Virus record (IMG/VR): IMGVR_UViG_3300025849_000037
Span: 1-61,030 of that record
Length of the DNA: 61,030 nucleotides
Reading direction: 5' to 3' (one strand)
DNA from: a virus
Lineage: Duplodnaviria; Caudoviricetes
Positions 1-61,030 of this stretch are shown piece after piece. Positions within the stretch are counted from its first letter, which is position 1, and the number at the start of each line of letters is the position of its first letter. Below the pieces are notes generated by a model, which was given only the letters and a program-made list of their open reading frames with translations, was not told the DNA's origin and searched no databases. The translations under genes were made by a program, and so were the position numbers.

Positions 1-169
1 ATATATATACACACACGCTACGGAATCGAAACGGAAATGGAATCCGAACCCCCCTACCCATGACTGCTGATGATTGGGTCAAATACTTTTAGCTTTTTGG
101 GTCTATGGTCGCAGACTCGCAGCCCCTCATTTAGTCACCCTTGATTTGAGACGTAGTAAAGACGGGGAC
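1..169. repeat. Left copy of 169-bp direct terminal repeat
   Basis: Aligns without gaps to 60862-61030 with 5 substitutions (positions 38, 56, 61, 91, 145). Confidence 0.95.
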
Positions 170-815
170 TATACCACCCCACACAAATACAATTCTAGTA
201 TCTATCCTTCTACGGGGTATCCTATAGACTAGACTAGTCTGCTAATGGGTACACGTTGTTAGTGCCTATGGATAAAGGGCTTTGTGAATAACGTTCGTAC
301 ATATACCATTCTAGGCGATGGCTTCTAGGGGCTATTTGGGGCGCTGTAGCGTAACCATTCTACGGGGGCTGCAGGCTGATTAGGGCGCTCGTATTGGGAC
401 GTTTTTGGATTGGCCCAAGATGACCTTTAATGAAATCTGACTTTTGAAAAAATCGGAGCGCTGTGCGCTAGTAATGGTGGGGGTTAAGGGGGATGGCTGT
501 GAATAAGGTTTGGATAAAAGGGTAGGGTCGGGACAAGGGTAGCTGTATCCCTTGCTATCACTAGGATTGATTAAAGGGTAGGCTTTGACAAGTAATTCCT
601 AGGACATATCCAAACATTTTATACTCTTTTTTTCATGGTATGAATCACTCAATTGTGGTTATTAGTCTGTAGGTATTTTTACTCATGCCGAAAAAACTTC
701 ATAGGTATTTTCACTCATTTTGCATTTCGGGCAAAAAAACTCTGTATCCTAGGCTAGGCTTGGGCTAGAGGGCTCTCCTCGCGCGGGTATCAATAATAGC
801 CGAGAAAGGGGCATG

Positions 816-845
816 TTGCAGGTATCGATAATGGTTGTACATTCG
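816..845 (+). promoter_or_regulatory. Bacteroidota-type housekeeping promoter (-33 TTG, -7 TACATTCG) heading the early region
   Basis: TTGC at 816-819, 19 nt upstream of TACATTCG (838-845), which is one mismatch from TAnnTTTG. Confidence 0.55.
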
Positions 846-849
846 GCTT

Positions 850-1390
850 GTCGAACGGGATGAGATATGAGACTCTTGGCGGAGCACATAAGAAGTATCT
901 ACCCGACCATCGAGGCCGAAAGGCTGACAAGCGCCAAACACATTAACAGCGCAGCCGATGTTGAGCAAGCTAACCTAGAGGAACCAACACCCGAGGGATT
1001 TAATAGCTGCGAACGACCAACCACACGTCCTCTACTAGGTACGGATGGAACACTGAGAGAGCCGCACGGCTTTGCAGCCTGCAGACTCAGTAAGTACAGC
1101 CTACCGAAAGACGAAGAGCCGAACGGATAGAGCGCCTTGGCGCAGGATGCACAACGGAACACGATGAATAGAAAGCGAGCAGCAGCAATGCAGTGAGCAG
1201 TAGTAACCGCTAGTACCGATACCGCAAGAGTCCACAAGTAAGCCCTAGAAACAAGTAAGACGCTGTTGGTTGCTTTGCCCAAAGGATGATGCTGATTGTA
1301 TCGATTGAGCCCGTAGGATGCGCACCAAGGTAGCGCCCCAAAAGACTACGCAATCGAGTGACCCGTAAGCCATCAACCAAGTAGGCATTG
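850..1390 (+). ncRNA. Candidate large structured non-coding RNA (~540 nt)
   Basis: Nested long-range helices 1099-1104/1381-1386, 1135-1144/1319-1330, 1146-1151/1297-1302, 1177-1183/1269-1275, 1190-1195/1261-1266; local stems 973-982/1028-1040 and 1052-1057/1086-1091; A-rich linkers; no convincing ORF. Confidence 0.6.
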
Positions 1391-1400
1391 ACCCATTCCC

Positions 1401-1479
1401 GTGGGGCGCTGAGTAAAGTACATGTTACGCAGAGTATATGTACCGAGACTCACAGCAGGAGCGAGACCTGCCGCCCTAC
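1401..1479 (+). ncRNA. tRNA-like element 1 (acceptor-like stem, long arm, T-like arm)
   Basis: GTGGGGCG/CGCCCTAC stem stacked on GCAGG-AGCGAGA-CCTGC (5 bp with 7-nt loop); inner arm TGAGT..GTACAT/ATGTAC..ACTCA. Confidence 0.6.
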
Positions 1480-1486
1480 CTAACCC

Positions 1487-1509
1487 GAGCCAACCACGGC
1501 TCACAAATT
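1487..1509 (+). promoter_or_regulatory. AACCAC-loop leader hairpin, copy 1
   Basis: GAGCC-AACCAC-GGCTC-ACAAATT, 8 nt before ATG 1518. Confidence 0.8.
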
Positions 1510-1517
1510 GAATCAAA

Positions 1518-1850
1518 ATGACCAACGCTGAAAAATTAATCGCAAGCCTAAGCCCCGTAAACACTAACCTAGATGGCGCACCAATCGTATGCTTAACGGC
1601 AGACCCGTACCTAGGTAAGTTTATGGTTAAGCAGCAGTTCAAACTAAGCCTAGGTAAGCCTACAACGCTGACCACATTGCACGACCCCGAAAGCGGTAGA
1701 CGAATCTTCACGGCACGTGATGAGGAAAGTCACGATGTTGCCGAGGGCGCTATGTCTAAGCTAGACTACGAATGCATGCGTAAATCGGAAGAGAACGCAA
1801 AACTAAGAACAGCATCGGTGGTTGCTCAATTGGGCTTCCTAGGTTGCTAA
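1518..1850 (+). CDS. Hypothetical early protein (110 aa)
   Basis: ATG follows the conserved leader and an A-rich initiation region. Confidence 0.75.
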   Translation: MTNAEKLIASLSPVNTNLDGAPIVCLTADPYLGKFMVKQQFKLSLGKPTTLTTLHDPESGRRIFTARDEESHDVAEGAMSKLDYECMRKSEENAKLRTASVVAQLGFLGC

Positions 1851-1888
1851 TTACCCGTGCTTCCCATAGCGAGGCGGCACGTTATTTA

Positions 1889-1949
1889 AGTGAGGGCAGC
1901 GGTAGACTGAAACAAGGTCTGCGCCTAGGTCGTGCTAGGACTGCTCACT
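1889..1949 (+). ncRNA. tRNA-like three-way-junction element 2
   Basis: P2 GTAGAC-TGAAACAAG-GTCTGC, G, P3 CCTAG-GTCGTG-CTAGG, bulged P1 AGTGAG(GG)CAG/CTGCTCACT. Confidence 0.7.
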
Positions 1950-1956
1950 ATTAATC

Positions 1957-1979
1957 GAGTCAACCACGACTCACAAATT
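1957..1979 (+). promoter_or_regulatory. AACCAC-loop leader hairpin, copy 2
   Basis: GAGTC-AACCAC-GACTC-ACAAATT; compensatory T-A pair relative to copies 1 and 3. Confidence 0.8.
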
Positions 1980-1987
1980 CAATCAAG

Positions 1988-2218
1988 ATGGCTAAAGTCA
2001 CTAGAAGTACTGCAGGCGCTAAGTTCGTCAGCAGCAAAGAAAAATTCAATGGGGCTCAGTTCGCTGAGTTCAACGTGAACGTTAAAGTAAGCAAGGGACG
2101 TGCTGAGCGGTTAGCTATGAAGGCTAGACTAGCTGAGGCTAAGGCTGTCATGGCTTTGCCCGTCAGCGCAGGATTCGTTGAAGTTAAGTCTAACCTAAAT
2201 TTCGCATACGCTGTATGA
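1988..2218 (+). CDS. Hypothetical basic early protein (76 aa)
   Basis: ATG after the conserved leader; coupled to the next ORF by ATGA. Confidence 0.75.
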   Translation: MAKVTRSTAGAKFVSSKEKFNGAQFAEFNVNVKVSKGRAERLAMKARLAEAKAVMALPVSAGFVEVKSNLNFAYAV

Positions 2219-2463
2219 AGAACGCTATAAAAGAAGTCATGTTCGACCTATTGGTGAACGGCTCAGTATCGGAAATGATGAAGACCATGCAGCTAGGTAT
2301 GCAGCATGACGAATACAACATCCGCTTCGTAGCGCAGCTATGTGCAGATGAGGCAGATACTATCGAGGAAGAGGGCGCTATGGTCGCAGACTATCCTAGT
2401 CTAGTTCATAGATGCGAATTGTACGCTGACGTAGTAACATTAATCGTAGATAGCAAGTTATGA
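2215..2463 (+). CDS. Hypothetical protein (82 aa)
   Basis: ATGA-coupled chain of ORFs. Confidence 0.75.
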   Translation: MKNAIKEVMFDLLVNGSVSEMMKTMQLGMQHDEYNIRFVAQLCADEADTIEEEGAMVADYPSLVHRCELYADVVTLIVDSKL

Positions 2464-2651
2464 ATCTAGTGAAACTAACCATAGCTGAAAGGCTAGAGAA
2501 AGAGCAGCTACATGAGGCATACGACCTAAGTAGAGCGTGCGGTGAGTTTAACGTATCCGAGGATATTGCTGAACTGATGTACTGCCCATGCGATGAGTAC
2601 CAAGATTTTCGTGAATCAATAATTAAAGGCCTAAAAGGAGAAAAGTTATGA
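2460..2651 (+). CDS. Hypothetical protein (63 aa)
   Basis: ATGA-coupled chain of ORFs. Confidence 0.7.
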   Translation: MNLVKLTIAERLEKEQLHEAYDLSRACGEFNVSEDIAELMYCPCDEYQDFRESIIKGLKGEKL

Positions 2652-2968
2652 GAGATTTCGTAGTAGGTACGCTACTCATTAGTGGTGGTGTTTGGTTCAG
2701 TCTAGGCTTCGCTTACGCTGACCGAGGCATGCTGCAAGCAGCAGCGGTATTCGGATTGCTAACCGCAGTCTTCTTGGTATGTGAGTTCATATACAATCGC
2801 GTCAAGCCTGCACCGCAGGTAGACGTTAAATGGATAGAAGTTAAACTGCAGGCCGTGCGCCATGGCGATGAGTTCTTCATCAAGAACCTAGAAACGGGCA
2901 CGCTGCGCCCTAGCAGCCGTGACGAAGTTTCCGAGTTATGGAACAAAGGTCAAATCACAATTAAGTAA
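2648..2968 (+). CDS. Hypothetical membrane protein, 2 TM segments (106 aa)
   Basis: Two N-terminal hydrophobic stretches; ATGA coupling. Confidence 0.75.
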   Translation: MRDFVVGTLLISGGVWFSLGFAYADRGMLQAAAVFGLLTAVFLVCEFIYNRVKPAPQVDVKWIEVKLQAVRHGDEFFIKNLETGTLRPSSRDEVSELWNKGQITIK

Positions 2969-2984
2969 TCTAAAACCCAACAAT

Positions 2985-3065
2985 ATGCTAGTAGCAACAT
3001 TAGTACTCACCTTAGTAGGTGCATCGTCTTCATTGGCTGTCGCAGGCCTCAAGTCTAACAAGTAA
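2985..3065 (+). CDS. Small hydrophobic peptide (26 aa, MLVATLVLTLVGASSSLAVAGLKSNK)
   Basis: Read by hand; A-rich leader, fills the gap before element 3. Confidence 0.5.
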   Translation: MLVATLVLTLVGASSSLAVAGLKSNK

Positions 3066-3073
3066 AAAATCAA

Positions 3074-3126
3074 TCTCTATGGCTGACTGCAATAAGGTCA
3101 GCGCCTACATCGTGGTAGGGTAGAGA
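3074..3126 (+). ncRNA. tRNA-like three-way-junction element 3
   Basis: P1 TCTCTAT/GTAGAGA (7 bp), G, P2 GCTGAC-TGCAATAAG-GTCAGC, G, P3 CCTAC-ATCGTG-GTAGG (5 bp) abutting P1. Confidence 0.8.
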
Positions 3127-3136
3127 CCTATTAACC

Positions 3137-3159
3137 GAGCCAACCACGGCTCACAAATT
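3137..3159 (+). promoter_or_regulatory. AACCAC-loop leader hairpin, copy 3
   Basis: GAGCC-AACCAC-GGCTC-ACAAATT before ATG 3167. Confidence 0.8.
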
Positions 3160-3166
3160 TAATTTT

Positions 3167-4528
3167 ATGTCACGTTTTGTAGCAGATGTGTGGGGTGTAG
3201 TAGCACTAGCACTAAATCAAGAAGATTCAAAGGTTCGCAACGTAGCGACCAAGTCTCAAATCCTATTCCGTACAGCAGGTATCAACCATGCAACCACGGG
3301 TAAGATGAGCACTAAGCAAGCCGTAGTGAAAATCAACGCATTAGTTCAAATGCATGTTGAGGCATTCAGCAATGGAAAATTGGGCGGGGAAGACTTAGAA
3401 TGTGTTCACGTTATCGTAGCGTACAAGTCCGATACCGATACACTCATGGTGTACGGGAACAGCGATGATACGCTAGGCGGTAAGCGCTTCGAGGAACTAG
3501 GCGAATACTCAAAATCTAGCGAGAAGAGATTCGGCAAATGGTACTTCAACATGGGGCAATTCCAAGATGCTGTTGCAGTCATGCTAGACCAATCATCAGC
3601 GCCCGAATTAATAGAGGCAGAAACCACAAAAACTGAAACCATGGGACAAACACCACAAGAATTGATGCTGCAGGCTATGAGCATGATGCAGCAAGGCGGC
3701 TCGATAGATGAGGCTGCTGTTGAGAAGATTGTAGACAAGCGTATCAAGGCTCAGTCTGCGACTAAGGTTGAAGTAGTGACAGCTACGGCAGTCAAGAAAG
3801 TAGACAAGGCTCACAAGAACTTTGCTGATGCTGTTGCGCTTGTAGGCCTAGGCAAGAATGTCACGCTGATTGGCGAGGCAGGGAGTGGTAAGTCTTACGG
3901 GGCTATCCAAATGGCTCGAGCGCTAGACCAAGAGTACGCTGTTGTATCATGTCACGGCAAGATGCAGTCGTTTGATTTGGTGGGCGCTATGTCTCCTACA
4001 ACGGGCGAATACATTAGCACTTCGCTACGTGATGCATACGAGAATGGTAAGGTGCTCATCCTCGATGAGTTTGACCGCTCTAACAACGAGACTACCATTG
4101 CGCTCAACGGAATCTTAGCAGGCGATTGCTACGGCTTTCCCGATGGTATGGTGCAGCGCCATGCAGACTTCAAGGTCATCGCATGTCAAAACACTTTCGG
4201 CACGGGTACATCTAAGGTGTACGGCTCAGCTAAGCCGCAGGATGGCTCAACGCTCACACGATTCACACGTGTTGTGTGGGACATCGACAGCAAGCTAGAG
4301 AAAGCTATATGTGGTGATACCCTTGCAACGAACGCTGTGCAGCGCATCCGCTCTAATGCTAAAGGCCTTGGATACGACCAAGTGCTTATCACACCGCGTC
4401 AAGCCATAGATGCTAACCAAATGGTACACAGCCTAGGTTGGTCAGTCAAGAAGGCTATCGAGTTCACTTGTCTCAACGGCCTAGCGGCTGATGTTCGCAA
4501 GAGATTATTGCAGGACGTTTCACTATAA
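3167..4528 (+). CDS. MoxR/CbbQ/CobS-type AAA+ ATPase
   Basis: Walker A GEAGSGKS, Walker B LILDEFDR, FPDG..RHADFKVIACQN, LTRF arginine-finger region. Confidence 0.85.
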   Translation: MSRFVADVWGVVALALNQEDSKVRNVATKSQILFRTAGINHATTGKMSTKQAVVKINALVQMHVEAFSNGKLGGEDLECVHVIVAYKSDTDTLMVYGNSDDTLGGKRFEELGEYSKSSEKRFGKWYFNMGQFQDAVAVMLDQSSAPELIEAETTKTETMGQTPQELMLQAMSMMQQGGSIDEAAVEKIVDKRIKAQSATKVEVVTATAVKKVDKAHKNFADAVALVGLGKNVTLIGEAGSGKSYGAIQMARALDQEYAVVSCHGKMQSFDLVGAMSPTTGEYISTSLRDAYENGKVLILDEFDRSNNETTIALNGILAGDCYGFPDGMVQRHADFKVIACQNTFGTGTSKVYGSAKPQDGSTLTRFTRVVWDIDSKLEKAICGDTLATNAVQRIRSNAKGLGYDQVLITPRQAIDANQMVHSLGWSVKKAIEFTCLNGLAADVRKRLLQDVSL

Positions 4529-4535
4529 CGTTCTT

Positions 4536-4588
4536 AGTCTGCGGCTAACTGAAATAAGGTTAGCGCCTAGGTCATGCTAGGGCAGACT
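4536..4588 (+). ncRNA. tRNA-like three-way-junction element 4
   Basis: P1 AGTCTGC/GCAGACT (7 bp), G, P2 GCTAAC-TGAAATAAG-GTTAGC, G, P3 CCTAG-GTCATG-CTAGG (5 bp). Confidence 0.8.
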
Positions 4589-4597
4589 GCTATTAAC

Positions 4598-4619
4598 GCC
4601 CCAACCACGGGCACAAATT
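4598..4619 (+). promoter_or_regulatory. AACCAC-loop leader hairpin, copy 4
   Basis: GCCCC-AACCAC-GGGC-ACAAATT immediately before ATG 4621. Confidence 0.7.
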
Positions 4620-4620
4620 A

Positions 4621-5517
4621 ATGCTTATGAGATATGAAATAATTGAAGGCAAGCGCATGCTCACCAAGGTGCAGACTACATTCTTTGAGTTTGTAGAGGG
4701 CTCTAATCGTGAGGGAAACGTACACAATTCTTCGGACAGCGATGGCTCTAGTTCGTTTTACGGAAACATCAAGTCCTACCAAGAGATGTACGATGCGTGC
4801 TACAGCGGACTGAATGTCAAGAAGATGATGAAAGCTACCGCAGACTTAAAGAGTCTAGTCAACCATGAGGTTGAGACCCCACGCAAAGCGATAGTAGGTG
4901 AGGCATTCAACGCTGCGGCATTCGCAGCAGGGCATCCTTACCACTACTACAAGGATGCTGATGAGTACGGAAAGCCTAGAGTACACTTAACATACAGCAC
5001 CAACGCTGTTGCAGGTGTACGTTCCGAGCAGTTCATTCGCCATGGCGCTGCACTATGTGCAGTCGCTGATGAGATAGCTGAGCAGGTAGATGTAAAGATT
5101 AGTCTATACATCACTAACGTGGGTGTTCTTGGCGGCAATGGCTGTCAAATAGTGACAATCAAAGACTACAACGAGGTTATCGACATCGCTAGAGTAGCTG
5201 CAACAGCGCATCCTAGTTTCTTTCGTCGCATCGGATTCTCATGGTTCGAGAACGCTAGCAGACTGATAGACTCACGTTGTTCTTCGGGATATGGCGGCTC
5301 TATGACGGGTACTAGCAGAGGGGCAGTCATCAGCGATGAAGAGTTCAAAGAGTGGGTAGGTGCTGCTAACGATGAAATGTTGGTAGACTTTCCTGCGCCC
5401 GATGAAGACCAATTCACGGATGATGACTACACCGCTGAATGGATTGCGAGCGCTATGGAAGACATTAGCGACTCAGTAGAAAAAGATGTTAAACATTGTA
5501 AATTATTTGGACTATGA
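4621..5517 (+). CDS. vWA/CobT-like partner of the AAA+ ATPase
   Basis: Directly downstream of a MoxR-type ATPase; alternating beta/alpha pattern and HPSFFRRIGF motif; MIDAS motif degenerate. Confidence 0.55.
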   Translation: MLMRYEIIEGKRMLTKVQTTFFEFVEGSNREGNVHNSSDSDGSSSFYGNIKSYQEMYDACYSGLNVKKMMKATADLKSLVNHEVETPRKAIVGEAFNAAAFAAGHPYHYYKDADEYGKPRVHLTYSTNAVAGVRSEQFIRHGAALCAVADEIAEQVDVKISLYITNVGVLGGNGCQIVTIKDYNEVIDIARVAATAHPSFFRRIGFSWFENASRLIDSRCSSGYGGSMTGTSRGAVISDEEFKEWVGAANDEMLVDFPAPDEDQFTDDDYTAEWIASAMEDISDSVEKDVKHCKLFGL

Positions 5518-5756
5518 TAGACTTTCATATTCACAAGGTCGGCTACCGAGAACGTTTGGTAGCTGACATCGAAACGGGGCTCATTGGCCGCATCTGCGAC
5601 AAGAACTACAGCGGACTATACGAGGTATGGTTCGAGCGTGAGCCATACCAACAAGACTTCGCTATAGAGAACAGCGAAGAGTACCCACTAGAGACTCAGT
5701 CCGAGTTTCCTAATCGTAAATTCAAAAAAGCTAATCAGTTAATCTTAATCGACTAA
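5514..5756 (+). CDS. Hypothetical protein (80 aa)
   Basis: ATGA coupling. Confidence 0.7.
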   Translation: MIDFHIHKVGYRERLVADIETGLIGRICDKNYSGLYEVWFEREPYQQDFAIENSEEYPLETQSEFPNRKFKKANQLILID

Positions 5757-5766
5757 AACCACTATT

Positions 5767-5970
5767 ATGAAAAATGCAATTTCTTACGACTTCGGGTCGT
5801 TAAACATCCAATCATTCTTTGATTCTGCTACGGGTGTAGCTAAGTCTGTCATCCGTTGGGATGGCGCTGCTATGGATACGCTGACTTACTCAGCTAACGA
5901 TGCAGACGATGCAGTAGACAAGGCTGTACGCTTTGCGACTGAGCGTGCTCAATTAGAATTGATAGGGTAA
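5767..5970 (+). CDS. Hypothetical protein (67 aa)
   Basis: ORF in the early gene chain. Confidence 0.7.
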   Translation: MKNAISYDFGSLNIQSFFDSATGVAKSVIRWDGAAMDTLTYSANDADDAVDKAVRFATERAQLELIG

Positions 5971-6149
5971 TGAGTATTAATAGAGAAATGTTCTTAGCGT
6001 ACGAGGCAGTACGTGAGAGCGGTTACTACAACATGTTCGATAGACGAGCATTAGACCTAGCTAACGAGATGAATGACCTAAGCATGGACATCGGTCAATG
6101 GTCGTTCATTATCACTAACTATGACAAACTTAAAAAGACTTACCTATGA
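5970..6149 (+). CDS. DUF5049-like small protein (59 aa)
   Basis: Read by hand: MSINREMFLAYEAVRESGYYNMFD...; TAATG and ATGA coupling on either side. Confidence 0.7.
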   Translation: MSINREMFLAYEAVRESGYYNMFDRRALDLANEMNDLSMDIGQWSFIITNYDKLKKTYL

Positions 6150-6364
6150 ATTTCCAAGTAAGAGTTCCCGTGATTATCACTAGGACATTGCGCACACATG
6201 TGACGATAGACCTAGACGATGAGCAGTTCGATAAGTTCATCACCGACCAAATCCTTATAACGAATCAAGACGAGTTAGAGGATTTATATTACAGCCAATT
6301 CAATGAGGAAGACTTCTTCGAAGAGAGTCTAATCTTTGAGGTTGAGGATGCTTACGAGCATTAA
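6146..6364 (+). CDS. Hypothetical acidic protein (72 aa)
   Basis: ATGA coupling; very D/E-rich. Confidence 0.7.
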   Translation: MNFQVRVPVIITRTLRTHVTIDLDDEQFDKFITDQILITNQDELEDLYYSQFNEEDFFEESLIFEVEDAYEH

Positions 6365-6431
6365 GCGTGTATGGTACTCTTGTCCGAGCATGGCTCCAAG
6401 AGGTAGGGCGGTTCGATTCCGCCCCACGCTA
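6364..6431 (+). ncRNA. tRNA-like element 5 with canonical T-loop and no D or anticodon arm
   Basis: AGCGTG/CACGCT stacked on GGGCGG-TTCGATT-CCGCCC; TATGGT linker; single arm CTCTTG..GAGC-ATG-GCTC..CAAGAG. Confidence 0.7.
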
Positions 6432-6458
6432 CACAGCGAACGTTCACTATAACGTTCC

Positions 6459-6511
6459 GCTCTCAATGACCTTGCAAGCATGTGGTTATGACGCGCAAGT
6501 AGAGAGCACCA
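6459..6511 (+). ncRNA. Minihelix-like hairpin ending in ACCA
   Basis: GCTCTC/GAGAGC stem followed directly by ACCA (6508-6511); inner CTTGC/GCAAG stem. Confidence 0.45.
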
Positions 6512-6537
6512 TATTTAAATTCATAAATACAATTATC

Positions 6538-6960
6538 ATGATTGAAACAAAAGAAGGATTGCTAGAGTATTGGACAGAACAATCTCTACCCCAAGGAACA
6601 GCAGAGAACATCCATTGGCTAAGACATAGCTGTGATGCTTTCTTCTTAGACAAGGGCTACCGCCCATTGAATTACCCACACAGCGATGCGTTTCAAACGT
6701 ATCACAACCCCAAGGGCAACAAGGCTGTTAGAGTAAATATAGCGAGGACATTCGATGACTCGTTGCTAGGCAATGAGAATTGGATTATAGTAGAGGCTAG
6801 AGGCAACACTTATGTAGCGCCCTACAATGCTGCTAGAGACATGGGTGTGATTACGAGTATTAGAGGCATGTACTTTACAGACTCGTCTAACTCAACCGCA
6901 GAAGACTTAATTAAATCAACTGAAATACTAATAGATAATAATTTAGCCTATGAAATTTGA
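6538..6960 (+). CDS. Hypothetical protein (140 aa; start moved from 6367 to ATG 6538)
   Basis: AT-rich initiation region before 6538; the upstream part of the ORF is occupied by RNA structures. Confidence 0.7.
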   Translation: MIETKEGLLEYWTEQSLPQGTAENIHWLRHSCDAFFLDKGYRPLNYPHSDAFQTYHNPKGNKAVRVNIARTFDDSLLGNENWIIVEARGNTYVAPYNAARDMGVITSIRGMYFTDSSNSTAEDLIKSTEILIDNNLAYEI

Positions 6961-7342
6961 TGACATCTTTAGCCCTCAAGAAAGTACCGAGGGAACAACA
7001 ATTACAGACTTCTTTGGGGTCGATACCGACAAGATGGTATCGTGGGTCAAGGACGTTGTAAAACTCAGCAGACAAGAAGACGTTCTAGATACCGACATCG
7101 TGATAGCGGCCATGGCTGTCACGGAGACTAAAGAGGAACTAGCTGTCTTGCAACACTTGGTGCTGAAGGCTACCATGAGTGAGATAATGTCTACCGCAGA
7201 TGAGTCTGCTAGACTACTAGATTGGACTCGTGAGGCACTTGAAAACATGAGTGAAGAGGCGCAGGCTCAGTACGCTGAGTTCATGGTCGGGAAACTCTTA
7301 GAGAACGGAGATATTAACTTCGAAGATTTTGATGACGAGTAG
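6950..7342 (+). CDS. Hypothetical acidic protein (130 aa)
   Basis: ORF overlapping the previous stop codon. Confidence 0.75.
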   Translation: MKFDDIFSPQESTEGTTITDFFGVDTDKMVSWVKDVVKLSRQEDVLDTDIVIAAMAVTETKEELAVLQHLVLKATMSEIMSTADESARLLDWTREALENMSEEAQAQYAEFMVGKLLENGDINFEDFDDE

Positions 7343-7391
7343 TTACTTAGTAACTCACACGTGTACGTATACGCACTATGAATATATATAT

Positions 7392-7430
7392 GTAATCTCT
7401 TCTCCCTTATAGGGGAGAAGAAGAGATTAC
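7392..7430. other. Long intergenic hairpin in an AT-rich, palindrome-rich spacer
   Basis: GTAATCTCTTCTCCCT-TATA-GGGGAGAAGAAGAGATTAC. Confidence 0.55.
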
Positions 7431-7457
7431 TCAAGATAATAACTTAAATTAATACCT

Positions 7458-7829
7458 ATGACAGACTTAATTGGATTGTATGGAATCGTGGTAGACCCTA
7501 TTGAGGGAGTATCAATTAGACACTTGCCGAATGGTCGTGCTAGTCTAAACGAATTGTATTCTATTATCGACTGCGACTATGTTGAGCTATCAGTTCTTAC
7601 TGATGAGCTAGACCTATTTGTAGACGAGGAAGGATTGGTTAACGGGGCTGCACAGCGTGTAGGCTGTTTCCAAGTTCAAGATGCAGATGGCGAGAGACTA
7701 GGGCAGGTCATGTATGCAGGACGTGGTGTAATACTACAGAATGCTGAGGATGACAGCGTAGGATTCACTAGGCAGAGAGCCACGGCAATAGTAGAATCTT
7801 TAACATTTCAAGGCATGGCCGTCTTGTAA
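7458..7829 (+). CDS. DUF3846-like protein
   Basis: LY..IDCDYVE and LFVDEEGL motifs. Confidence 0.7.
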   Translation: MTDLIGLYGIVVDPIEGVSIRHLPNGRASLNELYSIIDCDYVELSVLTDELDLFVDEEGLVNGAAQRVGCFQVQDADGERLGQVMYAGRGVILQNAEDDSVGFTRQRATAIVESLTFQGMAVL

Positions 7830-7876
7830 ATCCTGCCGCCACTTTGTATATTAGTAGTAACCAACAACAACAACAT

Positions 7877-8473
7877 ATGAGTAAATTAAATTCAGCACTC
7901 ATCGCAGTGCAATCCCAACTGAAAGCGCCAAAGAATCAGCGCAACAACTTCGGCAAGTACAACTATCGTAGTGCCGAGGATATCCTAGAGGCTGTCAAGC
8001 CTTTACTATCTGCTAACGGACTATCAATGACAATCAGCGACTCAGTAGAGGAACTAGGCGGCATGGTCGTAATCACATCTTCGGTTGTAGTTACGGATGG
8101 TACGGATTCAGTAACAGCATCTGCACAAGCAGGGGTTGACCCGAATCGCAAAGGTATGGACATCGCTCAGTCTTTCGGCTCATCTAGTTCTTACGCTCGT
8201 AAGTACGCAATGAACGGCATGTTCCTAATCGACGATACCAAGGATGCTGACGCTACCAACACACATGGTAACAACTCAGCAATTAAATCCACACCTGCGC
8301 CTCGTGCTACATCAGCACCGAGTGCAGCAAAGGACAGCGATTGGTTCAGCAAGTCTATCGACTACATCAAGTCTGCTAGCGACAAAGGTCAAGCATACGA
8401 GATGGTAATCAGTAAGTACGGCACGTCTGCGTCCGAGAAGCAGATTGCAGCACTTCAAAAGTTCTTAGGTTAA
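7877..8473 (+). CDS. erf: ERF-family single-strand annealing protein
   Basis: LKAPKNQRNNFGKYNYRSAEDILEAVKP and QSFGSSSSYARKYA..DDTKDAD motifs. Confidence 0.9.
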   Translation: MSKLNSALIAVQSQLKAPKNQRNNFGKYNYRSAEDILEAVKPLLSANGLSMTISDSVEELGGMVVITSSVVVTDGTDSVTASAQAGVDPNRKGMDIAQSFGSSSSYARKYAMNGMFLIDDTKDADATNTHGNNSAIKSTPAPRATSAPSAAKDSDWFSKSIDYIKSASDKGQAYEMVISKYGTSASEKQIAALQKFLG

Positions 8474-9273
8474 TGCAGTTTGCATCTGCACTACAAGAGA
8501 AAACGGGGAAGGGGTACGTAAGTGCCTCTTCTCTTAAATATGCAGTACCTACTTCCAAAGACTTCGACATGATGGCTTGGGAACTGAACATGAAAGGTGA
8601 ACTCAAGAAGACGGGTAAGCACTTCACGTTTGGTGGTCTGTATGACATGCTCTTACTTGAGCCCGATAATGTTTGGGACAAGTATATCGTTCTAAAGGAC
8701 GAAGAGATTTGCGCTGAGATTGGCGGTAAGAACCCACGTGCTACGAAAAGGTACAAAGAGTGGGCAGCCGAGCAGCAAGGGGACAAGGAACTAATCTCAT
8801 GGGTAGAATACAATACAGCTAAGGTGATGGTCAAGAGACTACGCGACAGCGAGGTTGTAGACTACAGCACGGGTGAGGTTGTGAGTCTGTCTCAGTTCAT
8901 TCAAGGTGAGCCGCAGAAGGAGTTCAACTCTTGGATAGGAGATGTGCCCGTACGAGGCTTCCTAGACGTTCTAGGGGACGGATTCATTACTGATGTAAAG
9001 ACTACCCGTAGCATGAAGGCATTCAAGTACGATGTGTTCGATTTGAACTACGACTTGCAGGCTTACATCTACTGCGAGGTATTCAACATCAAAGACTTCT
9101 ATTGGTTGGCGCAAGTTAAGGACAAGCCTTATACATGTGCATTGATTAAAGCGTCCGAAGAAACTCTTGCGAGAGGCAAGGATAAGTTCGAGACTGCTGT
9201 TAGTAACATTGAGCAATGGTTAATTACAGAGCCCAAGGCAACTGAGACATTCGCTCTACAATACACTTTATAA
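8473..9273 (+). CDS. PD-(D/E)XK exonuclease, RecE/ExoVIII-like (DUF3799)
   Basis: SASSLK, RGFLD..DVKTT and YDLQAYIY motifs; adjacent to erf. Confidence 0.8.
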   Translation: MQFASALQEKTGKGYVSASSLKYAVPTSKDFDMMAWELNMKGELKKTGKHFTFGGLYDMLLLEPDNVWDKYIVLKDEEICAEIGGKNPRATKRYKEWAAEQQGDKELISWVEYNTAKVMVKRLRDSEVVDYSTGEVVSLSQFIQGEPQKEFNSWIGDVPVRGFLDVLGDGFITDVKTTRSMKAFKYDVFDLNYDLQAYIYCEVFNIKDFYWLAQVKDKPYTCALIKASEETLARGKDKFETAVSNIEQWLITEPKATETFALQYTL

Positions 9274-9641
9274 TGAACATGTACAGACTTCAATTAGCAA
9301 TGCGTTATATACGCAGATTATTCACGGGCACAAAAAGTTTTTCTAAGTCCGACTTGCAATTCATTGTTGAATCCGTTAATAGTATATACGGCATCGACTT
9401 ATCGTCACCACAACATGGACATAAGCAGGCTCAAGTTAAACAAGCGCTAGTAGCTTTCCTAGATGAGAGCGGTGAGTACAAGACAGACACAGAGATGACC
9501 AACGCACTAGTAAGTGCAGGTGTTGCATCAAGAGGCTTTAGCCGACGTAATGTCACTCACATGATTAATACTCTAGGAAAAGAGATTACAGACTTAAATG
9601 TCTATCGTGAGTTTAAGAAGAATGTTAATTCAGTACTTTAA
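9273..9641 (+). CDS. Hypothetical protein, possible helical DNA-binding domain
   Basis: TAATG coupling; weak resemblance to DnaA C-terminal-like proteins. Confidence 0.6.
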   Translation: MNMYRLQLAMRYIRRLFTGTKSFSKSDLQFIVESVNSIYGIDLSSPQHGHKQAQVKQALVAFLDESGEYKTDTEMTNALVSAGVASRGFSRRNVTHMINTLGKEITDLNVYREFKKNVNSVL

Positions 9642-9665
9642 TTTTAATTTAATAAATAATCAATT

Positions 9666-9980
9666 ATGAGTAACTATCAAAACAACAACCCACTAGTAGG
9701 ATTCGTTAATGCACCACGTGTAGAAATCCGTGTATCATTCACCGAGGCAGAGTTAAACGACATGCGTCAGTACTTAACGGGTAAAGACACTAAGCGTGTT
9801 TACTTGACAATCAAAACGGGCGAGAAGAAAGACAAGAGCGGTACATACCAAATCGCATCAGTCTATGACCCTAGCGCTAACCAACAAGGTTCGCAAGCGT
9901 CTCAGTCTTACGCTCAAAAGCAAGGCGCTCCTGCACCTAGCCAAGCTAACGCAACGGCAGGTGGAGATTTACCATTCTAA
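9666..9980 (+). CDS. Putative single-stranded DNA-binding protein
   Basis: Small beta-rich domain, Q/A/P-rich linker, C-terminal GDLPF. Confidence 0.7.
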   Translation: MSNYQNNNPLVGFVNAPRVEIRVSFTEAELNDMRQYLTGKDTKRVYLTIKTGEKKDKSGTYQIASVYDPSANQQGSQASQSYAQKQGAPAPSQANATAGGDLPF

Positions 9981-10013
9981 ATTAGGATATCTTAATTTAA
10001 TGTATTACATTTG

Positions 10014-10044
10014 TGCCCCTGCTAGAAATAGTGGGGGCATTTTT
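10014..10044 (+). terminator. Intrinsic terminator-like hairpin
   Basis: TGCCCCTGCTA-GAAA-TAGTGGGGGCA-TTTTT; TACATTTG lies just upstream (10006-10013). Confidence 0.6.
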
Positions 10045-10046
10045 AC

Positions 10047-10128
10047 GGGGGTGTATGGTGGGTGATACCTAAAACAATTGTGTAAGTCTTTGGGTGTTGC
10101 GGAAGTTCGACTCTTCCCTCCCTCACTA
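10047..10128 (+). ncRNA. tRNA-like element 6 with canonical T-loop (shaped like the tRNA-like domain of tmRNA)
   Basis: GGGGGTG/CTCCCTC (7 bp, one mismatch) stacked on GGAAG-TTCGACT-CTTCC; the same GTGTATGGT as element 5; ends ACTA. Confidence 0.7.
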
Positions 10129-10145
10129 ATTTAATTAAACAACAT

Positions 10146-10742
10146 ATGAAAAATCTAATCTTAGGTGCTGCTGCGGCAGCCCTGCTCGCTTGTGAGCCAA
10201 TAGAAATCAATACTACTGACGCAATCTGTTTACGCTACGAGGCATGGACTAACAACGTCGAGGTAGCATCGGGCGAAATCAACGCTATTACACTCAGTCA
10301 AAAGAATAGTCTAGTAGACAGCATTGGTGTTCACTATAACGCTGATTCTGTTTGGGCTGAAACATTCTTCTGCATCGAGGAACAAGGCTTACCTACTGAG
10401 GGTGAGGTTTGGTACAGCGTCACACTCAAGGATGTTCAGTATTCGGGATGGGCAGGCGGTTGGGATGGCGACACGTGCATCGAAGACCTTTGCTTATTCG
10501 CATTCGACAATGGAGTTATGACTACGTTAGATACGGGGATGTATATTATAGACTTCCCAATCCTAGGTAACCAATGGACGGGGAACATTCAGTTCGCAAT
10601 TCAAAACAACATCGACTCTCTTGTCATCGGCGGCGAGGCTTGGGGATACGATAAGATTGGCGGTAAACACACGCTCAACAGACTCACAGACTACCACGGC
10701 ATGGGTAGTCAAGTAACAACTCTAATCCTTACAGAACTATGA
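10146..10742 (+). CDS. Lipoprotein (possible superinfection exclusion)
   Basis: Signal peptide II MKNLILGAAAAALLA-C, with acidic residues after the Cys. Confidence 0.75.
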   Translation: MKNLILGAAAAALLACEPIEINTTDAICLRYEAWTNNVEVASGEINAITLSQKNSLVDSIGVHYNADSVWAETFFCIEEQGLPTEGEVWYSVTLKDVQYSGWAGGWDGDTCIEDLCLFAFDNGVMTTLDTGMYIIDFPILGNQWTGNIQFAIQNNIDSLVIGGEAWGYDKIGGKHTLNRLTDYHGMGSQVTTLILTEL

Positions 10743-11089
10743 TAACAGATAAAGCACTTACACAAGTCCTTGCTATGCATTTGTATAGCGAGGGTATGGG
10801 CGAGGTTTCCGACATTACGGAGACTACGTTTTGGATTGAGGGGCAGCGCAAGAACAAGGTTGAGGTTCACTCGGCTATGCTTGGAAACAAGATTGACTTC
10901 AGCGCCTGCTGCTTATGTTGCGACTTCGTTCTGCTCAGTCTGTTAGACAAGACGGGCGACAATGTGATTCTGTTGCCTACTGATAAACTCAAGGCCGTTA
11001 TGACAGACAACAACGTATCTCTAGTAGATATGGCTGAGTTCATAATCTATCGTTGGGCTGTAGAGTTCCTACCTGCTAGTGTCGCTTAA
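10739..11089 (+). CDS. Hypothetical protein (116 aa)
   Basis: ATGA coupling. Confidence 0.7.
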   Translation: MITDKALTQVLAMHLYSEGMGEVSDITETTFWIEGQRKNKVEVHSAMLGNKIDFSACCLCCDFVLLSLLDKTGDNVILLPTDKLKAVMTDNNVSLVDMAEFIIYRWAVEFLPASVA

Positions 11090-11303
11090 CCTAGAGGCTG
11101 CTACAGACTTGTTAATCTTTAAGGCTCTCATACATTCCGAGACGCAAAAAGATGCAGCCAAGGCACTAGGTATGACACCAAGGAATCTACAACTAATCAA
11201 GAAGAAAAAACCTTTAATATGGACAAGCGCACAATATACTCGTACGTTATTGAAGTCAAATACAAAAAGGGTAAAGCATTCGTCAACAAGCAAATGTCAA
11301 TAG
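11079..11303 (+). CDS. Small HTH protein (Fis-like)
   Basis: TQKDAAKALGMTPRNL helix-turn-helix pattern; GTG start. Confidence 0.55.
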   Translation: MSLNLEAATDLLIFKALIHSETQKDAAKALGMTPRNLQLIKKKKPLIWTSAQYTRTLLKSNTKRVKHSSTSKCQ

Positions 11304-11494
11304 TCTCGGTGGCTAAGACAGCCATGGAGATGAACAACATACCACGAGTAGTACGGGCTCTTCAAGCGGAGATATTCGGACATAAGTCTGCGGCCTACAA
11401 GAGTAACGCTAAGAACTTATGGGTCACTAAGATAATATCTAGTATAGAGGTCGGTAAATCTTTTTACTACACGGACGAAAATTATAAATTATGA
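11219..11494 (+). CDS. Hypothetical protein (91 aa)
   Basis: ATG start; ATGA-coupled to the next gene. Confidence 0.65.
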   Translation: MDKRTIYSYVIEVKYKKGKAFVNKQMSIVSVAKTAMEMNNIPRVVRALQAEIFGHKSAAYKSNAKNLWVTKIISSIEVGKSFYYTDENYKL

Positions 11495-12204
11495 TTCTAA
11501 CTAAGAATAGAATGGTGGAGTTCTTTCCATCGGACAATCGCTACCTGCATTACGTTGCTCGAAAGAACGGTCTGTTCTTCATCAACGATGACGATGTGGA
11601 GTCTGCGAGGTTCTTTGCTATCGAGGCTGTTATGCGGCTAGTCAGTAAGGAAGTAGAGTACGAGGACGAGAAGCACTTGCAGAGCGTAGTGCAGATGAAT
11701 GTCCTGCGTGCTATCTATCGCATGATAGAATGGAATAGCGCTAAGAAAAACTCACAAGACATACGCAGCGAGTCTGAGTTCATCGGAAGTGATGATGACG
11801 GATTCTCTACGTATATCGAGTTAGCTGAGTCGGATGACAAACCATACGACAACACAATGGCTATCATCGAGGAGTACGCTCAAGAGGTGCTAGACGATAT
11901 CGGCTATGCCGTTTACAAAATGACTTTATCCGACGTTGCAAGAAAGGATATGGCTGAGACATTGGGTATATCGCCCGAAGCTATTCGCCAAAGACAAAAG
12001 AGCAACGTTAAAAAACTAAAACTAAAATACGACAGAGATGAGAATGACAAAGAAAGTTTTCGAGAGAATCGTAGAAAGATACGTGACAGAATACGACGTA
12101 AACCCATTGCAGAAAACAAGGCAACGGAACGTGCTAGTGCCGAGGCAAACGCTTTTCTACATACTCAATACGAAATTCCATATTCACTTCCAAACATTGA
12201 GTGA
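11491..12204 (+). CDS. Sigma-70/ECF-like transcription factor
   Basis: Region-2-like N-terminal half (DDVES..AIEAV..L) and region-4 HTH KDMAETLGISPEAIRQR..KKLK. Confidence 0.7.
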   Translation: MILTKNRMVEFFPSDNRYLHYVARKNGLFFINDDDVESARFFAIEAVMRLVSKEVEYEDEKHLQSVVQMNVLRAIYRMIEWNSAKKNSQDIRSESEFIGSDDDGFSTYIELAESDDKPYDNTMAIIEEYAQEVLDDIGYAVYKMTLSDVARKDMAETLGISPEAIRQRQKSNVKKLKLKYDRDENDKESFRENRRKIRDRIRRKPIAENKATERASAEANAFLHTQYEIPYSLPNIE

Positions 12205-12478
12205 TTGGACGGGTTGGGATAGAAGCATTGGCTACCACAGCGTTGAGCAGGTCAACAACGGGCTAGATATTAAGTCTGCAGAGTACACCGATGAGATTAA
12301 CAAGTGGGCATTAGTCTTCACTGCCTTAGACGGAATCATCAAGGTCAAGGCTCAAATCAAAGAGGATGAGGCTGTCAGTGCTGAGGCTAGTATAATTAAG
12401 TTTCTAACCAAGTTTGACACAACCACATCACTTGATATATTATATAACGTAGTAAACACATTGCGCAATGACAGATAA
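12038..12478 (+). CDS. DnaA C-terminal-like HTH protein
   Basis: KTRQRNVLVPRQTLFYIL..LSDWTGWDRS..YHSV pattern. Confidence 0.6.
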   Translation: MRMTKKVFERIVERYVTEYDVNPLQKTRQRNVLVPRQTLFYILNTKFHIHFQTLSDWTGWDRSIGYHSVEQVNNGLDIKSAEYTDEINKWALVFTALDGIIKVKAQIKEDEAVSAEASIIKFLTKFDTTTSLDILYNVVNTLRNDR

Positions 12479-12944
12479 AGAAAGAAAAGCAACCAAGATA
12501 TTTCAAGGTGTGCTCATGTACTTTCCAAATGCTTTGTCCGAGGTTGCACGATGCAGCGCTCGCAGTAACGCACAGCACAACGGAGAGGATGCACCACTCT
12601 ATTGGGACATGGACAAGTCTAAGGATGAGTTAGGCAGTCTAACGCGTCACCTAGTAGACTTAGCTTCGGGAGAGGAATACGATGAGGACGGCACGCTAAA
12701 CATTGCAAAGATTGCATGGCGAGCCCTTGGCGCACTAGAGCGTCACCTAACGGGCGATGAGTCCTTTGAGAATGAAAACTTTTATAAAGAATTAAAACAA
12801 CCACAACATGGCGAAGAAAGAACCGAGAGTAACGATGTTTCAGTCAGTGTTCAAGACGGACAAGCCGTATCATATAACCCTTACGACTGCGCTACAACGC
12901 ATAGCGGAGGGGTCATCCAAGGATACGATTCAAGCCGTACGTGA
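12468..12944 (+). CDS. dATP/dGTP diphosphohydrolase-like protein (DUF5664)
   Basis: GVL.YFPNAL.EVA..S..SN.QHN...L.WD..KS.D....L.RHL...IAWRAL..L pattern. Confidence 0.75.
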   Translation: MTDKERKATKIFQGVLMYFPNALSEVARCSARSNAQHNGEDAPLYWDMDKSKDELGSLTRHLVDLASGEEYDEDGTLNIAKIAWRALGALERHLTGDESFENENFYKELKQPQHGEERTESNDVSVSVQDGQAVSYNPYDCATTHSGGVIQGYDSSRT

Positions 12945-14640
12945 TGGAGACAAGAAAGCTAAGACTCAGCTACCCGTAGTATTATTTTCGGGAGAGTTTA
13001 CTGCTCGTGAAGATGACCAACTCATCTCTCACAGCGGACTGATTGTCCTAGACTTCGACCACATTGATGTAGAGGCTTACAAGAACATCCTCTGTACTGA
13101 TGACCACATCCTAGCTTGTTGGATATCGCCTAGTGGTGATGGCCTAAAAGCTTTAGTTCGTATCAGCAACCCCGAGCGCCACAGAGACCACTTCCGTGCG
13201 CTCATCGCTTACTTCGACAAGCAGTACAACTTGGAACTCGACCAATCGGGTGCTAACGAGTCTCGTGCATGTTTCGAATCTTATGACGAGCACATATGCA
13301 TCAAGGAAGACGCAACTACCTTTGGCGGTATGCTTTCCGATGAGGGTGCTAAGCGTAACGAGAATGCGCCTCTACTAGAGGGGAACTTTACAGACTACCA
13401 AAAACTCAACGTTGCAGCACGTATGATTCGTACTGCTCAAGACGGGGAGAAGCATGCGACATTGCTCAAGGCAGCTATCCTTTGTGGTGGTTACATTGGC
13501 GCAGGACGTATGGAAGAGTCCGAGGTTCTTAGAGTATTAGAGCGTGAGATTGAGAAGCACGACGTAGACTCATTGGATACGGCACGTAATACTATCCGTG
13601 ATGGTATCGAGCAGGGTAAGCTGTTGCCTATCCGTGAGGTCATGGATGTGGAGAACGAAATCAAGCGGGACGAGTTAATCGAGACTACAGACATGTCGTT
13701 TGTATCTAGTGATGACGAGGACATGGCTTGGATTAACGCTCTTGCAGAAGGCAAGCTAGAACTAGGACTCACTACGGGTAACGCTAGACTAGACGAGCAC
13801 TTCTTATACAAGAAAGAGTTCTTCATCTTCAATGGTCACTCAAACGTAGGTAAGACTACGATGGCTTTGTACATGATGGTAAACGCTTCCATGCGTCATG
13901 ATTGGAAGTGGCTAATCTATTCCGCAGAGAATAAGACAGCATCTATCAAGGCTAAGCTAATGTCTTTCGCAGGCAACAAGCCGTTGAACAAGATGTCTTA
14001 CCATGAGCGTAAGTTCTTGTACGAGTGGGTCAACAAACACTTCGTAGTAGTTAGCAACAAGCAAGTCTACACGTACTACGACTTGATTATCTTTGCTGAG
14101 AAGATGATAAAGAATGGCGGCATAGACGCTTTCTTCATTGACCCTTACAACTCGTTGAAGATTGACTTGAGTGGCCGTAGCCAAATCGGTGTTCACCAAT
14201 ACCACTACGAGGCAGCTAGTGAGTTCCTAACGTTTGCTAACAAGCATAACATTGCGTTATGGCTAAACACTCACGCTGTTACAGAGGCCCAAAGACGCAA
14301 AGGTTCGGACGGATTACCCGTTGCGCCTTTCGCTGAGGATACTGAAGGCGGTGGTCTTTTCGTGAATCGCGCAGATGCGTTCGCTACATTTCACAGAAAA
14401 ATTCAGCATCCCGAGCCTGCAATGCGTAGAACAATGGAGTTCCACGTTCGTAAGGTTCGTGAAGTAGAGACGGGTGGTAAGCCTACGGGTTTCCTAGAGC
14501 CGTTGTGTTTCGAACTCAATAGTTCTATGACAGCGTTCTCTATCGGTGGAAAGCCTTTGTTTGATGACTTGTTCACTATGCAGCAAGGTACACAGACTGA
14601 GGCTGTTATCCCTCAAGGTGACTTGCAGAACGTATTCTAA
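12808..14640 (+). CDS. Primase-helicase (BT4734/VirE-N-type primase fused to a DnaB-like helicase)
   Basis: HSGLIVLDFDH, WISPSGDGLKAL, SRACFESYD; Walker A GHSNVGKT, FFIDPYN. Confidence 0.85.
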   Translation: MAKKEPRVTMFQSVFKTDKPYHITLTTALQRIAEGSSKDTIQAVRDGDKKAKTQLPVVLFSGEFTAREDDQLISHSGLIVLDFDHIDVEAYKNILCTDDHILACWISPSGDGLKALVRISNPERHRDHFRALIAYFDKQYNLELDQSGANESRACFESYDEHICIKEDATTFGGMLSDEGAKRNENAPLLEGNFTDYQKLNVAARMIRTAQDGEKHATLLKAAILCGGYIGAGRMEESEVLRVLEREIEKHDVDSLDTARNTIRDGIEQGKLLPIREVMDVENEIKRDELIETTDMSFVSSDDEDMAWINALAEGKLELGLTTGNARLDEHFLYKKEFFIFNGHSNVGKTTMALYMMVNASMRHDWKWLIYSAENKTASIKAKLMSFAGNKPLNKMSYHERKFLYEWVNKHFVVVSNKQVYTYYDLIIFAEKMIKNGGIDAFFIDPYNSLKIDLSGRSQIGVHQYHYEAASEFLTFANKHNIALWLNTHAVTEAQRRKGSDGLPVAPFAEDTEGGGLFVNRADAFATFHRKIQHPEPAMRRTMEFHVRKVREVETGGKPTGFLEPLCFELNSSMTAFSIGGKPLFDDLFTMQQGTQTEAVIPQGDLQNVF

Positions 14641-14657
14641 TCTTGTATATTTAGATT

Positions 14658-15137
14658 ATGAGAAAGTTCACAAGAAAAAAGAAGACGGGTGCGGTTAAGT
14701 CTAAGAAGAAAGTCATAGACGGAATCACATTCGCTTCGAGCCTTGAAGCCTACTGCTACACTAAGCTAAAGGAAAATAATATAGACTTTGAATACGAGGG
14801 CGAATCATTCGTGGTTCTACCCTCGTTCAAGTATCTAGGACGTTACCTTGCATCTTCGCCTAAGAAGAAAGAGTTAACAGACAAGACGGGTAAGGCTGTT
14901 CGTGCTATCACGTATACCCCCGACTTCGTCAGCCATGATAACAAGTTTATAATAGAGACCAAGGGCTTTGTACCTAGCAATCACTCGTTTCCACTTCGTT
15001 GGAAATTGTTCCTAGCATACCTAAATGATAACGGCATGCAGGATTACCAAGTATTCTTACCTAAAAATCAAGGTCAAGTAGATGACCTAATCAAAATCCT
15101 AACAGAAGATGGAAGACAATCCGATTTATTTGAATAA
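14658..15137 (+). CDS. Endonuclease I-like / DUF1064 PD-(D/E)XK nuclease (possible resolvase)
   Basis: DGITFASSLE, YTPDF and IIETKG motifs. Confidence 0.75.
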   Translation: MRKFTRKKKTGAVKSKKKVIDGITFASSLEAYCYTKLKENNIDFEYEGESFVVLPSFKYLGRYLASSPKKKELTDKTGKAVRAITYTPDFVSHDNKFIIETKGFVPSNHSFPLRWKLFLAYLNDNGMQDYQVFLPKNQGQVDDLIKILTEDGRQSDLFE

Positions 15138-15330
15138 GCAAGAGGTGTTCGAGTTCCAAAAGAAAACGATATCTCGTATTGCAGACTATGTGTACGACCT
15201 AGAAGACACTCTTGCTGAATTGGGCACAGACTTAGCAGCAACCAAGAAGGAAGCCGCATGGCTTCGTAAGGCAATCGAGGTAGAACTCGAAGGTATTGTA
15301 GCAATTGTAGAAGAGTTTCACGGATTGTAA
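15109..15330 (+). CDS. Hypothetical coiled-coil protein (73 aa)
   Basis: ORF in the gene chain. Confidence 0.65.
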   Translation: MEDNPIYLNKQEVFEFQKKTISRIADYVYDLEDTLAELGTDLAATKKEAAWLRKAIEVELEGIVAIVEEFHGL

Positions 15331-15509
15331 TGGAGACAATACTTAAAATACTAACGGGTGTGTGGCTGTTTATGGCCTACACCTATATGGCTACGTACTA
15401 CACAGCCTTGATGAGAGAAGATAATAGAACTGACGCGCAGCAAAACCTTGTACATATTGTGGTTTTGTCGTGGTTCTTTATCTCAATATATTGGTTGATT
15501 AAATTTTAG
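15330..15509 (+). CDS. Small 2-TM membrane protein (59 aa)
   Basis: Read by hand: METILKILTGVWLFMAYTY...; TAATG coupling. Confidence 0.6.
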   Translation: METILKILTGVWLFMAYTYMATYYTALMREDNRTDAQQNLVHIVVLSWFFISIYWLIKF

Positions 15510-15514
15510 AAACT

Positions 15515-15952
15515 ATGGCTAAGCGATTCGAAAGACCCGAGGATATTGCCCGTGAAATAAAAGCGGTCAACCTATTTATATCGGGTAGAGGAGACTTGTC
15601 TCACAACAAACTCAGTCCGCACGAGATTGACTTCAGTATCCGAAAGGATGGAGCAGACGTTGCGTACATCGAGGTAAAGGGAGTGAAGAAAGTTAAGTCT
15701 GTCTTCGATGAGCATGTACCCGTAGTAGCAATAAAGAAACTAACATCATTGCAGAAGTACGTCAACGAAAAGAAGTGCCCTAACGTTTATATAGCGTGGG
15801 CATACAGCGACGGCATCAAGTACGCTAAGGTTACAGACTTGAAAGGCAGCATCCGTTGGGGTGGGCAGTTCAAGCCTCGTGCAGGCTCTGTCAACGACCA
15901 CGAACTCATGTTCGAGGATGAGGGCACAGCATTTACAATCAAAACTTACTAA
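15515..15952 (+). CDS. PD-(D/E)XK-fold nuclease-like protein
   Basis: IDF..........YIEVKG motif. Confidence 0.65.
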   Translation: MAKRFERPEDIAREIKAVNLFISGRGDLSHNKLSPHEIDFSIRKDGADVAYIEVKGVKKVKSVFDEHVPVVAIKKLTSLQKYVNEKKCPNVYIAWAYSDGIKYAKVTDLKGSIRWGGQFKPRAGSVNDHELMFEDEGTAFTIKTY

Positions 15953-15979
15953 TCTAATCCTATCTTAATTTAATCTATT

Positions 15980-16714
15980 ATGAAAAAGTCTAAACAATCA
16001 CGTCCACGTTTGAGCGGTGCTAAGAAGACTAACTTTGAATACTTCAACAGCGGAGACAACAGAGTCTTAGTTATTGGAGATATCCACGCACCATTCGACT
16101 TAGACGGCTATCTAGACCATTGTAAAGAAACTTATGAGCGCTACAATTGTAACAAGGTTGTGTTCATTGGCGATGTCATTGACAACCACTACTCTTCATA
16201 CCACGAGACTGATGCTAACGGCATGGGCGGTGGCGACGAACTAAAGTTCGCTATCAAGAGACTTGCGCCTTACTACAAGGCATTCCCCGAAGCTGTTGTG
16301 TTGTGGGGTAACCACGATAGACTAATCATGCGTAAAGCACAGACTAGCGGTCTTCCTGCTGAATGGCTACGCGACATCTCAGAAGTATTGCAGACACCTA
16401 AGTGGGAGTTCATGATGGACTACTACCTTGATGGAGTGCGCTACACTCACGGAGACGGCTCGGGTAAAGCTAAGACTGCTTGTGTTCGTGATATGCAGTC
16501 TACGGTAACGGGACACTACCACACGGATTTCTATGTAAACTACCACGTCGGTGCTAACACTCGTGTGTTCGGTATGGCTGTTGGTTGTGGTATTGATGAC
16601 AAGTCTTACGCTATGGGCTACGCTAAAGGCGGTAAGAAGTCTGCTATCGGTTGTGGTGTTGTTCTTGACGGGACTACAGCAATCGCAGTTCCAATGAGAC
16701 TAGGCGGTAAGTAA
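15980..16714 (+). CDS. Calcineurin-like metallophosphoesterase
   Basis: GDIH, GDVID, GNHD, THG and GHYH motifs. Confidence 0.9.
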   Translation: MKKSKQSRPRLSGAKKTNFEYFNSGDNRVLVIGDIHAPFDLDGYLDHCKETYERYNCNKVVFIGDVIDNHYSSYHETDANGMGGGDELKFAIKRLAPYYKAFPEAVVLWGNHDRLIMRKAQTSGLPAEWLRDISEVLQTPKWEFMMDYYLDGVRYTHGDGSGKAKTACVRDMQSTVTGHYHTDFYVNYHVGANTRVFGMAVGCGIDDKSYAMGYAKGGKKSAIGCGVVLDGTTAIAVPMRLGGK

Positions 16715-16812
16715 TGCTTATCTTAATTTATTACTCAGTAGTAGCAGCCGTGGGTGTTCTCATGGGCGCTACGCTGTGGTACATAGAAAAGTATTGGAAA
16801 CATGATAGCTGA
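16714..16812 (+). CDS. Small TM peptide (32 aa)
   Basis: Read by hand: MLILIYYSVVAAVGVLMGATLWYIEKYWKHDS; TAATG coupling. Confidence 0.5.
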   Translation: MLILIYYSVVAAVGVLMGATLWYIEKYWKHDS

Positions 16813-16885
16813 TTTTATCATAGGTGCGGTAGTCGTAGGACTATGGAACGCATACCTAATATGGAAAATGAAAAGAGGTAAATAA
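16802..16885 (+). CDS. Small TM peptide (27 aa)
   Basis: Read by hand: MIADFIIGAVVVGLWNAYLIWKMKRGK. Confidence 0.5.
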   Translation: MIADFIIGAVVVGLWNAYLIWKMKRGK

Positions 16886-16970
16886 GCACCACTAACAAGA
16901 GTTCAAGCATATAAAGATGGGAAATTCCATCAAATCATATGCATAAACACAACCTTTAACACCAAAGAGA

Positions 16971-17276
16971 ATGTACAAAGTATCAATTGAAAACCTACAT
17001 GACGCATATCTAAAGGGGTATGCCGATGCACTAAACAAAAAAGCCAACATGGAAAACGGCTTGGAAGTTTACGATTGGCTGTCGGGCACAAAGCGTGTCG
17101 ACACGTCAGTCGAAGGAGTCGAGACTGCAGACAACCTGCAATCATGGCAGACTGAAATCATCAACAAAGAGATTGAGGATTTTTACAACGAGGACACAGA
17201 GGAAAGACTAATCATTCCTCGTGACCCATTTGGAGAGCATTTTACAATTAACCCTAATTCAGCAGAAGAAAAATGA
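16971..17276 (+). CDS. Hypothetical protein (101 aa)
   Basis: ORF with ATGA coupling downstream. Confidence 0.7.
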   Translation: MYKVSIENLHDAYLKGYADALNKKANMENGLEVYDWLSGTKRVDTSVEGVETADNLQSWQTEIINKEIEDFYNEDTEERLIIPRDPFGEHFTINPNSAEEK

Positions 17277-17614
17277 AAGCATTCGCAGAAAAAGCAACAC
17301 TGATGGCCGACGGAGACGGCATCAAACTCTATGAAGTCATTTGGTATGACGGACACGGAAAGAAGCATCTAGACACAGCTAGAGGACACAACATGAAGTC
17401 AGCGCTAGACACTATTCTTAAACAGAAGAAAGCCGACACCATTAAGTCTGTCCCCGAGTGGGTTTGGATTTTACTCTACATGGTATTTTCGGGCACTTTT
17501 GCGGCCTCTGTACTCTATGGCGGAGTCAACATATTATCAGCCTTATTGGGCGGCATAGCAATAGCCTTAGTGGGTTATATGTTTATCAATAAGTACTTCC
17601 GATATACAGAATAA
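17273..17614 (+). CDS. Membrane protein with two C-terminal TM segments
   Basis: Hydrophobic C-terminal half. Confidence 0.7.
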   Translation: MKAFAEKATLMADGDGIKLYEVIWYDGHGKKHLDTARGHNMKSALDTILKQKKADTIKSVPEWVWILLYMVFSGTFAASVLYGGVNILSALLGGIAIALVGYMFINKYFRYTE

Positions 17615-17648
17615 TTTCGTATATTTGAAGGCTCTTGAGATTAACTAG

Positions 17649-17671
17649 GGGGATGCGAAAGCGTCCCCTTT
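17649..17671 (+). terminator. Intrinsic terminator
   Basis: GGGGATGC-GAAA-GCGTCCCC-TTT. Confidence 0.7.
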
Positions 17672-17702
17672 GTTGTCTCTATGTTTAACTAAATCACTTA
17701 TT

Positions 17703-17936
17703 ATGGGAAAATTCGTAATAGACCCCAATCGCTACGTTAAGCGCAATACCAAGAAAATACAACATAGACTAATTAGAACTTGGACATCATTAACCACAAG
17801 GGACGGAAACCTTTACATGATAGATGATAAGATGTACCAAGTAAGCAAAGGAAGATATACGTACATAGGTAAAGTATGTGACATGTATGAAGGGGATTAC
17901 ACGAGTATTCCTGCAGTAGAAATCATTAAAGACTAA
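17703..17936 (+). CDS. Hypothetical protein (77 aa; ATG 17703)
   Basis: In-frame ATG with AT-rich leader. Confidence 0.65.
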   Translation: MGKFVIDPNRYVKRNTKKIQHRLIRTWTSLTTRDGNLYMIDDKMYQVSKGRYTYIGKVCDMYEGDYTSIPAVEIIKD

Positions 17937-17944
17937 AAGAAAAT

Positions 17945-18067
17945 ATGGGAGAATTTGAAATGGACGGAGACTTTGCGGACTTCGTTAACGACCTAACAGA
18001 AGACAAAGCAAACGAGAATGCAGTATGCGGCCTAGACGGGTCTGATTGCGATAGCTGTGGCTCTTAA
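17945..18067 (+). CDS. Small acidic Cys-tail peptide (40 aa)
   Basis: Read by hand: MGEFEMDGDFADFVNDLTEDKANENAVCGLDGSDCDSCGS. Confidence 0.65.
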   Translation: MGEFEMDGDFADFVNDLTEDKANENAVCGLDGSDCDSCGS

Positions 18068-18286
18068 ATGTGTATGCAATGTAAAGGGATGTGCGAGTCT
18101 TGTAAGGCTGAGTACATCAACACACGACTCCAAAGATGCGCTAGTCTGTTTGCGAACTTGGGAATTGACTCAACCCCTGCTGAAAGGGAGTACGCTTACG
18201 CTAAAGAAAAACTTTTGCTTGAACAAATTCGTAAGGTAGACTTGGAAAAAGGTAACCGACTTCTTAATATAGAAGTAGACGAATAA
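18068..18286 (+). CDS. Small protein with CxxC-CxxC N-terminus
   Basis: MCMQCKGMCESCK. Confidence 0.7.
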   Translation: MCMQCKGMCESCKAEYINTRLQRCASLFANLGIDSTPAEREYAYAKEKLLLEQIRKVDLEKGNRLLNIEVDE

Positions 18287-18297
18287 ACAATTTAATT

Positions 18298-18507
18298 ATG
18301 CCTAATTATATTCATAAAGAAACGGGAGAACTTAAACGTTTCCCATCAGTAAGAATCTCTTGGGACTCAGAAACGGGCGAGAAGTCTGAAGTCTGTCTAG
18401 ACACCAACGAGAACATCTTAGAAAATTACATAGCTGAAGAAGCGGCAGGAGACTACTCGTCTATCAAAATGAAGAAAGCGTTCGGTGACGGACGTGGTGT
18501 ACGATAG
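18298..18507 (+). CDS. Hypothetical protein (69 aa)
   Basis: Last gene of the + strand early/middle block. Confidence 0.7.
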   Translation: MPNYIHKETGELKRFPSVRISWDSETGEKSEVCLDTNENILENYIAEEAAGDYSSIKMKKAFGDGRGVR

Positions 18508-18517
18508 TGTTCACTAT

Positions 18518-18568
18518 AACTATGTCGCAGCTATAGAGGCTGTGCGAGTTCATGACTCGGGCATAGTT
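18518..18568 (+). ncRNA. tRNA-like three-way-junction element 7
   Basis: P1 AACTATGTC/GGCATAGTT, P2 GCAGC-TATAGAG-GCTGT, G, P3 CGAGT-TCATG-ACTCG abutting P1. Confidence 0.65.
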
Positions 18569-18623
18569 CAAGAGACGATTACAAGTCTATAAATTGTAAC
18601 AGCACCCACGGGAATGGGATAAT

Positions 18624-18656
18624 AGAAAGGGGGCTTAATTGCCCCCATTTCTTTTT
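18624..18656. terminator. Bidirectional terminator between convergent blocks
   Basis: AGAAA-GGGGGC-TTAATT-GCCCCC-ATTTCTTTTT. Confidence 0.75.
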
Positions 18657-19059
18657 ACTCTTCTTTCTTCTTCCAAACTCTCATAGCTTTCTCGATACCA
18701 CGACTACCAATGTAGAATGTGATGAATGCTGTGTAGGTTGTTTCGATTAAAGGGAGATACGCTTTGTTGATTGTGAACGTTCCGATGTTACCATCTGTAA
18801 GGATGATTAGCAGAATCATGATAGTCCATATCATAAACCCTAATGGGCGTACAGACTTGGCTAGCCAATTATCGCTACCCATGTCAGCTTCTAAACGCTT
18901 GGTTAATTCTTTTTCATACTCAACCTCAGCGTTTGCAATTTCTTCTTCAGTGAGTTTGTACTCGTCGATTAGTTCAGCGACCTTTCCTAGGTTGCCGCTA
19001 GCGACTGCATCTTTTGCTCCCCCTGCGAGGAGTCTTAGTAAACTTCCTAACTTATTCAT
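18655..19059 (-). CDS. Holin, GTA 3TM-like
   Basis: R..ADM.SD.WL.K.VRP, TM helices and YIGSRGIEK motif. Confidence 0.75.
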   Translation of the reverse strand: MNKLGSLLRLLAGGAKDAVASGNLGKVAELIDEYKLTEEEIANAEVEYEKELTKRLEADMGSDNWLAKSVRPLGFMIWTIMILLIILTDGNIGTFTINKAYLPLIETTYTAFITFYIGSRGIEKAMRVWKKKEE

Positions 19060-19064
19060 TGTTT

Positions 19065-22000
19065 CTATTTATTTAATATCATTACTATCTTAACTAGTGC
19101 GTTCTCACCATCCTTTAGAGCGTAGTATTTAAGGAAGTCTGCTTTGAACGCTTTGGCCTCTTGTGGAGTCATTGTATTCATTATGACCTTAGCAGCCATT
19201 GCAGCATCACGAGCATCGGGTGCTTTAACGTGGATGTCACGTATCGTGTTGATGTACTTGTTACTAGGTAGTTTGTCAGCTTCAACAGACTTGACTACTT
19301 TATCGCCCATGATAGAGTTAACAGTACCCTCAACCGCTAATGGATTATCCTTAACCTTAGACTTGACCTTATCAATCATTAAGTCTGTTCCTTTCTGCTC
19401 GTTGATAATCATTCTACCGATAGCTTCGTTTTCGTTAGTGATACCACGCTTACCTATTTGACGCTCACGCATCTTAATAGCCGCTACGGATTCCTTAGCG
19501 AAGTACCCCGTGAATCCACCCGTTACCATGAGTACTAATTTAGAACCCTCTAGTTTAGCCATCTTCCTAGCGTCAGCCGTAGACAAGAACTTCTTAGTTC
19601 CGAACGTTGTGACGTAGTAAGGATTCTTCTCTAAGGTCAAAGACCTTACGTTACTCATAGCTAGAACCAACTCAACGCCAACGTCTCCGTATACACCACC
19701 TGCCTTCAGCATAGTGATAAACGACATATCTCCACGTCCTTGCCCGTTGAACTTAGGCATACCATTAACTCTCTCCCATGCTTGGAAATTCTCATACCAA
19801 CTTCTATCCTCAAAGTTATTCTTCTTAGATTCGTCTGTAGCCATGAAGTCTAGCATGTTGTAGGCTGTTGTAGCCCACGCTTCCATTGCCCCTACAGGCA
19901 TAATTAACGGGTTCATATCGCTTAGCATACCTTTCTTGAACAAGCCCCAACGGAACTCTTTATCGAACCAAGAATCCTCTTCTTCCTCTTCACCACCGCC
20001 GATAGCACGAGCTAGAGACATGATTAAAGGAGCTATAACAAACTGACTCATTCCGTGGAACGCTGCAACTTCTAAAGCAGTACCACCAATAGAACGCAAA
20101 CCCTCTACAGTAGTTCCTTTCTTTCCTACTTTTTGGAAGTCTAACATAAGGTTCAACTTCTTGTTAATGAGGAAGTTAGCGAACGGCATAACCAACATCT
20201 GCATAACAGAGGCAATCTGCCCCGAGTTCAAATTACGGAACTCAGACTTGTCGCGACTAGTAGATATGTTTTGGTCTTTTGTAACCATGAGACTAGCGTA
20301 GTCTGCAGCGGCTGCATCGAAGTTTTTATTCCAATCTAACCAAGTCTCTTCAGTTACATTGCCTGTAAATCCATTCTCTTTTCTTTGGTATTGCTCGAAG
20401 TACATCAACCATGATGCAGTAGCTACAACTTGGTCAGTCTTTCTAAGACCGAACGTAGAGATATCAAAGCCCTTCTTGCGTACTTTAGCCCATTTACCAT
20501 TCTCTGTAACTGCGTTACCCTTAACTGTGGCGCTTACAGTCTCTTTGATGTAGTCTCTCTGACCGATGTCAGACTTGCTTAGTATAGCCTTAACTCCTTT
20601 AGGGTATTTACCCGTTAGAGTCTGTAGTACATATCCAATCAAAGAAAGTGGGTTACCACCCTCTAAAACGGTATTCATGATAGCACCCGACTGCTTAGCA
20701 ATCTGTGTAACGGCTGTACCGAAATAGTATAAGACGGTAAGATTGTTCAACTCTTTTGTTACTTTCTTGAGAGTCTGTCCCAACAACTCGTCTTGTTGCT
20801 CAGCGGCCACAGCATTCTCAGTAAGGAATAACATAACCTTCTTACGCACCTTTTGACGCTGCTCGGGCTGCAATACAGTAGCTTTAAACTCTTCGTTGGC
20901 CTCAGATGTCATAGTAGATATCTTAGCAACTGCAGGAGCTGTACGAGCCTTCACTTCGTTCTGTCTGTATGACTTAGATAATCCGTCTAGGAAGTTAAGG
21001 TCTAGATATCTAGTCTTGCTACCCATCGCCTCATCGTTACGCTCATACGTAGATGACGCTTGCTCTGTAGCCTTAGACATTCCATAGCTTCTAAATGCAG
21101 CTTGTACGTTCTCTATATTCTCTTGTAGAGCGTTTATATTATCGTTATTAGAACCAACAGAACGGAACTTAATAGGAAGGTAGTTATTCTCTTCTTTGAA
21201 GTTCATTCCTAGGAACTCTTCAGCATAGGTCTTTGTTCTGATGCCCTGTACTCCGAATGAGCTACGCATAGCCTCAACAAACTGAGCTTCCTTAGTCCCT
21301 TCGAAGGATTCCATAATCTCGTCGTAGTTCTTCTTTTTGTTGTTGCTAGTGTATAGAACCTCGTCAAATGCCGCTCTAATATCTTGGCGTTGACTCTCTG
21401 TAAATCGCTTATCACTAACCAATGACAACTCTAGACTAGCTACTACCTGAGCTAAATGCTGTGTTGTGTTCTTACCTTCAGGAACTTGAGAGAGCACAGA
21501 TAGAATCTGCATCTTGATTTGACTAGTTAATGAAGTTACACCGAGCTCTTTAGCTACCTCTATCATGTTCTCATCAAACACGTTAGATATACTATCTGCT
21601 TGACTTACAGCGGAGCGCAACTCAGAGAATCCAATTACCTCTAGGAATTGTGCTGTCTTTGCTTCACTAGCTAGGAATAGTCTACGGAAGTAAGATGGAG
21701 TGTTTTCGAAACGTCCGAATACCCCTTTACCTGCTCCCTCTTTCTCTCTAGACTTCATGTTCAATGCAGCCAATCTAGGGTTGTTATCGTTCTTAGCAAC
21801 CGCAACAGCAGCCAATGCCTGCATACCTAACGCTCTACCATTAACAGCAAAGTCATACATAGCAAACTCTAAACGCTTGAGTTCTAGTGGTGTTAGCTTC
21901 TGCATACGCGACTTAACAATCTCTGCAGCGACAGCATCCTCTGTGTTAGTAGGAACGCCGAATATCTGAGCCAAAGCCTCGTTAGACTCTAGTAGTCTGC

Positions 22001-25000
22001 GGAAGTTCAGGTAGGTTGGAAGTATAGCCTGATTGATGATAGTCTGCTTCTGTGCATTTAACTTTTCTGCCTTCTCTTCACTGTATAACTGAGACGCAAC
22101 TTCGAAGTCGTTGATGTCATTAAGGTCAAGACCCATTTCATCAGCAATAGCTTTAAGTTTCTTTTGTACACCTTTAAGGTCTTTCTCTGCAATCTTTTGC
22201 ATTAGTCCTTCGTACTCTGTAACCCAATCTGTCTCGTTCTCAAATGCTAAGTCTGTTGCTTGCTCTACTAAGGCTTTCTCCTGTAGTGCAACTTCCTCAG
22301 TTTTAAGGTTTTCGAATATCTCATTGAAGAACAATTTAGCACGACGGATATCAACGTATCCTAAGCCTTCAACTTCAACGTATGGTTGACCTAGTTTGCT
22401 TCCTCTGACGGATACAGACTTGGTACTGATGTTAAGGTCTTTTATAGCACTTTCTAGGAGTATCAACGACTCAGCAGACAACATAGCAGGGTTAAGGCTA
22501 GTCATGTCTAGAATCTGTTCTGCATAACTAATTAATGGGCTTCTAGATGTAGCTTTTAATTTAGTTAATCTATCTCTTAGTTTCTTTTGTTCTTTCTCTA
22601 CTTTTCTTAATCTGTTAGTATACTCATCTAATCCTTGAGAAGTTAATTGTTTATCTATAATTTTAACTACTTTATCTATAACAGAATTGAGTAATTCATA
22701 TCTAGCATCAGTATCTAAAACACCACGACCTTTTGCTCTAGAAACTTTCTTAGCAATACGAATTAATGTTTGAACTTGAGATGCTTTGATATCAACTCCT
22801 GCCTCTTTGATGAGATTCATCATTTCACGAAGGATAACATCCCCCGTTTTCTTTTCTTGTTTTAGAATAGCTGCAGCCTTCTTACGGAAGTCCTTAGCTT
22901 TAGCACTCTCAGCTTTGCGCTCTGCTTTACGCTTAGCAGCCAACTGAGCACTACGCTCTTTAGTTCCTTCACTCCAACCTTTCTTAGCACCCTTAGCGAA
23001 CTGAGAAGACTTAGCATAAACCAAGTTAGCATCAGCACGGCTCATGCCTTTAGCACGCAAGCTAGCGATGATGTCAGCCTTCTTCTCTCCCATTAGGATA
23101 CGTTGAGCAGTCTCGTCGACGATAGTAGCTTGGTGGAAGATAGCAGCCTTACGCTTTGTCTCGGGGTTAACAGACTCTGCCATTGCCTCAAAGGAAACTC
23201 CTTCGTTACGAGCAGCTCTTTCTAGAACCAACCCTACAGGAAGTACAGTGTTTATGAATTTTTTCTTACCATCCTTAAACTCTACCTCTTTTGCCTTGCC
23301 TTCCTCGACTAACTCTGCAGCAGCCTTATTCAAAGCGTCTTGACGGCCATCCATAGTCTGTCCCGCGATAAGAGATTCTAAAAGTACATCTCCATCGTAT
23401 GAAGTACCTGCATCAGATACAACTCTTTTTAATGACTTGTCTCCTGCTTTTTCAACAGAAACATAACCACTCTTAAGTGTAGAGATACCACTAATACCAA
23501 ACTCTTCTATATCTTTCTTGGTTGGTGCTTTAATTCTGTTTGCGAATGTAAAGTTACCTTGTCTTCTAGCTTCAACAGCAGCTTTCGCTATTAGTGTTTT
23601 CTTAGCATTTTGACGCTCTTTGCTGTCTTTTTCTAGGGTCTGCATCTCTGCAACCTCTTCCTTGTTTAAGAGACCTTCAGCCAAAGCCATTTCAACTTTA
23701 GATTCTCCCGACAGTTCTTTTTCACTAGTCGTAGATGCCGCTAAGTCTGCTACTTGATATATGTTATCTTTTCTATTAGCAATACCTAATGCTTTACCCT
23801 TGATGTCTGTAGAGTATGTAGAGTGCTTACCGTCTTGAGTAAGTACCTTTCCATCTTCACCTCTCTCAAACTCGTAGAAAGCGTAGATATCACCCGTGTT
23901 AAATCCGTTTTCAGTTAGGTATCCATCACGCATATCGTTTTGGTAGTCGTCCGCAGACTTCATACCTGCATTAGACATGAAGCTAGCCATCTCTCCACTA
24001 GGTTCTAAGAACATATTGAGACCACTCATTCTGTCTCCTTTAGAATCTGCTAGGTACGCTTCAAGGGTTTCGTGCTTTGCAACCTCAGTCATGAAGCTAC
24101 CACGGCCTTCTTTCTTGTCTTCTTTAGACTCCTTGTAAATTGCAACAGGTTTCTTTCCGTTTTCTGCTAGCGCATTGTAGAAAAACTTAACTGCTTGTAA
24201 TGGGTCTGTGAATCCTTCCGCAGGAACTTCTATGCTGAACGGGTTTCCACGCATAGGGTACTCAACAGACTTACCTTTATTTCTGTTAAGTGCTTCCATC
24301 AACTCGGTGTAGACGACTTGCGACGTACCTTTGTAGAATCTGTGTCCCGTCTTAGGGTGACCCGATACGATAGCAACTATGTCTGCATCTTTGACTAGAC
24401 CTTGTACCTCGTTGTTGTTTTTGTTTGTTGCCCATACTACACCATTGTCAGTATTAGATGAGTCTTGAGAGAAAGATATACCACCCTCTAACTCAATCTC
24501 AGTTCCGTCTAATGTCTTGTAAGTACCACGAGCCGATTGGTCACCCATCCAAAACAAAATCTTTGGAGCACGACCACCGTTTTCTTTCTTGAAGTTCTCA
24601 ACAACCTCAGCAAGGTTAGTAAAGTTTGTTTCACCGTTGATAAACGAACCTGCAAACTTCTTACCTTTAGCTACCTTTATGGTTGCTTCCTTTGCTGCAT
24701 TTAGCTTGTTTACCTCTTCCTCGTTCATTTGAAGGAAGTTATCAGTAGATACGGGGTTGTTTCCAAACGCTCCTTTAGACTCAGTCAACGCTTCTCCTAA
24801 TTGGAAGTCTGTAGTTACATTAGATACGTAGGTAGCAAACTCCTTGAAGCTAGGGCTAGCCTTTACGGGAATACCTGCAGCGTTCAACGACTTAGCCAAA
24901 GAACCCATAGCGGCACGTACAATTGAAGTACCTGCTCCCTCTTGGCTTATTGCACCTGTTGCGATATCAGCATTCATTTCAGCGAATACCTCTTCAACAG

Positions 25001-27566
25001 CTAAGTCTACGCCACCCTTCTTGAAGTTAGCGTTATATATGTTTCTGTACTTTGTAGCAGTCTCTAAGTCCATACCACGGAATGCAGCATCTACAAAACG
25101 CTTAGCATAACTAGGGTCAACCTCACGTAGTATAGCGTGGAATCCTTCGTGGTATGCAGTGTTGTTCTGAGCTATACTAGCCATGATGTGAACCGTACCG
25201 TCAGCAGCCTTGTAGAATCCGTTAGAACCTGCTATCTCTAGCTTGTCTACACCTGCCGCTTCTGCAGCCTCATCAAGGTTTCTGTGAATCATTACCTTTT
25301 GACCTTTGCTAGCTAATGCTTTAGCAACGTTCTTGATACCTTTCATTAACGGGGTATCGGGTAATTTTGTTTCTTCGTTTACCTCAATACTACCATCTAG
25401 TCCATTCATGAACTTAGTGTTGGTAGTTCTTTGAGTTTTGATATCGTTTATAGTAGACTCATACTTAGACTCAATGCTTTGTATAATTCCGTATTGAGCT
25501 TTAGCCTCTGCTCTTAGCTCTGCGCGTTGCTCTTTTGTTAACTTTAACTTACCACGCAACTTACCTAAAACGTTAGACAGCTTTTGGTTAGCTTCTATTG
25601 TGTTTTTAGCATCTTCGTCAGAGTATTGGTCATAAGCCATTTCCTGCTCTTCATTAAGAGTCTGTTGTAACTTCTCTAGTGACTTAAGCTTACTCTTAAT
25701 AACAGCACGCTTTGCGGTGTCGCTAGTGTTTCTTAACTCGTTAGCTAATGCCTGCTTGTTGCTTCTGATTTTAATCATCTCACTACGGATACCACCATAG
25801 CCTAAAGCGGATACACCTGCCGTAAGCAAGCTAGTCCCCTTGAATGCAGAACCTGAGATACGAGCGCCTGCACCCATACCAAAACCTAGTATAGCTGCGT
25901 CGATTACCTCGTACATGTTCATCTCCTCGTCGTTGATGGCGGCATGCACTATACCCGAACCTACGGTAGCTATGATTTCTTCTAAGCCTTCCTCAGCTCC
26001 GTCCTTTAGTATTCCCTTACCCGTCGCTGTAGCAAACTTCTTCATCTCCTTAGAGAGTAGACCCTTACCGAACAACTGCTGTTTTAGTTCTTTTTTACTT
26101 AAACCTTTGACTGCGCCAACACCCGACAATGCTTTAACATCGCTAGCAAATATCCTTTCAGACAATGTCTCTACTGCAGCATCGCCTAAAGCCATCATGA
26201 ACGCTTTACCATCGTCTACTTGACCATATGTATCAGCCCATGTACGTCCAAAGGTAGTTCCCCCCATAAATGCAGAAGATGCCCAAAGAGACGCTGAGGC
26301 ACTTGCTCCTAATCCACCTGTGGCATAAGCAATAGCAACTTGAGACAGCAACTGTGGTACAGTCTGTGCGGCCTGCACTGCAAATACAGCACCTGCGGCT
26401 TTAAGATTACCTTCTTCTAGGTTTGCAGCAATACCCTTTGATATCTCCTCTTCTGTTAAACCATACTCATTGTATGATGCATTTGTTCTAAATGTGTTTT
26501 GATATATGTCATCTTGAGCGCCTTCTCTGTCGTATAATGCTTGTACAGAGTTACTTATATCCATGATACCCGTAGCCATATCGTGTACGGCTAAACCCAC
26601 TATACTACGACCTTCCACCTTAGCGTTCTCTCTAGCTTGGTCAGCCAACTCTTTAGCAGCCACAGCATCCATATCCATCATAGTCAAACCTAAGTTCTTC
26701 TCATTGAATACAGCAATACCATTCTCGTCTACCTCTATTAACCCACCCTTAGATGGTGCGGCAGGCATTTCAAATTCATTTTCTGTTTGTGTTGCTTTAG
26801 TGTTGTCAAGCATTGCGTCATCATACGCAGCATTGACTTTGATTGCTTCTTGACCACGAATAATAGCGCGAACTTCGTCCTCGGTCTTAGCATTTCTAAT
26901 AAGTTCTTCTGTGTTTTTATCCGCAACTCTCTCTAGAGTCTTGAGAAATGGGGATGGCTGTTCGCTACGTTTTAGTTCGTTGAATATAAGATTCTCGCTA
27001 GTTCGCTCTTCACCTGTTATCAAAGCTGATAATGCGCTTCTTCCGACTTCACCTCTCGGTGTTTCAGTCTGAGCGTCTCTAAACTCTTCGTCCTTACCGC
27101 CCAATAAGCCTGCCCACCAACCTACGGCTTCTTCTTCTTTTTGGTGCATCTCACCTAGAGCAACACCTAAAGCGTTAGTCTCACGACCTTTGTTTACACT
27201 TATCTCTCCTTTTTCTACTTGGTCTGTTTTATCTTCTGCTTCAGCACCTTCGTTAATTTCGCCAATACCTTGCTGAAACGCAACAGGTTGAACGTCAAGA
27301 GATTGTAAGTCCGAGTCTGAATCGTCCCAAGACAATTCCGTAGAACCGACTTCGTTTTTTTTTTCAACGTCAACACCTACTAGTGTATTAAAGTCTTCTA
27401 GACTCCCGTTGTATCCTGTATTTGTAAATAGATTGTGTGCATCAGAACGAGCCTCTTCGTTCTCTGACAAGAGTGTTTTATAGTCTTCCAAGCTACCATT
27501 GTAGCCTGTTTCTTTAAATAACTTATACGAGTCCTGTAGAGCTTCTTCGTTCATAATGTCTATCAT
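19065..27566 (-). CDS. Giant virion/ejection protein (2833 aa), large polyvalent-type, with HExxH metallopeptidase motif
   Basis: Last gene of the internal-protein cluster; YHEGFH..EEVFAE motif; Gly/Ala-rich membrane-like segments. Confidence 0.7.
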   Translation of the reverse strand: MIDIMNEEALQDSYKLFKETGYNGSLEDYKTLLSENEEARSDAHNLFTNTGYNGSLEDFNTLVGVDVEKKNEVGSTELSWDDSDSDLQSLDVQPVAFQQGIGEINEGAEAEDKTDQVEKGEISVNKGRETNALGVALGEMHQKEEEAVGWWAGLLGGKDEEFRDAQTETPRGEVGRSALSALITGEERTSENLIFNELKRSEQPSPFLKTLERVADKNTEELIRNAKTEDEVRAIIRGQEAIKVNAAYDDAMLDNTKATQTENEFEMPAAPSKGGLIEVDENGIAVFNEKNLGLTMMDMDAVAAKELADQARENAKVEGRSIVGLAVHDMATGIMDISNSVQALYDREGAQDDIYQNTFRTNASYNEYGLTEEEISKGIAANLEEGNLKAAGAVFAVQAAQTVPQLLSQVAIAYATGGLGASASASLWASSAFMGGTTFGRTWADTYGQVDDGKAFMMALGDAAVETLSERIFASDVKALSGVGAVKGLSKKELKQQLFGKGLLSKEMKKFATATGKGILKDGAEEGLEEIIATVGSGIVHAAINDEEMNMYEVIDAAILGFGMGAGARISGSAFKGTSLLTAGVSALGYGGIRSEMIKIRSNKQALANELRNTSDTAKRAVIKSKLKSLEKLQQTLNEEQEMAYDQYSDEDAKNTIEANQKLSNVLGKLRGKLKLTKEQRAELRAEAKAQYGIIQSIESKYESTINDIKTQRTTNTKFMNGLDGSIEVNEETKLPDTPLMKGIKNVAKALASKGQKVMIHRNLDEAAEAAGVDKLEIAGSNGFYKAADGTVHIMASIAQNNTAYHEGFHAILREVDPSYAKRFVDAAFRGMDLETATKYRNIYNANFKKGGVDLAVEEVFAEMNADIATGAISQEGAGTSIVRAAMGSLAKSLNAAGIPVKASPSFKEFATYVSNVTTDFQLGEALTESKGAFGNNPVSTDNFLQMNEEEVNKLNAAKEATIKVAKGKKFAGSFINGETNFTNLAEVVENFKKENGGRAPKILFWMGDQSARGTYKTLDGTEIELEGGISFSQDSSNTDNGVVWATNKNNNEVQGLVKDADIVAIVSGHPKTGHRFYKGTSQVVYTELMEALNRNKGKSVEYPMRGNPFSIEVPAEGFTDPLQAVKFFYNALAENGKKPVAIYKESKEDKKEGRGSFMTEVAKHETLEAYLADSKGDRMSGLNMFLEPSGEMASFMSNAGMKSADDYQNDMRDGYLTENGFNTGDIYAFYEFERGEDGKVLTQDGKHSTYSTDIKGKALGIANRKDNIYQVADLAASTTSEKELSGESKVEMALAEGLLNKEEVAEMQTLEKDSKERQNAKKTLIAKAAVEARRQGNFTFANRIKAPTKKDIEEFGISGISTLKSGYVSVEKAGDKSLKRVVSDAGTSYDGDVLLESLIAGQTMDGRQDALNKAAAELVEEGKAKEVEFKDGKKKFINTVLPVGLVLERAARNEGVSFEAMAESVNPETKRKAAIFHQATIVDETAQRILMGEKKADIIASLRAKGMSRADANLVYAKSSQFAKGAKKGWSEGTKERSAQLAAKRKAERKAESAKAKDFRKKAAAILKQEKKTGDVILREMMNLIKEAGVDIKASQVQTLIRIAKKVSRAKGRGVLDTDARYELLNSVIDKVVKIIDKQLTSQGLDEYTNRLRKVEKEQKKLRDRLTKLKATSRSPLISYAEQILDMTSLNPAMLSAESLILLESAIKDLNISTKSVSVRGSKLGQPYVEVEGLGYVDIRRAKLFFNEIFENLKTEEVALQEKALVEQATDLAFENETDWVTEYEGLMQKIAEKDLKGVQKKLKAIADEMGLDLNDINDFEVASQLYSEEKAEKLNAQKQTIINQAILPTYLNFRRLLESNEALAQIFGVPTNTEDAVAAEIVKSRMQKLTPLELKRLEFAMYDFAVNGRALGMQALAAVAVAKNDNNPRLAALNMKSREKEGAGKGVFGRFENTPSYFRRLFLASEAKTAQFLEVIGFSELRSAVSQADSISNVFDENMIEVAKELGVTSLTSQIKMQILSVLSQVPEGKNTTQHLAQVVASLELSLVSDKRFTESQRQDIRAAFDEVLYTSNNKKKNYDEIMESFEGTKEAQFVEAMRSSFGVQGIRTKTYAEEFLGMNFKEENNYLPIKFRSVGSNNDNINALQENIENVQAAFRSYGMSKATEQASSTYERNDEAMGSKTRYLDLNFLDGLSKSYRQNEVKARTAPAVAKISTMTSEANEEFKATVLQPEQRQKVRKKVMLFLTENAVAAEQQDELLGQTLKKVTKELNNLTVLYYFGTAVTQIAKQSGAIMNTVLEGGNPLSLIGYVLQTLTGKYPKGVKAILSKSDIGQRDYIKETVSATVKGNAVTENGKWAKVRKKGFDISTFGLRKTDQVVATASWLMYFEQYQRKENGFTGNVTEETWLDWNKNFDAAAADYASLMVTKDQNISTSRDKSEFRNLNSGQIASVMQMLVMPFANFLINKKLNLMLDFQKVGKKGTTVEGLRSIGGTALEVAAFHGMSQFVIAPLIMSLARAIGGGEEEEEDSWFDKEFRWGLFKKGMLSDMNPLIMPVGAMEAWATTAYNMLDFMATDESKKNNFEDRSWYENFQAWERVNGMPKFNGQGRGDMSFITMLKAGGVYGDVGVELVLAMSNVRSLTLEKNPYYVTTFGTKKFLSTADARKMAKLEGSKLVLMVTGGFTGYFAKESVAAIKMRERQIGKRGITNENEAIGRMIINEQKGTDLMIDKVKSKVKDNPLAVEGTVNSIMGDKVVKSVEADKLPSNKYINTIRDIHVKAPDARDAAMAAKVIMNTMTPQEAKAFKADFLKYYALKDGENALVKIVMILNK

Positions 27567-27582
27567 TGATTATATGATAGTG

Positions 27583-27590
27583 CAAATATA
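27583..27590 (-). promoter_or_regulatory. TAnnTTTG -7 promoter element
   Basis: TATATTTG upstream of the 2833-aa gene. Confidence 0.75.
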
Positions 27591-27620
27591 CAAAAAAACT
27601 ATGACTTTTACAAGGTTATC

Positions 27621-29135
27621 TTAGTTGTATTTAGAGCCTACACCACCGCCTTCAGAGCCTTCTTCAGCAGCTTCTTCAGTGTTACCTTCTGATGAGATGT
27701 CCACTAAATTAGCCTCTCTAAGAGATGCTGTTTTCATTATCTTCAAGTCTCCGCTAGGTATACGAGAGTATCCGCCTTTTATCTCGGTTAGAGTAGCGTC
27801 AGTCTTCCGTAGCAAGGCAGAAATAGCGGCATCGCTAGCACCTGCAGTTTCCATTTCTCTAACTTTAGTCATGATATCCGCGCTAGGCTTGTACTCCACT
27901 GCAAAGTATGTAACTTTATTACCTTGCTTCTGAGCTATTACACCACCTGTTACGATGCGTTGTTCTCCGCTACCGCTAGAGTATGATTTCATCTTTGGAG
28001 CGGAAGCGTATCCAACTTGTTGATTAGCAAGATTAGGAACAGACCCCTTGATTTTTACGTTACCCAAGACTCCCGTCAAGGATGTACCACTGTTTAATGC
28101 TAAGTCGTCTAGAGCACTTCCACCGTCGTTTCCGCCACCCTTTACAGATAAGTCCTTGCTAGACTTAGACTGCTTACCTTTTGTAGCACGTGGGTCTACA
28201 GCTTCAGTGTATACTCTTTGACCGTATTGGTCTAGTTCGTTTTCTAGGTTGAATGCCTGAACAGCTCTACGTCTTGCAAATGGGTCGTTTGCAAACTCAG
28301 GAGCTTCCTGTAGGTCTTCTATGCTTCTGTACTTAGAACGTATTTCGTTTCCGTACTCGCGCAATTGAGTAAATGCTTGAACATCACCATCAGTTAAATC
28401 TTCCTTACCGAACATATCGCCCATAAACTGAGCTTCAATAGCTAGTCTAAACTCCTTGTTAGACTCCATCTGAGTTCCGTAGGTCTGAGCTATAAGCTCT
28501 GCCTTTAAATCCTCATCTACGTCAGCTAGGCTATATCCTTTGCTTGTTCCGTCAGCGTTGGTTACACTTCTTCCTGAAGACTCTAGCGCACCACGTAATA
28601 CTTTTTCTGCATCAACCGCCGCAAACTGAGCCACAGACTTTTCTGTATCATACATTACGGGAGCTTGATATAGTATACCCTGACCTACTTGACCTTGATT
28701 AGCACTAGTCATAGCTGTGCTTTGTCTGTGTTGATTTAAGTGGTCTGTATAGAGGGTTGAGTTACGTGCATACTCAGGAGTTTCACGCAGCGCTCCGTAC
28801 GCCTCTGTCTCTTGTGTTAGTGCAGCTTTCGATGTTGCAGCCAACTGAGACACAACAGCCATAGCGTTCTTAGCTCTTTGAGCATCCTCGGGATTCATAG
28901 TCTTCTGAGCTGTTGCAGATAAATCCATAGCTCTTTCCAACTCTTGGTTGATGTACGGAGAGTCTACGTCGCGGATACCCGAGGCATCAACAGCGTCATA
29001 TAGACTAGCGTTCTGCTTTACAAACTCTTGCTTCTTTGCGTACTGACGTGCGTCATAAGCCAAGCCTGCCTGCCCTAGATTACTAAAGTCAAACACTTGA
29101 TTGCCCTGTCCTAAACCTGCTGTACCGTTAGCCAT
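27621..29135 (-). CDS. Putative internal virion/ejection protein (504 aa)
   Basis: Position in the cluster; helical, Q/A-rich. Confidence 0.65.
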   Translation of the reverse strand: MANGTAGLGQGNQVFDFSNLGQAGLAYDARQYAKKQEFVKQNASLYDAVDASGIRDVDSPYINQELERAMDLSATAQKTMNPEDAQRAKNAMAVVSQLAATSKAALTQETEAYGALRETPEYARNSTLYTDHLNQHRQSTAMTSANQGQVGQGILYQAPVMYDTEKSVAQFAAVDAEKVLRGALESSGRSVTNADGTSKGYSLADVDEDLKAELIAQTYGTQMESNKEFRLAIEAQFMGDMFGKEDLTDGDVQAFTQLREYGNEIRSKYRSIEDLQEAPEFANDPFARRRAVQAFNLENELDQYGQRVYTEAVDPRATKGKQSKSSKDLSVKGGGNDGGSALDDLALNSGTSLTGVLGNVKIKGSVPNLANQQVGYASAPKMKSYSSGSGEQRIVTGGVIAQKQGNKVTYFAVEYKPSADIMTKVREMETAGASDAAISALLRKTDATLTEIKGGYSRIPSGDLKIMKTASLREANLVDISSEGNTEEAAEEGSEGGGVGSKYN

Positions 29136-29917
29136 TATTTAAATCTTTTTTGACTAAGTAAATTACGGAAATACTTAGACTCTTTTTTTATAGCAGCAGC
29201 TTGCTTTGGGTTAATGATATATTCACTACCTGTAGCTTCCCCTACTACTTTGCCTTGCTTATTAGTCATTGTTATAGGGTTAGAGCCGTGAGAGAACTCT
29301 CCATCTAGCTTACCACTATTGTCAACCTTACCGCCTTGTTCTTTTTTAAACATTCCCTTCTCAAACTCGAGACCTGCCTGCATAGCTCCGCCCGCTGTAG
29401 AACCTACCCCGCCTGCAATGTTTCCTAGTGCAGCTTGCTTAGCAGCATCAGCCGCTCCATACTGCATACGGAATCTATTCTCTTTCATTTGTTGGTTCTG
29501 AGCCTGTGCGTTACCTAGAACCTGTAGTCCTTGCATCTCACGTTGACGCTGTGCGTCTTGAGCCTGTAGCTCTGACGTGTTAGCAGCAGTAACCTGTGAT
29601 TGTAGCCCGCCTAATAAGGCACGGCCACCCGCCTTGCCTAAAGCATCAGTGGAAGTGGCTAGACGACGATTGATAGCCTCAGTCTGTTGGCGTAAAGCAG
29701 ATTGGTCTAACGCCTTTGCAGCGTACTGCTCGTAAGCAGAAGGGAGACCTAACTTAGGTGCTCCTGCTAAGAGTTCGTCCATTTGTGCATTTGCTTTTCT
29801 TAGTTGCTGTGCACCATAGATTGCTTGGCCTACACCTGCGATAGCTTGAACACCACCACCGATAACGCCACCAATAGCGAATCTCTTTACCTTACCGTCT
29901 TTTCCTCTTAACTTCAT
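29135..29917 (-). CDS. Putative internal virion/pilot protein (260 aa)
   Basis: Gly/Ala-rich hydrophobic ends, coiled-coil middle, GEFSH..NP..GEATGSEYIINP motif. Confidence 0.7.
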   Translation of the reverse strand: MKLRGKDGKVKRFAIGGVIGGGVQAIAGVGQAIYGAQQLRKANAQMDELLAGAPKLGLPSAYEQYAAKALDQSALRQQTEAINRRLATSTDALGKAGGRALLGGLQSQVTAANTSELQAQDAQRQREMQGLQVLGNAQAQNQQMKENRFRMQYGAADAAKQAALGNIAGGVGSTAGGAMQAGLEFEKGMFKKEQGGKVDNSGKLDGEFSHGSNPITMTNKQGKVVGEATGSEYIINPKQAAAIKKESKYFRNLLSQKRFK

Positions 29918-29925
29918 ACTAAATG

Positions 29926-29933
29926 CAAATATA
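29926..29933 (-). promoter_or_regulatory. TAnnTTTG -7 promoter element
   Basis: TATATTTG 8 nt before the ATG at 29917. Confidence 0.7.
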
Positions 29934-29937
29934 CGAA

Positions 29938-32900
29938 TTATTGTTGACTATTGTTGTGTAACCCACTCTCAGAAGTGTGTGCCGATAAAGCAAAAAGCTC
30001 TAGGGCGCTTGTTGTATCGAATACAACTTTAACCTCAGCATAAGCACCTCTTAATGGGTCTCCATCAACAGCCTCTCCTTTCACAGCTAAGACATCCCCC
30101 GCTGTTACAGCTCCACCGTTCGTGACTGTGAGAACTCTTGCACTACTTACAGAGTCAACAGTTACTCCTGCTAAGCTTGTAAGAGTACCGCCTACTAGTT
30201 TATATACATCACCACCCATTCTAAATGGTAGTCTGTTTACTTTGTTTACAAATGTGATACTTGGGTCAGTCTCAGAAGCTACCTCGCCTAGCGAGATAAA
30301 CTGAGAAGTACCCTCTTCTCTTGGAACGGAAGAATAGTATACACCCTCTTTAAGAGCAAAAGCCCCTGCAGGTATAGCAACCTCTTGGTCAATAGTAGAT
30401 AGTGCCGCAGAAGGGCTCTGAGTAGCGTCTACGCCAATGCTATTGAATACCTTTCTAGAAGTCGGAGCTTGGTTGAATACGCCCTTGATGTATGCCTCAC
30501 CCTGAGTCCCAAAAAAGTTACTATATAGTGCGTTGGTGTCGGCCTCGTATACAAGATTGCCTCTAATCTGCAAGAATCTATTACCTAGAGTTCCGTAGAA
30601 GTCACTAGTGTAGTCTGCAAAAGAAGTAAACTTACCTAGACCCTCAGAGTATACTATTGATTTTTCGTAAGCGTTATCGCTGTCTGTCAAAGAGAATATA
30701 ATTTCTCCGTTTCTTTTATCTTGCCCTATCTTAACCGAGTAGCTAGCAGCAGCCAACATGTCGTCGCTACGTCCTTCAACCCAAGAAGAAACACCTTCGT
30801 CAGACAGAACTTTAATTCCACCCGCTCCTAAAGATATTATCTTACCTCTAACAGCATCAACAGCATAGACAGTTCCGTTAGACTTTAAGAAAGCCTCTCT
30901 GTCTTCGTTGATTCCTGCCTCAATTGGATAGTGTTGTTGCAGACCTAAGACTTCGCTAGTCTGTGTTACAAATCCACTACCTGAACCCGTAGATAGAATG
31001 TTTCTGCCAACGGGTATTCTAGACACCTTGTCAGACTGAAGTAACGTGATACTGTCAGACAAGTCAACAAGGCCGAATATCCCACCGTAGCTTAATTCGT
31101 AGTCTTGGAAGTTTGCTAGACTAGCATTAAACGAAGAGAAGAATAATTGAGCAGCATCTGCGGCCTGCGGCTCTGAATACGTCAAACTAGAAATTCTTTG
31201 GTGCTCTCTTTCATTAGGAAGCACAGCATAAGGCTTTCCTCCTAGCTTTCCTTTAGTTGCATCGTCTCCATCAAAGTATTGACTAGACTCAACGCTATAT
31301 GTTTCTTCTGCAAATTCTTCGCTTGTGCTGCTAACAGCAAACTTTAACGCTCTTTTCTTGTACCAAGCATTACCCTCTGTTAGGTTTTGTATTTGTCCTA
31401 ACGCTCCAAAGACTCCGCTTATATCGTACTTCCCTTCAATAGCGTAGTATACCTTAACATCTGACTCTTTAGACGGAGAGTATATCTCAACTATCACATC
31501 CTTGCCCCAATCTGAGTTTGATGCAAATACATCCGTGTAGGTAAATCCTGCTGCGGAAAGGTTTGCCTCTAATACAAGGAACTGACCATTGTGTATTTTT
31601 TCTTCGTATTGAGCTGTCCCTAACTCAAAGCTGTCAGCTTCTATAGTCTCTACGCCCTTTACCTCAAACTCAAAGTCTGACGGATATTGTCTAGACTCTA
31701 ATTCTTCGTAAGAGATAATTCTTAATCTATCTCCTTCAGTATAACTATACTGTAAATCGCTAGCACTTCCATAAGAGTTTTCAGCCCCTTGAAGAGCTCT
31801 TAGTGATACGTATATTGTGTCTCCAATAGACTCGTCTACCTTTGTAGCACTCTTGACAAATGCTGAAGGTACTGAGTATTGAACATAGTCGGCTATGTTA
31901 TTACCACCGCTGTAGACATAAAAGTATCTCGTAAAGTCAGTGTCTAAGTTAGATGCAGAAAGAGTAACGTCAATAGATGCACTTCCCTTGTTAACTCTCT
32001 CAGATTTTCTATCAACGTCTACAGAGCCTAATTCATAAACGCCCGAGGTTCTTCCTAAGCCGTCTTCAAACACAACACCTATAGAGTGGCTTTCACCGCT
32101 TTTAAAAGTTCTGTTCTGAGCAGAGCCCGCTCCTACCGAGCTAAAGTTTTCAGCCAATTGTACCAAAGCGAATCTATCCCCTGCGGTTGTTCCGTATACA
32201 CCGCTTAAAGATGTAACGTAATCCCTGTAAGAGGTAATCAAGAGCCCATCGCTAAGAATAGCTCTAGTGCCCGATACAGCAAATGAGGTGGGTCTTATAG
32301 ATAAGTCTACACCTGTTGCTGTTGCTACTGCGGTAATTGAAAATGATACAGAACCATTATCAAACTGTGCTGACCATAGACCCCAAGTATTCGGTGATAT
32401 TCCATTATCGTAGGCTGACGAACCACCACTTATATCAAGTGAGAAAGTCTGTCCGTCTAGTGCTGCTGCTAGATTAGTATTGTAATCAGAGTACGTAGGC
32501 GCAGAGATAGAATTAGAACTAGAAAAATTCTTATTAGTTATATATAAATTTCTATTGTAAACGGCGGAGGGTGAGTTGCTTGCATCATTATCAGAAGCAA
32601 CAAAAGTTTTCTTTACTGTAGTTCCATCAGACTTAAAGAAAGTAATACCTCTTTGAGTATTTTCTCTAACTGCCAAGTATCCAAAAATAAAGTCTATAGT
32701 CGTAGATATAGACGAACCACCTACAAGGGTTTGAACTGCAGATGTATCTATATTTAGACCTATATTTTCTTCCTGTACTGCAGAGCTGCCTGAGCGAACT
32801 ACAGTTACCTCTAATTCATCATTTAGCCCCTCTTCTGCGTAATTAACAGAAAGCGTGGCGCTTACAGTAGCTTTATCAAAACCTTCTTTGTAGTTGGCGT

Positions 32901-33876
32901 AGAATAGTCTGTTTGCAGCTATAACCTGAGCCTTTGCGGACTTAGGCACATTATCTGTAGTCTTGTTGTATTCAGAGTCAGAAACAGCAGGGTAAGACTT
33001 GTCATTATAGAAGTCTATACCACTAATCAATTCAGAAGGCTCAAACTCACCTATGTAGTACATTGTGTTATCTTCGGGCTTCTTGTAGAAGATTCTAACA
33101 AAAGGAATTGTAGTCCCAAGTCCTAGCCCCAAAGTACCAAAGGGAGTTCCTAGGCTTATTTTATTGTCTTGACGCTTGTAGTGTAAAGATGTTGATAGGT
33201 AGTCTAGAGTATTCAATCCTGCAATTGGCGTGCTGTACTCCCCGATAGCAGAAACCTCTCCATCTCTGTATACCCACTGCATAGCGAACTGAAACGCCTT
33301 GCCGTAAAGCTCGTTACTTTTCTTAGATGAGTCTGTAGATATAGACACGACAGGTGCAAACGGCGCTACCTTCATGACTTGTGCTTCATTTTGAGAAGCA
33401 GGGTAAGTCCCTAGCAACGCAACATCGTGGTCTACATTAACTTTTTGCGGCTCATCAGTACCGTTTGTGAAGTACAAGTGTAGGCTTCCATCAACTAACA
33501 TACCATCAATGTGCAATGCATCAGTTGTTGTTAGTATAATTTTTGTAGACTCGATAATTCTAGTAAATGAGTTACTGCCTTGCTCTAATTCGTGAACTGT
33601 ATTGTAACCTAAACTGTTATGTACAAATACAAAAAACCTATTAGTAGCCTCGTGCTCATAACAACCAACAATAGTGTTAGTGCCAAGCACATTAGAAGGA
33701 ACAAGGCCTGTACCTGTAAGGTTGGTATTACCCTTGATGTTTTTCACAACACCTTGGTTTCCACCTTCATCGGCAGATACACGTACGTTAAGAGCGTCTA
33801 TCATCTCTTGAGCCGCAATTATACGACTATCGTTATCTAAGTTAAGATAGCGAGGTGTAAGGGTATTGATGCCCAT
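29938..33876 (-). CDS. Tail stabilisation/muzzle protein (crAss-like, P22 gp10 analogue)
   Basis: LNLDNDSR..IDALNVR N-terminus, NVPKSAKAQ..NRLFYANY, DGDPLRGAY C-terminus; position in the module. Confidence 0.75.
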   Translation of the reverse strand: MGINTLTPRYLNLDNDSRIIAAQEMIDALNVRVSADEGGNQGVVKNIKGNTNLTGTGLVPSNVLGTNTIVGCYEHEATNRFFVFVHNSLGYNTVHELEQGSNSFTRIIESTKIILTTTDALHIDGMLVDGSLHLYFTNGTDEPQKVNVDHDVALLGTYPASQNEAQVMKVAPFAPVVSISTDSSKKSNELYGKAFQFAMQWVYRDGEVSAIGEYSTPIAGLNTLDYLSTSLHYKRQDNKISLGTPFGTLGLGLGTTIPFVRIFYKKPEDNTMYYIGEFEPSELISGIDFYNDKSYPAVSDSEYNKTTDNVPKSAKAQVIAANRLFYANYKEGFDKATVSATLSVNYAEEGLNDELEVTVVRSGSSAVQEENIGLNIDTSAVQTLVGGSSISTTIDFIFGYLAVRENTQRGITFFKSDGTTVKKTFVASDNDASNSPSAVYNRNLYITNKNFSSSNSISAPTYSDYNTNLAAALDGQTFSLDISGGSSAYDNGISPNTWGLWSAQFDNGSVSFSITAVATATGVDLSIRPTSFAVSGTRAILSDGLLITSYRDYVTSLSGVYGTTAGDRFALVQLAENFSSVGAGSAQNRTFKSGESHSIGVVFEDGLGRTSGVYELGSVDVDRKSERVNKGSASIDVTLSASNLDTDFTRYFYVYSGGNNIADYVQYSVPSAFVKSATKVDESIGDTIYVSLRALQGAENSYGSASDLQYSYTEGDRLRIISYEELESRQYPSDFEFEVKGVETIEADSFELGTAQYEEKIHNGQFLVLEANLSAAGFTYTDVFASNSDWGKDVIVEIYSPSKESDVKVYYAIEGKYDISGVFGALGQIQNLTEGNAWYKKRALKFAVSSTSEEFAEETYSVESSQYFDGDDATKGKLGGKPYAVLPNEREHQRISSLTYSEPQAADAAQLFFSSFNASLANFQDYELSYGGIFGLVDLSDSITLLQSDKVSRIPVGRNILSTGSGSGFVTQTSEVLGLQQHYPIEAGINEDREAFLKSNGTVYAVDAVRGKIISLGAGGIKVLSDEGVSSWVEGRSDDMLAAASYSVKIGQDKRNGEIIFSLTDSDNAYEKSIVYSEGLGKFTSFADYTSDFYGTLGNRFLQIRGNLVYEADTNALYSNFFGTQGEAYIKGVFNQAPTSRKVFNSIGVDATQSPSAALSTIDQEVAIPAGAFALKEGVYYSSVPREEGTSQFISLGEVASETDPSITFVNKVNRLPFRMGGDVYKLVGGTLTSLAGVTVDSVSSARVLTVTNGGAVTAGDVLAVKGEAVDGDPLRGAYAEVKVVFDTTSALELFALSAHTSESGLHNNSQQ

Positions 33877-33881
33877 AGGTG

Positions 33882-34685
33882 TTAGTATTTAGGAGATTGG
33901 CGGAAGTTCTTGCGAATTACGTTCAGAGCTTCTTCTTTGCTGAACGAGTTCATGCGAGCTTTCGCTATTCTAAGTTCGTTGTAATAGTTCTGACGTGCAA
34001 TCTGCTTCTCGCCCATAGGGACGTTAGACTTACGCTGTACTAGCTTGTAATAGATGTACTGACGTAACGCTTCCTCAGCGTATAGATGAACGCTAGGGTT
34101 AGAGCTACGAGCCTCGTCAGCAATGTATTCGATAACTAAATCAGTTACATCTACCTCGGAGTTAAGCTCGATTCTATTTTGCTCATAATTCATACGGAAG
34201 TATCCTACTCCCTTTCCACCACCTGCTCCGTAGTTACGGCCTTCAGATGACTCGTATAAATACGTACGGTCTCTGTAGTTGTCTAGGTTATTAGTTCCTG
34301 TGACGGTAGTCTTAGTAGAGTCTACTCTGTCATTTACTCCATCTGCGTCTGAGTCTATGGGGCTATTAAAAGCATCCAATAAGTACTCTCTAGAGATGTT
34401 TATATTTTTGTTTTCTTTTAATACTGATATAGCTCCACTCGGGCCTGCGATTCCAACTCTTAAAAAGTCTACGAAATCATCGGGTAGTGCAACAGTGTTG
34501 TTGTCTGAAACAGGTAGTGATAAACTTTTTACTCGTTTCATTACATCGAAGCCCATCTCACGGATACCGCGAAGAGCTAATTGGTGTACGTGATAGTCTG
34601 CTACGTTTGAAACATAGTCATCTTCTGACAGAGTCAAAAGAAAGTCATTAACTACCTCGCTAACTGATACAGTATTACGTGCCAT
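33882..34685 (-). CDS. Tail tubular/ring protein
   Basis: LPDDFVDFLRV and VIEYIAD..VHLYAEEALRQYI motifs; position. Confidence 0.7.
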   Translation of the reverse strand: MARNTVSVSEVVNDFLLTLSEDDYVSNVADYHVHQLALRGIREMGFDVMKRVKSLSLPVSDNNTVALPDDFVDFLRVGIAGPSGAISVLKENKNINISREYLLDAFNSPIDSDADGVNDRVDSTKTTVTGTNNLDNYRDRTYLYESSEGRNYGAGGGKGVGYFRMNYEQNRIELNSEVDVTDLVIEYIADEARSSNPSVHLYAEEALRQYIYYKLVQRKSNVPMGEKQIARQNYYNELRIAKARMNSFSKEEALNVIRKNFRQSPKY

Positions 34686-35431
34686 TATCTAAGGTTTTTT
34701 TGTTGTTCACCTGTAGCGTACGAATAAACATCCGCTTGACGCATGTTAATTCCAATCATCTTAGCTATCTCCACAACGAGGTCAGCAACATAATGGTCAG
34801 GTAATTCAAAGTCTATTGTTGTCGATACATCCCAAGACTCTACACCATTAGAATCAACAGTGTATCCGAACTTAGGTAAAGCTGCAGTTTTAACACCTGC
34901 CGCTGTAAGGCCTTCAGGCTGCTTGTAATAGCGTAACTTTACTTTACGTATGGTCGTAGGGAATACTTGGATATCGCTTGATACAAGAGCTACAGGAGTC
35001 TCCTCTGTGGGTACTGACAATGTAGACTGAAGTATCATGTCTATTTTTTCCTCATCGTATACTACTTGGATTCTGTTACTAGTAGTTTGGTCTAAGAACC
35101 AATCTCCAAATGTAGTAAGGGATATAATACGTGCTAGGTCATCAGGCTTAGCAAAAGTACCCAAAGCATTAGAAGGGCTACTTAACGTTTCTGTTTTAGA
35201 GAATACAGACAAGTCTTCTTGAAGTTGCTTTACTCTATTTTTATCACGCCCTGCAGTAACGTTACGCTGAGCGAAACGCTTATTATCTTGAAACTCTGCG
35301 AATAATGAGTTGTAGACCTTAGTCTGTGCAACGCTTGCGAAAGAGTTGAACTGAGCAGGTGTAATCATACCACGCTCGTCCTTATTCGTTAAATCCTTGA
35401 TTATGTTATATACCTCGTAAACTGAAGCCAT
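34685..35431 (-). CDS. Head-tail connector/ring protein (ATG 35431)
   Basis: NKDERGMITPAQFN and DFELPDH..DLV..I motifs; position. Confidence 0.7.
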   Translation of the reverse strand: MASVYEVYNIIKDLTNKDERGMITPAQFNSFASVAQTKVYNSLFAEFQDNKRFAQRNVTAGRDKNRVKQLQEDLSVFSKTETLSSPSNALGTFAKPDDLARIISLTTFGDWFLDQTTSNRIQVVYDEEKIDMILQSTLSVPTEETPVALVSSDIQVFPTTIRKVKLRYYKQPEGLTAAGVKTAALPKFGYTVDSNGVESWDVSTTIDFELPDHYVADLVVEIAKMIGINMRQADVYSYATGEQQKNLR

Positions 35432-35452
35432 CTTGCATATATTATTATACTG

Positions 35453-35495
35453 CAAATATACGAAAAAAAAGAAGAGCCGCACAATGTGCAGCCCT
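35453..35495 (-). terminator. Terminator fused to a TATATTTG promoter element
   Basis: Minus strand GGGCTGCAC-ATT-GTGCGGCTC-TTCTTTTTTTT-CG-TATATTTG. Confidence 0.7.
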
Positions 35496-35522
35496 CCGTA
35501 TATAATCGTATGTCAAATAGTC

Positions 35523-36335
35523 CTATAGACTGTCAATTTGACGTTGTAATTCATCGCGTACCGCATTTCCACGGTCAGTCATTAAGAAGCGAGTAAACAC
35601 TTCTACTGAGTTTTGACCCATAGGTGTAGGACAGATTAGAGCGTTATTGTCTCCCCAATACATTCCGTCAGCCTTAGCTACTAAGATTTGGAAATCAATA
35701 GCAGTCAATACGTCAGCCTTAATCTGTACAACAGGGCTGTCATATAACTCCATAAAATTCTTAGGGTTTCCTTTAGCGAACTTCAATAACTCTTTCTTAA
35801 TCTCCATAGAACTCATAGTCCCGTCAATACCGTAAGACAATACCATAGGCATTAGCTCATCAATAGCTGCAGAGCGAATCAAGCTAATAGCATCGTGTAC
35901 TAAGAACTCGTTTTCCACATCGTCTTCTGCTGTTGATTTGTTGTTAACCTCGTTAAATACACGTCCGCCATTTGCTACGTTGTCAGGATGTGCCCTTAGG
36001 TAAGCTAACAACTCGGGTTGATTCACGGCAACTACCAAGTTTTTATCACGAAAGACAATAGTCTCACGACGTGCTGTTTTGCTTTGCTCATCTACAAAGA
36101 TAGAGCGCTCTCCACGCGCGTAACGAATCTCACGGTTGAATCCCTGCTCTTCGTCAAATACGAGGATAGACTTCTGACGAATCTTGTAATAGATACCGCC
36201 ACCTTTAGTGATAGTAAAGACTGTTGGTTTTGGCGCTGCTTTTTTCGCGGGGCGCTTAGATGCCGCTTTTTTTGTTGCTGCAGGAGCTGCAGGCTTTTTC
36301 TTTGCACTTGTAGTGCGTTTAACTGTATCAGCCAT
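35523..36335 (-). CDS. Conserved morphogenesis-cluster protein with K/A/P-rich N-tail (270 aa)
   Basis: Immediately downstream of the major capsid gene; REIRYARGERSIFVDEQ motif. Confidence 0.7.
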   Translation of the reverse strand: MADTVKRTTSAKKKPAAPAATKKAASKRPAKKAAPKPTVFTITKGGGIYYKIRQKSILVFDEEQGFNREIRYARGERSIFVDEQSKTARRETIVFRDKNLVVAVNQPELLAYLRAHPDNVANGGRVFNEVNNKSTAEDDVENEFLVHDAISLIRSAAIDELMPMVLSYGIDGTMSSMEIKKELLKFAKGNPKNFMELYDSPVVQIKADVLTAIDFQILVAKADGMYWGDNNALICPTPMGQNSVEVFTRFLMTDRGNAVRDELQRQIDSL

Positions 36336-36361
36336 AATTTAAAATAAATATAATTAAAGTA

Positions 36362-36416
36362 CAAATATACAAAATGTTTTATAAAAAAGAAAGCCCCATC
36401 CGAAGATGAGGCTCTC
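36362..36416 (-). terminator. Post-capsid terminator with downstream TATATTTG
   Basis: Minus strand GCCTCATC-TTCG-GATGGGGC-TTTCTTTTTT; TATATTTG at 36362-36369. Confidence 0.7.
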
Positions 36417-36436
36417 AATTCAATATATGTTAAGAA

Positions 36437-37741
36437 TTACTTCTTCAACAATACGTGACGGTTAGCGGCACGAGTGATAAGGTTACACTCAGAACGGTAG
36501 TTGAACTGAACGCTATCCTCAGTTGCGTTAGACGCACCTAAGATAGAACCTGTCATCCAATGCTCCATTTCACGAGAGTATCCGTTAGTAGCCTTGTAGT
36601 TGATTTCAAGAGCAGGAGCTTTGTCACCTGTCTTAGCGTCAGCTACTTTAGCCATAGGAATCATAACACCTGCGAAGTCAGCACCACTCAATAGAGTTGG
36701 GTCGTTCAACAGTTTGAAGTCATGCTTGTGGAAAGTATATCCACCACGTCCGAATGTACGGAATCCTAATTCTACAGCCATGTCCTTGTCATTGTTAAAT
36801 GCACCGAACTGTCCTGCGACACCACTAGTTGCAGCACTTAAAGAAGCACCACCACCTGCAATCATATCGTCAAGAGCCAAGTCAGTAGCACGGTCAACGT
36901 ACATAGCGTACTCAGCAGCACCACCTTGCTTGTCCAACTCAACGATGATAGCATCAACGTCAGCAAGAGAAGCGAAATCAGCATCAGTACCTGAAGCAAC
37001 GATTCCACGGTCTTCGATAGCAGCGAAGTAACCTTCAGAACCGCTAACACCTGTAACAGCAGAAGTTTTCTCGCCTAACAATAACATCATCTCACGCTTG
37101 TCCATGAAACGCTGACGTGTATCAGCTTCACCTTTCATGTACCAACGGTAGTCACCGTTACCCAAGTTAATCCAACCGATGTTGGTAGCTTGAGAACCAC
37201 TTACTTTGTAAGCCTCTTTCATAATCATGAACGGGTTTGTGCGCTTAACAACGTTAGCTTCGAAACCACCATTTGGTTGGTCAGAACCTTGAGCGTACAA
37301 GTTACCGATAACAGATAAAGAAACAGCACCATTAGCCAAGACAGCAGCACCATCAAGAGCTACCAAAGTGATAACCAATGCAGTGATGTCAGATACAAAG
37401 AAACGGTCAGAACCGCTTAGTACTACGTCGTTCTCACGAACTACGATAGCAGCAGCGTTAGCAGCAGTTACCTCTAGTCCGTTAGCAGCAGTACCAACTT
37501 GCAATTGATGTAGACGTGCTTCTTCCCAATATGTTACTTCGTCAGCAACAGCTTGAGCTTTTACAGCACCTACCATAGAAAGGAATCCTGTGATACCTTG
37601 CTTTCCATAAGTCTTGATTAAAGCCTCACGGTTGTCTTCTTTGTTTACCTCGTTGATGTAAGAACCGAGGTCAACGTACTTGGACATATCCAAGTTTTTA
37701 ATAAGAGCGGGGTTAAAGTCGCTCGGAGAATTAAAAGCCAT
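36437..37741 (-). CDS. Major capsid protein (434 aa)
   Basis: Follows the acidic scaffold gene; strong codon bias; YWEEARLH, KEAYKVSGSQ and YRSE..L...AAN motifs; strong terminator downstream. Confidence 0.85.
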   Translation of the reverse strand: MAFNSPSDFNPALIKNLDMSKYVDLGSYINEVNKEDNREALIKTYGKQGITGFLSMVGAVKAQAVADEVTYWEEARLHQLQVGTAANGLEVTAANAAAIVVRENDVVLSGSDRFFVSDITALVITLVALDGAAVLANGAVSLSVIGNLYAQGSDQPNGGFEANVVKRTNPFMIMKEAYKVSGSQATNIGWINLGNGDYRWYMKGEADTRQRFMDKREMMLLLGEKTSAVTGVSGSEGYFAAIEDRGIVASGTDADFASLADVDAIIVELDKQGGAAEYAMYVDRATDLALDDMIAGGGASLSAATSGVAGQFGAFNNDKDMAVELGFRTFGRGGYTFHKHDFKLLNDPTLLSGADFAGVMIPMAKVADAKTGDKAPALEINYKATNGYSREMEHWMTGSILGASNATEDSVQFNYRSECNLITRAANRHVLLKK

Positions 37742-37767
37742 TTTGTTTTAGTTTTAGCTAGTTAACA

Positions 37768-39012
37768 TTAAAATTTCATTCGCAGAGTATCGTCGCCACC
37801 CTGCAAGGCGTTTAAAATCTGTTGTCTCACTTTATCCTCAGATGAAGCTGAGCTTGGTGCACTTGAGCTAGATGGATTAACATCACTCGGGTTCACTGCC
37901 TGTTTTACCACATTCGAAGTGCCTTGGCTCAAACCTTGTTTGAATGCAGCATCTACAATGTTCTCGATATTGTCGAGTATAGTACGGTGAACGTTTAATT
38001 TCTCAAAGTCCCAATCTCCTGCCTCACTAATGTATTGGTCGAAGTACTCGTCCATCTTAGCATTACTTTGTTTCAACTCCGCCTTGTACGTGTCTGATAT
38101 ACCGAAAGCAAATGATTGGTCTTTACCTACATTAAATTCTAGTGCTTCCATGTCATCAGCTACAGTACTCATAGCGGAAATCCACTCAGAGGTTATAGGT
38201 GATTCAATCTCTTCTTGAACAGGAGCTTGTGCAGGTTCTTCTTTAGCTACGGGAGCTAAGTAATTAGAACGTACAGACTCTAGCTCTTTCCGAGCATTCT
38301 GCGCATCCATCTTCAACTGTAGAGAACCCAATCGGGTATCTTGCTCTGTGTTTAAATCTGTATCTAACTTATACTTATTTTCAAGCAACAAGTCAGCGTC
38401 TTCATTAGACAAGTCAGGGTATTGACGTTGTAAGTTGTTTCTCATCACGCTCACGTCATCCATTTCAGATGGGTTGAGGCTTTGATAAGCGAACCACTCT
38501 TCAACACTACGACCCGTCTCAGCGACGAAGTCAGCAATAACCTTGACAGCAGGGTCAAGTTCTACAGGTGCAGGTGTCTGCTCTGTATTTAGTCTCTCTA
38601 ACAATTGCTCCTTGTCCATGCCTTCTAAGCCGAGCATTTCGCCCACTGCTTGTACTAACATAACCTCGTACTCCTCGTCAGAGATGTTATCTTCTTCCGT
38701 AGTTTCTTCTTCAGCTAAGATTGCATCAACCTCTGCATCCAATTCAGGATTCTCAACAGACTCTGTTTGCTCTTCAGCTACAGGCTCTTCTGCTGTCTCC
38801 TCTACTTCCGTAGATTGTGTTTCATCATTGTTAAGAACTTCAGTCTGTTCAACAGCTTCCTCAGTAGGTTGCTCTTCGGTAGACTCTACCACTTCTTCTG
38901 TTGCTTCCTCTATTGGTGATTCAGTAGGCTCTTCGTTCAGTGCTTCACTCGGTGGAGTGTTGCTCAAATTGATTCCTAGTGATTCAGCCAAGTTTTCAAA
39001 TTCGTTAGCCAT
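37768..39012 (-). CDS. Capsid scaffolding protein (acidic)
   Basis: Very E-rich disordered N-terminus; directly upstream of the capsid gene. Confidence 0.75.
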   Translation of the reverse strand: MANEFENLAESLGINLSNTPPSEALNEEPTESPIEEATEEVVESTEEQPTEEAVEQTEVLNNDETQSTEVEETAEEPVAEEQTESVENPELDAEVDAILAEEETTEEDNISDEEYEVMLVQAVGEMLGLEGMDKEQLLERLNTEQTPAPVELDPAVKVIADFVAETGRSVEEWFAYQSLNPSEMDDVSVMRNNLQRQYPDLSNEDADLLLENKYKLDTDLNTEQDTRLGSLQLKMDAQNARKELESVRSNYLAPVAKEEPAQAPVQEEIESPITSEWISAMSTVADDMEALEFNVGKDQSFAFGISDTYKAELKQSNAKMDEYFDQYISEAGDWDFEKLNVHRTILDNIENIVDAAFKQGLSQGTSNVVKQAVNPSDVNPSSSSAPSSASSEDKVRQQILNALQGGDDTLRMKF

Positions 39013-39036
39013 AGTAAATTGAATTGTTTATATCTG

Positions 39037-39113
39037 CAAAGATAGTAATTATTATTTAATAAATATACAAGACCTACTTGCATAATACAAGATGTTTCCT
39101 TATATTATATTTG
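39037..39113. promoter_or_regulatory. Divergent promoter pair
   Basis: TATCTTTG on - (39037-39044) and TATATTTG on + (39106-39113). Confidence 0.7.
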
Positions 39114-39136
39114 TTACTAATCTATAATTATATACT

Positions 39137-39493
39137 ATGTTACGTTTATTAAGTGTTATTACATTTCTAATCTGTATTTGTTTTATTGAGAGTAAAGGTG
39201 ATATAAAGAATAGTGTATCGTTAAACGATGCGTACGTGTCTAATGTAGACACTATAGGTGCTACATCTTTTGGAAGAGTAGGTAAATGCATATTAATAAC
39301 AACTGTCCTTAATTCAACACTAGATGAGTTTAATCTAATAGGGGATTTAATAACAGGAGCTAACCACACTGAGAGAATAAGAATAGGCAACAGAGAGATA
39401 GTAATGTTCTTCAACCCTACTAGGGATACCACATTAATAAGAGAAGTTAATCTAGGTTCAAATGAAACCTATAAAGTATTTGTAAGACAATGA
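39137..39493 (+). CDS. AT-rich secreted/membrane-anchored protein (118 aa)
   Basis: N-terminal hydrophobic signal-like segment with Cys; own promoter; low GC. Confidence 0.65.
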   Translation: MLRLLSVITFLICICFIESKGDIKNSVSLNDAYVSNVDTIGATSFGRVGKCILITTVLNSTLDEFNLIGDLITGANHTERIRIGNREIVMFFNPTRDTTLIREVNLGSNETYKVFVRQ

Positions 39494-39615
39494 GAAACGT
39501 CACACTAAAAGAGGACAGTGCTAAGAAAAAGCGTAAAGGAGTTCACGCAAAGTCAAAGAACTCTAAAAGTAAAAAAAGCAGAAACTATGTCAAGCGAAGC
39601 AGAGGACAGGGATAA
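39490..39615 (+). CDS. Small basic protein (41 aa)
   Basis: Read by hand: MRNVTLKEDSAKKKRKGVHAKSKNSKSKKSRNYVKRSRGQG; ATGA coupling. Confidence 0.65.
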   Translation: MRNVTLKEDSAKKKRKGVHAKSKNSKSKKSRNYVKRSRGQG

Positions 39616-39745
39616 AATCCTAGCAGAAAGATACTCCACTATGAGCAACGCAAGACTTGAAGGCGAGACATTCGAGGAGTACAAAGAACGCAGGAGAGCA
39701 ACAAACTATGCAATCCGCCAACACCTAAAAGGTAACAGAATATGA
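39587..39745 (+). CDS. Small protein (52 aa; ATG 39587)
   Basis: RLEGETFEEYKERR motif; ATGA-coupled to the amidase. Confidence 0.65.
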   Translation: MSSEAEDRDKILAERYSTMSNARLEGETFEEYKERRRATNYAIRQHLKGNRI

Positions 39746-40155
39746 GACCAATAAGAAAAGTAGTACTACATACGACTTACACTCCCGAGGGACGTGAACA
39801 TGATGTAGAGGACATTAGAGCTTGGCATAAAGCAAAAGGGTGGTCAGACATCGGATATCATTACTTGATTAAGATTGACGGAACTATCGAAGCGGGCCGA
39901 CCACTAGATAAGATTGGAGCTCACGCAAAAGGACACAATCAAGGTAGCATCGGAGTAGTCTACGTAGGTGGAATGGATGCAGACCACAGAATACCAAAAG
40001 ACACTAGGACTTCCAATCAGATGCAAGCCATGCAGAAACTAATAGCGTCTCTAGATGTTGTGTTCGGTGGGATTGAAGTAATAGGACACAATGAGGTAAG
40101 CAGTAAGTCTTGTCCTTGTTTTGATGTTGGGAAAGAGTTCCCACGTTATCGTTAA
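39742..40155 (+). CDS. Endolysin, N-acetylmuramoyl-L-alanine amidase (T7 lysozyme-like, Amidase_2)
   Basis: VVLHTT, GWSDIGYHY, GAHAKGHN and GHNEV..KSCP motifs. Confidence 0.92.
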   Translation: MRPIRKVVLHTTYTPEGREHDVEDIRAWHKAKGWSDIGYHYLIKIDGTIEAGRPLDKIGAHAKGHNQGSIGVVYVGGMDADHRIPKDTRTSNQMQAMQKLIASLDVVFGGIEVIGHNEVSSKSCPCFDVGKEFPRYR

Positions 40156-40157
40156 TG

Positions 40158-40188
40158 AAAGAGCCCCGCGTAATGCAGGGCTTTTTTT
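40158..40188. terminator. Terminator between convergent genes
   Basis: AAAGAGCCCCGC-GTAAT-GCAGGGC-TTTTTTT. Confidence 0.65.
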
Positions 40189-40426
40189 ATCTTCTAAATC
40201 TTCTTGCAATGGCTGCTACGAGCTTGGGTTGTTTGACATGCTGTTTGCCTTTCTTATTTCCCTTTGCTTTCGCTGCGTTTGTAGCAGCTCTCTGAGCAGG
40301 CGTAAGAGCATTCCAAGCCGCCTCGGGTAGATACCTACGCTTACCATTAGACTTCTTACCACTAGAGGTTCTCCACTTTTGTGCAGTCCACTTATTTAGA
40401 CTCTTTTGTGATTTACTTAGACTCAT
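40187..40426 (-). CDS. Basic protein, DUF5872-like C-terminal half (79 aa)
   Basis: QKSLNKWTAQKWRT..RYLPEAAW motif; ATGA overlap with the upstream gene. Confidence 0.7.
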   Translation of the reverse strand: MSLSKSQKSLNKWTAQKWRTSSGKKSNGKRRYLPEAAWNALTPAQRAATNAAKAKGNKKGKQHVKQPKLVAAIARRFRR

Positions 40427-41328
40427 CGGTATCCTCCTCCGTTTTTCTTGTATAGCTTTGCGAGGAGTTGCGCCTTGCGAGCTGACCATTGTCCTGCTCT
40501 TCCGCCCTTAGTCCCTGCTTTGATGCGATTGAACAAACGCTTACGCATAGTAGGCTTAGTATAATTACCTGCTGAATTAACAGTACTCTTAGCTTTCCCA
40601 CCTTTATTATATCTAACTATTAAGTCTTCTCTGTTGTCAGGCTTGACGTTAGGCATTTTCCCGCCCTCTTGAAACTTGGCATACATGTGGGTTTTGCCCT
40701 CTTTGTCTTTCGTGAACTTGTATTCAGCTTTAGGGTGCTTACCATGATGTTGAGCTTTTTTAGCTGCTATTGCATTGGCGCTTTCTGAAGCCGCTATTTC
40801 TTGATATCCTTCAAGGCCGTCAACCTTCCCACCTTTATTAAATTTCCTCTTAGCTTTCCCTATTACTTCTTTAGCTTCTATACCCTCTCCTATTGCCTCT
40901 GCAGCTTTCGGTGCAATTCTAGAAAATAGACTAGGTGCTGATTTCATTAAGTTAAAAGCACTTTTTCCTAGCCCTATTACTTTAGCACCACCAACCATAG
41001 GGGCGTTACCCCCTATAGGTTCTATTCTCACTCTACGCATTGATGGGTGTTGTTTCTTTTCCCATTCTGACGCTGTAGTCCCTGTTTTTAAGGTGTATTT
41101 TATTTTCTCCTTAGCGGTGGGTAGTTTGCTAGGAAGAGCAGCAGTAACTGTTGTTTCAGGTATCTGATGCCCTTTCTTTGTAGGCTCGTCTAGCTTACCA
41201 CCTTTGTCGTAGCTAGGGGCTTTGTGTCCATAGCCTTGCTTCTTTAAACGTAAGTGGTCAGCCATAGTCTTAGCCATGACAGACTCCTTACCCTTATACA
41301 TCATATGTGCCTTGAACTTCTTAGCCAT
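40423..41328 (-). CDS. Basic modular protein with repeated [FY]xxGGK motifs and a DUF5872-like N-half at its C-terminus
   Basis: YDKGGK, FNKGGK, FQEGGK, YNKGGK; NYTKP..GGRAGQWSARKAQ..GGGY. Confidence 0.7.
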   Translation of the reverse strand: MAKKFKAHMMYKGKESVMAKTMADHLRLKKQGYGHKAPSYDKGGKLDEPTKKGHQIPETTVTAALPSKLPTAKEKIKYTLKTGTTASEWEKKQHPSMRRVRIEPIGGNAPMVGGAKVIGLGKSAFNLMKSAPSLFSRIAPKAAEAIGEGIEAKEVIGKAKRKFNKGGKVDGLEGYQEIAASESANAIAAKKAQHHGKHPKAEYKFTKDKEGKTHMYAKFQEGGKMPNVKPDNREDLIVRYNKGGKAKSTVNSAGNYTKPTMRKRLFNRIKAGTKGGRAGQWSARKAQLLAKLYKKNGGGYR

Positions 41329-41582
41329 TACTTCTTAGCTCTGTTAGTAGACTTCTTAACAACACGTAGGTTGCTAGGAGAGTTGTTCATTGGATTACCG
41401 TCAATGTGGTCTACATCCATACCATCGTTAGGCTTTACACGTCCACCCTTTTGGAGTTTACGACGAGCACGCATACGACTAGCTATCTTAGCGAGATTCA
41501 ATCCGTTGTACGCTTTATCGTACTTCTTCTTCTTATCTCTCGCTTTTTTATTAGCTCTATAAAATAATGTAGAACGACCCAT
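41328..41582 (-). CDS. Small HNH endonuclease-domain protein
   Basis: DVDHIDGNPMNNSPSNLRV....NR. Confidence 0.8.
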   Translation of the reverse strand: MGRSTLFYRANKKARDKKKKYDKAYNGLNLAKIASRMRARRKLQKGGRVKPNDGMDVDHIDGNPMNNSPSNLRVVKKSTNRAKK

Positions 41583-41584
41583 TG

Positions 41585-41959
41585 TTATGCTTTGTAGACT
41601 TCGCCTTTCTTGTTCATTGCAACGCTTGAGTCTCCTGCAGCCTTACCGCGCTTGCTGTCGCGTAGAATACGTAGTTGATTCTTTAGAGCCTTGCCTTTTT
41701 CACCTTTAAGTTCTTCAGGGCTTAGAGCTCTTAGTTGCTTAAGTACAGACTCAATCTTAACGTTAGCTTCTTTAGCTCCCTCAGTTCTATCCTTGCCTTC
41801 CGCAGCTTGGTTTCGTGGAGAGGCTTTATCTAAACCTTCAGAGCGAGTCAATGTAATTTTAGTATCTCCCTCAGCAGTCTTACCTGCTTTTTGAGTTACC
41901 TTGTCTTTTAGCTTACCGCCAATTCTGTACTTTAATGACGTTTTCTTCTTTAGCTTCAT
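41585..41959 (-). CDS. Basic hypothetical protein (124 aa)
   Basis: K-rich; YRIGGK motif. Confidence 0.65.
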   Translation of the reverse strand: MKLKKKTSLKYRIGGKLKDKVTQKAGKTAEGDTKITLTRSEGLDKASPRNQAAEGKDRTEGAKEANVKIESVLKQLRALSPEELKGEKGKALKNQLRILRDSKRGKAAGDSSVAMNKKGEVYKA

Positions 41960-41960
41960 T

Positions 41961-42296
41961 TTACTTTCTTTTTAGTATTTCGTTTACTGTTTTTAATTCG
42001 AAGTTAGTTTTCTCTAACTCAGTTAGCTTAGCTTGCATAGAAGTATTTTCAGAACGAAGAGTAGCTACCTCCATCTTGAGGTCAACATATATATCTCTTA
42101 ATTCTTCCAAATCCTTTAGTAAGCTGTCTTGTTGTGTGCGTAGTAATTGTATAGTCTCGTCTTTAGCTACTAGAGCTCCGTTAGCACCTGTATCAGATTT
42201 AGCCTTATAGACCTTCCAATAGTAGTCAAACGCCTTTGTGGACGTTATGCCAACAACCAAAGCTGTTACGGCTGAGAATACAGAATCAATTACCAT
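41961..42296 (-). CDS. TM plus coiled-coil protein (holin/spanin-like architecture)
   Basis: N-terminal hydrophobic helix followed by a heptad coiled coil. Confidence 0.6.
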   Translation of the reverse strand: MVIDSVFSAVTALVVGITSTKAFDYYWKVYKAKSDTGANGALVAKDETIQLLRTQQDSLLKDLEELRDIYVDLKMEVATLRSENTSMQAKLTELEKTNFELKTVNEILKRK

Positions 42297-42580
42297 TTTA
42301 CTTTATTTGCCCAATAAGCCGCAGAGAGCTTACCTTTCTTTATATTTCTTTGGTGACGAGCTTTAAATGAAGCACGTTTCTTTTTCATTTTGTCAGACTC
42401 ACCTGCTTTAGGCTTACCTGCCGTGGACGCACCTTGCTCTCCAAAACGGATTAGCCTTACCGTAGTTCCTTCTTTAGCCAAAACAATGTGAGACTTTTTA
42501 GGGTGCTGAGGTGTGCGCTTAGGCTTATTGACTCCCGCGAGTCTATGTTTCTTGAGTAAATTCTTTATGCGGTTATCCAT
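42290..42580 (-). CDS. Conserved small basic phage protein (96 aa; ATG 42580)
   Basis: NKPKRTP.HPKKSH.V, IRFGEQG, RASFKARH and SAAYWANKVKW motifs. Confidence 0.75.
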   Translation of the reverse strand: MDNRIKNLLKKHRLAGVNKPKRTPQHPKKSHIVLAKEGTTVRLIRFGEQGASTAGKPKAGESDKMKKKRASFKARHQRNIKKGKLSAAYWANKVKW

Positions 42581-42585
42581 AGATG

Positions 42586-42639
42586 CAAAGATACACAAAA
42601 ATACTATATAAAAGAAAAGGAGAGCCGAAGCCCCCCTTT
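42586..42639 (-). terminator. Terminator plus TATCTTTG promoter element
   Basis: Minus strand GGGGGGC-TTCG-GCTCTCC-TTTTCTTTT; TATCTTTG (42586-42593) 5 nt before the ATG. Confidence 0.65.
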
Positions 42640-42692
42640 ATGATTCGTGTGGAAAACCACAACCATAACAACATATAAAAACCTACACGAAT

Positions 42693-42953
42693 CTATTCCT
42701 CAGTAGATGGTTCAACGAACTCGCCTGTCTGTATATTAATGTTAACGTCTCCGTACTTATCCATCATAGCACTCTGAAGGCTAGATAACTCCCCTTCAAA
42801 ACCCTGTAATGCTGTCCAAGCCTGATTAACAGACTCTTCTACGCGTTGACGATTCTTGCTAGCTGCTACGAAATTACTTTCTGCCGCTCGCATTTCAGAC
42901 AATGCACCTTGCAATGTCTCTAGCTCTTTCTTTGTTAGTTTTTTTGCACTCAT
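42693..42953 (-). CDS. Small coiled-coil protein, possible tail-fibre chaperone
   Basis: KLTKKEL..KYGDVNINIQTGE; follows the fibre genes. Confidence 0.65.
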   Translation of the reverse strand: MSAKKLTKKELETLQGALSEMRAAESNFVAASKNRQRVEESVNQAWTALQGFEGELSSLQSAMMDKYGDVNINIQTGEFVEPSTEE

Positions 42954-43012
42954 GATAAAATGAAATAAAATGTTATGATACTAATATACCGAAGGTATAT
43001 ATAAAAAACAAG

Positions 43013-43990
43013 TTAGTAGCTTATCGCTCTACCATTATCTTCCCCTAAACTCCAAGTAGTATTGAAGTCTGTTCCACTTACTGCTGTAGGTGGGTCATTT
43101 TCAGCATCGAATACAAACATTACATTGTCATCAAGAGCCACGTCCGCAGGCGGTGCACTAAAGCCCGAGTTATACAATGAAGTTATTTCAGACTGACTAA
43201 GCATCTTGTTGTGAAAAATAGCTAAATTGTCATATCTAGTCTCTCTTGACGCTCCTGTGTTGACTACGTTTCTGTTTATAAAAACATCCTCTATATTGAA
43301 TGCCGTTATGGTATTGGTAAGGTTAGTCAACTTGTTAGGCATTTTAGCTCCATTCCAATAGCAGTCAAATGCTGCTGAGCCTGAAGAAGCTGAAAAATCG
43401 AAGGTCAGCACAATGTGAGCATGCCCCCCTGAGTTAACGTTACCTACATTAGTTCCGTGCCATTTACCTGTCCCTGTTCCTGTTTGCGTAGTGTTACTCT
43501 GTAAGTTCCAATGCGTTCCTCTAGAGTTCGTGCTGTTGCTCCTGTGTCTCGCAACTAACCTGTTTAGACCAAAGTCATATAATAAAAAGAATCTATCAAC
43601 CGAAGAACCGCTTGAAAGCTCAAATAGTGTTACATTAGTGTCTGAATTAGCCCATTCGGGTCTAACCCAAAAAGAAACACAAATGTCGTTACTTGCTGAA
43701 AACTGCGTTCCTGACGCTCTATCAAACCTTATTCCTTCGCCCGAATTTAAGAATTCCCAATAACTAACGTTTTGGTTTCCTGTAGAAGCGTTATGGTCAT
43801 AACCAAACCACTCGCTTATAGATGCAGGGGCGCTTCCGTCAGGATAGTCTGACGAAGGGTTATTTGTATTTATAGTAAATAAATTTCCGACTTCCAATTC
43901 CCCCAATGAGGCATTAGCCAAAGTGGTAGACAGACCTGCCTCACTTAGTATATCACTAATCTTTATTTGTCCTGATGATGGTAAAGCCAT
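43013..43990 (-). CDS. Fibre-tip adhesin with LamG/concanavalin-like domain
   Basis: MALPSSGQIKISDI N-terminus; VSFWVRP, HIVLT and DNLAIF..LSQSEITSLYN motifs. Confidence 0.75.
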   Translation of the reverse strand: MALPSSGQIKISDILSEAGLSTTLANASLGELEVGNLFTINTNNPSSDYPDGSAPASISEWFGYDHNASTGNQNVSYWEFLNSGEGIRFDRASGTQFSASNDICVSFWVRPEWANSDTNVTLFELSSGSSVDRFFLLYDFGLNRLVARHRSNSTNSRGTHWNLQSNTTQTGTGTGKWHGTNVGNVNSGGHAHIVLTFDFSASSGSAAFDCYWNGAKMPNKLTNLTNTITAFNIEDVFINRNVVNTGASRETRYDNLAIFHNKMLSQSEITSLYNSGFSAPPADVALDDNVMFVFDAENDPPTAVSGTDFNTTWSLGEDNGRAISY

Positions 43991-45750
43991 TACAGTCTGT
44001 TTTCAATATCGATAATACGCTCTTCTAATTGAGCTATAATATCTTGCTGTTCTTTGTTCGATTCTATAAGTAGTGCTACTAATTTTTCGTAGTCTACAGT
44101 TTTGTAAGACGCAGAGGAGTCATCTAGTCCTTCAACCAATGGTAATTGGTGCTCTCTAACAATGCTAGGGATTACCTCTTCTACCTCTTGTGCGATTAAA
44201 CCTATCTCACGCTGCCCCTTACGGCCTCCTTTTTTCCAAGTGTATTCCACACCTCTTAGTTGAGAAACCTTCTCAGAAGCGCTCTCAATGGTCTCTACGT
44301 CCTCTTTTAATCTAGCATCAGATATAGTAGTAGAAAACGCAACAACGTCTTGAGCTGCATGAATGTTACCATTAGTGTCTATTCTAAATGCCTCACTGCC
44401 TGATACGAAAAACTTTAATACGTTAGCCGCAGACATGTCTATATAGTTGTCTGAGTTAAAGCCTATGTAATCTACATCTGTTCTAAGGTCTGTAGACACG
44501 CTGAATGTAGTGCCTGTTATATCTAGACCCGCTCCGTTGCTGTATGTTGTATTTGCGTAATTAGGAATGTTTAGAACACCACCACCACTTAGCGAGGCCG
44601 CGCCTGAAGTACCCGTAGTAGTAAGACTAGTAACTAATCCACCGCCACCACCACTCGAAACCGTAGTCCAAGAAGCTGTACCTGAGCCATCTGTCGTAAG
44701 AACTTGACCGTTAGTACCTGTGCTTTCAGGGATACTCATAACTCGAGTTCCACCACTAGAAAATGCTGTAACACCTGCAGAGGCTAGGAACATACCTGTA
44801 TCTCCGTCATCTAGGTATCGGAAGTTAGGCTCACTAGCGTTGTTTGTCCCGCCGATAGCTATAGACTCAGCGTTTATTCTAGCTGCATGCGTTTCAAAAG
44901 TGTTAGTAGAGTTACCCATCGCTGTACCATCACCGAAGTAAAACATAAACGGTTGGTCAGAACTAGTTTGAGAAAATCTAAAATGATGGTCTCCGTAGTT
45001 GGTAATCTGAAGTCTGTGTCTATTAGTAGCGCCTTGAACAGACTCAATTCTAAACGTCTCATCGGTAGTAGAGTCCAAGCCTGCAACACCTTTGATTCGT
45101 ATTGTTGAATCATCGTTATCGTTACGGAATATAATCCCCGCCTCTTGGCCTGCGGTGTTTGCAGCGTTTCTGACAGCCATATAAGCATTGCTTTGGTCTA
45201 CCTTCACGCTAAAGAACTCGTCAGCATCATTTAATATAGCTGAGCGCGGTGAGCCGTTTCCGTCTGCAGTCATGTGTATGAAATACTTAGGGGATACACC
45301 ACCTGTGTTTCTGTCTGCCCATTGGTCATTAGCTAGCGACAATTGAGAACCATCAGACATTAGTCTGTAGTTAACGCTATTCAATGTGTTAGACTCGTTT
45401 GCCCAACCTATTGTGTCCGCTGAATCGTAGTTTGCTAAAACGTTTAGCAACGCAGCGCCTGTGTCTTTTAAATATCCTTGACTGCTGTGAGTCTCCGCAG
45501 TAAGATACCTACCATCAATATCTACCGTTACAGTAGTTTGGTTGTCTATTGTAAATGAAATAACACCCGTAGTGGTATTAAACGTAGCAGCACTTACGAA
45601 ATCGTTTGTGTCTGTCGTTCCCGCAGGTAAATCAACCCACGATACATCTCCTGACCCGTTCGTTTGTAGAATCTGATTAGAAGACCCATCGGCCAAAGGA
45701 AGTGTAAAGTTAGGACTAGACCCAACCTCTATATTGTTTAGAAATTTCAT
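43990..45750 (-). CDS. Tail fibre with C-terminal intramolecular chaperone (peptidase S74)
   Basis: SDARLKEDV..LRGVEYTW..GLIAQEVEEV..VDYEKLVALLIE. Confidence 0.9.
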   Translation of the reverse strand: MKFLNNIEVGSSPNFTLPLADGSSNQILQTNGSGDVSWVDLPAGTTDTNDFVSAATFNTTTGVISFTIDNQTTVTVDIDGRYLTAETHSSQGYLKDTGAALLNVLANYDSADTIGWANESNTLNSVNYRLMSDGSQLSLANDQWADRNTGGVSPKYFIHMTADGNGSPRSAILNDADEFFSVKVDQSNAYMAVRNAANTAGQEAGIIFRNDNDDSTIRIKGVAGLDSTTDETFRIESVQGATNRHRLQITNYGDHHFRFSQTSSDQPFMFYFGDGTAMGNSTNTFETHAARINAESIAIGGTNNASEPNFRYLDDGDTGMFLASAGVTAFSSGGTRVMSIPESTGTNGQVLTTDGSGTASWTTVSSGGGGGLVTSLTTTGTSGAASLSGGGVLNIPNYANTTYSNGAGLDITGTTFSVSTDLRTDVDYIGFNSDNYIDMSAANVLKFFVSGSEAFRIDTNGNIHAAQDVVAFSTTISDARLKEDVETIESASEKVSQLRGVEYTWKKGGRKGQREIGLIAQEVEEVIPSIVREHQLPLVEGLDDSSASYKTVDYEKLVALLIESNKEQQDIIAQLEERIIDIENRL

Positions 45751-45767
45751 ATGCAGTAATTATACTG

Positions 45768-45810
45768 CAAATATACAAAAAAAAAGAGGGATGCACAAGC
45801 ACCCCCCTCT
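45768..45810 (-). terminator. Terminator plus TATATTTG promoter element
   Basis: Minus-strand hairpin, T-tract, then TATATTTG (45768-45775). Confidence 0.65.
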
Positions 45811-45835
45811 CTAGTATTAGACTATGTAGTCTGTA

Positions 45836-47929
45836 TTATATCGCTTGGATAAGAATACGGATATCATTTGATGCAGGAGCAGCGCCGAAGTCAACTGTGA
45901 CAACACTAGTGCTAGTTCTTACAACGTCAGCATAAACAGTGTCCCCTGAAGAAACATCGAATAACTGAACGATAACATCAGTAGTTCCTAAGCTGTGCGT
46001 TACTGCAATAGATGTGCTAGTTCCGTCACCAATAGATGCCTTGAACTTTCTATCGTCTACAAAAGTCTTAAGACCTGCAGGAGTAACAACTACTGAGTCT
46101 GAAGTTCCCGTAGAAGCCTCAGTAGTTGTAGCCAATTCAACACCGCCAACTGCAGACTCAGTAGCGTCAGGAAGAACATAGTTGTTTGCATCCGTAGCAC
46201 CCGTGTAACCTAAGTCAGCAAGAGTAAGAGTACGCTTAGTGACAGCAGTAGTGTGACCCAAAGTGTCAACGGTAACGCTGTCAATAACTGATGCACCCGT
46301 ACCTGTAACTGAAATAGCAGTTTGAGTTGGGTGAGCATAGTTGTTAGCAGTCGTAGAAACAGTGAATGTACCACCTACGTTAGCAACAGAAATTAGACCT
46401 GTTCCTTGAAGGGTTACTGTGTCTGCGTCAGCAATAGTTGAAGCGGTAGTTCCGTCAGTAATAACGAAATCATCCATCGTTCCGTTACCTGTACCTGCGC
46501 CAATATCAGAAAGAACTTGAGCACCTGTACGGTATTCTACTGTTCCGTCAGAAGCAGTAACAAGGAATCTGTCGTAGTCAGTGCTTGAAGCATTAACAGT
46601 ACCAATAATAGCTTGACCTGTAGTGGTTACACTAGCGAAAGCAGCATCTTTAGCAGCGATGTCTGTATATGAAGCGATTGTAACATCACCATCATCAGCA
46701 ATCTCTGCAGTTTTGATAAACGACCAAACGTCGTTAGTCTCTTCCCAAATTAAACCAACGTTATCGTCAGACCCACGCTCAACAAGGAAACCTGCATCCT
46801 CAGAAGCAGAACCTGTAGCGCCATGGTTAAGTATAAACAAGCTGTCCTCTACACGAACCTCTTCAGCAAGAGTTACGATGTGTGCACCCGAAACAGTTAA
46901 GTCACCATTTACTGTAAGGTCACCAACGGTAACAGCATTAGTAGTAGTAGCTCCACGACCTGTAACATCGTCTAAGGTATCAGTCTCTACGTAGGTAGTT
47001 AAGTAACGTCCGTCTAAGTCTACAGTGATATCACTCTGACTGCCTACGCTCAATGTTAACTCACCGTTAGCTGAGCTGAATGTAGCTCCGTCTACAAAAT
47101 CGTTGTCATTGTCATTAGCTGTTGTAATAGTAATTGTATCACTAGCAGCAGTTGTTGTAATAGTAGCTCCACCTGCTCCTACGAAAGTAAGAGTATCAGT
47201 AGCGCTGTCAGCAACAACGTCATCTTCACCTGAAACAGAGATAGTTTTGAAACCGTCAGCCTCAGACGTTAAGTAACGTCCATCCAAATCAACTACAGCT
47301 CCTGCGTTACCTACTCCACTAAGGGTAAGCTCACCGTTGCTAGAATTGAAAGAACCACTGTTAATGTAGTCGATATCATTGTCGTTGGCAGAAGTAATAG
47401 TAATATCGTCACCACTAGGAGTGATTGTAACGTTAGTACCTGCAACAAGTTTTACATCATCTGTAACTGCGTCTGAGTCAGTCAATCGGATGATTGCGTC
47501 ATTACCGCTATCTACAGCAGATATGCTGTAAGTAGTGTCTGAGTTAACAACACTTTCCGTAGAGGTTGTAATAGCTGTTACGTGTCCATATGTATCGAAA
47601 GTAATTCCGTCTACGTAAGTACGAGCTGCTGCTGATAAATCACTAACACTCGATGTGTCAGCGTGTGCGATTGTAGGAGCTGTGGACGTTCCCCCCACTA
47701 CTATAGAAGAGTCTCCTGCTGTAACAGATAACACGGCTGTTGAGCCTGTTGCTAGTCTGTCCCAACCTGTAGAACTGTCTGTGTTGATGAATACTGCATC
47801 AACCGTAGTAGAGTAAACGATTTGCCCCTCAGTACCTGACAAGTTACCGTCAGGGTTACCCGCATAGTTCTGAATTACAGCATTCTGTAGCTCATTACTC
47901 TGAAGGTCTAAGTTGTTTAGAAATTTCAT
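45836..47929 (-). CDS. Tail fibre protein (ATG 47929)
   Basis: T/S/D/G-rich fibre repeats (DTYGHVT, VDLDGRY); C-terminal HSLGTTDVIVQ. Confidence 0.8.
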   Translation of the reverse strand: MKFLNNLDLQSNELQNAVIQNYAGNPDGNLSGTEGQIVYSTTVDAVFINTDSSTGWDRLATGSTAVLSVTAGDSSIVVGGTSTAPTIAHADTSSVSDLSAAARTYVDGITFDTYGHVTAITTSTESVVNSDTTYSISAVDSGNDAIIRLTDSDAVTDDVKLVAGTNVTITPSGDDITITSANDNDIDYINSGSFNSSNGELTLSGVGNAGAVVDLDGRYLTSEADGFKTISVSGEDDVVADSATDTLTFVGAGGATITTTAASDTITITTANDNDNDFVDGATFSSANGELTLSVGSQSDITVDLDGRYLTTYVETDTLDDVTGRGATTTNAVTVGDLTVNGDLTVSGAHIVTLAEEVRVEDSLFILNHGATGSASEDAGFLVERGSDDNVGLIWEETNDVWSFIKTAEIADDGDVTIASYTDIAAKDAAFASVTTTGQAIIGTVNASSTDYDRFLVTASDGTVEYRTGAQVLSDIGAGTGNGTMDDFVITDGTTASTIADADTVTLQGTGLISVANVGGTFTVSTTANNYAHPTQTAISVTGTGASVIDSVTVDTLGHTTAVTKRTLTLADLGYTGATDANNYVLPDATESAVGGVELATTTEASTGTSDSVVVTPAGLKTFVDDRKFKASIGDGTSTSIAVTHSLGTTDVIVQLFDVSSGDTVYADVVRTSTSVVTVDFGAAPASNDIRILIQAI

Positions 47930-47975
47930 TTGCAAATGTTTTAATAATTAATTACATCTGCAAAGATAGGGAAAA

Positions 47976-48290
47976 TTAGTTGAAGTGAGCCTGCCCTGAG
48001 AATTGAGCAGTAACTATTAATTTTACTGTATTGTTATCCATGTAAACCACTTCAGGGTATACAACCTGATTGAAGGAGTCGACAACTGACACAGCGGGTT
48101 TTTTAGCTAAGTTGTGAATCAAGGTAATCTCATGCTCATTACCAACAGCAGTCCATCCGTTTACATTTATAGAAACGGTTTTAGTTTTATCAGACGCAGC
48201 GGCGATACCTGAAATAGAGCCACGCTCTACTACGGTTACACTATTCTTAGCTGTTAGCTGTGTTGATACTGAAATTCTGTTGGTTGACAT
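47976..48290 (-). CDS. Small tail-fibre-associated protein
   Basis: IHNLAKKPAVSVVDS motif. Confidence 0.7.
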   Translation of the reverse strand: MSTNRISVSTQLTAKNSVTVVERGSISGIAAASDKTKTVSINVNGWTAVGNEHEITLIHNLAKKPAVSVVDSFNQVVYPEVVYMDNNTVKLIVTAQFSGQAHFN

Positions 48291-48291
48291 T

Positions 48292-48663
48292 TTATGAAAG
48301 TGTTACGTCGTCTATAATAGTAAATAATCCGTAGAACCAAGTTGTACGTACGGCATTACCATCAGTAACCTGAATATCATATACAAAAGTACCCGATTGA
48401 ACAGCAGCCATATCTGCAAAAGACTTAGAAGCTGTTAATGTTCCCTCAGCAGTACCCACAAAGTCAGCGTTCAAAAACTCTAGTATTGGAGTTCCTGTAT
48501 CGTCATCGGTTTCTCGAACGTCCATTTCGAAATCAGTGAACGTAGTGAAATCCACAAGAGCACCGTCTGCATCCTTTACATTAAATAAAAGTTGAAACGA
48601 ATCTCCCTTGCGACAAGTGATGTCTAGTCTTTGGGCTATGTCTAAGTTAGCTTGTGTTGCCAT
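48292..48663 (-). CDS. BppU-like Ig-fold tail adaptor (ATG 48663)
   Basis: LDITCRKGDSF..YDIQVTD..G.F pattern. Confidence 0.7.
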   Translation of the reverse strand: MATQANLDIAQRLDITCRKGDSFQLLFNVKDADGALVDFTTFTDFEMDVRETDDDTGTPILEFLNADFVGTAEGTLTASKSFADMAAVQSGTFVYDIQVTDGNAVRTTWFYGLFTIIDDVTLS

Positions 48664-48667
48664 AATG

Positions 48668-48712
48668 CAAAGATACAAATAAAAAAGTTAAGAGAGGGGC
48701 GCAAACCCCTCC
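48668..48712 (-). terminator. Terminator plus TATCTTTG promoter element
   Basis: Minus strand GAGGGG-TTTGCG-CCCCTC; TATCTTTG (48668-48675) 4 nt before the ATG. Confidence 0.65.
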
Positions 48713-48719
48713 CTGTATG

Positions 48720-51428
48720 TTAAGTTAATCCGCTTATATTTACAGTCTCAATATCGTTAGCCTGCATACTATTAAACTCCACCTCAGTGGTGTTTTGGTC
48801 TTCAGGGCCTGCTTGATTCCGAATACCGTTAGGGTAAGCGTCATAAGTACCTTCTCCCATTAACCATACTTGAGTAGCGCGATAGCAGCTTTCTGTACCG
48901 ATAGCAAAGCCTGTAAAGTCTGCTGACGAGGTATTAGTCCTAAATGCTTCGCCAACTTTGTAATCATCCAACCAAGAAACAGGGTCGGTTATCATAGTTT
49001 CAATCTCAGCATCAGTAGGCATAGGTTGATTAACTCTTAATGTAGTTACTACCATAGCAGCTACTTTGCCTTGGAAGCTTCTGTTAGAAGTTCTACCGCC
49101 AATAGTTAATGAACCTGTAACAGCTCTATCCATTCTCGCTCCCGTTGAAGTCCAAGCGGACGCTACAGATAGGTTAGAACTGAGAGTCCAACTACCTGCA
49201 CTATTCATAATCCTGATATCAAACATTGCGGCGAGGGCCGACGCTGTAGCGTTTGTGCCACTTTGTCTAGTTCCATTGTTGGCTATATAAACACCATACC
49301 AATCATTATGCCCAAGGGCAGTTGAGGAAATTGTACATTCGTTGTACCCACTTCCTTCACGTCCCCAACCGAAGTATAGTCGCTTATTAGAGTCTAATCT
49401 TAAATAGATATTGTCATCTCCTGTACCTGCTCCTTCTCCACTATTCCAAATGTGTTGGTTTGACGAAACATTGTCTATATCGAATACTATTGCAGTAGCC
49501 CAAGGTCTAACACTACTACCATTAGCAGTGTAGCCCGCCGTACTAGGTGCAGCAATGTTCGTAGCATAGCCATTCATATGCAAAGGGCTTACTGTGTAGT
49601 AATTAGCCCTTTGTATTAAGTATTCGCTACCACCACTGAAGTCTATAGCCTTAGTCCAAGCTGTTGAGTTAGTTGAAGCAGGGGCATCTTCGTTGGTTAT
49701 GGTAAGCTCTAATGAACCTACACTACTACCATAAGAGTTTGCTTTAGTTACGGTAATGCTGTATAAGTCGCTAGGGTTAGCTACATTGTCTCCTGTTACT
49801 TCAGGAGCTGTACCTTGCAAATACCCTGAGACAGAGTTATAAGCCAATCCCGTAGGTATGTTGCTTAGTGCGTAAGTATTGGCATCACCCGCAGGTTTAA
49901 TCTGAAGGTTAATGTTATCACCCTCAGTAACCGTTACAGATTGACTGAACTGACTAGGTATGTAGTTAGCGTCAGCACCTGTTTGTATCTCGTTCCAAGC
50001 AATGCCTGCAGGTGATGTAGGTGCGCTTGAAGCGGCGTGAGTCATATACGTGTTAGGCATATACCAAGTCTGAACGGTTGGCTGCTCGTCGATAAAGGTA
50101 TGCGTGTGCGCTGCGCCTGCTCCGTCCGCTGCTGTTCCGTATAGTTCGTCAATAGACTCTGCGTCTGCCTCTGCACTAAATAACGGGTAGTAGAACTCAC
50201 CGTCAGGAGACTCTACGTAATACCAAGTAATAGCCGCACCTAATACAGCTTCGTTTACCGTCATGTTTTTGATACCGTTAAGTTGGTTGGCCAAAGGCAT
50301 GATAGCAAAAAATCTTAGGTCTGTATCAGCAGCAACAACGTTTTCACTACGACATATAACCTCAAAAACATTTGGAGAGGTTTCGTGAGCTATATACACT
50401 CTACCGTCGTTATCGCGACCTAGTCTGAACTTAGTCTTAGTCTGAGGGCTGTTAGAGAATCCCGCTTCATTAATCTTACCTGCACCGTTAGTAGCGTCAG
50501 CAAAAGTGAACGGAGTCGGGTATAGTCTCAGGTATAGCAACCCTTTTACAGCACTACCTGCAACATCAACATCCAAGTCAGCAACATCGTAAGTAGTCTC
50601 ATCAAATAGTCCTATGTAAACACCACGAGAATTAGTCCAATCTCCGCTGTCTTGCTCGAACTCAAAGTATTCTCCGTTTTCAGAAATTGTCTCGTTAGAG
50701 TATAGTCCATTGCTAGTATCGAAGTTACCCGCTTCAGCGGTTGATGTAAACCCTAGAGTTGAGCCTGAGCCTGTCTCTGTGATTCTGTCTCCGTAAACAG
50801 TAAATGTAGTAGAGCCGCTTGTGGTAGTTACAGTAGTCTGTGTGTTACCCGTGTTAGAGCCAACGGTAGTTCCACCTAGAACCTCGTTGAGTCTGTCTAC
50901 AGCAGCGCCAATAGTGTTGAAACCTGTTACCGCTCCGTCGAGAACGCTAACATTGTAATATCTTAAATGCGTGTAAATATCTTTGTTACCACGAACCGTA
51001 GATATCTTGATAGTACCATCAGCTTGACTAGAAGCCTGAAGAGAATTAACAGCGAAAATATCACCATTGCTAAACAATACAGTAGTATCGGTAGCGTCTC
51101 TTTGAGCGTCTAAAAGGTCGGTCTGACTAAATATAAAAGTACCTGTGTTGCTCAGTACGTTTGCATTAGCCGTGATGTATTCAACACAATCCGAAGGAGA
51201 TACAAAATCGTTTCCATCCTTGTCTTGAAAATCTGTATAAGGCAGGTTAAAGAACTCATAGATGGTTACTCCCTCTTCTACAGTTCTAATTTTATTTATT
51301 ACGTTTACATTATTCGAGTTATCCTCGTTTATCTCGCCTTCTAGACAAGAGTTCCAATATACAGGGTTTGTAGACCCTACGAATGTAATACAGTTACCTG
51401 CGTCGTTTCTTGTTACTTTAATAGCCAT
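48720..51428 (-). CDS. Large virion surface protein with putative Ig and LamG-like domains (902 aa)
   Basis: YALSNIPTGLAYNSVSGYLQGT (He_PIG-like) and a C-terminal beta-sandwich. Confidence 0.7.
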   Translation of the reverse strand: MAIKVTRNDAGNCITFVGSTNPVYWNSCLEGEINEDNSNNVNVINKIRTVEEGVTIYEFFNLPYTDFQDKDGNDFVSPSDCVEYITANANVLSNTGTFIFSQTDLLDAQRDATDTTVLFSNGDIFAVNSLQASSQADGTIKISTVRGNKDIYTHLRYYNVSVLDGAVTGFNTIGAAVDRLNEVLGGTTVGSNTGNTQTTVTTTSGSTTFTVYGDRITETGSGSTLGFTSTAEAGNFDTSNGLYSNETISENGEYFEFEQDSGDWTNSRGVYIGLFDETTYDVADLDVDVAGSAVKGLLYLRLYPTPFTFADATNGAGKINEAGFSNSPQTKTKFRLGRDNDGRVYIAHETSPNVFEVICRSENVVAADTDLRFFAIMPLANQLNGIKNMTVNEAVLGAAITWYYVESPDGEFYYPLFSAEADAESIDELYGTAADGAGAAHTHTFIDEQPTVQTWYMPNTYMTHAASSAPTSPAGIAWNEIQTGADANYIPSQFSQSVTVTEGDNINLQIKPAGDANTYALSNIPTGLAYNSVSGYLQGTAPEVTGDNVANPSDLYSITVTKANSYGSSVGSLELTITNEDAPASTNSTAWTKAIDFSGGSEYLIQRANYYTVSPLHMNGYATNIAAPSTAGYTANGSSVRPWATAIVFDIDNVSSNQHIWNSGEGAGTGDDNIYLRLDSNKRLYFGWGREGSGYNECTISSTALGHNDWYGVYIANNGTRQSGTNATASALAAMFDIRIMNSAGSWTLSSNLSVASAWTSTGARMDRAVTGSLTIGGRTSNRSFQGKVAAMVVTTLRVNQPMPTDAEIETMITDPVSWLDDYKVGEAFRTNTSSADFTGFAIGTESCYRATQVWLMGEGTYDAYPNGIRNQAGPEDQNTTEVEFNSMQANDIETVNISGLT

Positions 51429-52231
51429 TACTTAGTTATTGTTACTAACATTGTTAGTGGTTGGATAATTACAGGATTGTCTGATTTGATACACGGTAAA
51501 GCAATTGCGTTTACGTCTTCGTTACTAGCTAGATAAGCTGAAGAGGTTACACGTTGAAGTCTTTTTACTCCAACTGTTCCTTGACCGAAGAATGTTGTAG
51601 CTCCTTGTAGAAAGAACTCAAATGTAATAGCATCAGTGTTATCTCTTGTAGCCCACCATAATCCTGTGTCTACAGTTGTATTTTGAACTTGTGGTATGAT
51701 ATTGTAGTCAAAGCGAACTTGAACTAAGTCACCCACCTTGAGTCCATCTAGCTTGATAGAGCCCGTGTCTGACGCATTGCTGCCTGTCATAGTAGAGCCG
51801 CTCCAATCTGACAAGTCGTAGCTAATCAGCGTTGTAGTCTTACCCGCAGGCAAGTGGTCGCCACCAAACATGCCGAATCCTTGGAAGTTTGTATTAGGCG
51901 TAGGGTCACTCCAATAAGGGCTATCAACAGCCTCGTGTACGGTAGTGCTTAACGGAAACCTACGATAGTTCCCTGCATCTACGTCTGCCTGAGTGTAGTT
52001 AACACCCGTGTTGCCTGAGTGTCCGAAAACACCTGAGCTTATTTCTGTCTTGTCTGCAAATCCGCCCGTGAACTCGTATCCCGATGCGTTTACTACTATC
52101 TCTAAGTCAGCCTTCTTGGTAGTACCTGAAGCCGCTTGGGTAGTGTCAGTTGTGTCTACAACAGGAAGGAATAAACCCGTCCCGTCTACATTACCCACAT
52201 TGGATAACTGTGATATCTTAGTATTACTCAT
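51428..52231 (-). CDS. Virion structural protein (267 aa)
   Basis: MSNTKISQL..TTKKA N-terminal anchor typical of fibre/decoration proteins. Confidence 0.65.
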   Translation of the reverse strand: MSNTKISQLSNVGNVDGTGLFLPVVDTTDTTQAASGTTKKADLEIVVNASGYEFTGGFADKTEISSGVFGHSGNTGVNYTQADVDAGNYRRFPLSTTVHEAVDSPYWSDPTPNTNFQGFGMFGGDHLPAGKTTTLISYDLSDWSGSTMTGSNASDTGSIKLDGLKVGDLVQVRFDYNIIPQVQNTTVDTGLWWATRDNTDAITFEFFLQGATTFFGQGTVGVKRLQRVTSSAYLASNEDVNAIALPCIKSDNPVIIQPLTMLVTITK

Positions 52232-52371
52232 TATAGGTTTTCTCTTATTAGGTTATTTCCATCTTCTCTAGCTATAGGTGTCCCATCCTCTTCCGTTATA
52301 AAAGAGACAAAAAGACTCCCACCTTGCTCTTTGGTGAGGTTGGTTAATATGTTGGGCAGTCCTAAAGGCAT
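52231..52371 (-). CDS. Small structural peptide (46 aa, MPLGLPNIL...)
   Basis: TAATG coupling at both ends; ITEEDG..I..EDG..L..E motif. Confidence 0.6.
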   Translation of the reverse strand: MPLGLPNILTNLTKEQGGSLFVSFITEEDGTPIAREDGNNLIRENL

Positions 52372-52643
52372 TATCGAATGTATGCTATTACAGTTCCTGT
52401 TCCTACCGAAATTGTTTGAAAGTCTCCATAAACTACCATTCCTTGAGCCAAGTCTACTCCGCCTAAAGCGTCGCCTGTCTGCGTAGTCGTAGTTACGTTG
52501 GTAGCTACTGATAAGCAGTAAACGCATACATACTCCTCGCCTGCGGGTTGGGAAAATGTATTATCTACTACTCTGAATCCTTGCTGCCCAAAAGCTGCGT
52601 TTTGGAAGTCACCTGTAGAGGTGAAGTTTGTCTTTCTTGCCAT
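52371..52643 (-). CDS. Small virion protein downstream of the portal gene (90 aa)
   Basis: GMVVYGDFQTISV.TG.VIAY motif; position. Confidence 0.7.
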   Translation of the reverse strand: MARKTNFTSTGDFQNAAFGQQGFRVVDNTFSQPAGEEYVCVYCLSVATNVTTTTQTGDALGGVDLAQGMVVYGDFQTISVGTGTVIAYIR

Positions 52644-52659
52644 TTTGTATTAAGGTTTA

Positions 52660-55083
52660 TTATTTCATCATTGAATCAAGGAAGCTGTCTTCTTCGTTTT
52701 CAGGTAGCTCACCTCTTTCTCCTTTACGTTGAGAGATTAGCTTAGATTGCTCTGCAGACTGCTTTTTAACGCGAGCGTCTTTACGGTCTTCCTGAGCTTC
52801 TAAAACAGTTTTCTTCATTTCTGCACTTGCTCCCGCTACATCTTTAGCGTTAGCTCCTTTGAGTTTCTCTAGTTCTAATTTGAACTGATATTCCATTTGC
52901 ATGCGTTGCATTTCCAACTGAGCCTTCATTTGCTCTGCCTGCATATCTAGCTGAGCCTGAGCTTGAGCCGTTTGCATATCAGCTTGTGCTTTAGCCTGTG
53001 ATGCCTGAGCTGCTGACTGTCCTTGCATTTGTGCATTCTGTTGAGCTTGCTGCTGTTGGCGCTTAATACGCTTGCCTCTACGTACGATGAGTAGACGCTC
53101 TGCTTGGTCAACATCCTTCAAACGACGGATAGCGATAGCATCTTCTATGTCGATTTCTTTCTGAGCCAAAGCCTGTTGAATGTTTTGCTCTAGGTATACT
53201 TTATCGCCTTCGTCCATTTCTGTGCTTACAGTTACGCCGAAGTTAAACATAGGTAGATTCTCAAACTCTTTAAGAGTGTTCATAGCGTGCTTACCTACTG
53301 CCTTCTTGTACGTGCCGAATAAAACAGACTCCTTTGGTAGAATCTGCAGACATTTAATAACGTCCTCACATACTCTTTTGTATAGAACTAAAGATGCGTG
53401 AGTAATGTCATACAAAGCATTGTTTGCTGATGCTATCTGCTGCTGACGTACACCCACTAAATCGTTAGACTTAGCTGTAGAGCCATCAACGGCCTCGTTA
53501 ACACCTGTGGCATCGCGAATCATACGTAAGTAGTGGTTGTATAAACCAATCAATTCGTTTACGTTACGTATAGTATTGTTTATCTCTCTGATAGGTGGAT
53601 TTGCGAATCCTCCTTCAGGGTTTTTAGAGCGGTAATACATCACACCTGTCTGCTCGTAGATATCTTGGATATCCAACGGAGATAACTCGCCACCTGCGCC
53701 AAGCTGTACATTGTCCAATCCCTCGATATCAATCATAATACCATCAGGCTTTGCCTTAGCGATAGACTGCTGAATCTTTAAGTGTGTAATCTGTAATTGG
53801 TCAGCAAAACCGATAATGCTAGTCACCATAGACTTAGGAGTCATGCGACGTAGATTCGTAGCTACAATAGAGTAAGACAGAGTAGTTCTGCTTAGGTCAT
53901 GTATGTTACGGGGTTGGTTGTGCTTTTTACCGTAGTTAAGTAGTACGTCAGAGCCATCTATATACATTCCACCGTATAGACACATGTTTTTCATATGTAC
54001 AGGGTTTCTATCATATACAGACTGAGTAGGCATTTTGTACTCTTCACCTTTGAAGTAGAAGCCCATGTTTCCATACTTGGACATCTTCTCTTCGTATATC
54101 ATTTCGTCTAGACCGATATACTCAAAGTCTAATACGTTTACTGTGTATTCGTCATATCCGTAAGACTGACGACCTGTGCGTTGGTCATAGTAATTTCTAG
54201 CTACCTTAGAGCTGTCGTTACCGAACTTATTCTTTACTCCTTGTCCTATTTTTTCCCACTGCTCTTCAGACACGCTGTTACCTGCGATTCTTTTGAGCTC
54301 CATGATTGTCATAATGCGAATCTCACCTGCGTATACCAAGTCCTTTAAGAACGGGTCTTCAGAGTAAGAGTGAATTAAGTGACTAGGGTCAACATAACGC
54401 TCAGTAATACCATGGTTAGGGTCGTTCTCACGTTTAACCGCAGCCATACCACAGACTACTAAATCCTCTACAGCTCTACGGAACGTACTATCATTAAAGT
54501 CATTCCACTCTAGGGTTAAGTTACATGCAACCTGAGCAGCGATTTCTGCAGCAATCTTGATGTTTGTGTCCATGAATATCTCTGCCTCTTCCTGTGTGTC
54601 AGGTAGGTTGTCGATATCATCAGTAACTTGAGCTCCAAGGTCGCGCATCTCTGTCAAAAACTCTTTGTTCTCGATAGCAGCTTTTACACGAGCTTTTTTG
54701 TTCTCCTTCTCACCGCGTGAGATAGGGTCAATAGCCTCTAAGTTAGGATATGGTTTTTGAGATAGTATTTTGTTTACTACAATCTTTACGAATTTAGGAA
54801 CAATAGGTACAGGAGTCCAATCTAGGTTAAGTAGCGTTCCGCCACCACCGACACCGTCAAGACTGTTAAGTATTTGCTTGTATATTTGAGTAGACTGAGT
54901 TCCTTGAGCGTAATCTCTAGCTCTTTCAAACTCCTTCATTCTTTTCTGATACAAAGATGATGTTGACTCTGTGCCTCCCCATTGACCGAGGATAGCTTTT
55001 GCGTAAGCCTTACCGTACCCTTGAGATAACTTCTCAGTGGATTTAGCAGTAGGGTCAGGGAAATTTCCGTAATTCTTCTTCAT
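52660..55083 (-). CDS. Portal protein (807 aa)
   Basis: Directly after TerL; LDWTPVPIVPKFV and IRDATGVNEA.DG motifs; Q-rich coiled-coil C-terminus. Confidence 0.88.
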   Translation of the reverse strand: MKKNYGNFPDPTAKSTEKLSQGYGKAYAKAILGQWGGTESTSSLYQKRMKEFERARDYAQGTQSTQIYKQILNSLDGVGGGGTLLNLDWTPVPIVPKFVKIVVNKILSQKPYPNLEAIDPISRGEKENKKARVKAAIENKEFLTEMRDLGAQVTDDIDNLPDTQEEAEIFMDTNIKIAAEIAAQVACNLTLEWNDFNDSTFRRAVEDLVVCGMAAVKRENDPNHGITERYVDPSHLIHSYSEDPFLKDLVYAGEIRIMTIMELKRIAGNSVSEEQWEKIGQGVKNKFGNDSSKVARNYYDQRTGRQSYGYDEYTVNVLDFEYIGLDEMIYEEKMSKYGNMGFYFKGEEYKMPTQSVYDRNPVHMKNMCLYGGMYIDGSDVLLNYGKKHNQPRNIHDLSRTTLSYSIVATNLRRMTPKSMVTSIIGFADQLQITHLKIQQSIAKAKPDGIMIDIEGLDNVQLGAGGELSPLDIQDIYEQTGVMYYRSKNPEGGFANPPIREINNTIRNVNELIGLYNHYLRMIRDATGVNEAVDGSTAKSNDLVGVRQQQIASANNALYDITHASLVLYKRVCEDVIKCLQILPKESVLFGTYKKAVGKHAMNTLKEFENLPMFNFGVTVSTEMDEGDKVYLEQNIQQALAQKEIDIEDAIAIRRLKDVDQAERLLIVRRGKRIKRQQQQAQQNAQMQGQSAAQASQAKAQADMQTAQAQAQLDMQAEQMKAQLEMQRMQMEYQFKLELEKLKGANAKDVAGASAEMKKTVLEAQEDRKDARVKKQSAEQSKLISQRKGERGELPENEEDSFLDSMMK

Positions 55084-55116
55084 CGTAGTGCGTTTCGCTC
55101 TTGATTAACTATTGTG

Positions 55117-55124
55117 CAAAGATA
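55117..55124 (-). promoter_or_regulatory. TAnnTTTG -7 promoter element
   Basis: TATCTTTG upstream of the portal gene. Confidence 0.7.
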
Positions 55125-55135
55125 AGAAAAAATCC

Positions 55136-57259
55136 CTAAGCGTTCGGGTTGTACCGTCTGAAGAATGTCTTGTTAGTGAAGTCCGCTTGTTTCTGTACCT
55201 TCGGCTTAATTTGAGCAGCTAGTAAACAGAGTCCGCTTGATATAGTTAAATCATACTTGGTACGATTGTCTATACGAAAGCCTATCCAATCTTCTAGCGT
55301 ATCCTGTAGATACATTCTACCCATCTGTCCTGTGTCTATGTTCTCTCCTACGTAGTTATGTATATAAGACTCTATAGCCATGGCATGCGCCTGTATAACC
55401 TCTGCTGAGGTAGACGGTATACCTTTAGTCTTAGACTTGGATGCTCCGCCACCTAAATGTGCAGGGCGGTCAAGCAGATACTCTAAATACCCACGCTCCT
55501 CAAAATAACGAGCTATACCGTATTTGTTGTTCTCGATTAGGATTGGGTATCCAAAGTATACTGCCGCCATTAATACATCTTCATAGAATATCTTAGCCAT
55601 GGGTGGACGTGAACAATACTCTGCTACGAATACGTTGCTAATACCATTCATGTTAAACTTGTTATAGAAGTGACAAGCCCCCTTCGAGCCTCTACCATCT
55701 GTGGTAGCGTCAAGGTCATAGCTATCGACTCCCCCTACACCTAGGTTTCCGTGGGGCGCTTGATAGTGTCCGTTTCTGTGCTTAGACCTAACGTTACGAT
55801 TATCCTGCTTCGGCTGCCATGATAGAGTCCATCTACCTTCGGGTGACGGTTCAAACACAACCTCTGAGTCCATGTCCCCGTTTTTCCAATGGAAGTTACC
55901 CTTTACTACAGGGCTAGGGTACATCATATCGTTATATTCTTTCTGCTCGTATATCTTACCTAGATTGAACAGACTACTTTCTACCGAGTCACGAAATGCT
56001 TCCTGTGTAGAGAATGGGAACTGACGAGTAACCTCGTTCAATTCGTTTGCATCATTCTTGAGTGCTTTCCTTTCGTTGTTGAGGTAAGTCCTTGCGCCAT
56101 AGTCGATTAGCTCACCGTCGGAAGTTTCAGCAACTGTTTCAGGGTCGTCAATAATGGGGTTTCCGAACTTGTCGAAGAATCCTTCAAGCGCTTCGTAAGC
56201 GGGGATGAATATACGGTAGAGCATAGACCGTGTACGGCCATTTGCATTTCTTTGCGACGGGTCTGAGTCATTCCAAAGGTCTTTATATTGAGAGCCACCT
56301 TTAGCCATAGGGTTTACCGTAGAGCCTACCAAAGCAGTACCTACAATCTTACGACCTACAATTAAACAGGTTCTGTTAATACGCCATGCTTCACGGATGT
56401 CCGCAGGCTTTTCCCACTTACCCGCCTCATCGAGAAACAGGTAGTATAGGCGCTCACCATCATAGGCGTTGTTCACTGTGTTTTTCCAATTTATTACGGT
56501 ATTCAGTGCTTCACCGACTTGAGCTGTCTTATTGTTTTTAGTAATCTTTTTCGCAGGCTCACGGAAAGCAAGCTCAACACGAGGGTTAGTAGAACCATCT
56601 TGAATAGGTTTAAAGAAGAACGGGAAGTGTCTATACATAGATACCACCTTTTTCATAAAGACGTTGTCACGTGCATCAGAACCTGTCTTAGACATAATGC
56701 CTAGAACCTTATCTTTTACAAGAGTGCCCTCCGCTAACAGAGTAGCTACCGCCATGTTTGTATATCCTGAACGTCTACACTTGGTAAACAACTGACCTAC
56801 ACAACGTGGGTCAACTTTACAGGCTTCTGCGTGAATAAATAGTTTGCGTTGAAATGCGAGGTAGTCCCCGTAGAATGAACCATCAATCTTCACCCACTGA
56901 AGCATGAAGTAATGTGTTCCTGTTATATAAGTTTTTTGACCATCAATGTAAAGCCAAACCCCTTCAGACCTACGCTTAAACTCTTGCTCGATATATGAAC
57001 GATAGGTCTTTCGAAAGTTACTCGGCTGTTCCGCCCACTCATCCATAGAACGTATCCCCTTGAGCGCTTCAGGCAGGGCTTGACGTTTCCAATACTGCTC
57101 ACTCCTATCATCAGAGGAAAACAACGTCGCATCCTCAGAGGGTTCAACAGGAAGTTGTATAAACAAACCCTCCAATTCGATGATTTCACCCATCGTATCG
57201 TTAGGGCATATGTTGATAACATGCTCCTCATATCCTTCTATTCTTTTTAGGCCTGCCAT
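55136..57259 (-). CDS. terL: Terminase large subunit
   Basis: KCRRSGYT Walker A, LFLDEAGK Walker B, GST coupling motif, GVDSYD nuclease motif, YD..ISSGL. Confidence 0.92.
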   Translation of the reverse strand: MAGLKRIEGYEEHVINICPNDTMGEIIELEGLFIQLPVEPSEDATLFSSDDRSEQYWKRQALPEALKGIRSMDEWAEQPSNFRKTYRSYIEQEFKRRSEGVWLYIDGQKTYITGTHYFMLQWVKIDGSFYGDYLAFQRKLFIHAEACKVDPRCVGQLFTKCRRSGYTNMAVATLLAEGTLVKDKVLGIMSKTGSDARDNVFMKKVVSMYRHFPFFFKPIQDGSTNPRVELAFREPAKKITKNNKTAQVGEALNTVINWKNTVNNAYDGERLYYLFLDEAGKWEKPADIREAWRINRTCLIVGRKIVGTALVGSTVNPMAKGGSQYKDLWNDSDPSQRNANGRTRSMLYRIFIPAYEALEGFFDKFGNPIIDDPETVAETSDGELIDYGARTYLNNERKALKNDANELNEVTRQFPFSTQEAFRDSVESSLFNLGKIYEQKEYNDMMYPSPVVKGNFHWKNGDMDSEVVFEPSPEGRWTLSWQPKQDNRNVRSKHRNGHYQAPHGNLGVGGVDSYDLDATTDGRGSKGACHFYNKFNMNGISNVFVAEYCSRPPMAKIFYEDVLMAAVYFGYPILIENNKYGIARYFEERGYLEYLLDRPAHLGGGASKSKTKGIPSTSAEVIQAHAMAIESYIHNYVGENIDTGQMGRMYLQDTLEDWIGFRIDNRTKYDLTISSGLCLLAAQIKPKVQKQADFTNKTFFRRYNPNA

Positions 57260-57276
57260 ACTTAGTGTACAACGTA

Positions 57277-57284
57277 CAAATATA
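57277..57284 (-). promoter_or_regulatory. TAnnTTTG -7 promoter element
   Basis: TATATTTG upstream of terL. Confidence 0.7.
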
Positions 57285-57319
57285 CGTTTAATATATTAAT
57301 TAAATGTTTAAACAAAAAA

Positions 57320-57607
57320 CTACTTACTGAATCTTTCAGCGAATCCACCACCAAAGTCTTTTTCTTCGTCTATAGTGCCTGTTTCTCTTGCGTTCTTTAT
57401 CATTTGTTCTATATCCTGCCTAACCACTAACAGCTCCTTAGCGTCCATTGCTGTCTGCTTTATTGATGCTAGTTCGGCTTTACGAGCAGAGCCCGTGACC
57501 TCTTGGTCAACAGGCTTCTCGATTTCTTCTATCATATTGCTGATTGCCTTCTCGGTAGCCCTTAGTAGGTTTTCCGCTGCAGTCAACGTAAAATTAGTAT
57601 CAGACAT
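57320..57607 (-). CDS. Putative terminase small subunit (ATG 57607)
   Basis: Small helical protein directly upstream of terL, ending GGFAERFSK. Confidence 0.55.
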   Translation of the reverse strand: MSDTNFTLTAAENLLRATEKAISNMIEEIEKPVDQEVTGSARKAELASIKQTAMDAKELLVVRQDIEQMIKNARETGTIDEEKDFGGGFAERFSK

Positions 57608-58187
57608 AAGCTGCAAATATATAAGCAGGTTTCATACGGAATACTTGAGAACCATCGGGCAGAGTTATTCTGTAGTCGGCATTCTTACCGTACATTACAA
57701 CATCTCCAACCTCTAGTCCTAACTCCTCTGTACCTGCACTAGGGTATAATACGGCTGCCTCTTGCTTAGCCTCAACTAGCTCAGTCCCTAAGAACAAGCC
57801 ACCTTCGCTAACAATGTCAACCTCTTTATCTTCTGTAGCTTCTAAAATAACCCAATCACCTAGAACGGTAACAGAGTCATCCTCGTGTATAACCATGTAA
57901 GCCTGACCGTTAATCTCGGTAGGATGCCAAGCCACTAAGTAGTGGTCTTCTCCAATTCCGTATTTCTCGGGTTGTTGGTTCACGTGGTGATGGAAGACTA
58001 AAGTATCCCCAACCTTAACTGACTCGGGTAAATCAGCTTTGGCGGGAATCGCTTTAATCGTACCATAAGATACACGCCCCTTGAAGTCATCCCAACGGGT
58101 GTCTTTTATAAGTTCAATCCCTGCTACCTCAACGGTATCTCCGAACAACTTAGGGACGTGCACTATGAAATCGTATAATGGTCTCAT
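57600..58187 (-). CDS. Tandem GroES-like co-chaperonin
   Basis: Two GroES-like units: MRPLYDFIV..GIEL..VKVGDTLVF and VLGDWVIL..SEGGLFL..LEVGDVVMY. Confidence 0.75.
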   Translation of the reverse strand: MRPLYDFIVHVPKLFGDTVEVAGIELIKDTRWDDFKGRVSYGTIKAIPAKADLPESVKVGDTLVFHHHVNQQPEKYGIGEDHYLVAWHPTEINGQAYMVIHEDDSVTVLGDWVILEATEDKEVDIVSEGGLFLGTELVEAKQEAAVLYPSAGTEELGLEVGDVVMYGKNADYRITLPDGSQVFRMKPAYIFAAYV

Positions 58188-58429
58188 TATCCTAGGTCTA
58201 TATCGTATTCAACAATAACAGGCATATTTTCAATAGCCTTCCATAGGATTACTCCATCTTCGTTCTCTACATATATAAGGTAACGTGAGCGTCCGTAGAG
58301 CTGCTCTGCGCGACCATCTACTGCAATAGCATGGATAGTTCCGCCACCGTATACTGATTGTCCTACAACAAAGGCGAACCCATTCTTTGGGTCACGTCCT
58401 GATATGATTTTTCTAATTGGCTGCTCCAT
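58187..58429 (-). CDS. Conserved hypothetical protein (80 aa)
   Basis: IRKI..G...VGQSVYGG..YLIY..WK..MPV.VEY; coupled to neighbours. Confidence 0.75.
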   Translation of the reverse strand: MEQPIRKIISGRDPKNGFAFVVGQSVYGGGTIHAIAVDGRAEQLYGRSRYLIYVENEDGVILWKAIENMPVIVEYDIDLG

Positions 58430-58766
58430 CGTCTTCTGTGTTTTTGTTGATGAAGTTCATCCAATCCTCTGAAGTCCAATCCTCCGTGTCACGCAGGTCG
58501 GTAGGTAGAGACGGTGAGTCCATCTGTTGGTAGTACTGTACAGCGATAGAAAGAACCTCATCGAGTTCCTCTTCGTCTGCTACTACATAATCTAATACTG
58601 TTTTAAGTTTTGCTTCGCTATCTTCCCCTTCAGTGTAGATACCACCGATGAAACAGGAGACCCATTGATTTTCGAGCTCGTACTTCTGTACAAGGGCTTT
58701 GATGCCCTCTAGCTTTTCAGCTACCTCGTCGAAAAACTCTTGCGGAGCTTCTTGATAATTGCTCAT
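58413..58766 (-). CDS. Acidic hypothetical protein (117 aa)
   Basis: First gene after TATATTTG (58810-58817). Confidence 0.7.
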   Translation of the reverse strand: MSNYQEAPQEFFDEVAEKLEGIKALVQKYELENQWVSCFIGGIYTEGEDSEAKLKTVLDYVVADEEELDEVLSIAVQYYQQMDSPSLPTDLRDTEDWTSEDWMNFINKNTEDDGAAN

Positions 58767-58826
58767 TATTTCTGTATATTTAATTTATATTGGGTTTATA
58801 CCCATAGTACAAATATACAAAATTAA

Positions 58827-59255
58827 ATGCCGAAGAGCAAGCTACATAAGAAGAAGCTAAACCGTGAGTTTCTACCATTACAGGACAAGTATGTAAAGCG
58901 TAACTACTTGAAGTATTACAACCTGTCTATCAGGGATATGGTAAAGTACACAGACTTATCTAGAGCTGAATTGGAGTTCTTGATGTTTGCTTATGACCTA
59001 GAGTTTTTTGAGATTACTTGGATAGCAGAAGCGTACGGACAGAGTCGTAAGAAGCTATACGAGCGTATCGTGCTTCCTCTTAAGAAGAAAGGCTACCTTC
59101 AGGAATATCTCGGTGTAGGCAAGAACAGTGAGGACGTTGATGTACATTTCAACATAAGGCGTAACGCTCAGAAACTGTCCGTAAGTCATAAAGGTCGCCA
59201 TAATGTTCAGCGTACCTATCGTAAGATAGAGGGAGAAGAGGAGATTAGGTATTAA
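58827..59255 (+). CDS. Winged-helix-like putative regulator (142 aa)
   Basis: LSRAELEFL..L.KKGYL..LSVSHKGR MarR-like pattern; divergent from the late operon. Confidence 0.6.
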   Translation: MPKSKLHKKKLNREFLPLQDKYVKRNYLKYYNLSIRDMVKYTDLSRAELEFLMFAYDLEFFEITWIAEAYGQSRKKLYERIVLPLKKKGYLQEYLGVGKNSEDVDVHFNIRRNAQKLSVSHKGRHNVQRTYRKIEGEEEIRY

Positions 59256-59479
59256 GAGAAATACTTGTTGAACTTCCTTATTGCCCAATTTCTGTGCCTT
59301 TGCTGAGGGTAGTTTGCCACTTTCCTTAAGTCCCTTGCTAGTTCCCTCTTTGGTGGTGGTATGAATAAAATATACTCCAAGCAGAACAAACAAAACCGTA
59401 GTTTTGATGCGAAGACGTGCTGCATTAAGATTTGTTTCCAAATTCTTAAGCCATTTCCATTGAGAAACCGTGCTTTCAT
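59252..59479 (-). CDS. Hypothetical basic protein (75 aa)
   Basis: ATG downstream of TACCTTTG (59501-59508). Confidence 0.45.
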   Translation of the reverse strand: MKARFLNGNGLRIWKQILMQHVFASKLRFCLFCLEYILFIPPPKRELARDLRKVANYPQQRHRNWAIRKFNKYFS

Positions 59480-59521
59480 ACCCGAGTAATAATATAATCA
59501 CAAAGGTAGCAATTATTTTAT

Positions 59522-59773
59522 TTAGCTTGTGAACCATCTCTGCAGCATTAATACAGGGTAAGCAGGGTAATAAGTAACAGCCATCACAGCTAGCCTCCAT
59601 CCTGCCGACTTGTTGTCAAACACTTTAGCGTCTTTCGCCTGTTCCTTTGTAAGGTTGAAGCTTTCGATTTCCTCTTCCGTTAGTTCTCGGAAGCAATCGT
59701 TTGCTATTGTCTTCGCTGTATAATTGTATAAGGCCGCTGCCCCAAATGGTATCGCTAGTATCGTATATATCAT
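59522..59773 (-). CDS. Membrane-associated hypothetical protein (83 aa)
   Basis: Hydrophobic ends; promoter-like TATATTAG just upstream. Confidence 0.6.
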   Translation of the reverse strand: MIYTILAIPFGAAALYNYTAKTIANDCFRELTEEEIESFNLTKEQAKDAKVFDNKSAGWRLAVMAVTYYPAYPVLMLQRWFTS

Positions 59774-59904
59774 ACTCTAATATACAGAAAAACCCCTGCT
59801 CACACAAGGGTTCTTCGTAGATACTTATCACCTCCTTTCCTTTAAACGCGTTAGCGTTCCGAAATTTTACAATTCCGAACTATAGTAAAGATAAGGTATA
59901 TGTA

Positions 59905-60066
59905 TTAAAAGCTATCCACAAAGGCTGATACTACAGACAGAGCTACTGCTGCAAACACCCCAAAGAATAACGCTGTAGGCAGGTTAGCGCTAACTAGTCC
60001 TGCTGTTACGGCTGAACAGGCGATGCCTTGACCGTACTTTCCTAAAAACTTTTTCATATATTCCAT
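59905..60066 (-). CDS. Small 2-TM protein (53 aa; ATG 60066)
   Basis: MEYMKKFLGKYGQGIACSAV...; promoter-like TATCTTTA 4 nt upstream. Confidence 0.6.
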   Translation of the reverse strand: MEYMKKFLGKYGQGIACSAVTAGLVSANLPTALFFGVFAAVALSVVSAFVDSF

Positions 60067-60176
60067 GGTGTAAAGATACAAAAAAAAAGAACCCATCACG
60101 ACGGGGGAAGTAATGGGCTCTAACATCGGCGGCATTAGTCAAGGTAGCGAATTTCTGCCCGCGCTGATGTATACTG

Positions 60177-60383
60177 TTATAATAATCTCTCTAGTATAAG
60201 GATAAGACCCTCAACAGCAGCTATAAGCATAACGATATACTTAGAGTAGTCCGCGCTCTTCGCCTTATCCCCTTTTTTATAACCCTGAAGCTCTGCTTCC
60301 GATTTTATCAAAGCGGTTTCAAGCTCTAGGATGCGCTTACCATTTAGTAGCTCCTCTATCTTTTTATCTTCCTTCTTACCCAT
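60177..60383 (-). CDS. Coiled-coil plus C-terminal TM protein (68 aa)
   Basis: TATCTTTG (60388-60395) 4 nt before the ATG. Confidence 0.65.
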   Translation of the reverse strand: MGKKEDKKIEELLNGKRILELETALIKSEAELQGYKKGDKAKSADYSKYIVMLIAAVEGLILILERLL

Positions 60384-60861
60384 GGTACAAAGATAAGCAA
60401 TTAATACGAGTATACACGGGCCTCATAGAGGAAACCTATCACCCTAATAGATAAATACAATGAAGATAATTAGTAAAACAGCCTTCTATTTAAAAAATAT
60501 ACCGTACCTTTGCCTCAGTATCACATTCGAGAGTGTGAATCACTTGTCTTTCTCACTCTTGTCTTCTTGTGTTGTATCTCATACAAACACACTAATCTTC
60601 ACAAATGTTTAGGGCTAGTTATATTCGTGCACGCACTTGCGTAATCACCTCGTTGATAACAGCCTCTAATAGCACCTTATAAGAAGTGCTTTCTAACGTC
60701 CTATCGGACTGTCCCCCTTATCTACATATTACCATCTCTAGAAAGACGCTCTAACGCGCTCTCATGACACGTCACCCGTCTATTGCAAAATGGAAAAAAG
60801 GTATCGTACCTCTAATAGTGTCTTTTTAAAAAAGTTGTGAGAAATAAATATGGTGGGGATT

Positions 60862-61030
60862 ATATATATACACACACGCTACGGAATCGAAACGGAAACG
60901 GAATCCGAACCCCCCTCCCCACGACTGCTGATGATTGGGTCAAATACTTTTGGCTTTTTGGGTCTATGGTCGCAGACTCGCAGCCCCTCATTTAGTCACC
61001 CTTGAATTGAGACGTAGTAAAGACGGGGAC
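60862..61030. repeat. Right copy of 169-bp direct terminal repeat
   Basis: Matches 1-169 with 5 substitutions. Confidence 0.95.

Follow-up and report, generated by a model that had tools for sequence, protein, structure and literature searches.

A candidate large structured noncoding RNA at the head of the early genes of a marine phage

A marine phage genome carries, ahead of its first early gene, a conserved unit of about 640 nt (positions 849 to 1485, plus strand) that is probably a new large structured early phage RNA acting as a free-standing molecule on a partner, a reading to which we assign a probability of roughly 0.6. That the unit is a structured RNA of some kind is very likely; granting this, we favor a free-standing RNA and regard a leader acting in cis as its less probable form, and the readings that invoke a DNA-level element, coding sequence, or mere spacer are improbable even when taken together. 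A first-pass annotation of the same DNA had proposed a new class of large structured noncoding RNA at this place, and the proposal is supported by conservation that involves no open reading frame (ORF), a length that is held among relatives, compensatory changes in four domains, a plus-strand orientation, and the lack of any Rfam match. Compensatory changes exceeded those of the controls, and no conserved ORF accompanied them.

The window analyzed here is the whole phage record of 61,030 nt. Plus-strand genes run from position 1518 to about 17 kb and include those for an AAA ATPase, ERF, a PDDEXK-like protein, and a helicase; the structural genes, among them those for the terminase, the portal, and a 2833-aa protein, occupy the minus strand between about 19 and 60 kb. 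Bases 1 to 169 recur at 60862 to 61030 with 97% identity, so that the genome has a terminal repeat, and the RNA region, which heads the plus-strand arm, lies about 680 nt inward of it. A search with the terminase returned 117 phage records, all at less than 60% identity and nearly all with Bacteroidota hosts (Flavobacterium in 68, Cellulophaga in 15, Bacteroides in 3, and others), and the phage is a member of a marine podophage clade that is kin to crAss-like phages and phages of Flavobacteriia. The 2833-aa protein is of virion size; it had no sequence match in Pfam, PHROG, or PDB and lacks the DFDxD motif. A protein atlas search with a conserved neighboring early protein of 76 aa (1988 to 2218) gave no lead.

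The unit is kept in 20 related loci, the window included, which fall into four sequence types. Searching by protein similarity with the AAA ATPase as query recovered five viral loci. The upstream DNA of one of them (L001) is 95% identical to positions 600 to 1520 of the window; a second (L003) matches positions 707 to 1513 at 64% over 878 nt, two others (L002 and L004) reach 64% and 61% in alignments that start at 707 or 610, the neighboring AAA protein being only 59 to 63% identical, and in the fifth (L005) the alignment covers the last 200 nt. A protein-alignment scan for more relatives found none beyond these five. A metagenome pattern built from two invariant blocks of the unit returned 22 loci, 16 of them homologues and 6 chance matches; the homologues found in this way have the 3' element by construction, and all five protein-found loci carry it too. 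A second motif scan of viral contigs yielded two new loci (L044 and L045) that are coding sequence and were discarded as chance matches, as were all three matches from a scan of genome contigs. Positions 1 to 3200 had no blastn match among 50,697 phage records, and a comparable gene-free stretch was absent from the parts examined of MW202828.1 (12 kb) and of Flavobacterium phage elemoA 7-9A (12 kb plus 25.7 kb).

Within the window the unit is present once, with putative ends at a conserved TGTCRA and at a CCUAACC tail that give it a length of about 637 nt. The distance from TGTCRA to CCCATTCCC is 542 to 544 nt in type I, 529 to 541 nt in type II, 540 to 560 nt in type III, and 427 to 429 nt in the short type IV. 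The types have also exchanged segments: two loci have a 3' end of type I on a body of another type, IV in L029 and II in L036, and a third (L020) is a blend of three types. With only four to five lineages and this mosaic exchange, the independent events are few. The first-pass annotation had drawn the RNA from 850 to 1390, with a length of about 540 nt and a tRNA-like element as its 3' bound. The region is real; its extent required revision to 849 to 1485, which takes in the supposed tRNA-like element. ARAGORN called no tRNA or tmRNA gene anywhere in the 61,030 nt, and the supposed boundary falls on a three-way junction inside the same conserved unit.

Comparison of the types indicates a fold of at least six domains, in which compensatory changes preserve the helices. 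The domains comprise a long stem that holds a hairpin within it, three junctions of several helices each, a 3' domain enclosed by a helix, and a three-way junction at the 3' end. In all, covariation of base pairs speaks for 20 helices or more, and the overall arrangement of the domains is tentative. Helix assignments cover 849 to 1485 apart from 962 to 1035 and much of 1104 to 1270. Eleven helices were checked in each sequence by regular expression, and their strands occur, are complementary, and stand at matching positions. Furthermore, independent minimum free energy (MFE) folds, one for each type, gave the same 5' architecture from different sequences, and the helix-enclosed 3' domain recurred in single-sequence folds of types I and III.

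At the 5' end, domain 1a (856 to 905, plus strand) would consist of P1 (856 to 859 with 902 to 905) and P1' (863 to 868 with 895 to 900), which enclose P1a (873 to 876 with 881 to 884) and the conserved strand CACAUAAGAAG at 885 to 895; in alignment A13, 2 of 4, 6 of 6, and 3 of 4 pairs of these helices, in that order, are compensatory. Domain 1b (908 to 960, plus strand) is a predicted three-way junction of P2 (908 to 912 with 956 to 960; 4 of 5 pairs compensatory), P2a (914 to 917 with 922 to 925; 2 of 4), and P2b (931 to 934 with 949 to 952; 3 of 4). A GAAA loop at 918 to 921, noticed already in the first pass, caps P2a and thus a covarying hairpin. For domain 1 as a whole (849 to 962), an alignment of nine distinct sequences fitted to model R2 gave 20 compensatory pairs of 27 with 97.6% paired; none of 500 shuffles scored as high, and slid controls gave 0 to 4. 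A MAFFT alignment of the four type I sequences only gave 2 of 27 with 98.1% paired, a count reached by 29 of 500 shuffles and set against 0 to 1 in slid controls.

Domain 3 (1036 to 1103, plus strand) is likewise predicted to be a three-way junction. An outer stem, UAGG/CCUA (1036 to 1039 with 1100 to 1103), surrounds P3 (1053 to 1057 with 1086 to 1090), whose span is exactly 38 nt in all sequences, and within P3 lie P3a (1060 to 1063 with 1068 to 1071) and P3b (1073 to 1076 with 1080 to 1083). In a plain MAFFT alignment of 13 distinct sequences (A14, positions 1033 to 1108), 7 of 17 pairs are compensatory and 91.4% of cells are paired; 8 of 500 shuffles reached that number of pairs and none that score, and slid controls gave 0 to 2 pairs with 20 to 47% paired. 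Covariation thus supports both of the local domains that had been proposed at 908 to 960 and 1052 to 1091. Domain 4 (1125 to 1233, plus strand) is partly resolved. Its closing stem, GGAU/GUCC (1125 to 1128 with 1230 to 1233), has one pair that reads G-C in six of the 11 sequences and A-U in the other five, and of its two hairpins, GCGC-CUUG-GCGC (1132 to 1143) is compensated at 1134/1141 and GCA-GCAA-UGC (1182 to 1191) is compensated in type II.

In domain 5 (1267 to 1394, plus strand), helix X, UGCC at 1276 to 1279 with GGCA at 1384 to 1387, occurs in five compensated variants and would enclose P5a (1284 to 1293 with 1368 to 1378), P5b (1301 to 1307 with 1351 to 1357), P5c (1312 to 1316 with 1346 to 1350), and the hairpin GCGCAC-CAAG-GU.GCGC (1320 to 1336). 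On a plain MAFFT alignment of six distinct sequences that are 92% identical (A8), with a structure that came from the MFE fold of the window alone, 8 of 38 pairs are compensatory and 96.1% are paired; none of 500 shuffles did as well, and slid controls gave at most 1. Fitted to model R1 (A9, 13 distinct sequences), the same domain gave 19 of 38 with 93.4% paired, again with none of 500 shuffles as high and with 2 to 5 in slid controls. The 3' element (1392 to 1485, plus strand) contains the invariant CCCAUUCCCGUGGGG, and its 8-bp stem (1401 to 1408 with 1472 to 1479) is predicted to enclose one hairpin with a conserved GUUACGYAGAGUAU loop and another at 1455 to 1459 with 1467 to 1471. Plain MAFFT alignment of 13 distinct sequences gave 5 compensatory pairs of 16 with 100% paired (16 of 500 shuffles as high in pairs, none in score; slid controls, 0 to 1).

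Global approaches were less telling. RNAalifold found no pairs in a mixed-type alignment of 1265 to 1400 because the types were misaligned, and a whole-region consensus fold on one MAFFT alignment was dropped, its long-range models being inconsistent. A naive helix scan of one global MAFFT alignment returned 9 helices with at least two covarying pairs; 20 column-permuted controls gave 0 to 6, a range that the scan exceeded only modestly.

The long-range architecture first drawn for this region proved mostly wrong when the types were compared. Its five complementary segment pairs are all where they were said to be (6 of 6, 6 of 6 plus 4 of 4, 6 of 6, 7 of 7, and 6 of 6 pairs). The helix 1099/1381, however, pairs only in type I, type II needing a shift of 1 nt, and its arms have better-supported partners in UAGG 1036 to 1039/CCUA 1100 to 1103 and UGCC 1276 to 1279/GGCA 1384 to 1387. 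The CGCA/TGCG extension and the helices 1146/1297, 1177/1269, and 1190/1261 are either not kept outside type I or broken within it. What survives is CCTTGG/CCAAGG: 11 of 13 sequences keep it, and L005 has the one compensatory variant, CCTCGG/CCGAGG. Each of the two segments caps a hairpin with local compensation, GCGC-CUUG-GCGC in one case and GCGYAC-CAAG-GU.GCGC in the other, so a loop-loop contact between CUUG and CAAG, for which that one variant speaks, is the likelier form of the interaction.

Upstream of the unit is a promoter-like site on the plus strand at 816 to 845, composed of TTGCAG (816 to 821), a 16-nt spacer, and TACATT(CG) (838 to 845), and thus reading TTGCAG-16 nt-TACATTCG. 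In all 11 relatives that reach that far, the hexamer (TACATT in six, TATGTT in two, CATATT in two, and TTAATT in one) stops exactly 5 nt short of TGTCRA, and a TTG lies 33 to 36 nt upstream in 10 of the 11. The Bacteroidota promoter consensus has TTTG at -33 and TAnnTTTG at -7, with a spacer of about 19 to 21 nt. Set against it, the window offers TTG, 19 nt, and TACATTCG, and a weak sigma-70 pattern fits equally well; the sigma-70 match is 8 of 12, and a consensus scan omitted the site from its list. An exact TAnnTTTG (TATGTTTG) occurs only in L018 and L031, and the remaining relatives keep only nAnnTT. Of the Bacteroidota-type promoter that the first pass had named here, the site is supported by its fixed distance and the type is ambiguous; to judge by its letters 816 to 845 fits both a weak sigma-70 promoter and a partial Bacteroidota -33 TTG/-7 TAnnTTnG. 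The site is presumably used as a promoter.

We propose that RNA polymerase would start at about 850 from this conserved site and so transcribe the RNA ahead of every protein gene of the phage. The transcript would end or be cut near 1480 to 1500, ahead of a hairpin-ACAAAUU-AUG module, and the stable, compact RNA would then bind a partner, whether a host or phage protein or its own copies, during takeover of the host. It would not be a leader specific to one gene. We infer this partner-binding role, and purely so its action in trans, because the gene immediately downstream differs among relatives that keep the RNA and because the unit is built as one would expect of an RNA that folds by itself and makes tertiary contacts, with several unpaired stretches that never vary (CACAUAAGAAG, GAUACCGCAAGAGUYCAC.AGUAAG, CCCAUUCCCGUGGGG, and GUUACGYAGAGUAU), up to five GNRA loops, and the complementary loop pair CUUG/CAAG. 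Contigs of four metatranscriptome runs (X16, X18, X19, and X20) lie at low depth on parts of 1 to 6000 and may be DNA; they occur upstream of 850 as well, two of them (697 to 889 and 767 to 1017) bridge the proposed start, and they do not show strand, ends, or level.

The most serious competitor, though one we consider unlikely, is a 5' leader acting in cis, in which the RNA stays attached to early mRNA, or acts during its transcription, and controls read-through, processing, stability, or translation. The unit is on the same strand as the first early gene and directly upstream of it, with no terminator-like site between. At the junction (1487 to 1520, plus strand) stands a module of GAGCC-AACCAC-GGCUC, ACAAAUU, 8 nt, and the AUG of that gene at 1518. 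The same order, a 5-bp hairpin, ACAAATT, 7 to 9 nt, and ATG, recurs before early genes, with three exact copies in the window versus none expected, and across six records we counted 16 instances, all with five of five pairs formed and with three compensated stem variants between them. A leader could work, for example, through alternative pairing of CCGUGG at 1399 to 1404 with CCACGG at 1494 to 1499 in the hairpin ahead of the first start codon, and the CCGTGG/CCACGG complementarity is indeed found in each of the 10 sequences with the hairpin; the pairing is invariant and so uninformative either way. Two relatives (L032 and L035) keep the RNA and lack the module after it, which identifies the module as a boundary element and not as part of the RNA body. 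Together with the changing downstream gene, this argues against a leader, as does a size of 640 nt with six domains, far more than known leaders need.

Phage T7 offers the leader reading a similar layout. Its early region has host promoters, a non-coding leader, and RNase III hairpin sites before each early gene, and the window shows a terminal repeat, a promoter-like site, a non-coding stretch, and a repeated hairpin before each early gene in the same order. The T7 leader, however, is not known to form a conserved RNA of several domains, and the hairpin here is a 5-bp stem with a conserved ACCAC-containing loop.

A DNA-level element, such as an origin, a packaging or ejection signal, an array of hairpin promoters in single-stranded DNA, or a region that yields a mere replication primer RNA, is very unlikely. 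Its appeal lies in the position about 680 nt inward of the 169-nt terminal repeat at the genome end, in the early promoters of phage N4, which are hairpins recognized as DNA, and in the virion-size 2833-aa protein without known family that the phage encodes. The tested helices, however, contain 60 G-U cells versus 15 A-C cells, an asymmetry not expected of duplex or cruciform DNA; nor are nested junctions with helices that span about 110 nt, and the base composition of the unit (16% T, 52% G+C, 47% A+T) is unlike that of an AT-rich origin. Hairpin loops on the plus strand read GAAA or GAGA, GAGA, GUAA, GAUA, and GCAA. The G-U excess and the GNRA loops point to the plus strand, in agreement with the G-U pairs from which that strand had been favored at the outset.

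An ordinary, weakly constrained spacer, in which the covariation is an artefact of relatedness, recombination, and alignments fitted to a model, is less probable again. Folding energies give it some ground. The first-pass annotation had held that an energy no better than that of dinucleotide shuffles would speak against a structured RNA, and formally that test goes against it: 850 to 1390 has an MFE of -138.3 kcal/mol, whereas shuffles average -140.3 and equal or better it in 65 of 100 cases (z = +0.35), and its minus strand has a z of +0.43. For 849 to 1485 z is -1.10, with 3 of 20 shuffles as good, and by domain it is -0.85 (domain 1), -1.40 (domain 3), and -1.80 (domain 5). Only the 3' element stands out (MFE z = -4.30; 0 of 200 shuffles as stable). 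Shuffle energy is a weak test for large RNAs. The spacer reading can also point to the few independent lineages and to the two counts made on fitted alignments (20 of 27 in domain 1 and 19 of 38 in domain 5), which lean towards the model; the plain-alignment counts are cleaner, and there 8 of 38, 7 of 17, and 5 of 16 pairs are still compensatory versus 0 to 2 in slid controls. Moreover, invariant blocks of 15 to 19 nt persist where the neighboring sequence differs by about 40%, and conservation is far lower in the left 700 nt of the intergenic region that holds the unit.

Coding sequence can be set aside. The window has an 87-aa ATG ORF at 867 to 1130 and a 127-aa ORF at 899 to 1282 on the minus strand, and the structure might be incidental to small proteins made from them. 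The former had no match in Pfam, in PHROG, or by tblastn against phages; its ATG is ACG in a relative that is 95% identical (L016), and a 1-nt insertion breaks its frame in two that are about 90% identical (L018 and L031). The latter was found in the window alone and not in relatives. No plus-strand ORF of at least 35 aa exists anywhere in the unit in 3 of 11 relatives (L018, L020, and L005), and many indels in the unit alignments are not divisible by three. The region had been described as holding no credible gene, with codon-level conservation of 867 to 1130 named as evidence to the contrary; no such conservation was seen, and there is no conserved ORF on either strand within 849 to 1485. 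With neither frame surviving in relatives of 90 to 95% identity, we give the small-protein reading next to no weight.

The free-standing RNA that we favor would belong to a family that appears to be previously uncatalogued. At gathering score, Rfam 15 had no match in the whole window, GOLLD and ROOL included, and the check that had been suggested for ROOL, GOLLD, RNase P, tmRNA, and group I/II introns thus found none of them. At E ≤ 10, positions 1 to 2200 gave five weak matches, all to unrelated families, and at E ≤ 0.1 five relatives (L003, L004, L005, L020, and L029) gave none. Readings as a tRNA-like element, tmRNA, riboswitch, intron, or guide RNA were rejected for lack of an Rfam or ARAGORN match and of a fitting neighbor gene. 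A literature search returned no description of an RNA at 849 to 1485.

GOLLD and ROOL are several hundred nucleotides long and frequently have tRNA genes as neighbors. The unit resembles them in size class, in a many-helix, multi-junction fold, in association with phages, and in having a role that is not known biochemically. It differs in having no tRNA genes nearby (none in 61 kb) and no Rfam match, and in its place at the head of an early operon in a marine podophage related to Bacteroidota phages. GOLLD, ROOL, and a third RNA have been reported to form RNA-only complexes, and one may speculate by analogy that the CUUG and CAAG loops serve RNA-RNA contacts as in GOLLD and ROOL. A bolder proposal, to our minds rather unlikely, is that the unit represents a new class of self-folding RNA that works untranslated and largely alone, by RNA-only assembly through CUUG/CAAG or as a ribozyme, and that the phage makes first so as to shut off some host function or put it to new use. 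The unit may then be a counterpart, divergent in sequence, of the early long noncoding RNAs of crAss-like phages.

By likeness of position, the closest biological precedent is the early long noncoding RNAs of phi14:2, a crAss-like phage of Cellulophaga. Close to the left end of its genome, rightward transcription of two long intergenic regions is early and abundant and continues late, and the study that described it terms the products long non-coding RNAs of unknown function (bioRxiv 10.1101/2020.03.07.982082). This phage of a marine Bacteroidota host has a terminase related to that of the window and, like the window, long stretches without genes toward the left of its early region; in the phi14:2 record, about 1.7 kb at 2905 to 4601 is without genes. 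That stretch, however, is 71% A+T versus 47% here, and no structure is known to have been described for it. Searched against phi14:2, the nhmmer profile of the family found nothing, model R1 had a best E of 3.3, and model R2 had no match at E ≤ 1.

If the unit is a stable early RNA, it would provide a structural handle on the highly expressed early noncoding RNAs of phi14:2, and RNA-based takeover of the host may be common among Bacteroidota phages. To our knowledge, very few bacterial or phage RNA classes of more than 500 nt have well-supported structures, and each opened new biology. This one is inferred to be what a marine phage lineage transcribes first as its genome enters the cell, and its covariation is unusually dense for so few sequences.

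The RNA, the proposed large structured non-coding RNA at 849-1485 (+) ahead of the first early gene, is a mosaic in which recombination has joined bodies and 3' ends that belong to different sequence types, as is evident when three related loci (L029, L036, and L020) are set against the window and the related loci L003, L004, and L005. The junctions fall near the 3' element, a three-way junction at 1392-1485, and near a short hairpin module that precedes the first gene; one contig from an RNA library (X18, a metatranscriptome run whose low-depth contigs possibly derive from DNA) switches type exactly at position 1499. Besides types I to IV, the four sequence types distinguished among 20 loci, a partial fifth is found at L024:1-110, in which one hairpin reads GCTTGC-CTAT-GCAAGT where others have GCGYAC-CAAG-GU.GCGC; this contig stops before the remainder of the RNA.

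The hairpin module consists of a 5-bp hairpin with a loop containing ACCAC, followed by ACAAATT and, 7 to 9 nt on, by a start codon. It occurs at 1487-1509, 1957-1979, and 3137-3159, with a degenerate copy at approximately 4597-4619, and lies ahead of early genes on the + strand only. Across six records, the 16 copies have stems of GAGCC/GGCTC, GAGTC/GACTC, or GACCC/GGGTC, and the module may serve as a hairpin promoter, as a processing site, or as a translation signal. In the hairpin ahead of the first gene, the loop and 3' arm (CCACGG, 1494-1499) are complementary to CCGTGG (1399-1404) in the 3' element, without any variation in each of the 10 sequences containing both segments. If formed, this candidate pairing would be incompatible with both local structures. 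A longer intergenic module of 79 nt is present in two copies (1905-1983 and 3085-3163; 78% identity), with a compensated change in its inner hairpin (CCTAG/CTAGG versus CCTAC/GTAGG), and the region 1893-1987, which spans the first copy, is also conserved in relatives.

Within the gene-free left end, a strongly conserved block at 741-790 (CTGTATCC ... GGCTTGGGMTAGAGGG ... CCTCGCGCGGGT), kept in types I to III, lies 60 to 110 nt upstream of the promoter-like site at 816-845. Two pairs of short direct repeats were also detected there, at 670-686/702-718 (TAGGTATTTTYACTCAT) and 513-526/569-582 (GATWAAAGGGTAGG).

Elsewhere in the genome, a 2,833-aa open reading frame among the structural genes (19065-27566, - strand) is of a size reminiscent of the virion RNA polymerases known from N4-like and crAss-like phages; it has no sequence match in Pfam, PHROG, or PDB and lacks a DFDxD motif. 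A 237-aa early protein (11491-12204, + strand) has a subthreshold match to sigma-70 region 4 (E value 0.0056; 16.6 bits, below the cutoff of 24.1). The genome carries an imperfect direct terminal repeat of 169 nt (1-169 and 60862-61030; 97% identity, 5 mismatches); the record is classified as being without end repeats. The starts of L003 and the window nearly coincide (window position 27 corresponds to L003 position 5).

Follow-up and report, generated by a model that had tools for sequence, protein, structure and literature searches.

Results

A phage early gene block with seven structured intergenic elements

The DNA that we analyzed (61,030 nucleotides, hereafter the window) is the complete 61-kb genome of a marine podophage whose distant kin are crAss-like phages and Flavobacterium and Cellulophaga phages; the host group of this uncultured phage is Bacteroidota. 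Comparison with PHROGs and Pfam showed that the + strand gene block encodes Erf, an exonuclease, a primase-helicase, a resolvase, a phosphoesterase and a weakly sigma-like protein, and found no tRNA-related enzyme or partner protein there. Seven tRNA-shaped elements had been proposed in this block, and all seven were present at the positions given in the earlier note, on the + (gene) strand, located in gaps that separate + strand open reading frames (Table 1). Indeed, the local RNA fold of each consisted of a closing stem around two arms, as claimed, the 3' arm lying directly against the 3' strand of the closing stem. When each element was compared with 200 dinucleotide shuffles, the z-scores of elements 1 to 7 were -4.73, -2.51, -4.72, -3.31, -3.68, -2.77 and -4.40, and 0, 1, 0, 0, 0, 2 and 0 of the shuffles folded equally well. 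The lengths of the stacks also agreed with those reported (7+5 bp in elements 3, 4 and 6, and 6+6 in element 5); that of element 1 was 8+5 bp. With a strict MFE parse of whole intergenic gaps, the fold was recovered in 4 of 13 gaps in the + block versus 0 of 15 in the late (- strand) block.

The elements share one architecture but, in correction of their joint description, do not form one sequence family; at least four types were distinguished: element 1 (type I), elements 2-4 (type II), elements 5 and 6 with a canonical T arm, and element 7. None is followed by CCA, in line with the earlier observation; the tails are CCTAACC, (A)CTATTAA, CCTATTAA, GCTATTAA, ACACAG, ACTAATT and CAAGAG. The claimed downstream start was likewise found, with an ATG 18-108 nt away in six elements. 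The exception is element 7, the final feature of the + block, after which there is a terminator only and no gene. A hairpin lies within about 10 nt upstream of five of the seven elements (folds read by eye).

Table 1 Elements and associated features of the + strand block
Feature	Position	Strand	Description
Element 1, type I	1401..1479	+	8-bp closing stem; long arm with conserved loop GTTACGYAGAGTAT; 5-bp 3' arm with conserved loop AGCGAGA
Leader hairpin 1	1487..1502	+	GAGCC-AACCAC-GGCTC; flanks CTAACCC / ACAAATT; ATG 1518
Element 2, type II	1889..1949	+	Closing stem; loops TGAAACAAG (arm 1) and GTCGTG (arm 2)
Leader hairpin 2	1957..1972	+	GAGTC-AACCAC-GACTC; ATG 1988
Element 3, type II	3074..3126	+	Stack 7+5 bp
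Leader hairpin 3	3137..3152	+	ATG 3167 (AAA ATPase gene)
Hairpin with TTCACTATAAC motif	4512..4533	+	Overlaps ATPase gene stop codon; adjoins element 4 upstream
Element 4, type II	4536..4588	+	Stack 7-8+5 bp
Leader hairpin 4	4598..4612	+	GCCC-CAACCAC-GGGC; ATG 4621
Element 5	6364..6431	+	6-bp acceptor-like stem (6364-6369 with 6425-6430), TATGGTA, extra arm
Element 5 T arm	6406-6424	+	6 bp, loop TTCGATT; A after closing stem
Hairpin 3' of element 5	6438..6457	+	GAACGTT-CACTAT-AACGTTC
Bacteroidota-type -7 box, then hairpin	10006..10046	+	Box TACATTTG; 12-bp hairpin and T run
Element 6	10047..10125	+	7-bp acceptor-like stem (1 mismatch, 1 G-U), TATGGTGGG, long extra arm
Element 6 T arm			GGAAG-TTCGACT-CTTCC, then A; ATG 10146
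Element 7	18518..18568	+	7-9 bp closing stem, arm 1, 5-bp arm 2 with loop TCATG
Terminator-like hairpin, bidirectional	18629..18646	.	Separates + block from convergent - strand genes

Most elements are followed by a leader hairpin and a start codon, with tight coupling at four of the seven in the window. This conserved downstream unit, CTAYTAAYCG followed by the hairpin and CACAAATT, is a module distinct from the elements. All pairs were formed in 19 leader hairpins (100%), with compensatory changes in two of five pairs, and the leaders are A/T-rich and without Shine-Dalgarno sequences. In the related phage MW202828 the flanks TAAYCG ... CACAAA are kept even though the hairpin sequence differs. 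At most + strand junctions of this phage the leader hairpin stands alone, with no tRNA-like element, so not every cistron requires the mimic; its + block ends in two tandem elements with no gene after them.

Bacteroidota -7 promoter boxes are frequent upstream of late genes, and no such host-type box was found on the + strand upstream of position 10006. A long early transcript requiring cutting is plausible. The -7 box in the region 10006..10046 is followed by a terminator-like hairpin, and element 6 lies directly downstream of this region; because of the promoter-like box and the terminator-like hairpin, the task of element 6 cannot be merely the splitting of a polycistron.

Conservation and covariation

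The same gene slots are occupied by elements in five related phage contigs. The neighbouring ATPase is only 59-65% identical across the compared genomes. To follow the helices in these relatives, as the earlier note had proposed, we used three alignments (A6, A8 and A9), all of which confirmed them. Among ten type II sequences (A6), 97.8% of 180 cells in 18 pairs were paired, and 13 of the 18 pairs had changed on both sides, which was matched by 0 of 500 shuffles. The closing stem and 3' arm of six type I orthologues (A8) were paired in 100% of 78 cells, with both-side changes in 5 of 13 pairs; for three orthologues of the element 7 type (A9), the values were 97.9% of 48 cells and 8 of 16 pairs. 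We conclude that the helices are real structures under selection. Loops are also kept within types (TGAAAYAAG, AGCGAGA, GTTACGYAGAGTAT). According to our own tally, the helices of A6, A8 and A9 contain 13 G-U cells versus 4 A-C/C-A cells, so the opposite strand would fold worse. The stem of the hairpin at 6438..6457 covaries in the relatives G001 and G003 (AATCGTT/AACGATT), and the extra arm of element 5 is absent from its G003 orthologue.

Likeness to tRNA

The proposed tRNA mimicry was supported by the relatives, more strongly than the earlier note could show; in many of the same slots they carry a canonical T arm, a D-loop-like ATGGTA and a 12-bp stack. We scanned for a canonical T arm with an abutting acceptor strand; 14 of 16 matches were retained, whereas two inside the ATPase coding sequence, with weak G-U stems, were removed. 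The retained elements (two in the window, two in G001, six in G002, two in G003 and two in MW202828) are all on the gene strand, all have the loop TTCGANT with its closing G-C pair (G53-C61), and in all of them an acceptor stem of 6-7 bp is stacked without spacer on a T arm of 5-6 bp, giving 12 bp (7+5 or 6+6). An A follows the stem in 12 and CCA in none; the anticodon arm is absent from all 14. Most have an ATGGTA-like GG in the 5' linker, which in MW202828 (637-696) lies within a real 4-bp D arm. Compared with shuffles, the T-arm scan gave 4 matches in G002 versus a mean of 0.2, and 2 versus 0.6 in the window.

In types I, II and 7 the 3' arm ends in loops (AGCGAGA, RTCRTG and TCATG) that depart from the canonical T loop, and the stacks can reach 13-14 bp; recognition by RNase P and RNase Z is therefore less certain for these types than for elements 5 and 6. 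In the slots flanking the ATPase gene, where the window has type II elements, G002 and G003 have forms with a canonical T arm, and this filling of one gene slot by different types across genomes indicates a single function.

ARAGORN detected no tRNA in the window and one doubtful, marginal tRNA-Tyr at the element 5 slot of G002. The suggested comparison with Rfam (E<=1 to 10) matched no tRNA or other family beyond a bare 17-nt T arm, that of element 5 aligning to the T arm of tmRNA. By these searches the elements are not tRNAs. The slot of element 6 is syntenic with a true tRNA-Ala of Flavobacterium phage elemoA.

Strain variants and transcripts

Four runs, all consisting of assembled contigs, were compared with the phage sequence. 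Strain variants end at element borders, with loose ends at 3068 and 10045 in run X15. A contig of a related strain from an RNA library (X20 record 26) starts within the element 1 homologue, crosses the site predicted for the 3' cut and continues into the first gene, so either uncut RNA or contaminating DNA exists.

Discussion

Our preferred reading, to which we give about an even chance, is that RNase P and RNase Z of the host cut these mimics of the tRNA top half out of a polycistronic phage mRNA and so split it. An acceptor/T minihelix is sufficient for both of these nucleases as well as for the CCA-adding enzyme, and tRNA-like mimics are cut in this way in mitochondria, MALAT1/mascRNA and murine gammaherpesvirus 68 (MHV68). 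Since the top half is the recognition target of both nucleases, cuts by the host enzymes would be expected. Against excision serving as a spacer stands element 7, with no gene after it.

This last point, together with the two tandem elements of MW202828, fits better if the excised mini-RNAs are themselves the product, stable, possibly CCA-tailed and anticodon-less, and mRNA splitting a by-product. They might act as a sponge or decoy for host factors whose target is the top half of tRNA or its 3' end, such as acceptor-end-modifying defence toxins, modification enzymes or Ro/Y-RNA-type partners. We regard this as unlikely: it shares its structural evidence with excision, and loop conservation within types suggests specific partners, but the + block encodes no recognizable partner protein in PHROGs or Pfam, and the coupling to leader hairpin and start codon at four of seven elements argues for a role in expression in cis. 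The earlier idea of a decoy for anticodon-cutting nucleases is unsupported, as no anticodon arm is present in the elements. A role in cis could also be played by uncut elements, either as insulators that block exonucleases or as elbow mimics that aid re-initiation by contacting the ribosome or a factor on Bacteroidota mRNAs without Shine-Dalgarno sequences. The A/T-rich leaders, the start codon 18-41 nt downstream of five of the seven elements and the RNA-library contig spanning one predicted cut site are consistent with this. However, RNase P and RNase Z are expected to accept an exposed acceptor/T minihelix as a substrate whatever the cell, element 7 lacks a gene to act on, and most MW202828 genes are preceded by the leader hairpin alone, which makes uncut elements distinctly unlikely.

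It is quite improbable that the elements act as DNA, whether as promoters of hairpin or cruciform shape for an RNA polymerase delivered with the virion, modelled on N4 or on a crAss-like enzyme transcribing single-stranded DNA, or as recombination hot spots for cassette shuffling, modelled on T4 PeSL. The missing host-type promoter box upstream of 10006, the variant breaks at element borders and the leader-hairpin flanks kept in MW202828 around a differing hairpin would agree with it, as would the crAss-like phage phi14:2, for which part of the published account describes a virion RNA polymerase that transcribes single-stranded DNA and early transcripts without a common motif. But no DFDxD or other RNA polymerase motif was found in any frame of the window, and the 2833-aa open reading frame has no Pfam, PHROG or PDB match. 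Moreover, the G-U pairs favour the sense strand, the T-loop/D-loop consensus is a signature of RNA tertiary structure with no known meaning in DNA, and N4 promoter loops are of 3 nt, not three-way junctions; a DNA-level role fits the leader hairpin better than the tRNA-like elements. The true tRNA-Ala in the elemoA slot and the marginal tRNA-Tyr of G002 raise the question of whether the elements are decaying, now functionless tRNA genes. We think it likely that they derive from tRNAs but not that they have lost their function, and we consider such remnants highly improbable: compensatory changes keep the helices paired despite the divergence of the ATPase, every copy lacks the anticodon arm and keeps the acceptor/T stack, pointing to selective retention, and there are at least seven copies per genome, all on the gene strand.

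The elements and their proposed processing have several known counterparts, and our literature searches found no description of such tRNA-like spacers in phages. In animal mitochondria, working tRNAs with anticodons lie between coding regions and are excised by RNase P and RNase Z, CCA not being encoded. The phage elements resemble this punctuation in position, shape and lack of CCA, with cleavage here a proposal, but are anticodon-less mimics in a double-stranded DNA phage of bacteria. The tRNA-like folds of MALAT1 mascRNA and of the pre-miRNA-fused units of murine gammaherpesvirus 68 recruit RNase P and/or RNase Z, which set the RNA ends. They too lie inside a longer transcript, in the latter case a viral one, but have eukaryotic hosts, a full cloverleaf-like fold and one or few copies, whereas the phage elements have a bacterial host, only the top half, and a place between protein-coding genes. 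At the RNase III sites of T7 early mRNA, the host enzyme cuts the polycistron and leaves hairpins on the products; RNase III requires a duplex of about 20 bp. The analogy drawn with these sites holds for function (structured intercistronic signals, proposed cutting by a host RNase, hairpin-ended products) but not for structure, the elements being three-way junctions or tRNA minihelices with helices of at most 9 bp. The T4 PeSL (promoter-early stem-loop) combines a sigma-70 promoter with a simple stem-loop at which gene cassettes are exchanged. Repetition ahead of small early genes and strain breaks at the borders are similar, but no host promoter is seen here and the structure is tRNA-like. 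The closest functional analogue is the plant mitochondrial t-element, a non-decoding acceptor/T mimic beside mRNA ends that aids 5' and 3' end formation (PMC1920247). The t-elements are organellar, few per genome and unrelated in sequence, unlike the phage elements, which are a repeated family of several sequence types, linked to a leader hairpin that is itself conserved. Bacterial YrlA Y RNAs (PMC4201824) and the tRNA-like domain of tmRNA are non-decoding and, like the phage elements, combine a T arm with an acceptor-like stem and D-loop contacts; the phage elements differ in lacking a Ro-binding helix, tag reading frame and pseudoknots, and in being embedded between genes rather than free-standing.

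The elements are sense-strand RNA structures of the early/middle transcripts. They reproduce the upper part of a tRNA, with the acceptor stem coaxial on a T arm and without anticodon arm or encoded CCA, and the D-loop-like GG, where present as it usually is, could form the tRNA elbow. If they are carried on long transcripts, host RNase P would make its cut at the first base of the stem, and RNase Z, or another 3' pathway of like effect, would cut just past the base following the stem, releasing a mini-RNA of 40-80 nt and dividing the polycistronic message. The upstream product would usually be hairpin-terminated, and the downstream product would start a few bases 5' of the leader hairpin and its A/T-rich, Shine-Dalgarno-less leader; cleavage may affect the stability and translation of the separate phage messages.

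Seven structured elements lie between genes of the rightward block

The earlier note had described seven tRNA-shaped elements between early genes of this phage, and all seven were found as described, intergenic and on the gene strand. Each local fold (7/7) consisted of a closing stem and two arms, with the 3' arm abutting the 3' closing strand, in agreement with the architecture proposed for them. The z-scores of the folds ranged from -2.5 to -4.7, and 0-2 of 200 shuffled sequences folded equally well. In minimum-energy folds of whole gaps (strict parse), the same shape was present in 4 of the 13 rightward-block gaps versus none of the 15 gaps in the late block. No element ends in CCA, and a start codon follows 18-108 nt downstream of six of the seven, both as claimed. 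The shared architecture held, and by sequence the elements fall into at least four types: element 1 (type I), elements 2-4 (type II), elements 5 and 6 with their textbook T arm (loop TTCGATT or TTCGACT), and element 7. No gene follows element 7, and element 6 directly follows a promoter-like box and a terminator-like hairpin. According to our reading of the folds, a hairpin is present at most about 10 nt upstream of five of the seven elements.

Features of the window and of other phages considered here.
Feature	Source	Position	Strand	Remarks
Element 1 (type I)	window	1401-1479	+	
Element 2 (type II)	window	1889-1949	+	
Element 3 (type II)	window	3074-3126	+	
Element 4 (type II)	window	4536-4588	+	
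Element 5 (canonical T arm)	window	6364-6431	+	
Element 6 (canonical T arm)	window	10047-10128	+	
Element 7	window	18518-18568	+	
CCCATTCCCGTGGG	window	1392-1405	+	just before element 1
Exact reverse complement of CCCATTCCCGTGGG	window	18605-18618		just after element 7
Motif (G)TTCACTAT(A/C)AC	window	4518-4529, 6442-6453, 10329-10340, 18509-18520		
GCACTATGAATATATATATGTA and long hairpin	window	7343-7457		
Three GGGTAG repeats	window	~519-590		non-coding left arm
-7 boxes, strong hairpin with T run directly after	window	10006-10046 and 17620-17670	+	motif scan
Late-gene boxes TATATTTG or TATCTTTG	window	27590-60395	-	often right after T-rich terminators
2833-aa ORF	window	19065-27566	-	no Pfam, PHROG or PDB match, no DFDxD motif
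tRNA-like elements	MW202828.1 (L044)	523-629, 637-696, 44484-44530		two tandem tRNA-like elements ending the rightward block and one three-way junction before a leader hairpin
Candidate element	Cellulophaga phage phi13:2 (L049)	27796-27875		intergenic, before a MazG-like gene, unannotated
tmRNA gene	Cellulophaga phage phi14:2 (L047)	4031-4500		ARAGORN; Rfam E 9e-16, 46 bits vs gathering score 47

Further signals were noticed around the elements. The 14-nt sequence CCCATTCCCGTGGG and its exact reverse complement each occur once and together bracket the entire rightward gene block; both copies are kept in the related contigs G001 and G002, and the pair could be bound by a protein, or could mark an origin or a boundary. 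The motif (G)TTCACTAT(A/C)AC usually forms the loop of a hairpin with covarying stems and adjoins tRNA-like elements, or is the extra arm inside them in the related contigs G002 and G003; one copy overlaps the stop codon of the AAA ATPase gene and one lies within a coding region. After the conserved stretch GCACTATGAATATATATATGTA comes a long hairpin with near-perfect pairing; in G001 and probably in G002 its sequence is changed and its pairing kept. Many elements of the relatives use the GGGTAG hexamer, repeated in the left arm, as their 5' closing strand. Contigs of a related strain (run X15, probably DNA) depart from the window at 3068 and 10045, precisely where elements 3 and 6 have a border, which suggests an exchange of cassettes at these elements.

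Related phages keep the elements in the same slots and preserve their pairing

A search with the ATPase returned five related IMG/VR contigs, one with 96% and four with 59-63% identity of the ATPase; two of the five are complete genomes (63 and 66 kb). The elements of these contigs occupy the same gene slots as in the window. A scan of IMG/VR for the leader hairpin, a separate module between the tRNA-like element and the start codon, gave 28 loci, 8 of which had the right context, judged by reading their flanks, and the rest of which looked like chance matches. These 8 loci come from the same five contigs, and a profile search returned the same five too. One pattern scan of metagenomes produced a single match, in an unrelated GC-rich contig. 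Positions 1-20000 of the window had no megablast match among GenBank phages, and tblastn with the ATPase as query returned distant AAA proteins only.

Pairing was conserved in each of the three alignments that we built. The type II alignment (elements 2-4; 10 sequences, 18 pairs) had 97.8% of 180 cells paired, with 13 pairs changed on both sides. For the element 1 type (closing stem and 3' arm; 6 sequences, 13 pairs), 100% of 78 cells were paired and 5 pairs were changed on both sides, and for the element 7 type (3 sequences, 16 pairs) the values were 97.9% of 48 cells and 8 pairs. None of 500 shuffles matched the values observed for type II on four of five measures, and sliding the partners lowered pairing to 29-39%. 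A tally over the helices of the three alignments gave 13 G-U cells vs 4 A-C/C-A cells; therefore, the sense strand folds better than its complement.

The earlier note had suggested a covariance model as a check, and the type II model indeed found exactly the known copies, three in the window and eight in the relatives, and nothing else in the complete genomes. Beyond its training copies this model (R2) recovered only a second copy in the related contig G005, and it had no match in the freshwater relative MW202828 or in Flavobacterium phage elemoA. An alternative model (R1), built from three minimal elements, was discarded as too narrow, with the 5' strand of element 5 partly mis-set. No single covariance model covers all types.

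The elements resemble the top half of a tRNA

Many slots in the relatives carry plainly tRNA-like forms. Scanning for a canonical T arm directly adjoined by an acceptor strand yielded 16 matches, two of which were dropped, as they lay inside the ATPase coding sequence and had G-U-rich stems. The 14 canonical elements kept (two in the window, two in G001, six in G002, two in G003 and two in MW202828) are all on the gene strand, and all have the loop TTCGANT with a G-C closing pair and an acceptor/T stack of 12 bp, 7+5 or 6+6, with no spacer. An A follows the stem in 12 of the 14, and CCA in none. In most of them ATGGTA or a similar GG motif stands just past the 5' acceptor strand; in the MW202828 element at 637-696 a genuine D arm of 4 bp has this motif as its loop, which marks it as a D-loop remnant. 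The minimal forms (about 42 nt) consist of the acceptor, this remnant and the T arm; the other forms have one variable arm in place of the D and anticodon arms.

The acceptor/T stack of about 12 bp, which the earlier note had named as the core determinant for RNase P and RNase Z, was recovered without a spacer in all types: 7+5 or 6+6 in the 14 canonical elements, 7+5 in type II, and 13-14 bp in elements 1 and 7. A tRNA T arm (5-bp stem, 7-nt loop TTCRANN, G53-C61) is present in elements 5 and 6 and in 12 elements of the relatives. Elements 1-4 and 7 lack it; their loops read AGCGAGA, RTCRTG and TCATG. In type II the closing stem is followed by one or two unpaired G residues and the 3' loop retains a TC, features that an elbow contact would require; this loop has 6 nt and is not a canonical T loop. 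Slots change type between genomes: at both ATPase junctions the window has type II and G002 or G003 a canonical T arm, and the G003 orthologue of element 5 has no extra arm. This switching in orthologous slots argues that all types do the same job.

ARAGORN found no tRNA in the window and one marginal tRNA-Tyr among eight related loci; the latter is the element-5 slot of G002 and was unsupported by Rfam. The Rfam tRNA model (RF00005) had no match at E<=10 in window 1-19200 and none at E<=1 in four related loci. Membership of a known family, which would have removed the novelty, was not seen, as Rfam 15 gave no match at the gathering score over the whole window. The only related sub-threshold match linked element 5, by its 17-nt T arm, with tmRNA models; Spot 42, SNORD46 and mir-676, which appeared at permissive thresholds, were dismissed as chance. 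We rejected the elements as tRNA genes in their own right, because despite the T arm and the 12-bp stack they have no cloverleaf with an anticodon arm and no RF00005 match. In elemoA, a true tRNA-Ala occupies the position syntenic with element 6; together with the marginal tRNA-Tyr call in G002, this points to an origin of the elements from phage tRNA genes. The structure of the elements and selection on it are established here, as are their tRNA signature, their strand and their position between genes.

A leader module is separable from the tRNA-like elements

The leader module follows elements 1-4 in the window and most elements in the relatives. It consists of CTA(NN)TAAYCG, a hairpin of 4-5 bp with the loop (N)ACCAC, and CACAAAT, with the ATG about 10 nt further on. 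The hairpin was 100% paired in 19 copies, with two of its five pairs compensatory. In MW202828 at least eight genes are preceded by the equivalent module (TAATCG, GTGTCGTTAACGACAC, (C)ACAAA), in most cases without any tRNA-like element; therefore the two modules are separable, and the mimic is dispensable at most junctions of this phage. The leader as an antisense Bacteroidota promoter was rejected, as its reverse complement fits TAnnTTTG in only one of the four window copies.

Gene layout and host

The window, a complete virus record of 61,030 bp, comes from marine samples. Its genes run rightward from about 1.5 to 18.5 kb and leftward in the remainder, which includes those for the portal, the terminase and a crAss-type muzzle protein, as well as an ORF of 2833 aa. 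Genes for an AAA ATPase, Erf, an exonuclease, a weak sigma-like protein, a primase-helicase, a resolvase and a phosphoesterase lie in the rightward block. Terminase identity is 45% with the freshwater podophage MW202828 and 33-39% with Flavobacterium elemo and Cellulophaga phages; similarity to crAss-like phage terminases is weak. The 2833-aa ORF has unnamed metagenome homologues of 2700-3500 aa; as no RNA polymerase motif, family, PDB match or named homologue was found, its identity as a virion RNA polymerase is unsupported.

Boxes of the form TAnnTTTG, which we take to be the Bacteroidota promoter box, stand before the late genes, and so the host is very probably a member of Bacteroidota; the boxes also suggest use of the host RNA polymerase. 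On the + strand, only two intergenic boxes of the Bacteroidota -7 type were detected, at 10006 and 17620, and none before 10006. Each may be an overlapping terminator/promoter signal, which suggests that the rightward block is split into three units. The count of sigma-70-type promoters was not above that in shuffles.

Predicted processing and its alternatives

RNase P, RNase Z and the CCA-adding enzyme read the acceptor/T minihelix and the elbow, and tRNA-like mimics within longer RNAs are cut by enzymes of this kind in mitochondria, plant t-elements, MALAT1 and a herpesvirus. The elements resemble the units of mitochondrial tRNA punctuation, and their closest likeness is to plant mitochondrial t-elements. 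All have a tRNA-like fold on the sense strand, adjoin coding regions and are presumably present in the mRNA. Since they are anticodon-less top halves that stand, in sense orientation, in the gaps of a gene block poor in promoters, the simplest reading is that they are processing signals, a prediction to which we give an even chance. Host RNase P and RNase Z would excise the mimics from a promoter-poor early polycistronic RNA, so that the upstream RNA would end in a hairpin and the downstream RNA would start just before the leader hairpin; we infer co-transcription, cleavage and these consequences.

Several observations count against processing. One RNA-library contig, from low-depth assembled contigs of a kind that does not resolve RNA ends, runs from within the element-1 homologue across the predicted cut and into the first gene. 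The non-canonical loops of types I and II and of element 7, the lack of a gene downstream of element 7, the position of element 6 after a promoter-like box and terminator-like hairpin, and the mimic-free junctions of MW202828 argue in the same direction. That the elements remain uncut and serve in stability or translation is, in our estimate, quite improbable, and it is unlikely that the excised mini-RNAs are the real product. A role at the DNA level, as promoter or recombination elements, appears very improbable, as no RNA polymerase motif or family was found; a preprint on phi14:2 reports no motif common to early promoters. The view that the elements are functionless tRNA remnants is contradicted by the covariation and has hardly any probability left.

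Known signals of other kinds fitted poorly. An RNase III site of the T7 type needs a near-continuous duplex of about 20 bp, and the longest helix here has 9 bp. An N4-type hairpin promoter has a 5-7 bp stem, a 3-nt loop and a virion RNA polymerase gene; the elements are three-way junctions, the leader hairpin loops have 5-7 nt, and no RNA polymerase motif or family match was seen. Self-cleaving ribozymes were rejected on the lack of an Rfam match and on junctions with almost no unpaired core, attP sites on the at least seven copies per genome, each with both acceptor strands, and on the lack of an integrase in the + block, and tmRNA or YrlA-type Y RNA on the lack of an Rfam family match for the elements.

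Other phages and significance

The early block of elemoA had no such elements, only the true tRNA-Ala. The candidate in phi13:2 combines a 7-bp acceptor stem, perfectly paired, with a long arm and a canonical T arm (loop TTCGAGT); it had no ARAGORN call and a fold energy no better than shuffles, and could be due to chance. The phi14:2 preprint reports long intergenic regions that are highly transcribed; these were rejected as a parallel, since one of the two contains the tmRNA gene. Full-text literature searches, with thin coverage of subscription journals, turned up no tRNA-like processing or punctuation elements in phages. The kind of signal is already known; what is new is the host-virus setting in which it is predicted to occur, along with its sequence types.

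Processing of phage mRNA is known mostly through RNase III and RNase E sites in coliphages, and to our knowledge almost nothing is known of it in Bacteroidota phages. Bacteroidota mRNAs are without Shine-Dalgarno sequences, and crAss-like relatives dominate gut and marine viromes. We tentatively propose, at somewhat less than even probability, that one clade of Bacteroidota podophages, marine and freshwater, has converted former tRNA genes into top-half mimics that lack an anticodon and serve as punctuation; their excision by host RNase P and RNase Z would give mRNAs with a hairpin cap at each end, together with mini-tRNA-like RNAs that may act on host factors recognizing the elbow or acceptor end. 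If true, tRNA punctuation would be described for the first time outside organelles, and for the first time in a bacterial virus. Since canonical and derived types share slots, they would form a natural series of T arm and elbow drift under continued selection, and the candidate in the cultured phi13:2 may make the idea testable at the bench. If the elements recruit RNase P and RNase Z, they would offer small natural parts of 40-55 nt for the expression of several genes in Bacteroidota, would explain how separate messages arise from a long early region without recognisable promoters, and would mean that the mitochondrial principle of tRNA punctuation arose independently in a bacterial virus.

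Follow-up and report, generated by a model that had tools for sequence, protein, structure and literature searches.

What does a small folded RNA do when it recurs between the early genes of a phage, immediately before start codons? The question is raised by a 61-kb uncultured marine phage (Caudoviricetes; IMG/VR record IMGVR_UViG_3300025849_000037), which codes for a primase-helicase and was analysed over its whole stretch of 61,030 nucleotides, here called the window. Three copies of a three-way junction of about 53 nt, class A, were found in its early region. For a Bacteroidota phage, phi14:2, one report describes early transcripts without a common upstream motif (bioRxiv 10.1101/2020.03.07.982082). 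In the 61-kb marine phage clade every early intergenic region holds a structured element, and class A is one subclass of a modular set of interchangeable elements. These tRNA-like elements probably mark cut sites or ends of early messenger RNA.

Class A junctions in the window

The three copies (c1 to c3) were grouped as a single repeat family in a repeat search of the window. They lie on the + strand where the sequence-only reading had located them, and the stems and loops that it quoted are correct (Table 1). Its list of P1 stems lacks that of c1, GGGCAG/CUGCUC with a G.U pair, and the single-G linkers that it described do not extend to c1, in which the innermost position of P1 is a C-A mismatch. 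Copy c1 is in a 137-nt gap between ORF 1518-1850 and ORF 1988-2218, c2 is upstream of an AAA ATPase gene (3167-4528), and c3 is 8 nt past the ATPase stop codon and upstream of a DUF7192 gene (4621-5517). RNAfold returned the junction as the minimum-energy fold of the + strand for c1, c2 and c3 (-30.6, -31.4 and -32.6 kcal/mol; z-scores of -2.6, -3.9 and -2.8, respectively); on the - strand it was returned for c3 only, with weaker z-scores (-1.7, -2.6 and -1.8). A terminator scan called no intrinsic terminator at any junction and a U-run is absent, the tail past the junctions being CUAUUAAC, with at most three U. Nothing in Rfam 15 reached the gathering threshold in the whole window. Between 1400 and 4700, at E up to 10, class A had no match to riboswitches or self-cleaving ribozymes, the tRNA clan had no match, and the only two matches are to unrelated eukaryotic families and lie outside the elements.

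Table 1. Structured elements and their positions in the window.
Feature	Position	Strand	Structure
Class B	1401..1509	+	three-way junction 1401-1479, before first gene (1518-1850); P3 GCAGG-AGCGAGA-CCUGC flush with 3' strand of P1, then CUA-ACC
ACCAC-loop hairpin (class B)	1487-1502	+	plus ACAAAUU
Class A, c1	1894..1950	+	junction 1894-1946; P1 1894-1900/1940-1946, P2 1902-1922, P3 1924-1939; P2 loop UGAAACAAG, P3 loop GUCGUG; A-CUA 1947-1950
ACCAC-loop hairpin after c1	1957..1979	+	GAGUC-AACCAC-GACUC plus ACAAAUU
Class A, c2	3074..3130	+	junction 3074-3126; P1 3074-3080/3120-3126, P2 3082-3102, P3 3104-3119; P2 loop UGCAAUAAG, P3 loop AUCGUG; C-CUA 3127-3130
ACCAC-loop hairpin after c2	3137..3159	+	GAGCC-AACCAC-GGCUC plus ACAAAUU
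Hairpin 5' of c3	4510..4535	+	UCACUAUAA loop; holds ATPase stop codon, directly 5' of c3
Class A, c3	4536..4592	+	junction 4536-4588; P1 4536-4542/4582-4588, P2 4544-4564, P3 4566-4581; P2 loop UGAAAUAAG, P3 loop GUCAUG; G-CUA 4589-4592
ACCAC-loop hairpin after c3	4598..4619	+	GCCC-CAACCAC-GGGC plus ACAAAUU
Class C	6364..6462	+	three-way junction 6364-6430; canonical T-arm GGGCGG-UUCGAUU-CCGCCC
Class D	10047..10124	+	junction; T-arm GGAAG-UUCGACU-CUUCC flush with 3' strand of P1, then A-CUA
Possible class F	18518..18568	+	P2 CAGC-UAUAG-GCUG, P3 GCGAG-UUCAUGA-CUCG

Homologues, covariation and strand

Run on the window without filters, a covariance model built from c1-c3 (R1) recovers these three copies and no others; the best of the remaining matches scores 10.4 bits. 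In DNA of related phages R1 gave 33 matches from 22 sources, all on the + strand, and 23 of these matches are distinct. Of the 432 cells of their alignment 99.5% are paired, and double-sided changes occur at 14 of the 19 pairs, which upholds the junction and its covariation; these figures are biased in favour of structure, since the alignment was made to fit the model and its sequences are relatives of one another. None of 500 shuffled controls reached the observed paired percentage, double-change cell count or covariation score, 28 of the 500 reached the observed number of double-change pairs, and slid controls paired in 32-42%. Pairs of U.G type are frequent at columns 20/33 (20 of 20 sequences), 11/57 (9 of 23), 6/62 (5 of 23) and 15/38 (4 of 23), and would be A.C mismatches if read on the complementary strand. 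The position is always intercistronic, the element starting 8-40 nt past a stop codon and ending 26-38 nt before the next AUG.

A 20-base degenerate pattern covering both class A loops was found in IMG/VR only in the five related contigs (6 stretches), and 596 Gb of bacterial genomes gave eight scattered matches with no full-length R1 among them. The known range of the system is one small uncultured marine clade, with 5 or 6 IMG/VR contigs and 17 metagenome contigs. Class A is a new RNA family, restricted to this clade, supported by covariation and without an entry in Rfam 15.

Loops and tRNA-like features of class A

The conservation of both loops expected from c1-c3 holds in the homologues: the P3 loop is RUCRUG in all 23 distinct sequences and the P2 loop is U-G-N-R-A-Y-A-W-G in 20. 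These 20 loops never vary at U1 and A5, allow A or C at N3 and have A or G at R4; in three distinct sequences (4 matches) a short plain hairpin stands in for P2. PMC4810234 defines the T-loop as a pentaloop with a reverse Hoogsteen pair between U1 and A5, variable positions 2-4 and an intercalation gap, and in sequence the P2 loop pattern, which starts U-G-N-R-A with positions 3 and 4 variable, is compatible with that definition. Unlike the T-loop of the tRNA elbow, this candidate is in a 9-nt loop of a side arm and not on the arm stacked on P1. Covariation identified no intercalation partner in class A, and by eye the variable positions of the P2 and P3 loops showed no covariation with each other in the R1 alignment. 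The canonical T-loop (UUCRANN) is not on the stacked arm of class A, which has the 6-nt P3 loop; it is present there only in sibling classes of the same slots.

P1 has 7 bp and P3 has 5 bp in 23 of 23 distinct sequences, with P3 flush on the 3' strand of P1, and P1 is not extendable in about 19 of the 23 (by eye). The tRNA-like classes share this plan, in which a T-arm-like hairpin directly abuts an acceptor-like stem and the two total about 12 bp. Directly after P1 all 23 class A sequences show N-C-U-A, and nearly all elements have N-C-U-A and then an ACCAC-loop hairpin ahead of the AUG. In phi40:1, a related cultured phage, the discriminator is followed by C in 17 of 18 tRNA genes, the next base is never C (T in nine, A in five, G in three) and CCA is not encoded; by implication, such hosts process 3' ends through an endonucleolytic route of the CCA-less type. 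To judge from its bases, the 3' flank of class A is likewise tRNA-precursor-like, with a putative discriminator and then a CCA-less trailer. According to PMC4810234, what RNase P and RNase Z read is not sequence but the elbow and the acceptor/T stack. ARAGORN called no tRNA gene in the window, and class A was matched neither by the Rfam tRNA and tmRNA models nor by R2, the T-arm covariance model of the sibling elements.

Sibling elements and interchangeable slots

The other classes of the window are listed in Table 1. In class B, P1 and P3 covary with those of L003 and L005. Class C has its T-arm flush with the 3' strand of P1 and AUGGUA after the 5' strand; between its junction and the AUG at 6466 is a hairpin whose loop is UUCACUAUAA. 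Class D is preceded by a terminator-like hairpin (10012-10045); its fold is not significant by energy alone (z of -0.45) and its R2 match is 14.8 bits (E of 0.7). Possible class F is the weakest member (10.4 bits, E of 1.2), and its P2 resembles that of class A variants. The hairpin 5' of c3 has a z-score of -3.1 and a stem that covaries in relatives.

R2 gave 28 matches, all on the + strand, and a T-arm regex scan gave 30 on the + strand and five on the - strand. The T-arm siblings resemble tRNA minihelices and show 6 + 6 bp, invariant AUGGU with a D-loop-like GG, UUCGA.U and A-C after P1; in their alignment 96.7% of the cells pair, with double changes in 7 of 12 pairs. Rfam tmRNA models matched only the 17-nt T-arms of these siblings, far below the gathering scores.

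The slot upstream of the ATPase gene contains class A in the window, in L034 and also in L045:989, and canonical UUCGANU T-arm elements in L005 and L037; in 11 of the 15 sources listed it is occupied by a junction whose loop is of the UUCAAGG type. Downstream of the gene, 6 of 12 sources carry class A in the slot; L004, L005 and L037 have T-arm minihelices there, and L038-L040 have a plain hairpin followed by A-CUA. The tRNA shape is not obligatory for a slot. Upstream of 44 distinct ACCAC-loop modules the element is class A in 12 plus two variants, a T-arm element in 12, class B in seven and class E in seven; the remaining four, left unclassified by regex, are B-like or E-like by eye.

These replacements alter part of what the sequence-only reading had concluded. 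Its compact fold mimicking the tRNA elbow gains from the canonical T-arm elements in orthologous slots of sister phages and from the unlinked P1 and P3 with N-C-U-A behind them. A unique fold defined by the two loops does not stand, since P2 is replaced in some homologues and other phages fill the same slot with a junction of another type, with a minihelix of two arms or with a plain hairpin. Ligand binding, also proposed, is unsupported: hardly any conserved base is left unpaired in the junction, and each copy has a different gene downstream.

Proposed role in early RNA

The best reading, offered tentatively, is that class A is a mimic of a tRNA precursor, which the tRNA end-processing enzymes of the host would read and which would punctuate the early RNA. 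As transcribed sense-strand RNA it would imitate the acceptor-stem/T-arm half of the precursor. P1 would stack on P3, with no nucleotide between, in a 12-bp helix like that of a tRNA minihelix, and P2 would be an accessory arm, with a T-loop-like pentaloop that may form a surface resembling the elbow. The invariant N-C-U-A would imitate the discriminator and the 3' flanking bases found in a tRNA gene that lacks CCA. The predicted cut 5' of P1 would be made by RNase P, and the one behind the discriminator by RNase Z or an endonuclease like it. Such cuts would split the early polycistronic RNA into units: upstream messages would end at or in a stable structure, and downstream messages would start a few bases upstream of the ACCAC-loop hairpin and of the A-rich start region. 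The fixity of the class A loops while all three stems change is unexplained by punctuation alone. RNA data came from four RNA-library runs (Logan contigs of low depth, at contig level, in which transcript ends are unreadable); contig X19 (1834-2006) spans the whole of c1, so that an uncut form, or DNA carry-over, exists.

The ACCAC-loop module and alternative explanations

The ACCAC-loop module is a sequence-conserved block of roughly 30 nt with a covarying stem, found 56 times on the + strand and never on the - strand, always just before a start codon, in the early region only and four to six times per genome. After c1 it is joined by a UUAAUC linker and lies 9 nt before the AUG at 1988. Its near-obligatory coupling to an element suggests a composite function, which could be transcriptional. 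The principal alternative to punctuation by a tRNA mimic, one that we consider unlikely, is a cassette in which the ACCAC hairpin with ACAAAU is an early promoter, either recognised in extruded form or read by a polymerase or sigma factor of an unusual type, and the junction is the stable 3' end of the preceding transcript, stopping polymerase or blocking 3' exonucleases without tRNA enzymes. The conservation, strand and placement of the module fit such a promoter, as does its leftmost copy, which has no gene upstream, and a plain hairpin can occupy a slot. The + strand has no canonical Bacteroidota promoter (TAnnTTTG) before 10006, which leaves the early genes in need of a different one.

The module recalls coliphage N4, in which a virion RNA polymerase uses hairpin promoters with a 3-nt loop. 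The likeness, which concerns the module and not the junction, is in the several short conserved hairpins before early genes at the left end of the genome and in a terminally redundant, podovirus-like genome; unlike in N4, the ACCAC loop has 5-7 nt and a virion RNA polymerase was not detected in the 61-kb phage. Large ORFs showed no Pfam or PHROG RNA-polymerase match, PF00940 was absent in six frames (a search run without a positive control), and regex found no DxDxD or T7-type polymerase motif. The ORF of a 2833-aa virion protein had no Pfam, PHROG or PDB sequence match, and its homologues are unannotated; residues 1290-2190 are almost all helix in a model of low confidence (pLDDT of 57.7). 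One U.G pair in a stem (L037) favours the module acting as RNA. Besides the undetected polymerase, the cassette has against it that the junctions have no U-run and are not called as terminators, and a generic stable hairpin fails to explain the canonical T-loops and AUGG of the siblings or the N-C-U-A flank.

That the loop sequences are conserved while the stems covary is what sequence-specific recognition predicts, and an element with fixed spacing to AUG recurs before each early transcription or translation unit. A cis-acting RNA bound by a protein or polymerase, either for nut/put-like antitermination or as a translational operator or enhancer 26-38 nt upstream of the gene, would account for this. 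We regard it as rather improbable: unrelated loop sets in the same slot of sister phages argue against one sequence-specific binder, and no candidate RNA-binding protein was identified among early ORFs that mostly have no family matches. Lambda nut and HK022 put are antitermination RNAs, compact cis-acting stem-loops repeated in early operons, and class A is similar in this; it differs in being at cistron ends, immediately before start codons.

The strong conservation of the class A loops beside an ATPase that is only about 60% identical between phages, the tRNA-like shape and flanks that would permit excision could also point to a small RNA of roughly 55 nt acting in trans, for example as a tRNA-shaped decoy for an elbow-reading host factor. 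Such a role is doubtful, as the slots are taken by different classes, there is no anticodon-like loop and no accumulation was evident in the four low-depth RNA-library runs at contig level. Equally doubtful is a combined version, in which the whole early-gene expression of the clade would depend on a kit of interchangeable tRNA mimics: host RNase P and RNase Z would cut at each mimic, and the released class A, with its fixed T-loop-like and RUCRUG loops, would persist as a tRNA-shaped RNA acting in trans on an elbow-reading host factor (the ribosome, a defence nuclease directed at tRNAs and a modification enzyme are examples). A structure in single-stranded DNA, for example a signal for replication or priming or a cruciform close to a promoter, is very improbable: DNA tolerates G.T pairs and the phage carries a primase-helicase, but the structure is strictly sense-strand, intercistronic and next to start codons, the complementary strand would have A.C mismatches, and T-loop, AUGG and N-C-U-A are tRNA-precursor features.

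Comparison with known systems and significance

As a device, tRNA punctuation is already known in mitochondria, in plant organelles and in a small number of long eukaryotic RNAs, and the mitochondrial model is a case of tRNA-like processing signals in long transcripts. Plant mitochondrial t-elements (PMC1920247) are signals of the same kind, and lncRNAs can recruit RNase P according to PMC4810234. The elements described here are similar to these systems in having a partial tRNA shape between coding units of polycistronic RNA, a CCA-less 3' flank and canonical T-arm versions in sister phages. They differ in that class A has no canonical T-loop or D-loop, in that cleavage is here a prediction, and in their setting, the early operon of a dsDNA phage with a Bacteroidota-type host, for which the literature searched contained no description of tRNA-like punctuation. 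With the tRNA-like domain of tmRNA and with minihelices they share an acceptor stem plus T-arm, a reduced D region and the absence of an anticodon arm; unlike tmRNA, they have no mRNA-like domain and no encoded CCA. The siblings carry UUCGANU together with an AUGG, and the latter could supply the G18-G19 partners of a tRNA elbow (PMC4810234).

The signals for early-gene expression in Bacteroidota phages are poorly defined, and the reading of class A as a punctuating tRNA-precursor mimic, if right, would help to define them. It would be a case of tRNA punctuation in a bacteriophage, in which the tRNA-maturation enzymes of the host are borrowed to cut and stabilise early messages. Whatever the function, the sibling classes in the same slots are a natural experiment on which features of the tRNA shape are needed.

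Fold and covariation of the class A elements

In the window, class A has three copies of a three-way junction of about 53 nt, formed by stems P1, P2 and P3 and located between early genes. RNAfold predicts the same junction in each copy on the plus strand, with z-scores from -2.6 to -3.9; on the minus strand it is predicted for copy 3 only, and the z-scores are weaker. The innermost P1 position of copy 1 is mismatched, which gives a looser junction, and the single-G linkers that the sequence-only reading described as retained are not kept in this copy. A covariance model built from the three copies (R1) found zero further copies in the window with filters off. Relatives were collected via the ATPase gene between copies 2 and 3 (five IMG/VR loci, with 59-96% identity, and 17 metagenome loci), and in these relatives and the window R1 shows 33 matches, none of them antisense and 23 of them distinct, with scores of 62-86 bits for 29 and of 39-42 bits for four. 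In the class A alignment, 99.5% of 432 cells are paired, both-side changes are present at 14 of 19 pairs and covariation is found in all seven P1 pairs; since the alignment was fitted to the model and the sequences are kin, these figures are biased towards structure. Pairing falls to 32-42% in the partner-sliding control. There is little doubt about the fold, because three wholly different P1 sequences are found in one genome and more elsewhere, and the abundance of U.G pairs assigns the fold to the sense strand. The plus-strand folds, the R1 relatives and the proportion of paired cells confirm the covarying junctions claimed from sequence alone. A generic three-way-junction scan of our own was over-permissive, with 11 hits in 19 kb and spurious ones masking known copies, and no statistics were taken from it.

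The P3 loop, RUCRUG, is conserved in all 23 distinct sequences and the P2 loop, UGNRAYAWG, in 20 of them. In the three other distinct sequences (four matches), P2 is replaced by a 4-5-bp hairpin without this loop, so that the retention of both loops, as first described, holds throughout for P3 and outside these variants for P2. In the P2 loop, U1 and A5 never change and positions 3 and 4 do, a pattern that fits the definition of the T-loop pentaloop in PMC4810234, and the earlier assignment of P2 as a T-loop is kept as a prediction. Whether the P3 loop starts with G or A goes together with the orientation of its closing pair, G-C or C-G, in 23 of 23 distinct sequences, across differing neighbour-pair backgrounds. 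Inspection by eye of the 23 sequences showed no covariation of P2-loop position 3 with P3-loop position 1. Pairing of the P3 loop GUCGUG with CACGAC of the copy 1 hairpin was also ruled out by eye, as it is lost in copy 3 and in other GUCAUG sequences.

Features of the window discussed in the text
Feature	Position	Strand	Remarks
Direct repeat	1-169, 60862-61030		169 nt, 97% identity, at both ends of the window
Class B three-way junction	1401-1479		5' of the fourth ACCAC module; covaries with L003 and L005 counterparts
Class A copy 1	1894-1946	+	Stems and loops as quoted in the sequence-only reading
Class A copy 2	3074-3126	+	As for copy 1
Class A copy 3	4536-4588	+	As for copy 1
ACCAC modules (UAAYC, hairpin, ACAAAUU)	1487-1509, 1957-1979, 3137-3159, 4598-4619	sense	About 10 nt 5' of AUG
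Class C T-arm junction	6364-6430		Canonical tRNA T-arm GGTTCGATTCC; weak R2 match 6398-6436; no ARAGORN or Rfam tRNA call
Class D T-arm junction	10047-10124		Canonical tRNA T-arm GGAAGTTCGACTCTTCC; weak R2 match 10090-10130; no ARAGORN or Rfam tRNA call
Exact 11-mer TTCACTATAAC	4519-4529, 6443-6453, 10330-10340, 18510-18520	+	Four copies
TCTTAATTTAAT copies	9990-10001, 15963-15974, 16721-16732, 9642-9653		Two exact, two with one mismatch
Terminator-like hairpins with T-runs	10012-10045, 17647-17670, 18629-18646		The last reads as a terminator on either strand
Sigma-like ORF	11491-12204
2833-aa ORF	19065-27566	-	Beside the muzzle-like gene; HExxH motif (YHEGFH, at about residue 805)

Interchangeable elements in the intergenic slots

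Each class A copy occupies an intergenic gap and starts 8-40 nt past a stop codon. Downstream of it are the variable base and CUA (N-CUA), a short A/U-rich linker ending in UAAYC, the ACCAC hairpin (a stem of 4-5 bp and a loop with ACCAC at its end), ACAAAU and, about 10 nt on, an AUG. The module at 1487-1509 is a fourth copy of the ACCAC module, ahead of the first gene. The ACCAC hairpin shows 56 sense and 0 antisense occurrences in 18 sources (176 kb of related phage DNA), spread over 45 distinct contexts and with covarying stems (GAGCC/GGCUC, GACCC/GGGUC, GAGUC/GACUC, GCCC/GGGC, GAGC/GCUC and one U.G). Two class A elements show a stemless CCAC-UAAAAU in place of the hairpin. The 11-mer TTCACTATAAC is a hairpin loop adjoining a junction element in three of its four copies, one of these hairpins includes the ATPase stop codon, and the stems around it covary in relatives. 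Its core, TCACTATA, may resemble the T7-group promoter core.

The key result is that different structured elements are interchanged within the same gene-to-gene interval of different phages. The slot upstream of the ATPase gene contains class A in the window and in the related phage DNA sources L034 and L045, an element with a canonical T-arm in L005 and L037, and a class E junction in 11 of the 15 sources listed. Class E shows a P1 of GGGUAG or GGAUAG, a triloop P2 and a UUCAAGG-type loop on P3. The slot downstream of the ATPase gene contains class A in six of 12 sources, a two-arm minihelix (an acceptor-like stem and a T-arm of the GGGGG-UUCGAGU-CCCCC type) in L004, L005 and L037, and a plain hairpin alone in L038-L040. 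All these elements are followed by N-CUA, or by ACAA in three T-arm cases, and then by the ACCAC module, except in L038-L040, whose CCAC-UAUU runs directly into the AUG. The element 5' of 44 distinct ACCAC modules belongs to class A in 12 plus two variants, to the T-arm type in 12, to class B in seven, to class E in seven and to others in four, which are variants missed by the regex and are B-like or E-like by eye. The slot comparison bears out the earlier view of a subclass: class A is one among several sibling classes.

Searching for TTC[GA]ANN enclosed by stems of 5 bp gave 30 sense and five antisense hits, and no intergenic TTCGA-type hit is antisense. The alignment of ten T-arm elements has the form AGCRUAU-AUGGUA-N-[T stem-UUCGANU-T stem]-CUAYGCU-A-C-U-A, with 96.7% of cells paired, double changes at seven of 12 pairs, and invariant AUGGU, UUCGA.U and A-C. 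The covariance model of these elements (R2) has 16 strong matches, all sense strand. Thus class A is one subclass and the family around it is tRNA-like.

Distribution of the elements

The class A loop pattern is confined in IMG/VR to five related contigs, and in that database the class A and ACCAC patterns are both restricted to this phage clade; looser loop patterns were non-specific (six matches where 4.3 are expected in one case, and 20 hits, most of them single, in the other). Bacterial genomes contain eight scattered pattern hits and zero full-length model matches. R1 and R2 found no class A element in Cellulophaga phage phi40:1 or Flavobacterium phage elemoF, and the R2 hits in phi40:1 are all within its tRNA gene cluster. 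Rfam shows no match at the gathering threshold in the whole window. At E up to 10 (1400-4700, 5500-8000 and 9000-12900) and, in four relatives, at E up to 1, every hit in the window and these relatives was either at chance level or a 17-nt match of a T-arm to a tmRNA model. ARAGORN found 0 tRNA genes in the window and, in 16 relatives, a single doubtful tRNA-Tyr call of 93 nt in L005. Class A is rated as a new RNA family, missing from Rfam.

Gene layout and early transcription

The direct repeat at both ends of the window probably means that the genome is complete and terminally redundant, or else that a circular assembly was opened at the repeat; the sequence is present in marine metagenomes. 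Genes as far as about 18.5 kb point rightward and comprise small ORFs and genes for an AAA ATPase, a DUF7192 protein, Erf, an exonuclease, a sigma-like protein, a primase-helicase and a resolvase. Those from 19 kb onwards, up to the right end, point leftward and include genes for a portal protein, a large terminase, tail-fibre-like proteins and a crAss muzzle-domain protein, and the 2833-aa ORF. Cellulophaga phage phi40:1 (Pervagoviridae) and Flavobacterium Elemovirus phages have proteins that share about 31% identity with one structural protein of the window. The left end, 1-1400, shows only one doubtful 87-aa ORF (867-1130) in 1.4 kb, blocks conserved with L003 and L005, tandem TAGGTATTTT(T/C)ACTCAT copies near 680-720, and RNA-library contig cover at 215-449, 697-889 and 1009-1310; this stretch could act as a control region or specify a structured non-coding RNA. 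The terminator-like hairpins lie where the first long rightward operon ends and where rightward genes meet leftward ones.

As an argument against tRNA-precursor mimicry, the tight coupling of the junction elements to the ACCAC module could mean that the two form a transcriptional unit, with the ACCAC hairpin as a candidate early promoter. The module could also be an element of the 5' leader. The motif family ...TGCAAATATAC... is found on the plus strand upstream of many leftward genes and corresponds, on the coding strand, to the Bacteroidota TAnnTTTG promoter element. The hairpin is a promoter candidate because no TAnnTTTG element is found on the plus strand before 10006 and a scan for sigma-70-type promoters shows no excess, with 38 sites against 33 expected and none at ACCAC modules. 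However, the junctions have no U-run, and this explanation requires a polymerase or factor that reads hairpins, of which none was found in searches of the window. Pfam, PHROGs and PDB sequence searches with the large ORFs, the 2833-aa one included, showed no RNA polymerase, DxDxD and T7-type motifs were absent by regex, PF00940 had no match in six frames, an uninformative result as the controls were equally silent, and the ESM Atlas gave no polymerase lead (best score 0.83). The homologues of the 2833-aa ORF are only 29 giant proteins, all unannotated, pairwise comparisons show the HExxH region and a C-terminal block only, and AlphaFold gives almost all helix for residues 1290-2190 at low confidence (pLDDT 57.7). 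According to bioRxiv 10.1101/2020.03.07.982082, phi14:2 early transcripts, made by the virion polymerase of that phage, share no upstream motif, and this study gives no precedent in either direction. The motif TCTTAATTTAAT is found 5' of later rightward genes and may be a middle-class promoter; the sigma-like protein could be its factor.

Proposed tRNA-precursor mimicry

Punctuation of the early RNA by a tRNA-precursor mimic is the best mechanism that we can propose, held tentatively and at somewhat less than an even chance, with cleavage, the enzymes and the fate of the ends all parts of the proposal. Enzymes of the RNase P and RNase Z type would recognise the mimic by its elbow and acceptor/T stack; according to PMC4810234, both enzymes depend on these parts more than on sequence, and other RNAs borrow them for end formation. 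Class A shows a P1 of 7 bp and a P3 of 5 bp that directly abuts the P1 3' strand, and the T-arm siblings show 6 + 6 bp. One reason for the reading as a tRNA mimic is that P1 and P3 match an acceptor/T-arm stack in size; the T-loop-like pattern of the P2 loop is another. The base after P1 is variable and discriminator-like, and is followed by C-U-A in 23 of 23 class A sequences. Phage phi40:1 (KC821612.1; L064 and L067) contains 18 tRNA genes found by ARAGORN at about 35.5-38.9 kb: 17 of them have C after the discriminator, the next base is never C (T in nine, A in five and G in three), and CCA is not encoded. The N-C-U-A of class A therefore represents the same flank as the N-C-notC of real tRNA genes in phi40:1, a phage of the same host group. 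Hosts of such phages must, to judge from these gene sequences, mature CCA-less precursors by an endonuclease and then CCA addition. The regularity of the N-C-notC flank in phi40:1 may inform on 3' processing in Flavobacteriia.

Against mimicry, class A fails the direct tRNA tests (ARAGORN, Rfam and R2), the slot can hold a plain hairpin, and one RNA-library contig spans copy 1 uncut. The contigs of four RNA-labelled runs over 1-6000 are of low depth and without usable ends, and gaps in their cover are uninformative. The fixed loops of class A are unaccounted for by punctuation alone. Mitochondrial tRNA punctuation, plant t-elements and RNase P-dependent lncRNA ends share architecture and flank with the elements of the window, but in those systems cleavage is shown; the tRNA-like domain of tmRNA, with the same architecture and flank in common, is also among the closest known things. 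A limited literature search revealed no account of a phage with tRNA-like punctuation. From the earlier interpretation, which offered both tRNA mimicry and a ligand-binding fold, mimicry is retained and a unique ligand-binding fold is given up. The element system has a narrow reach, since in IMG/VR its class A and ACCAC patterns belong to one clade.
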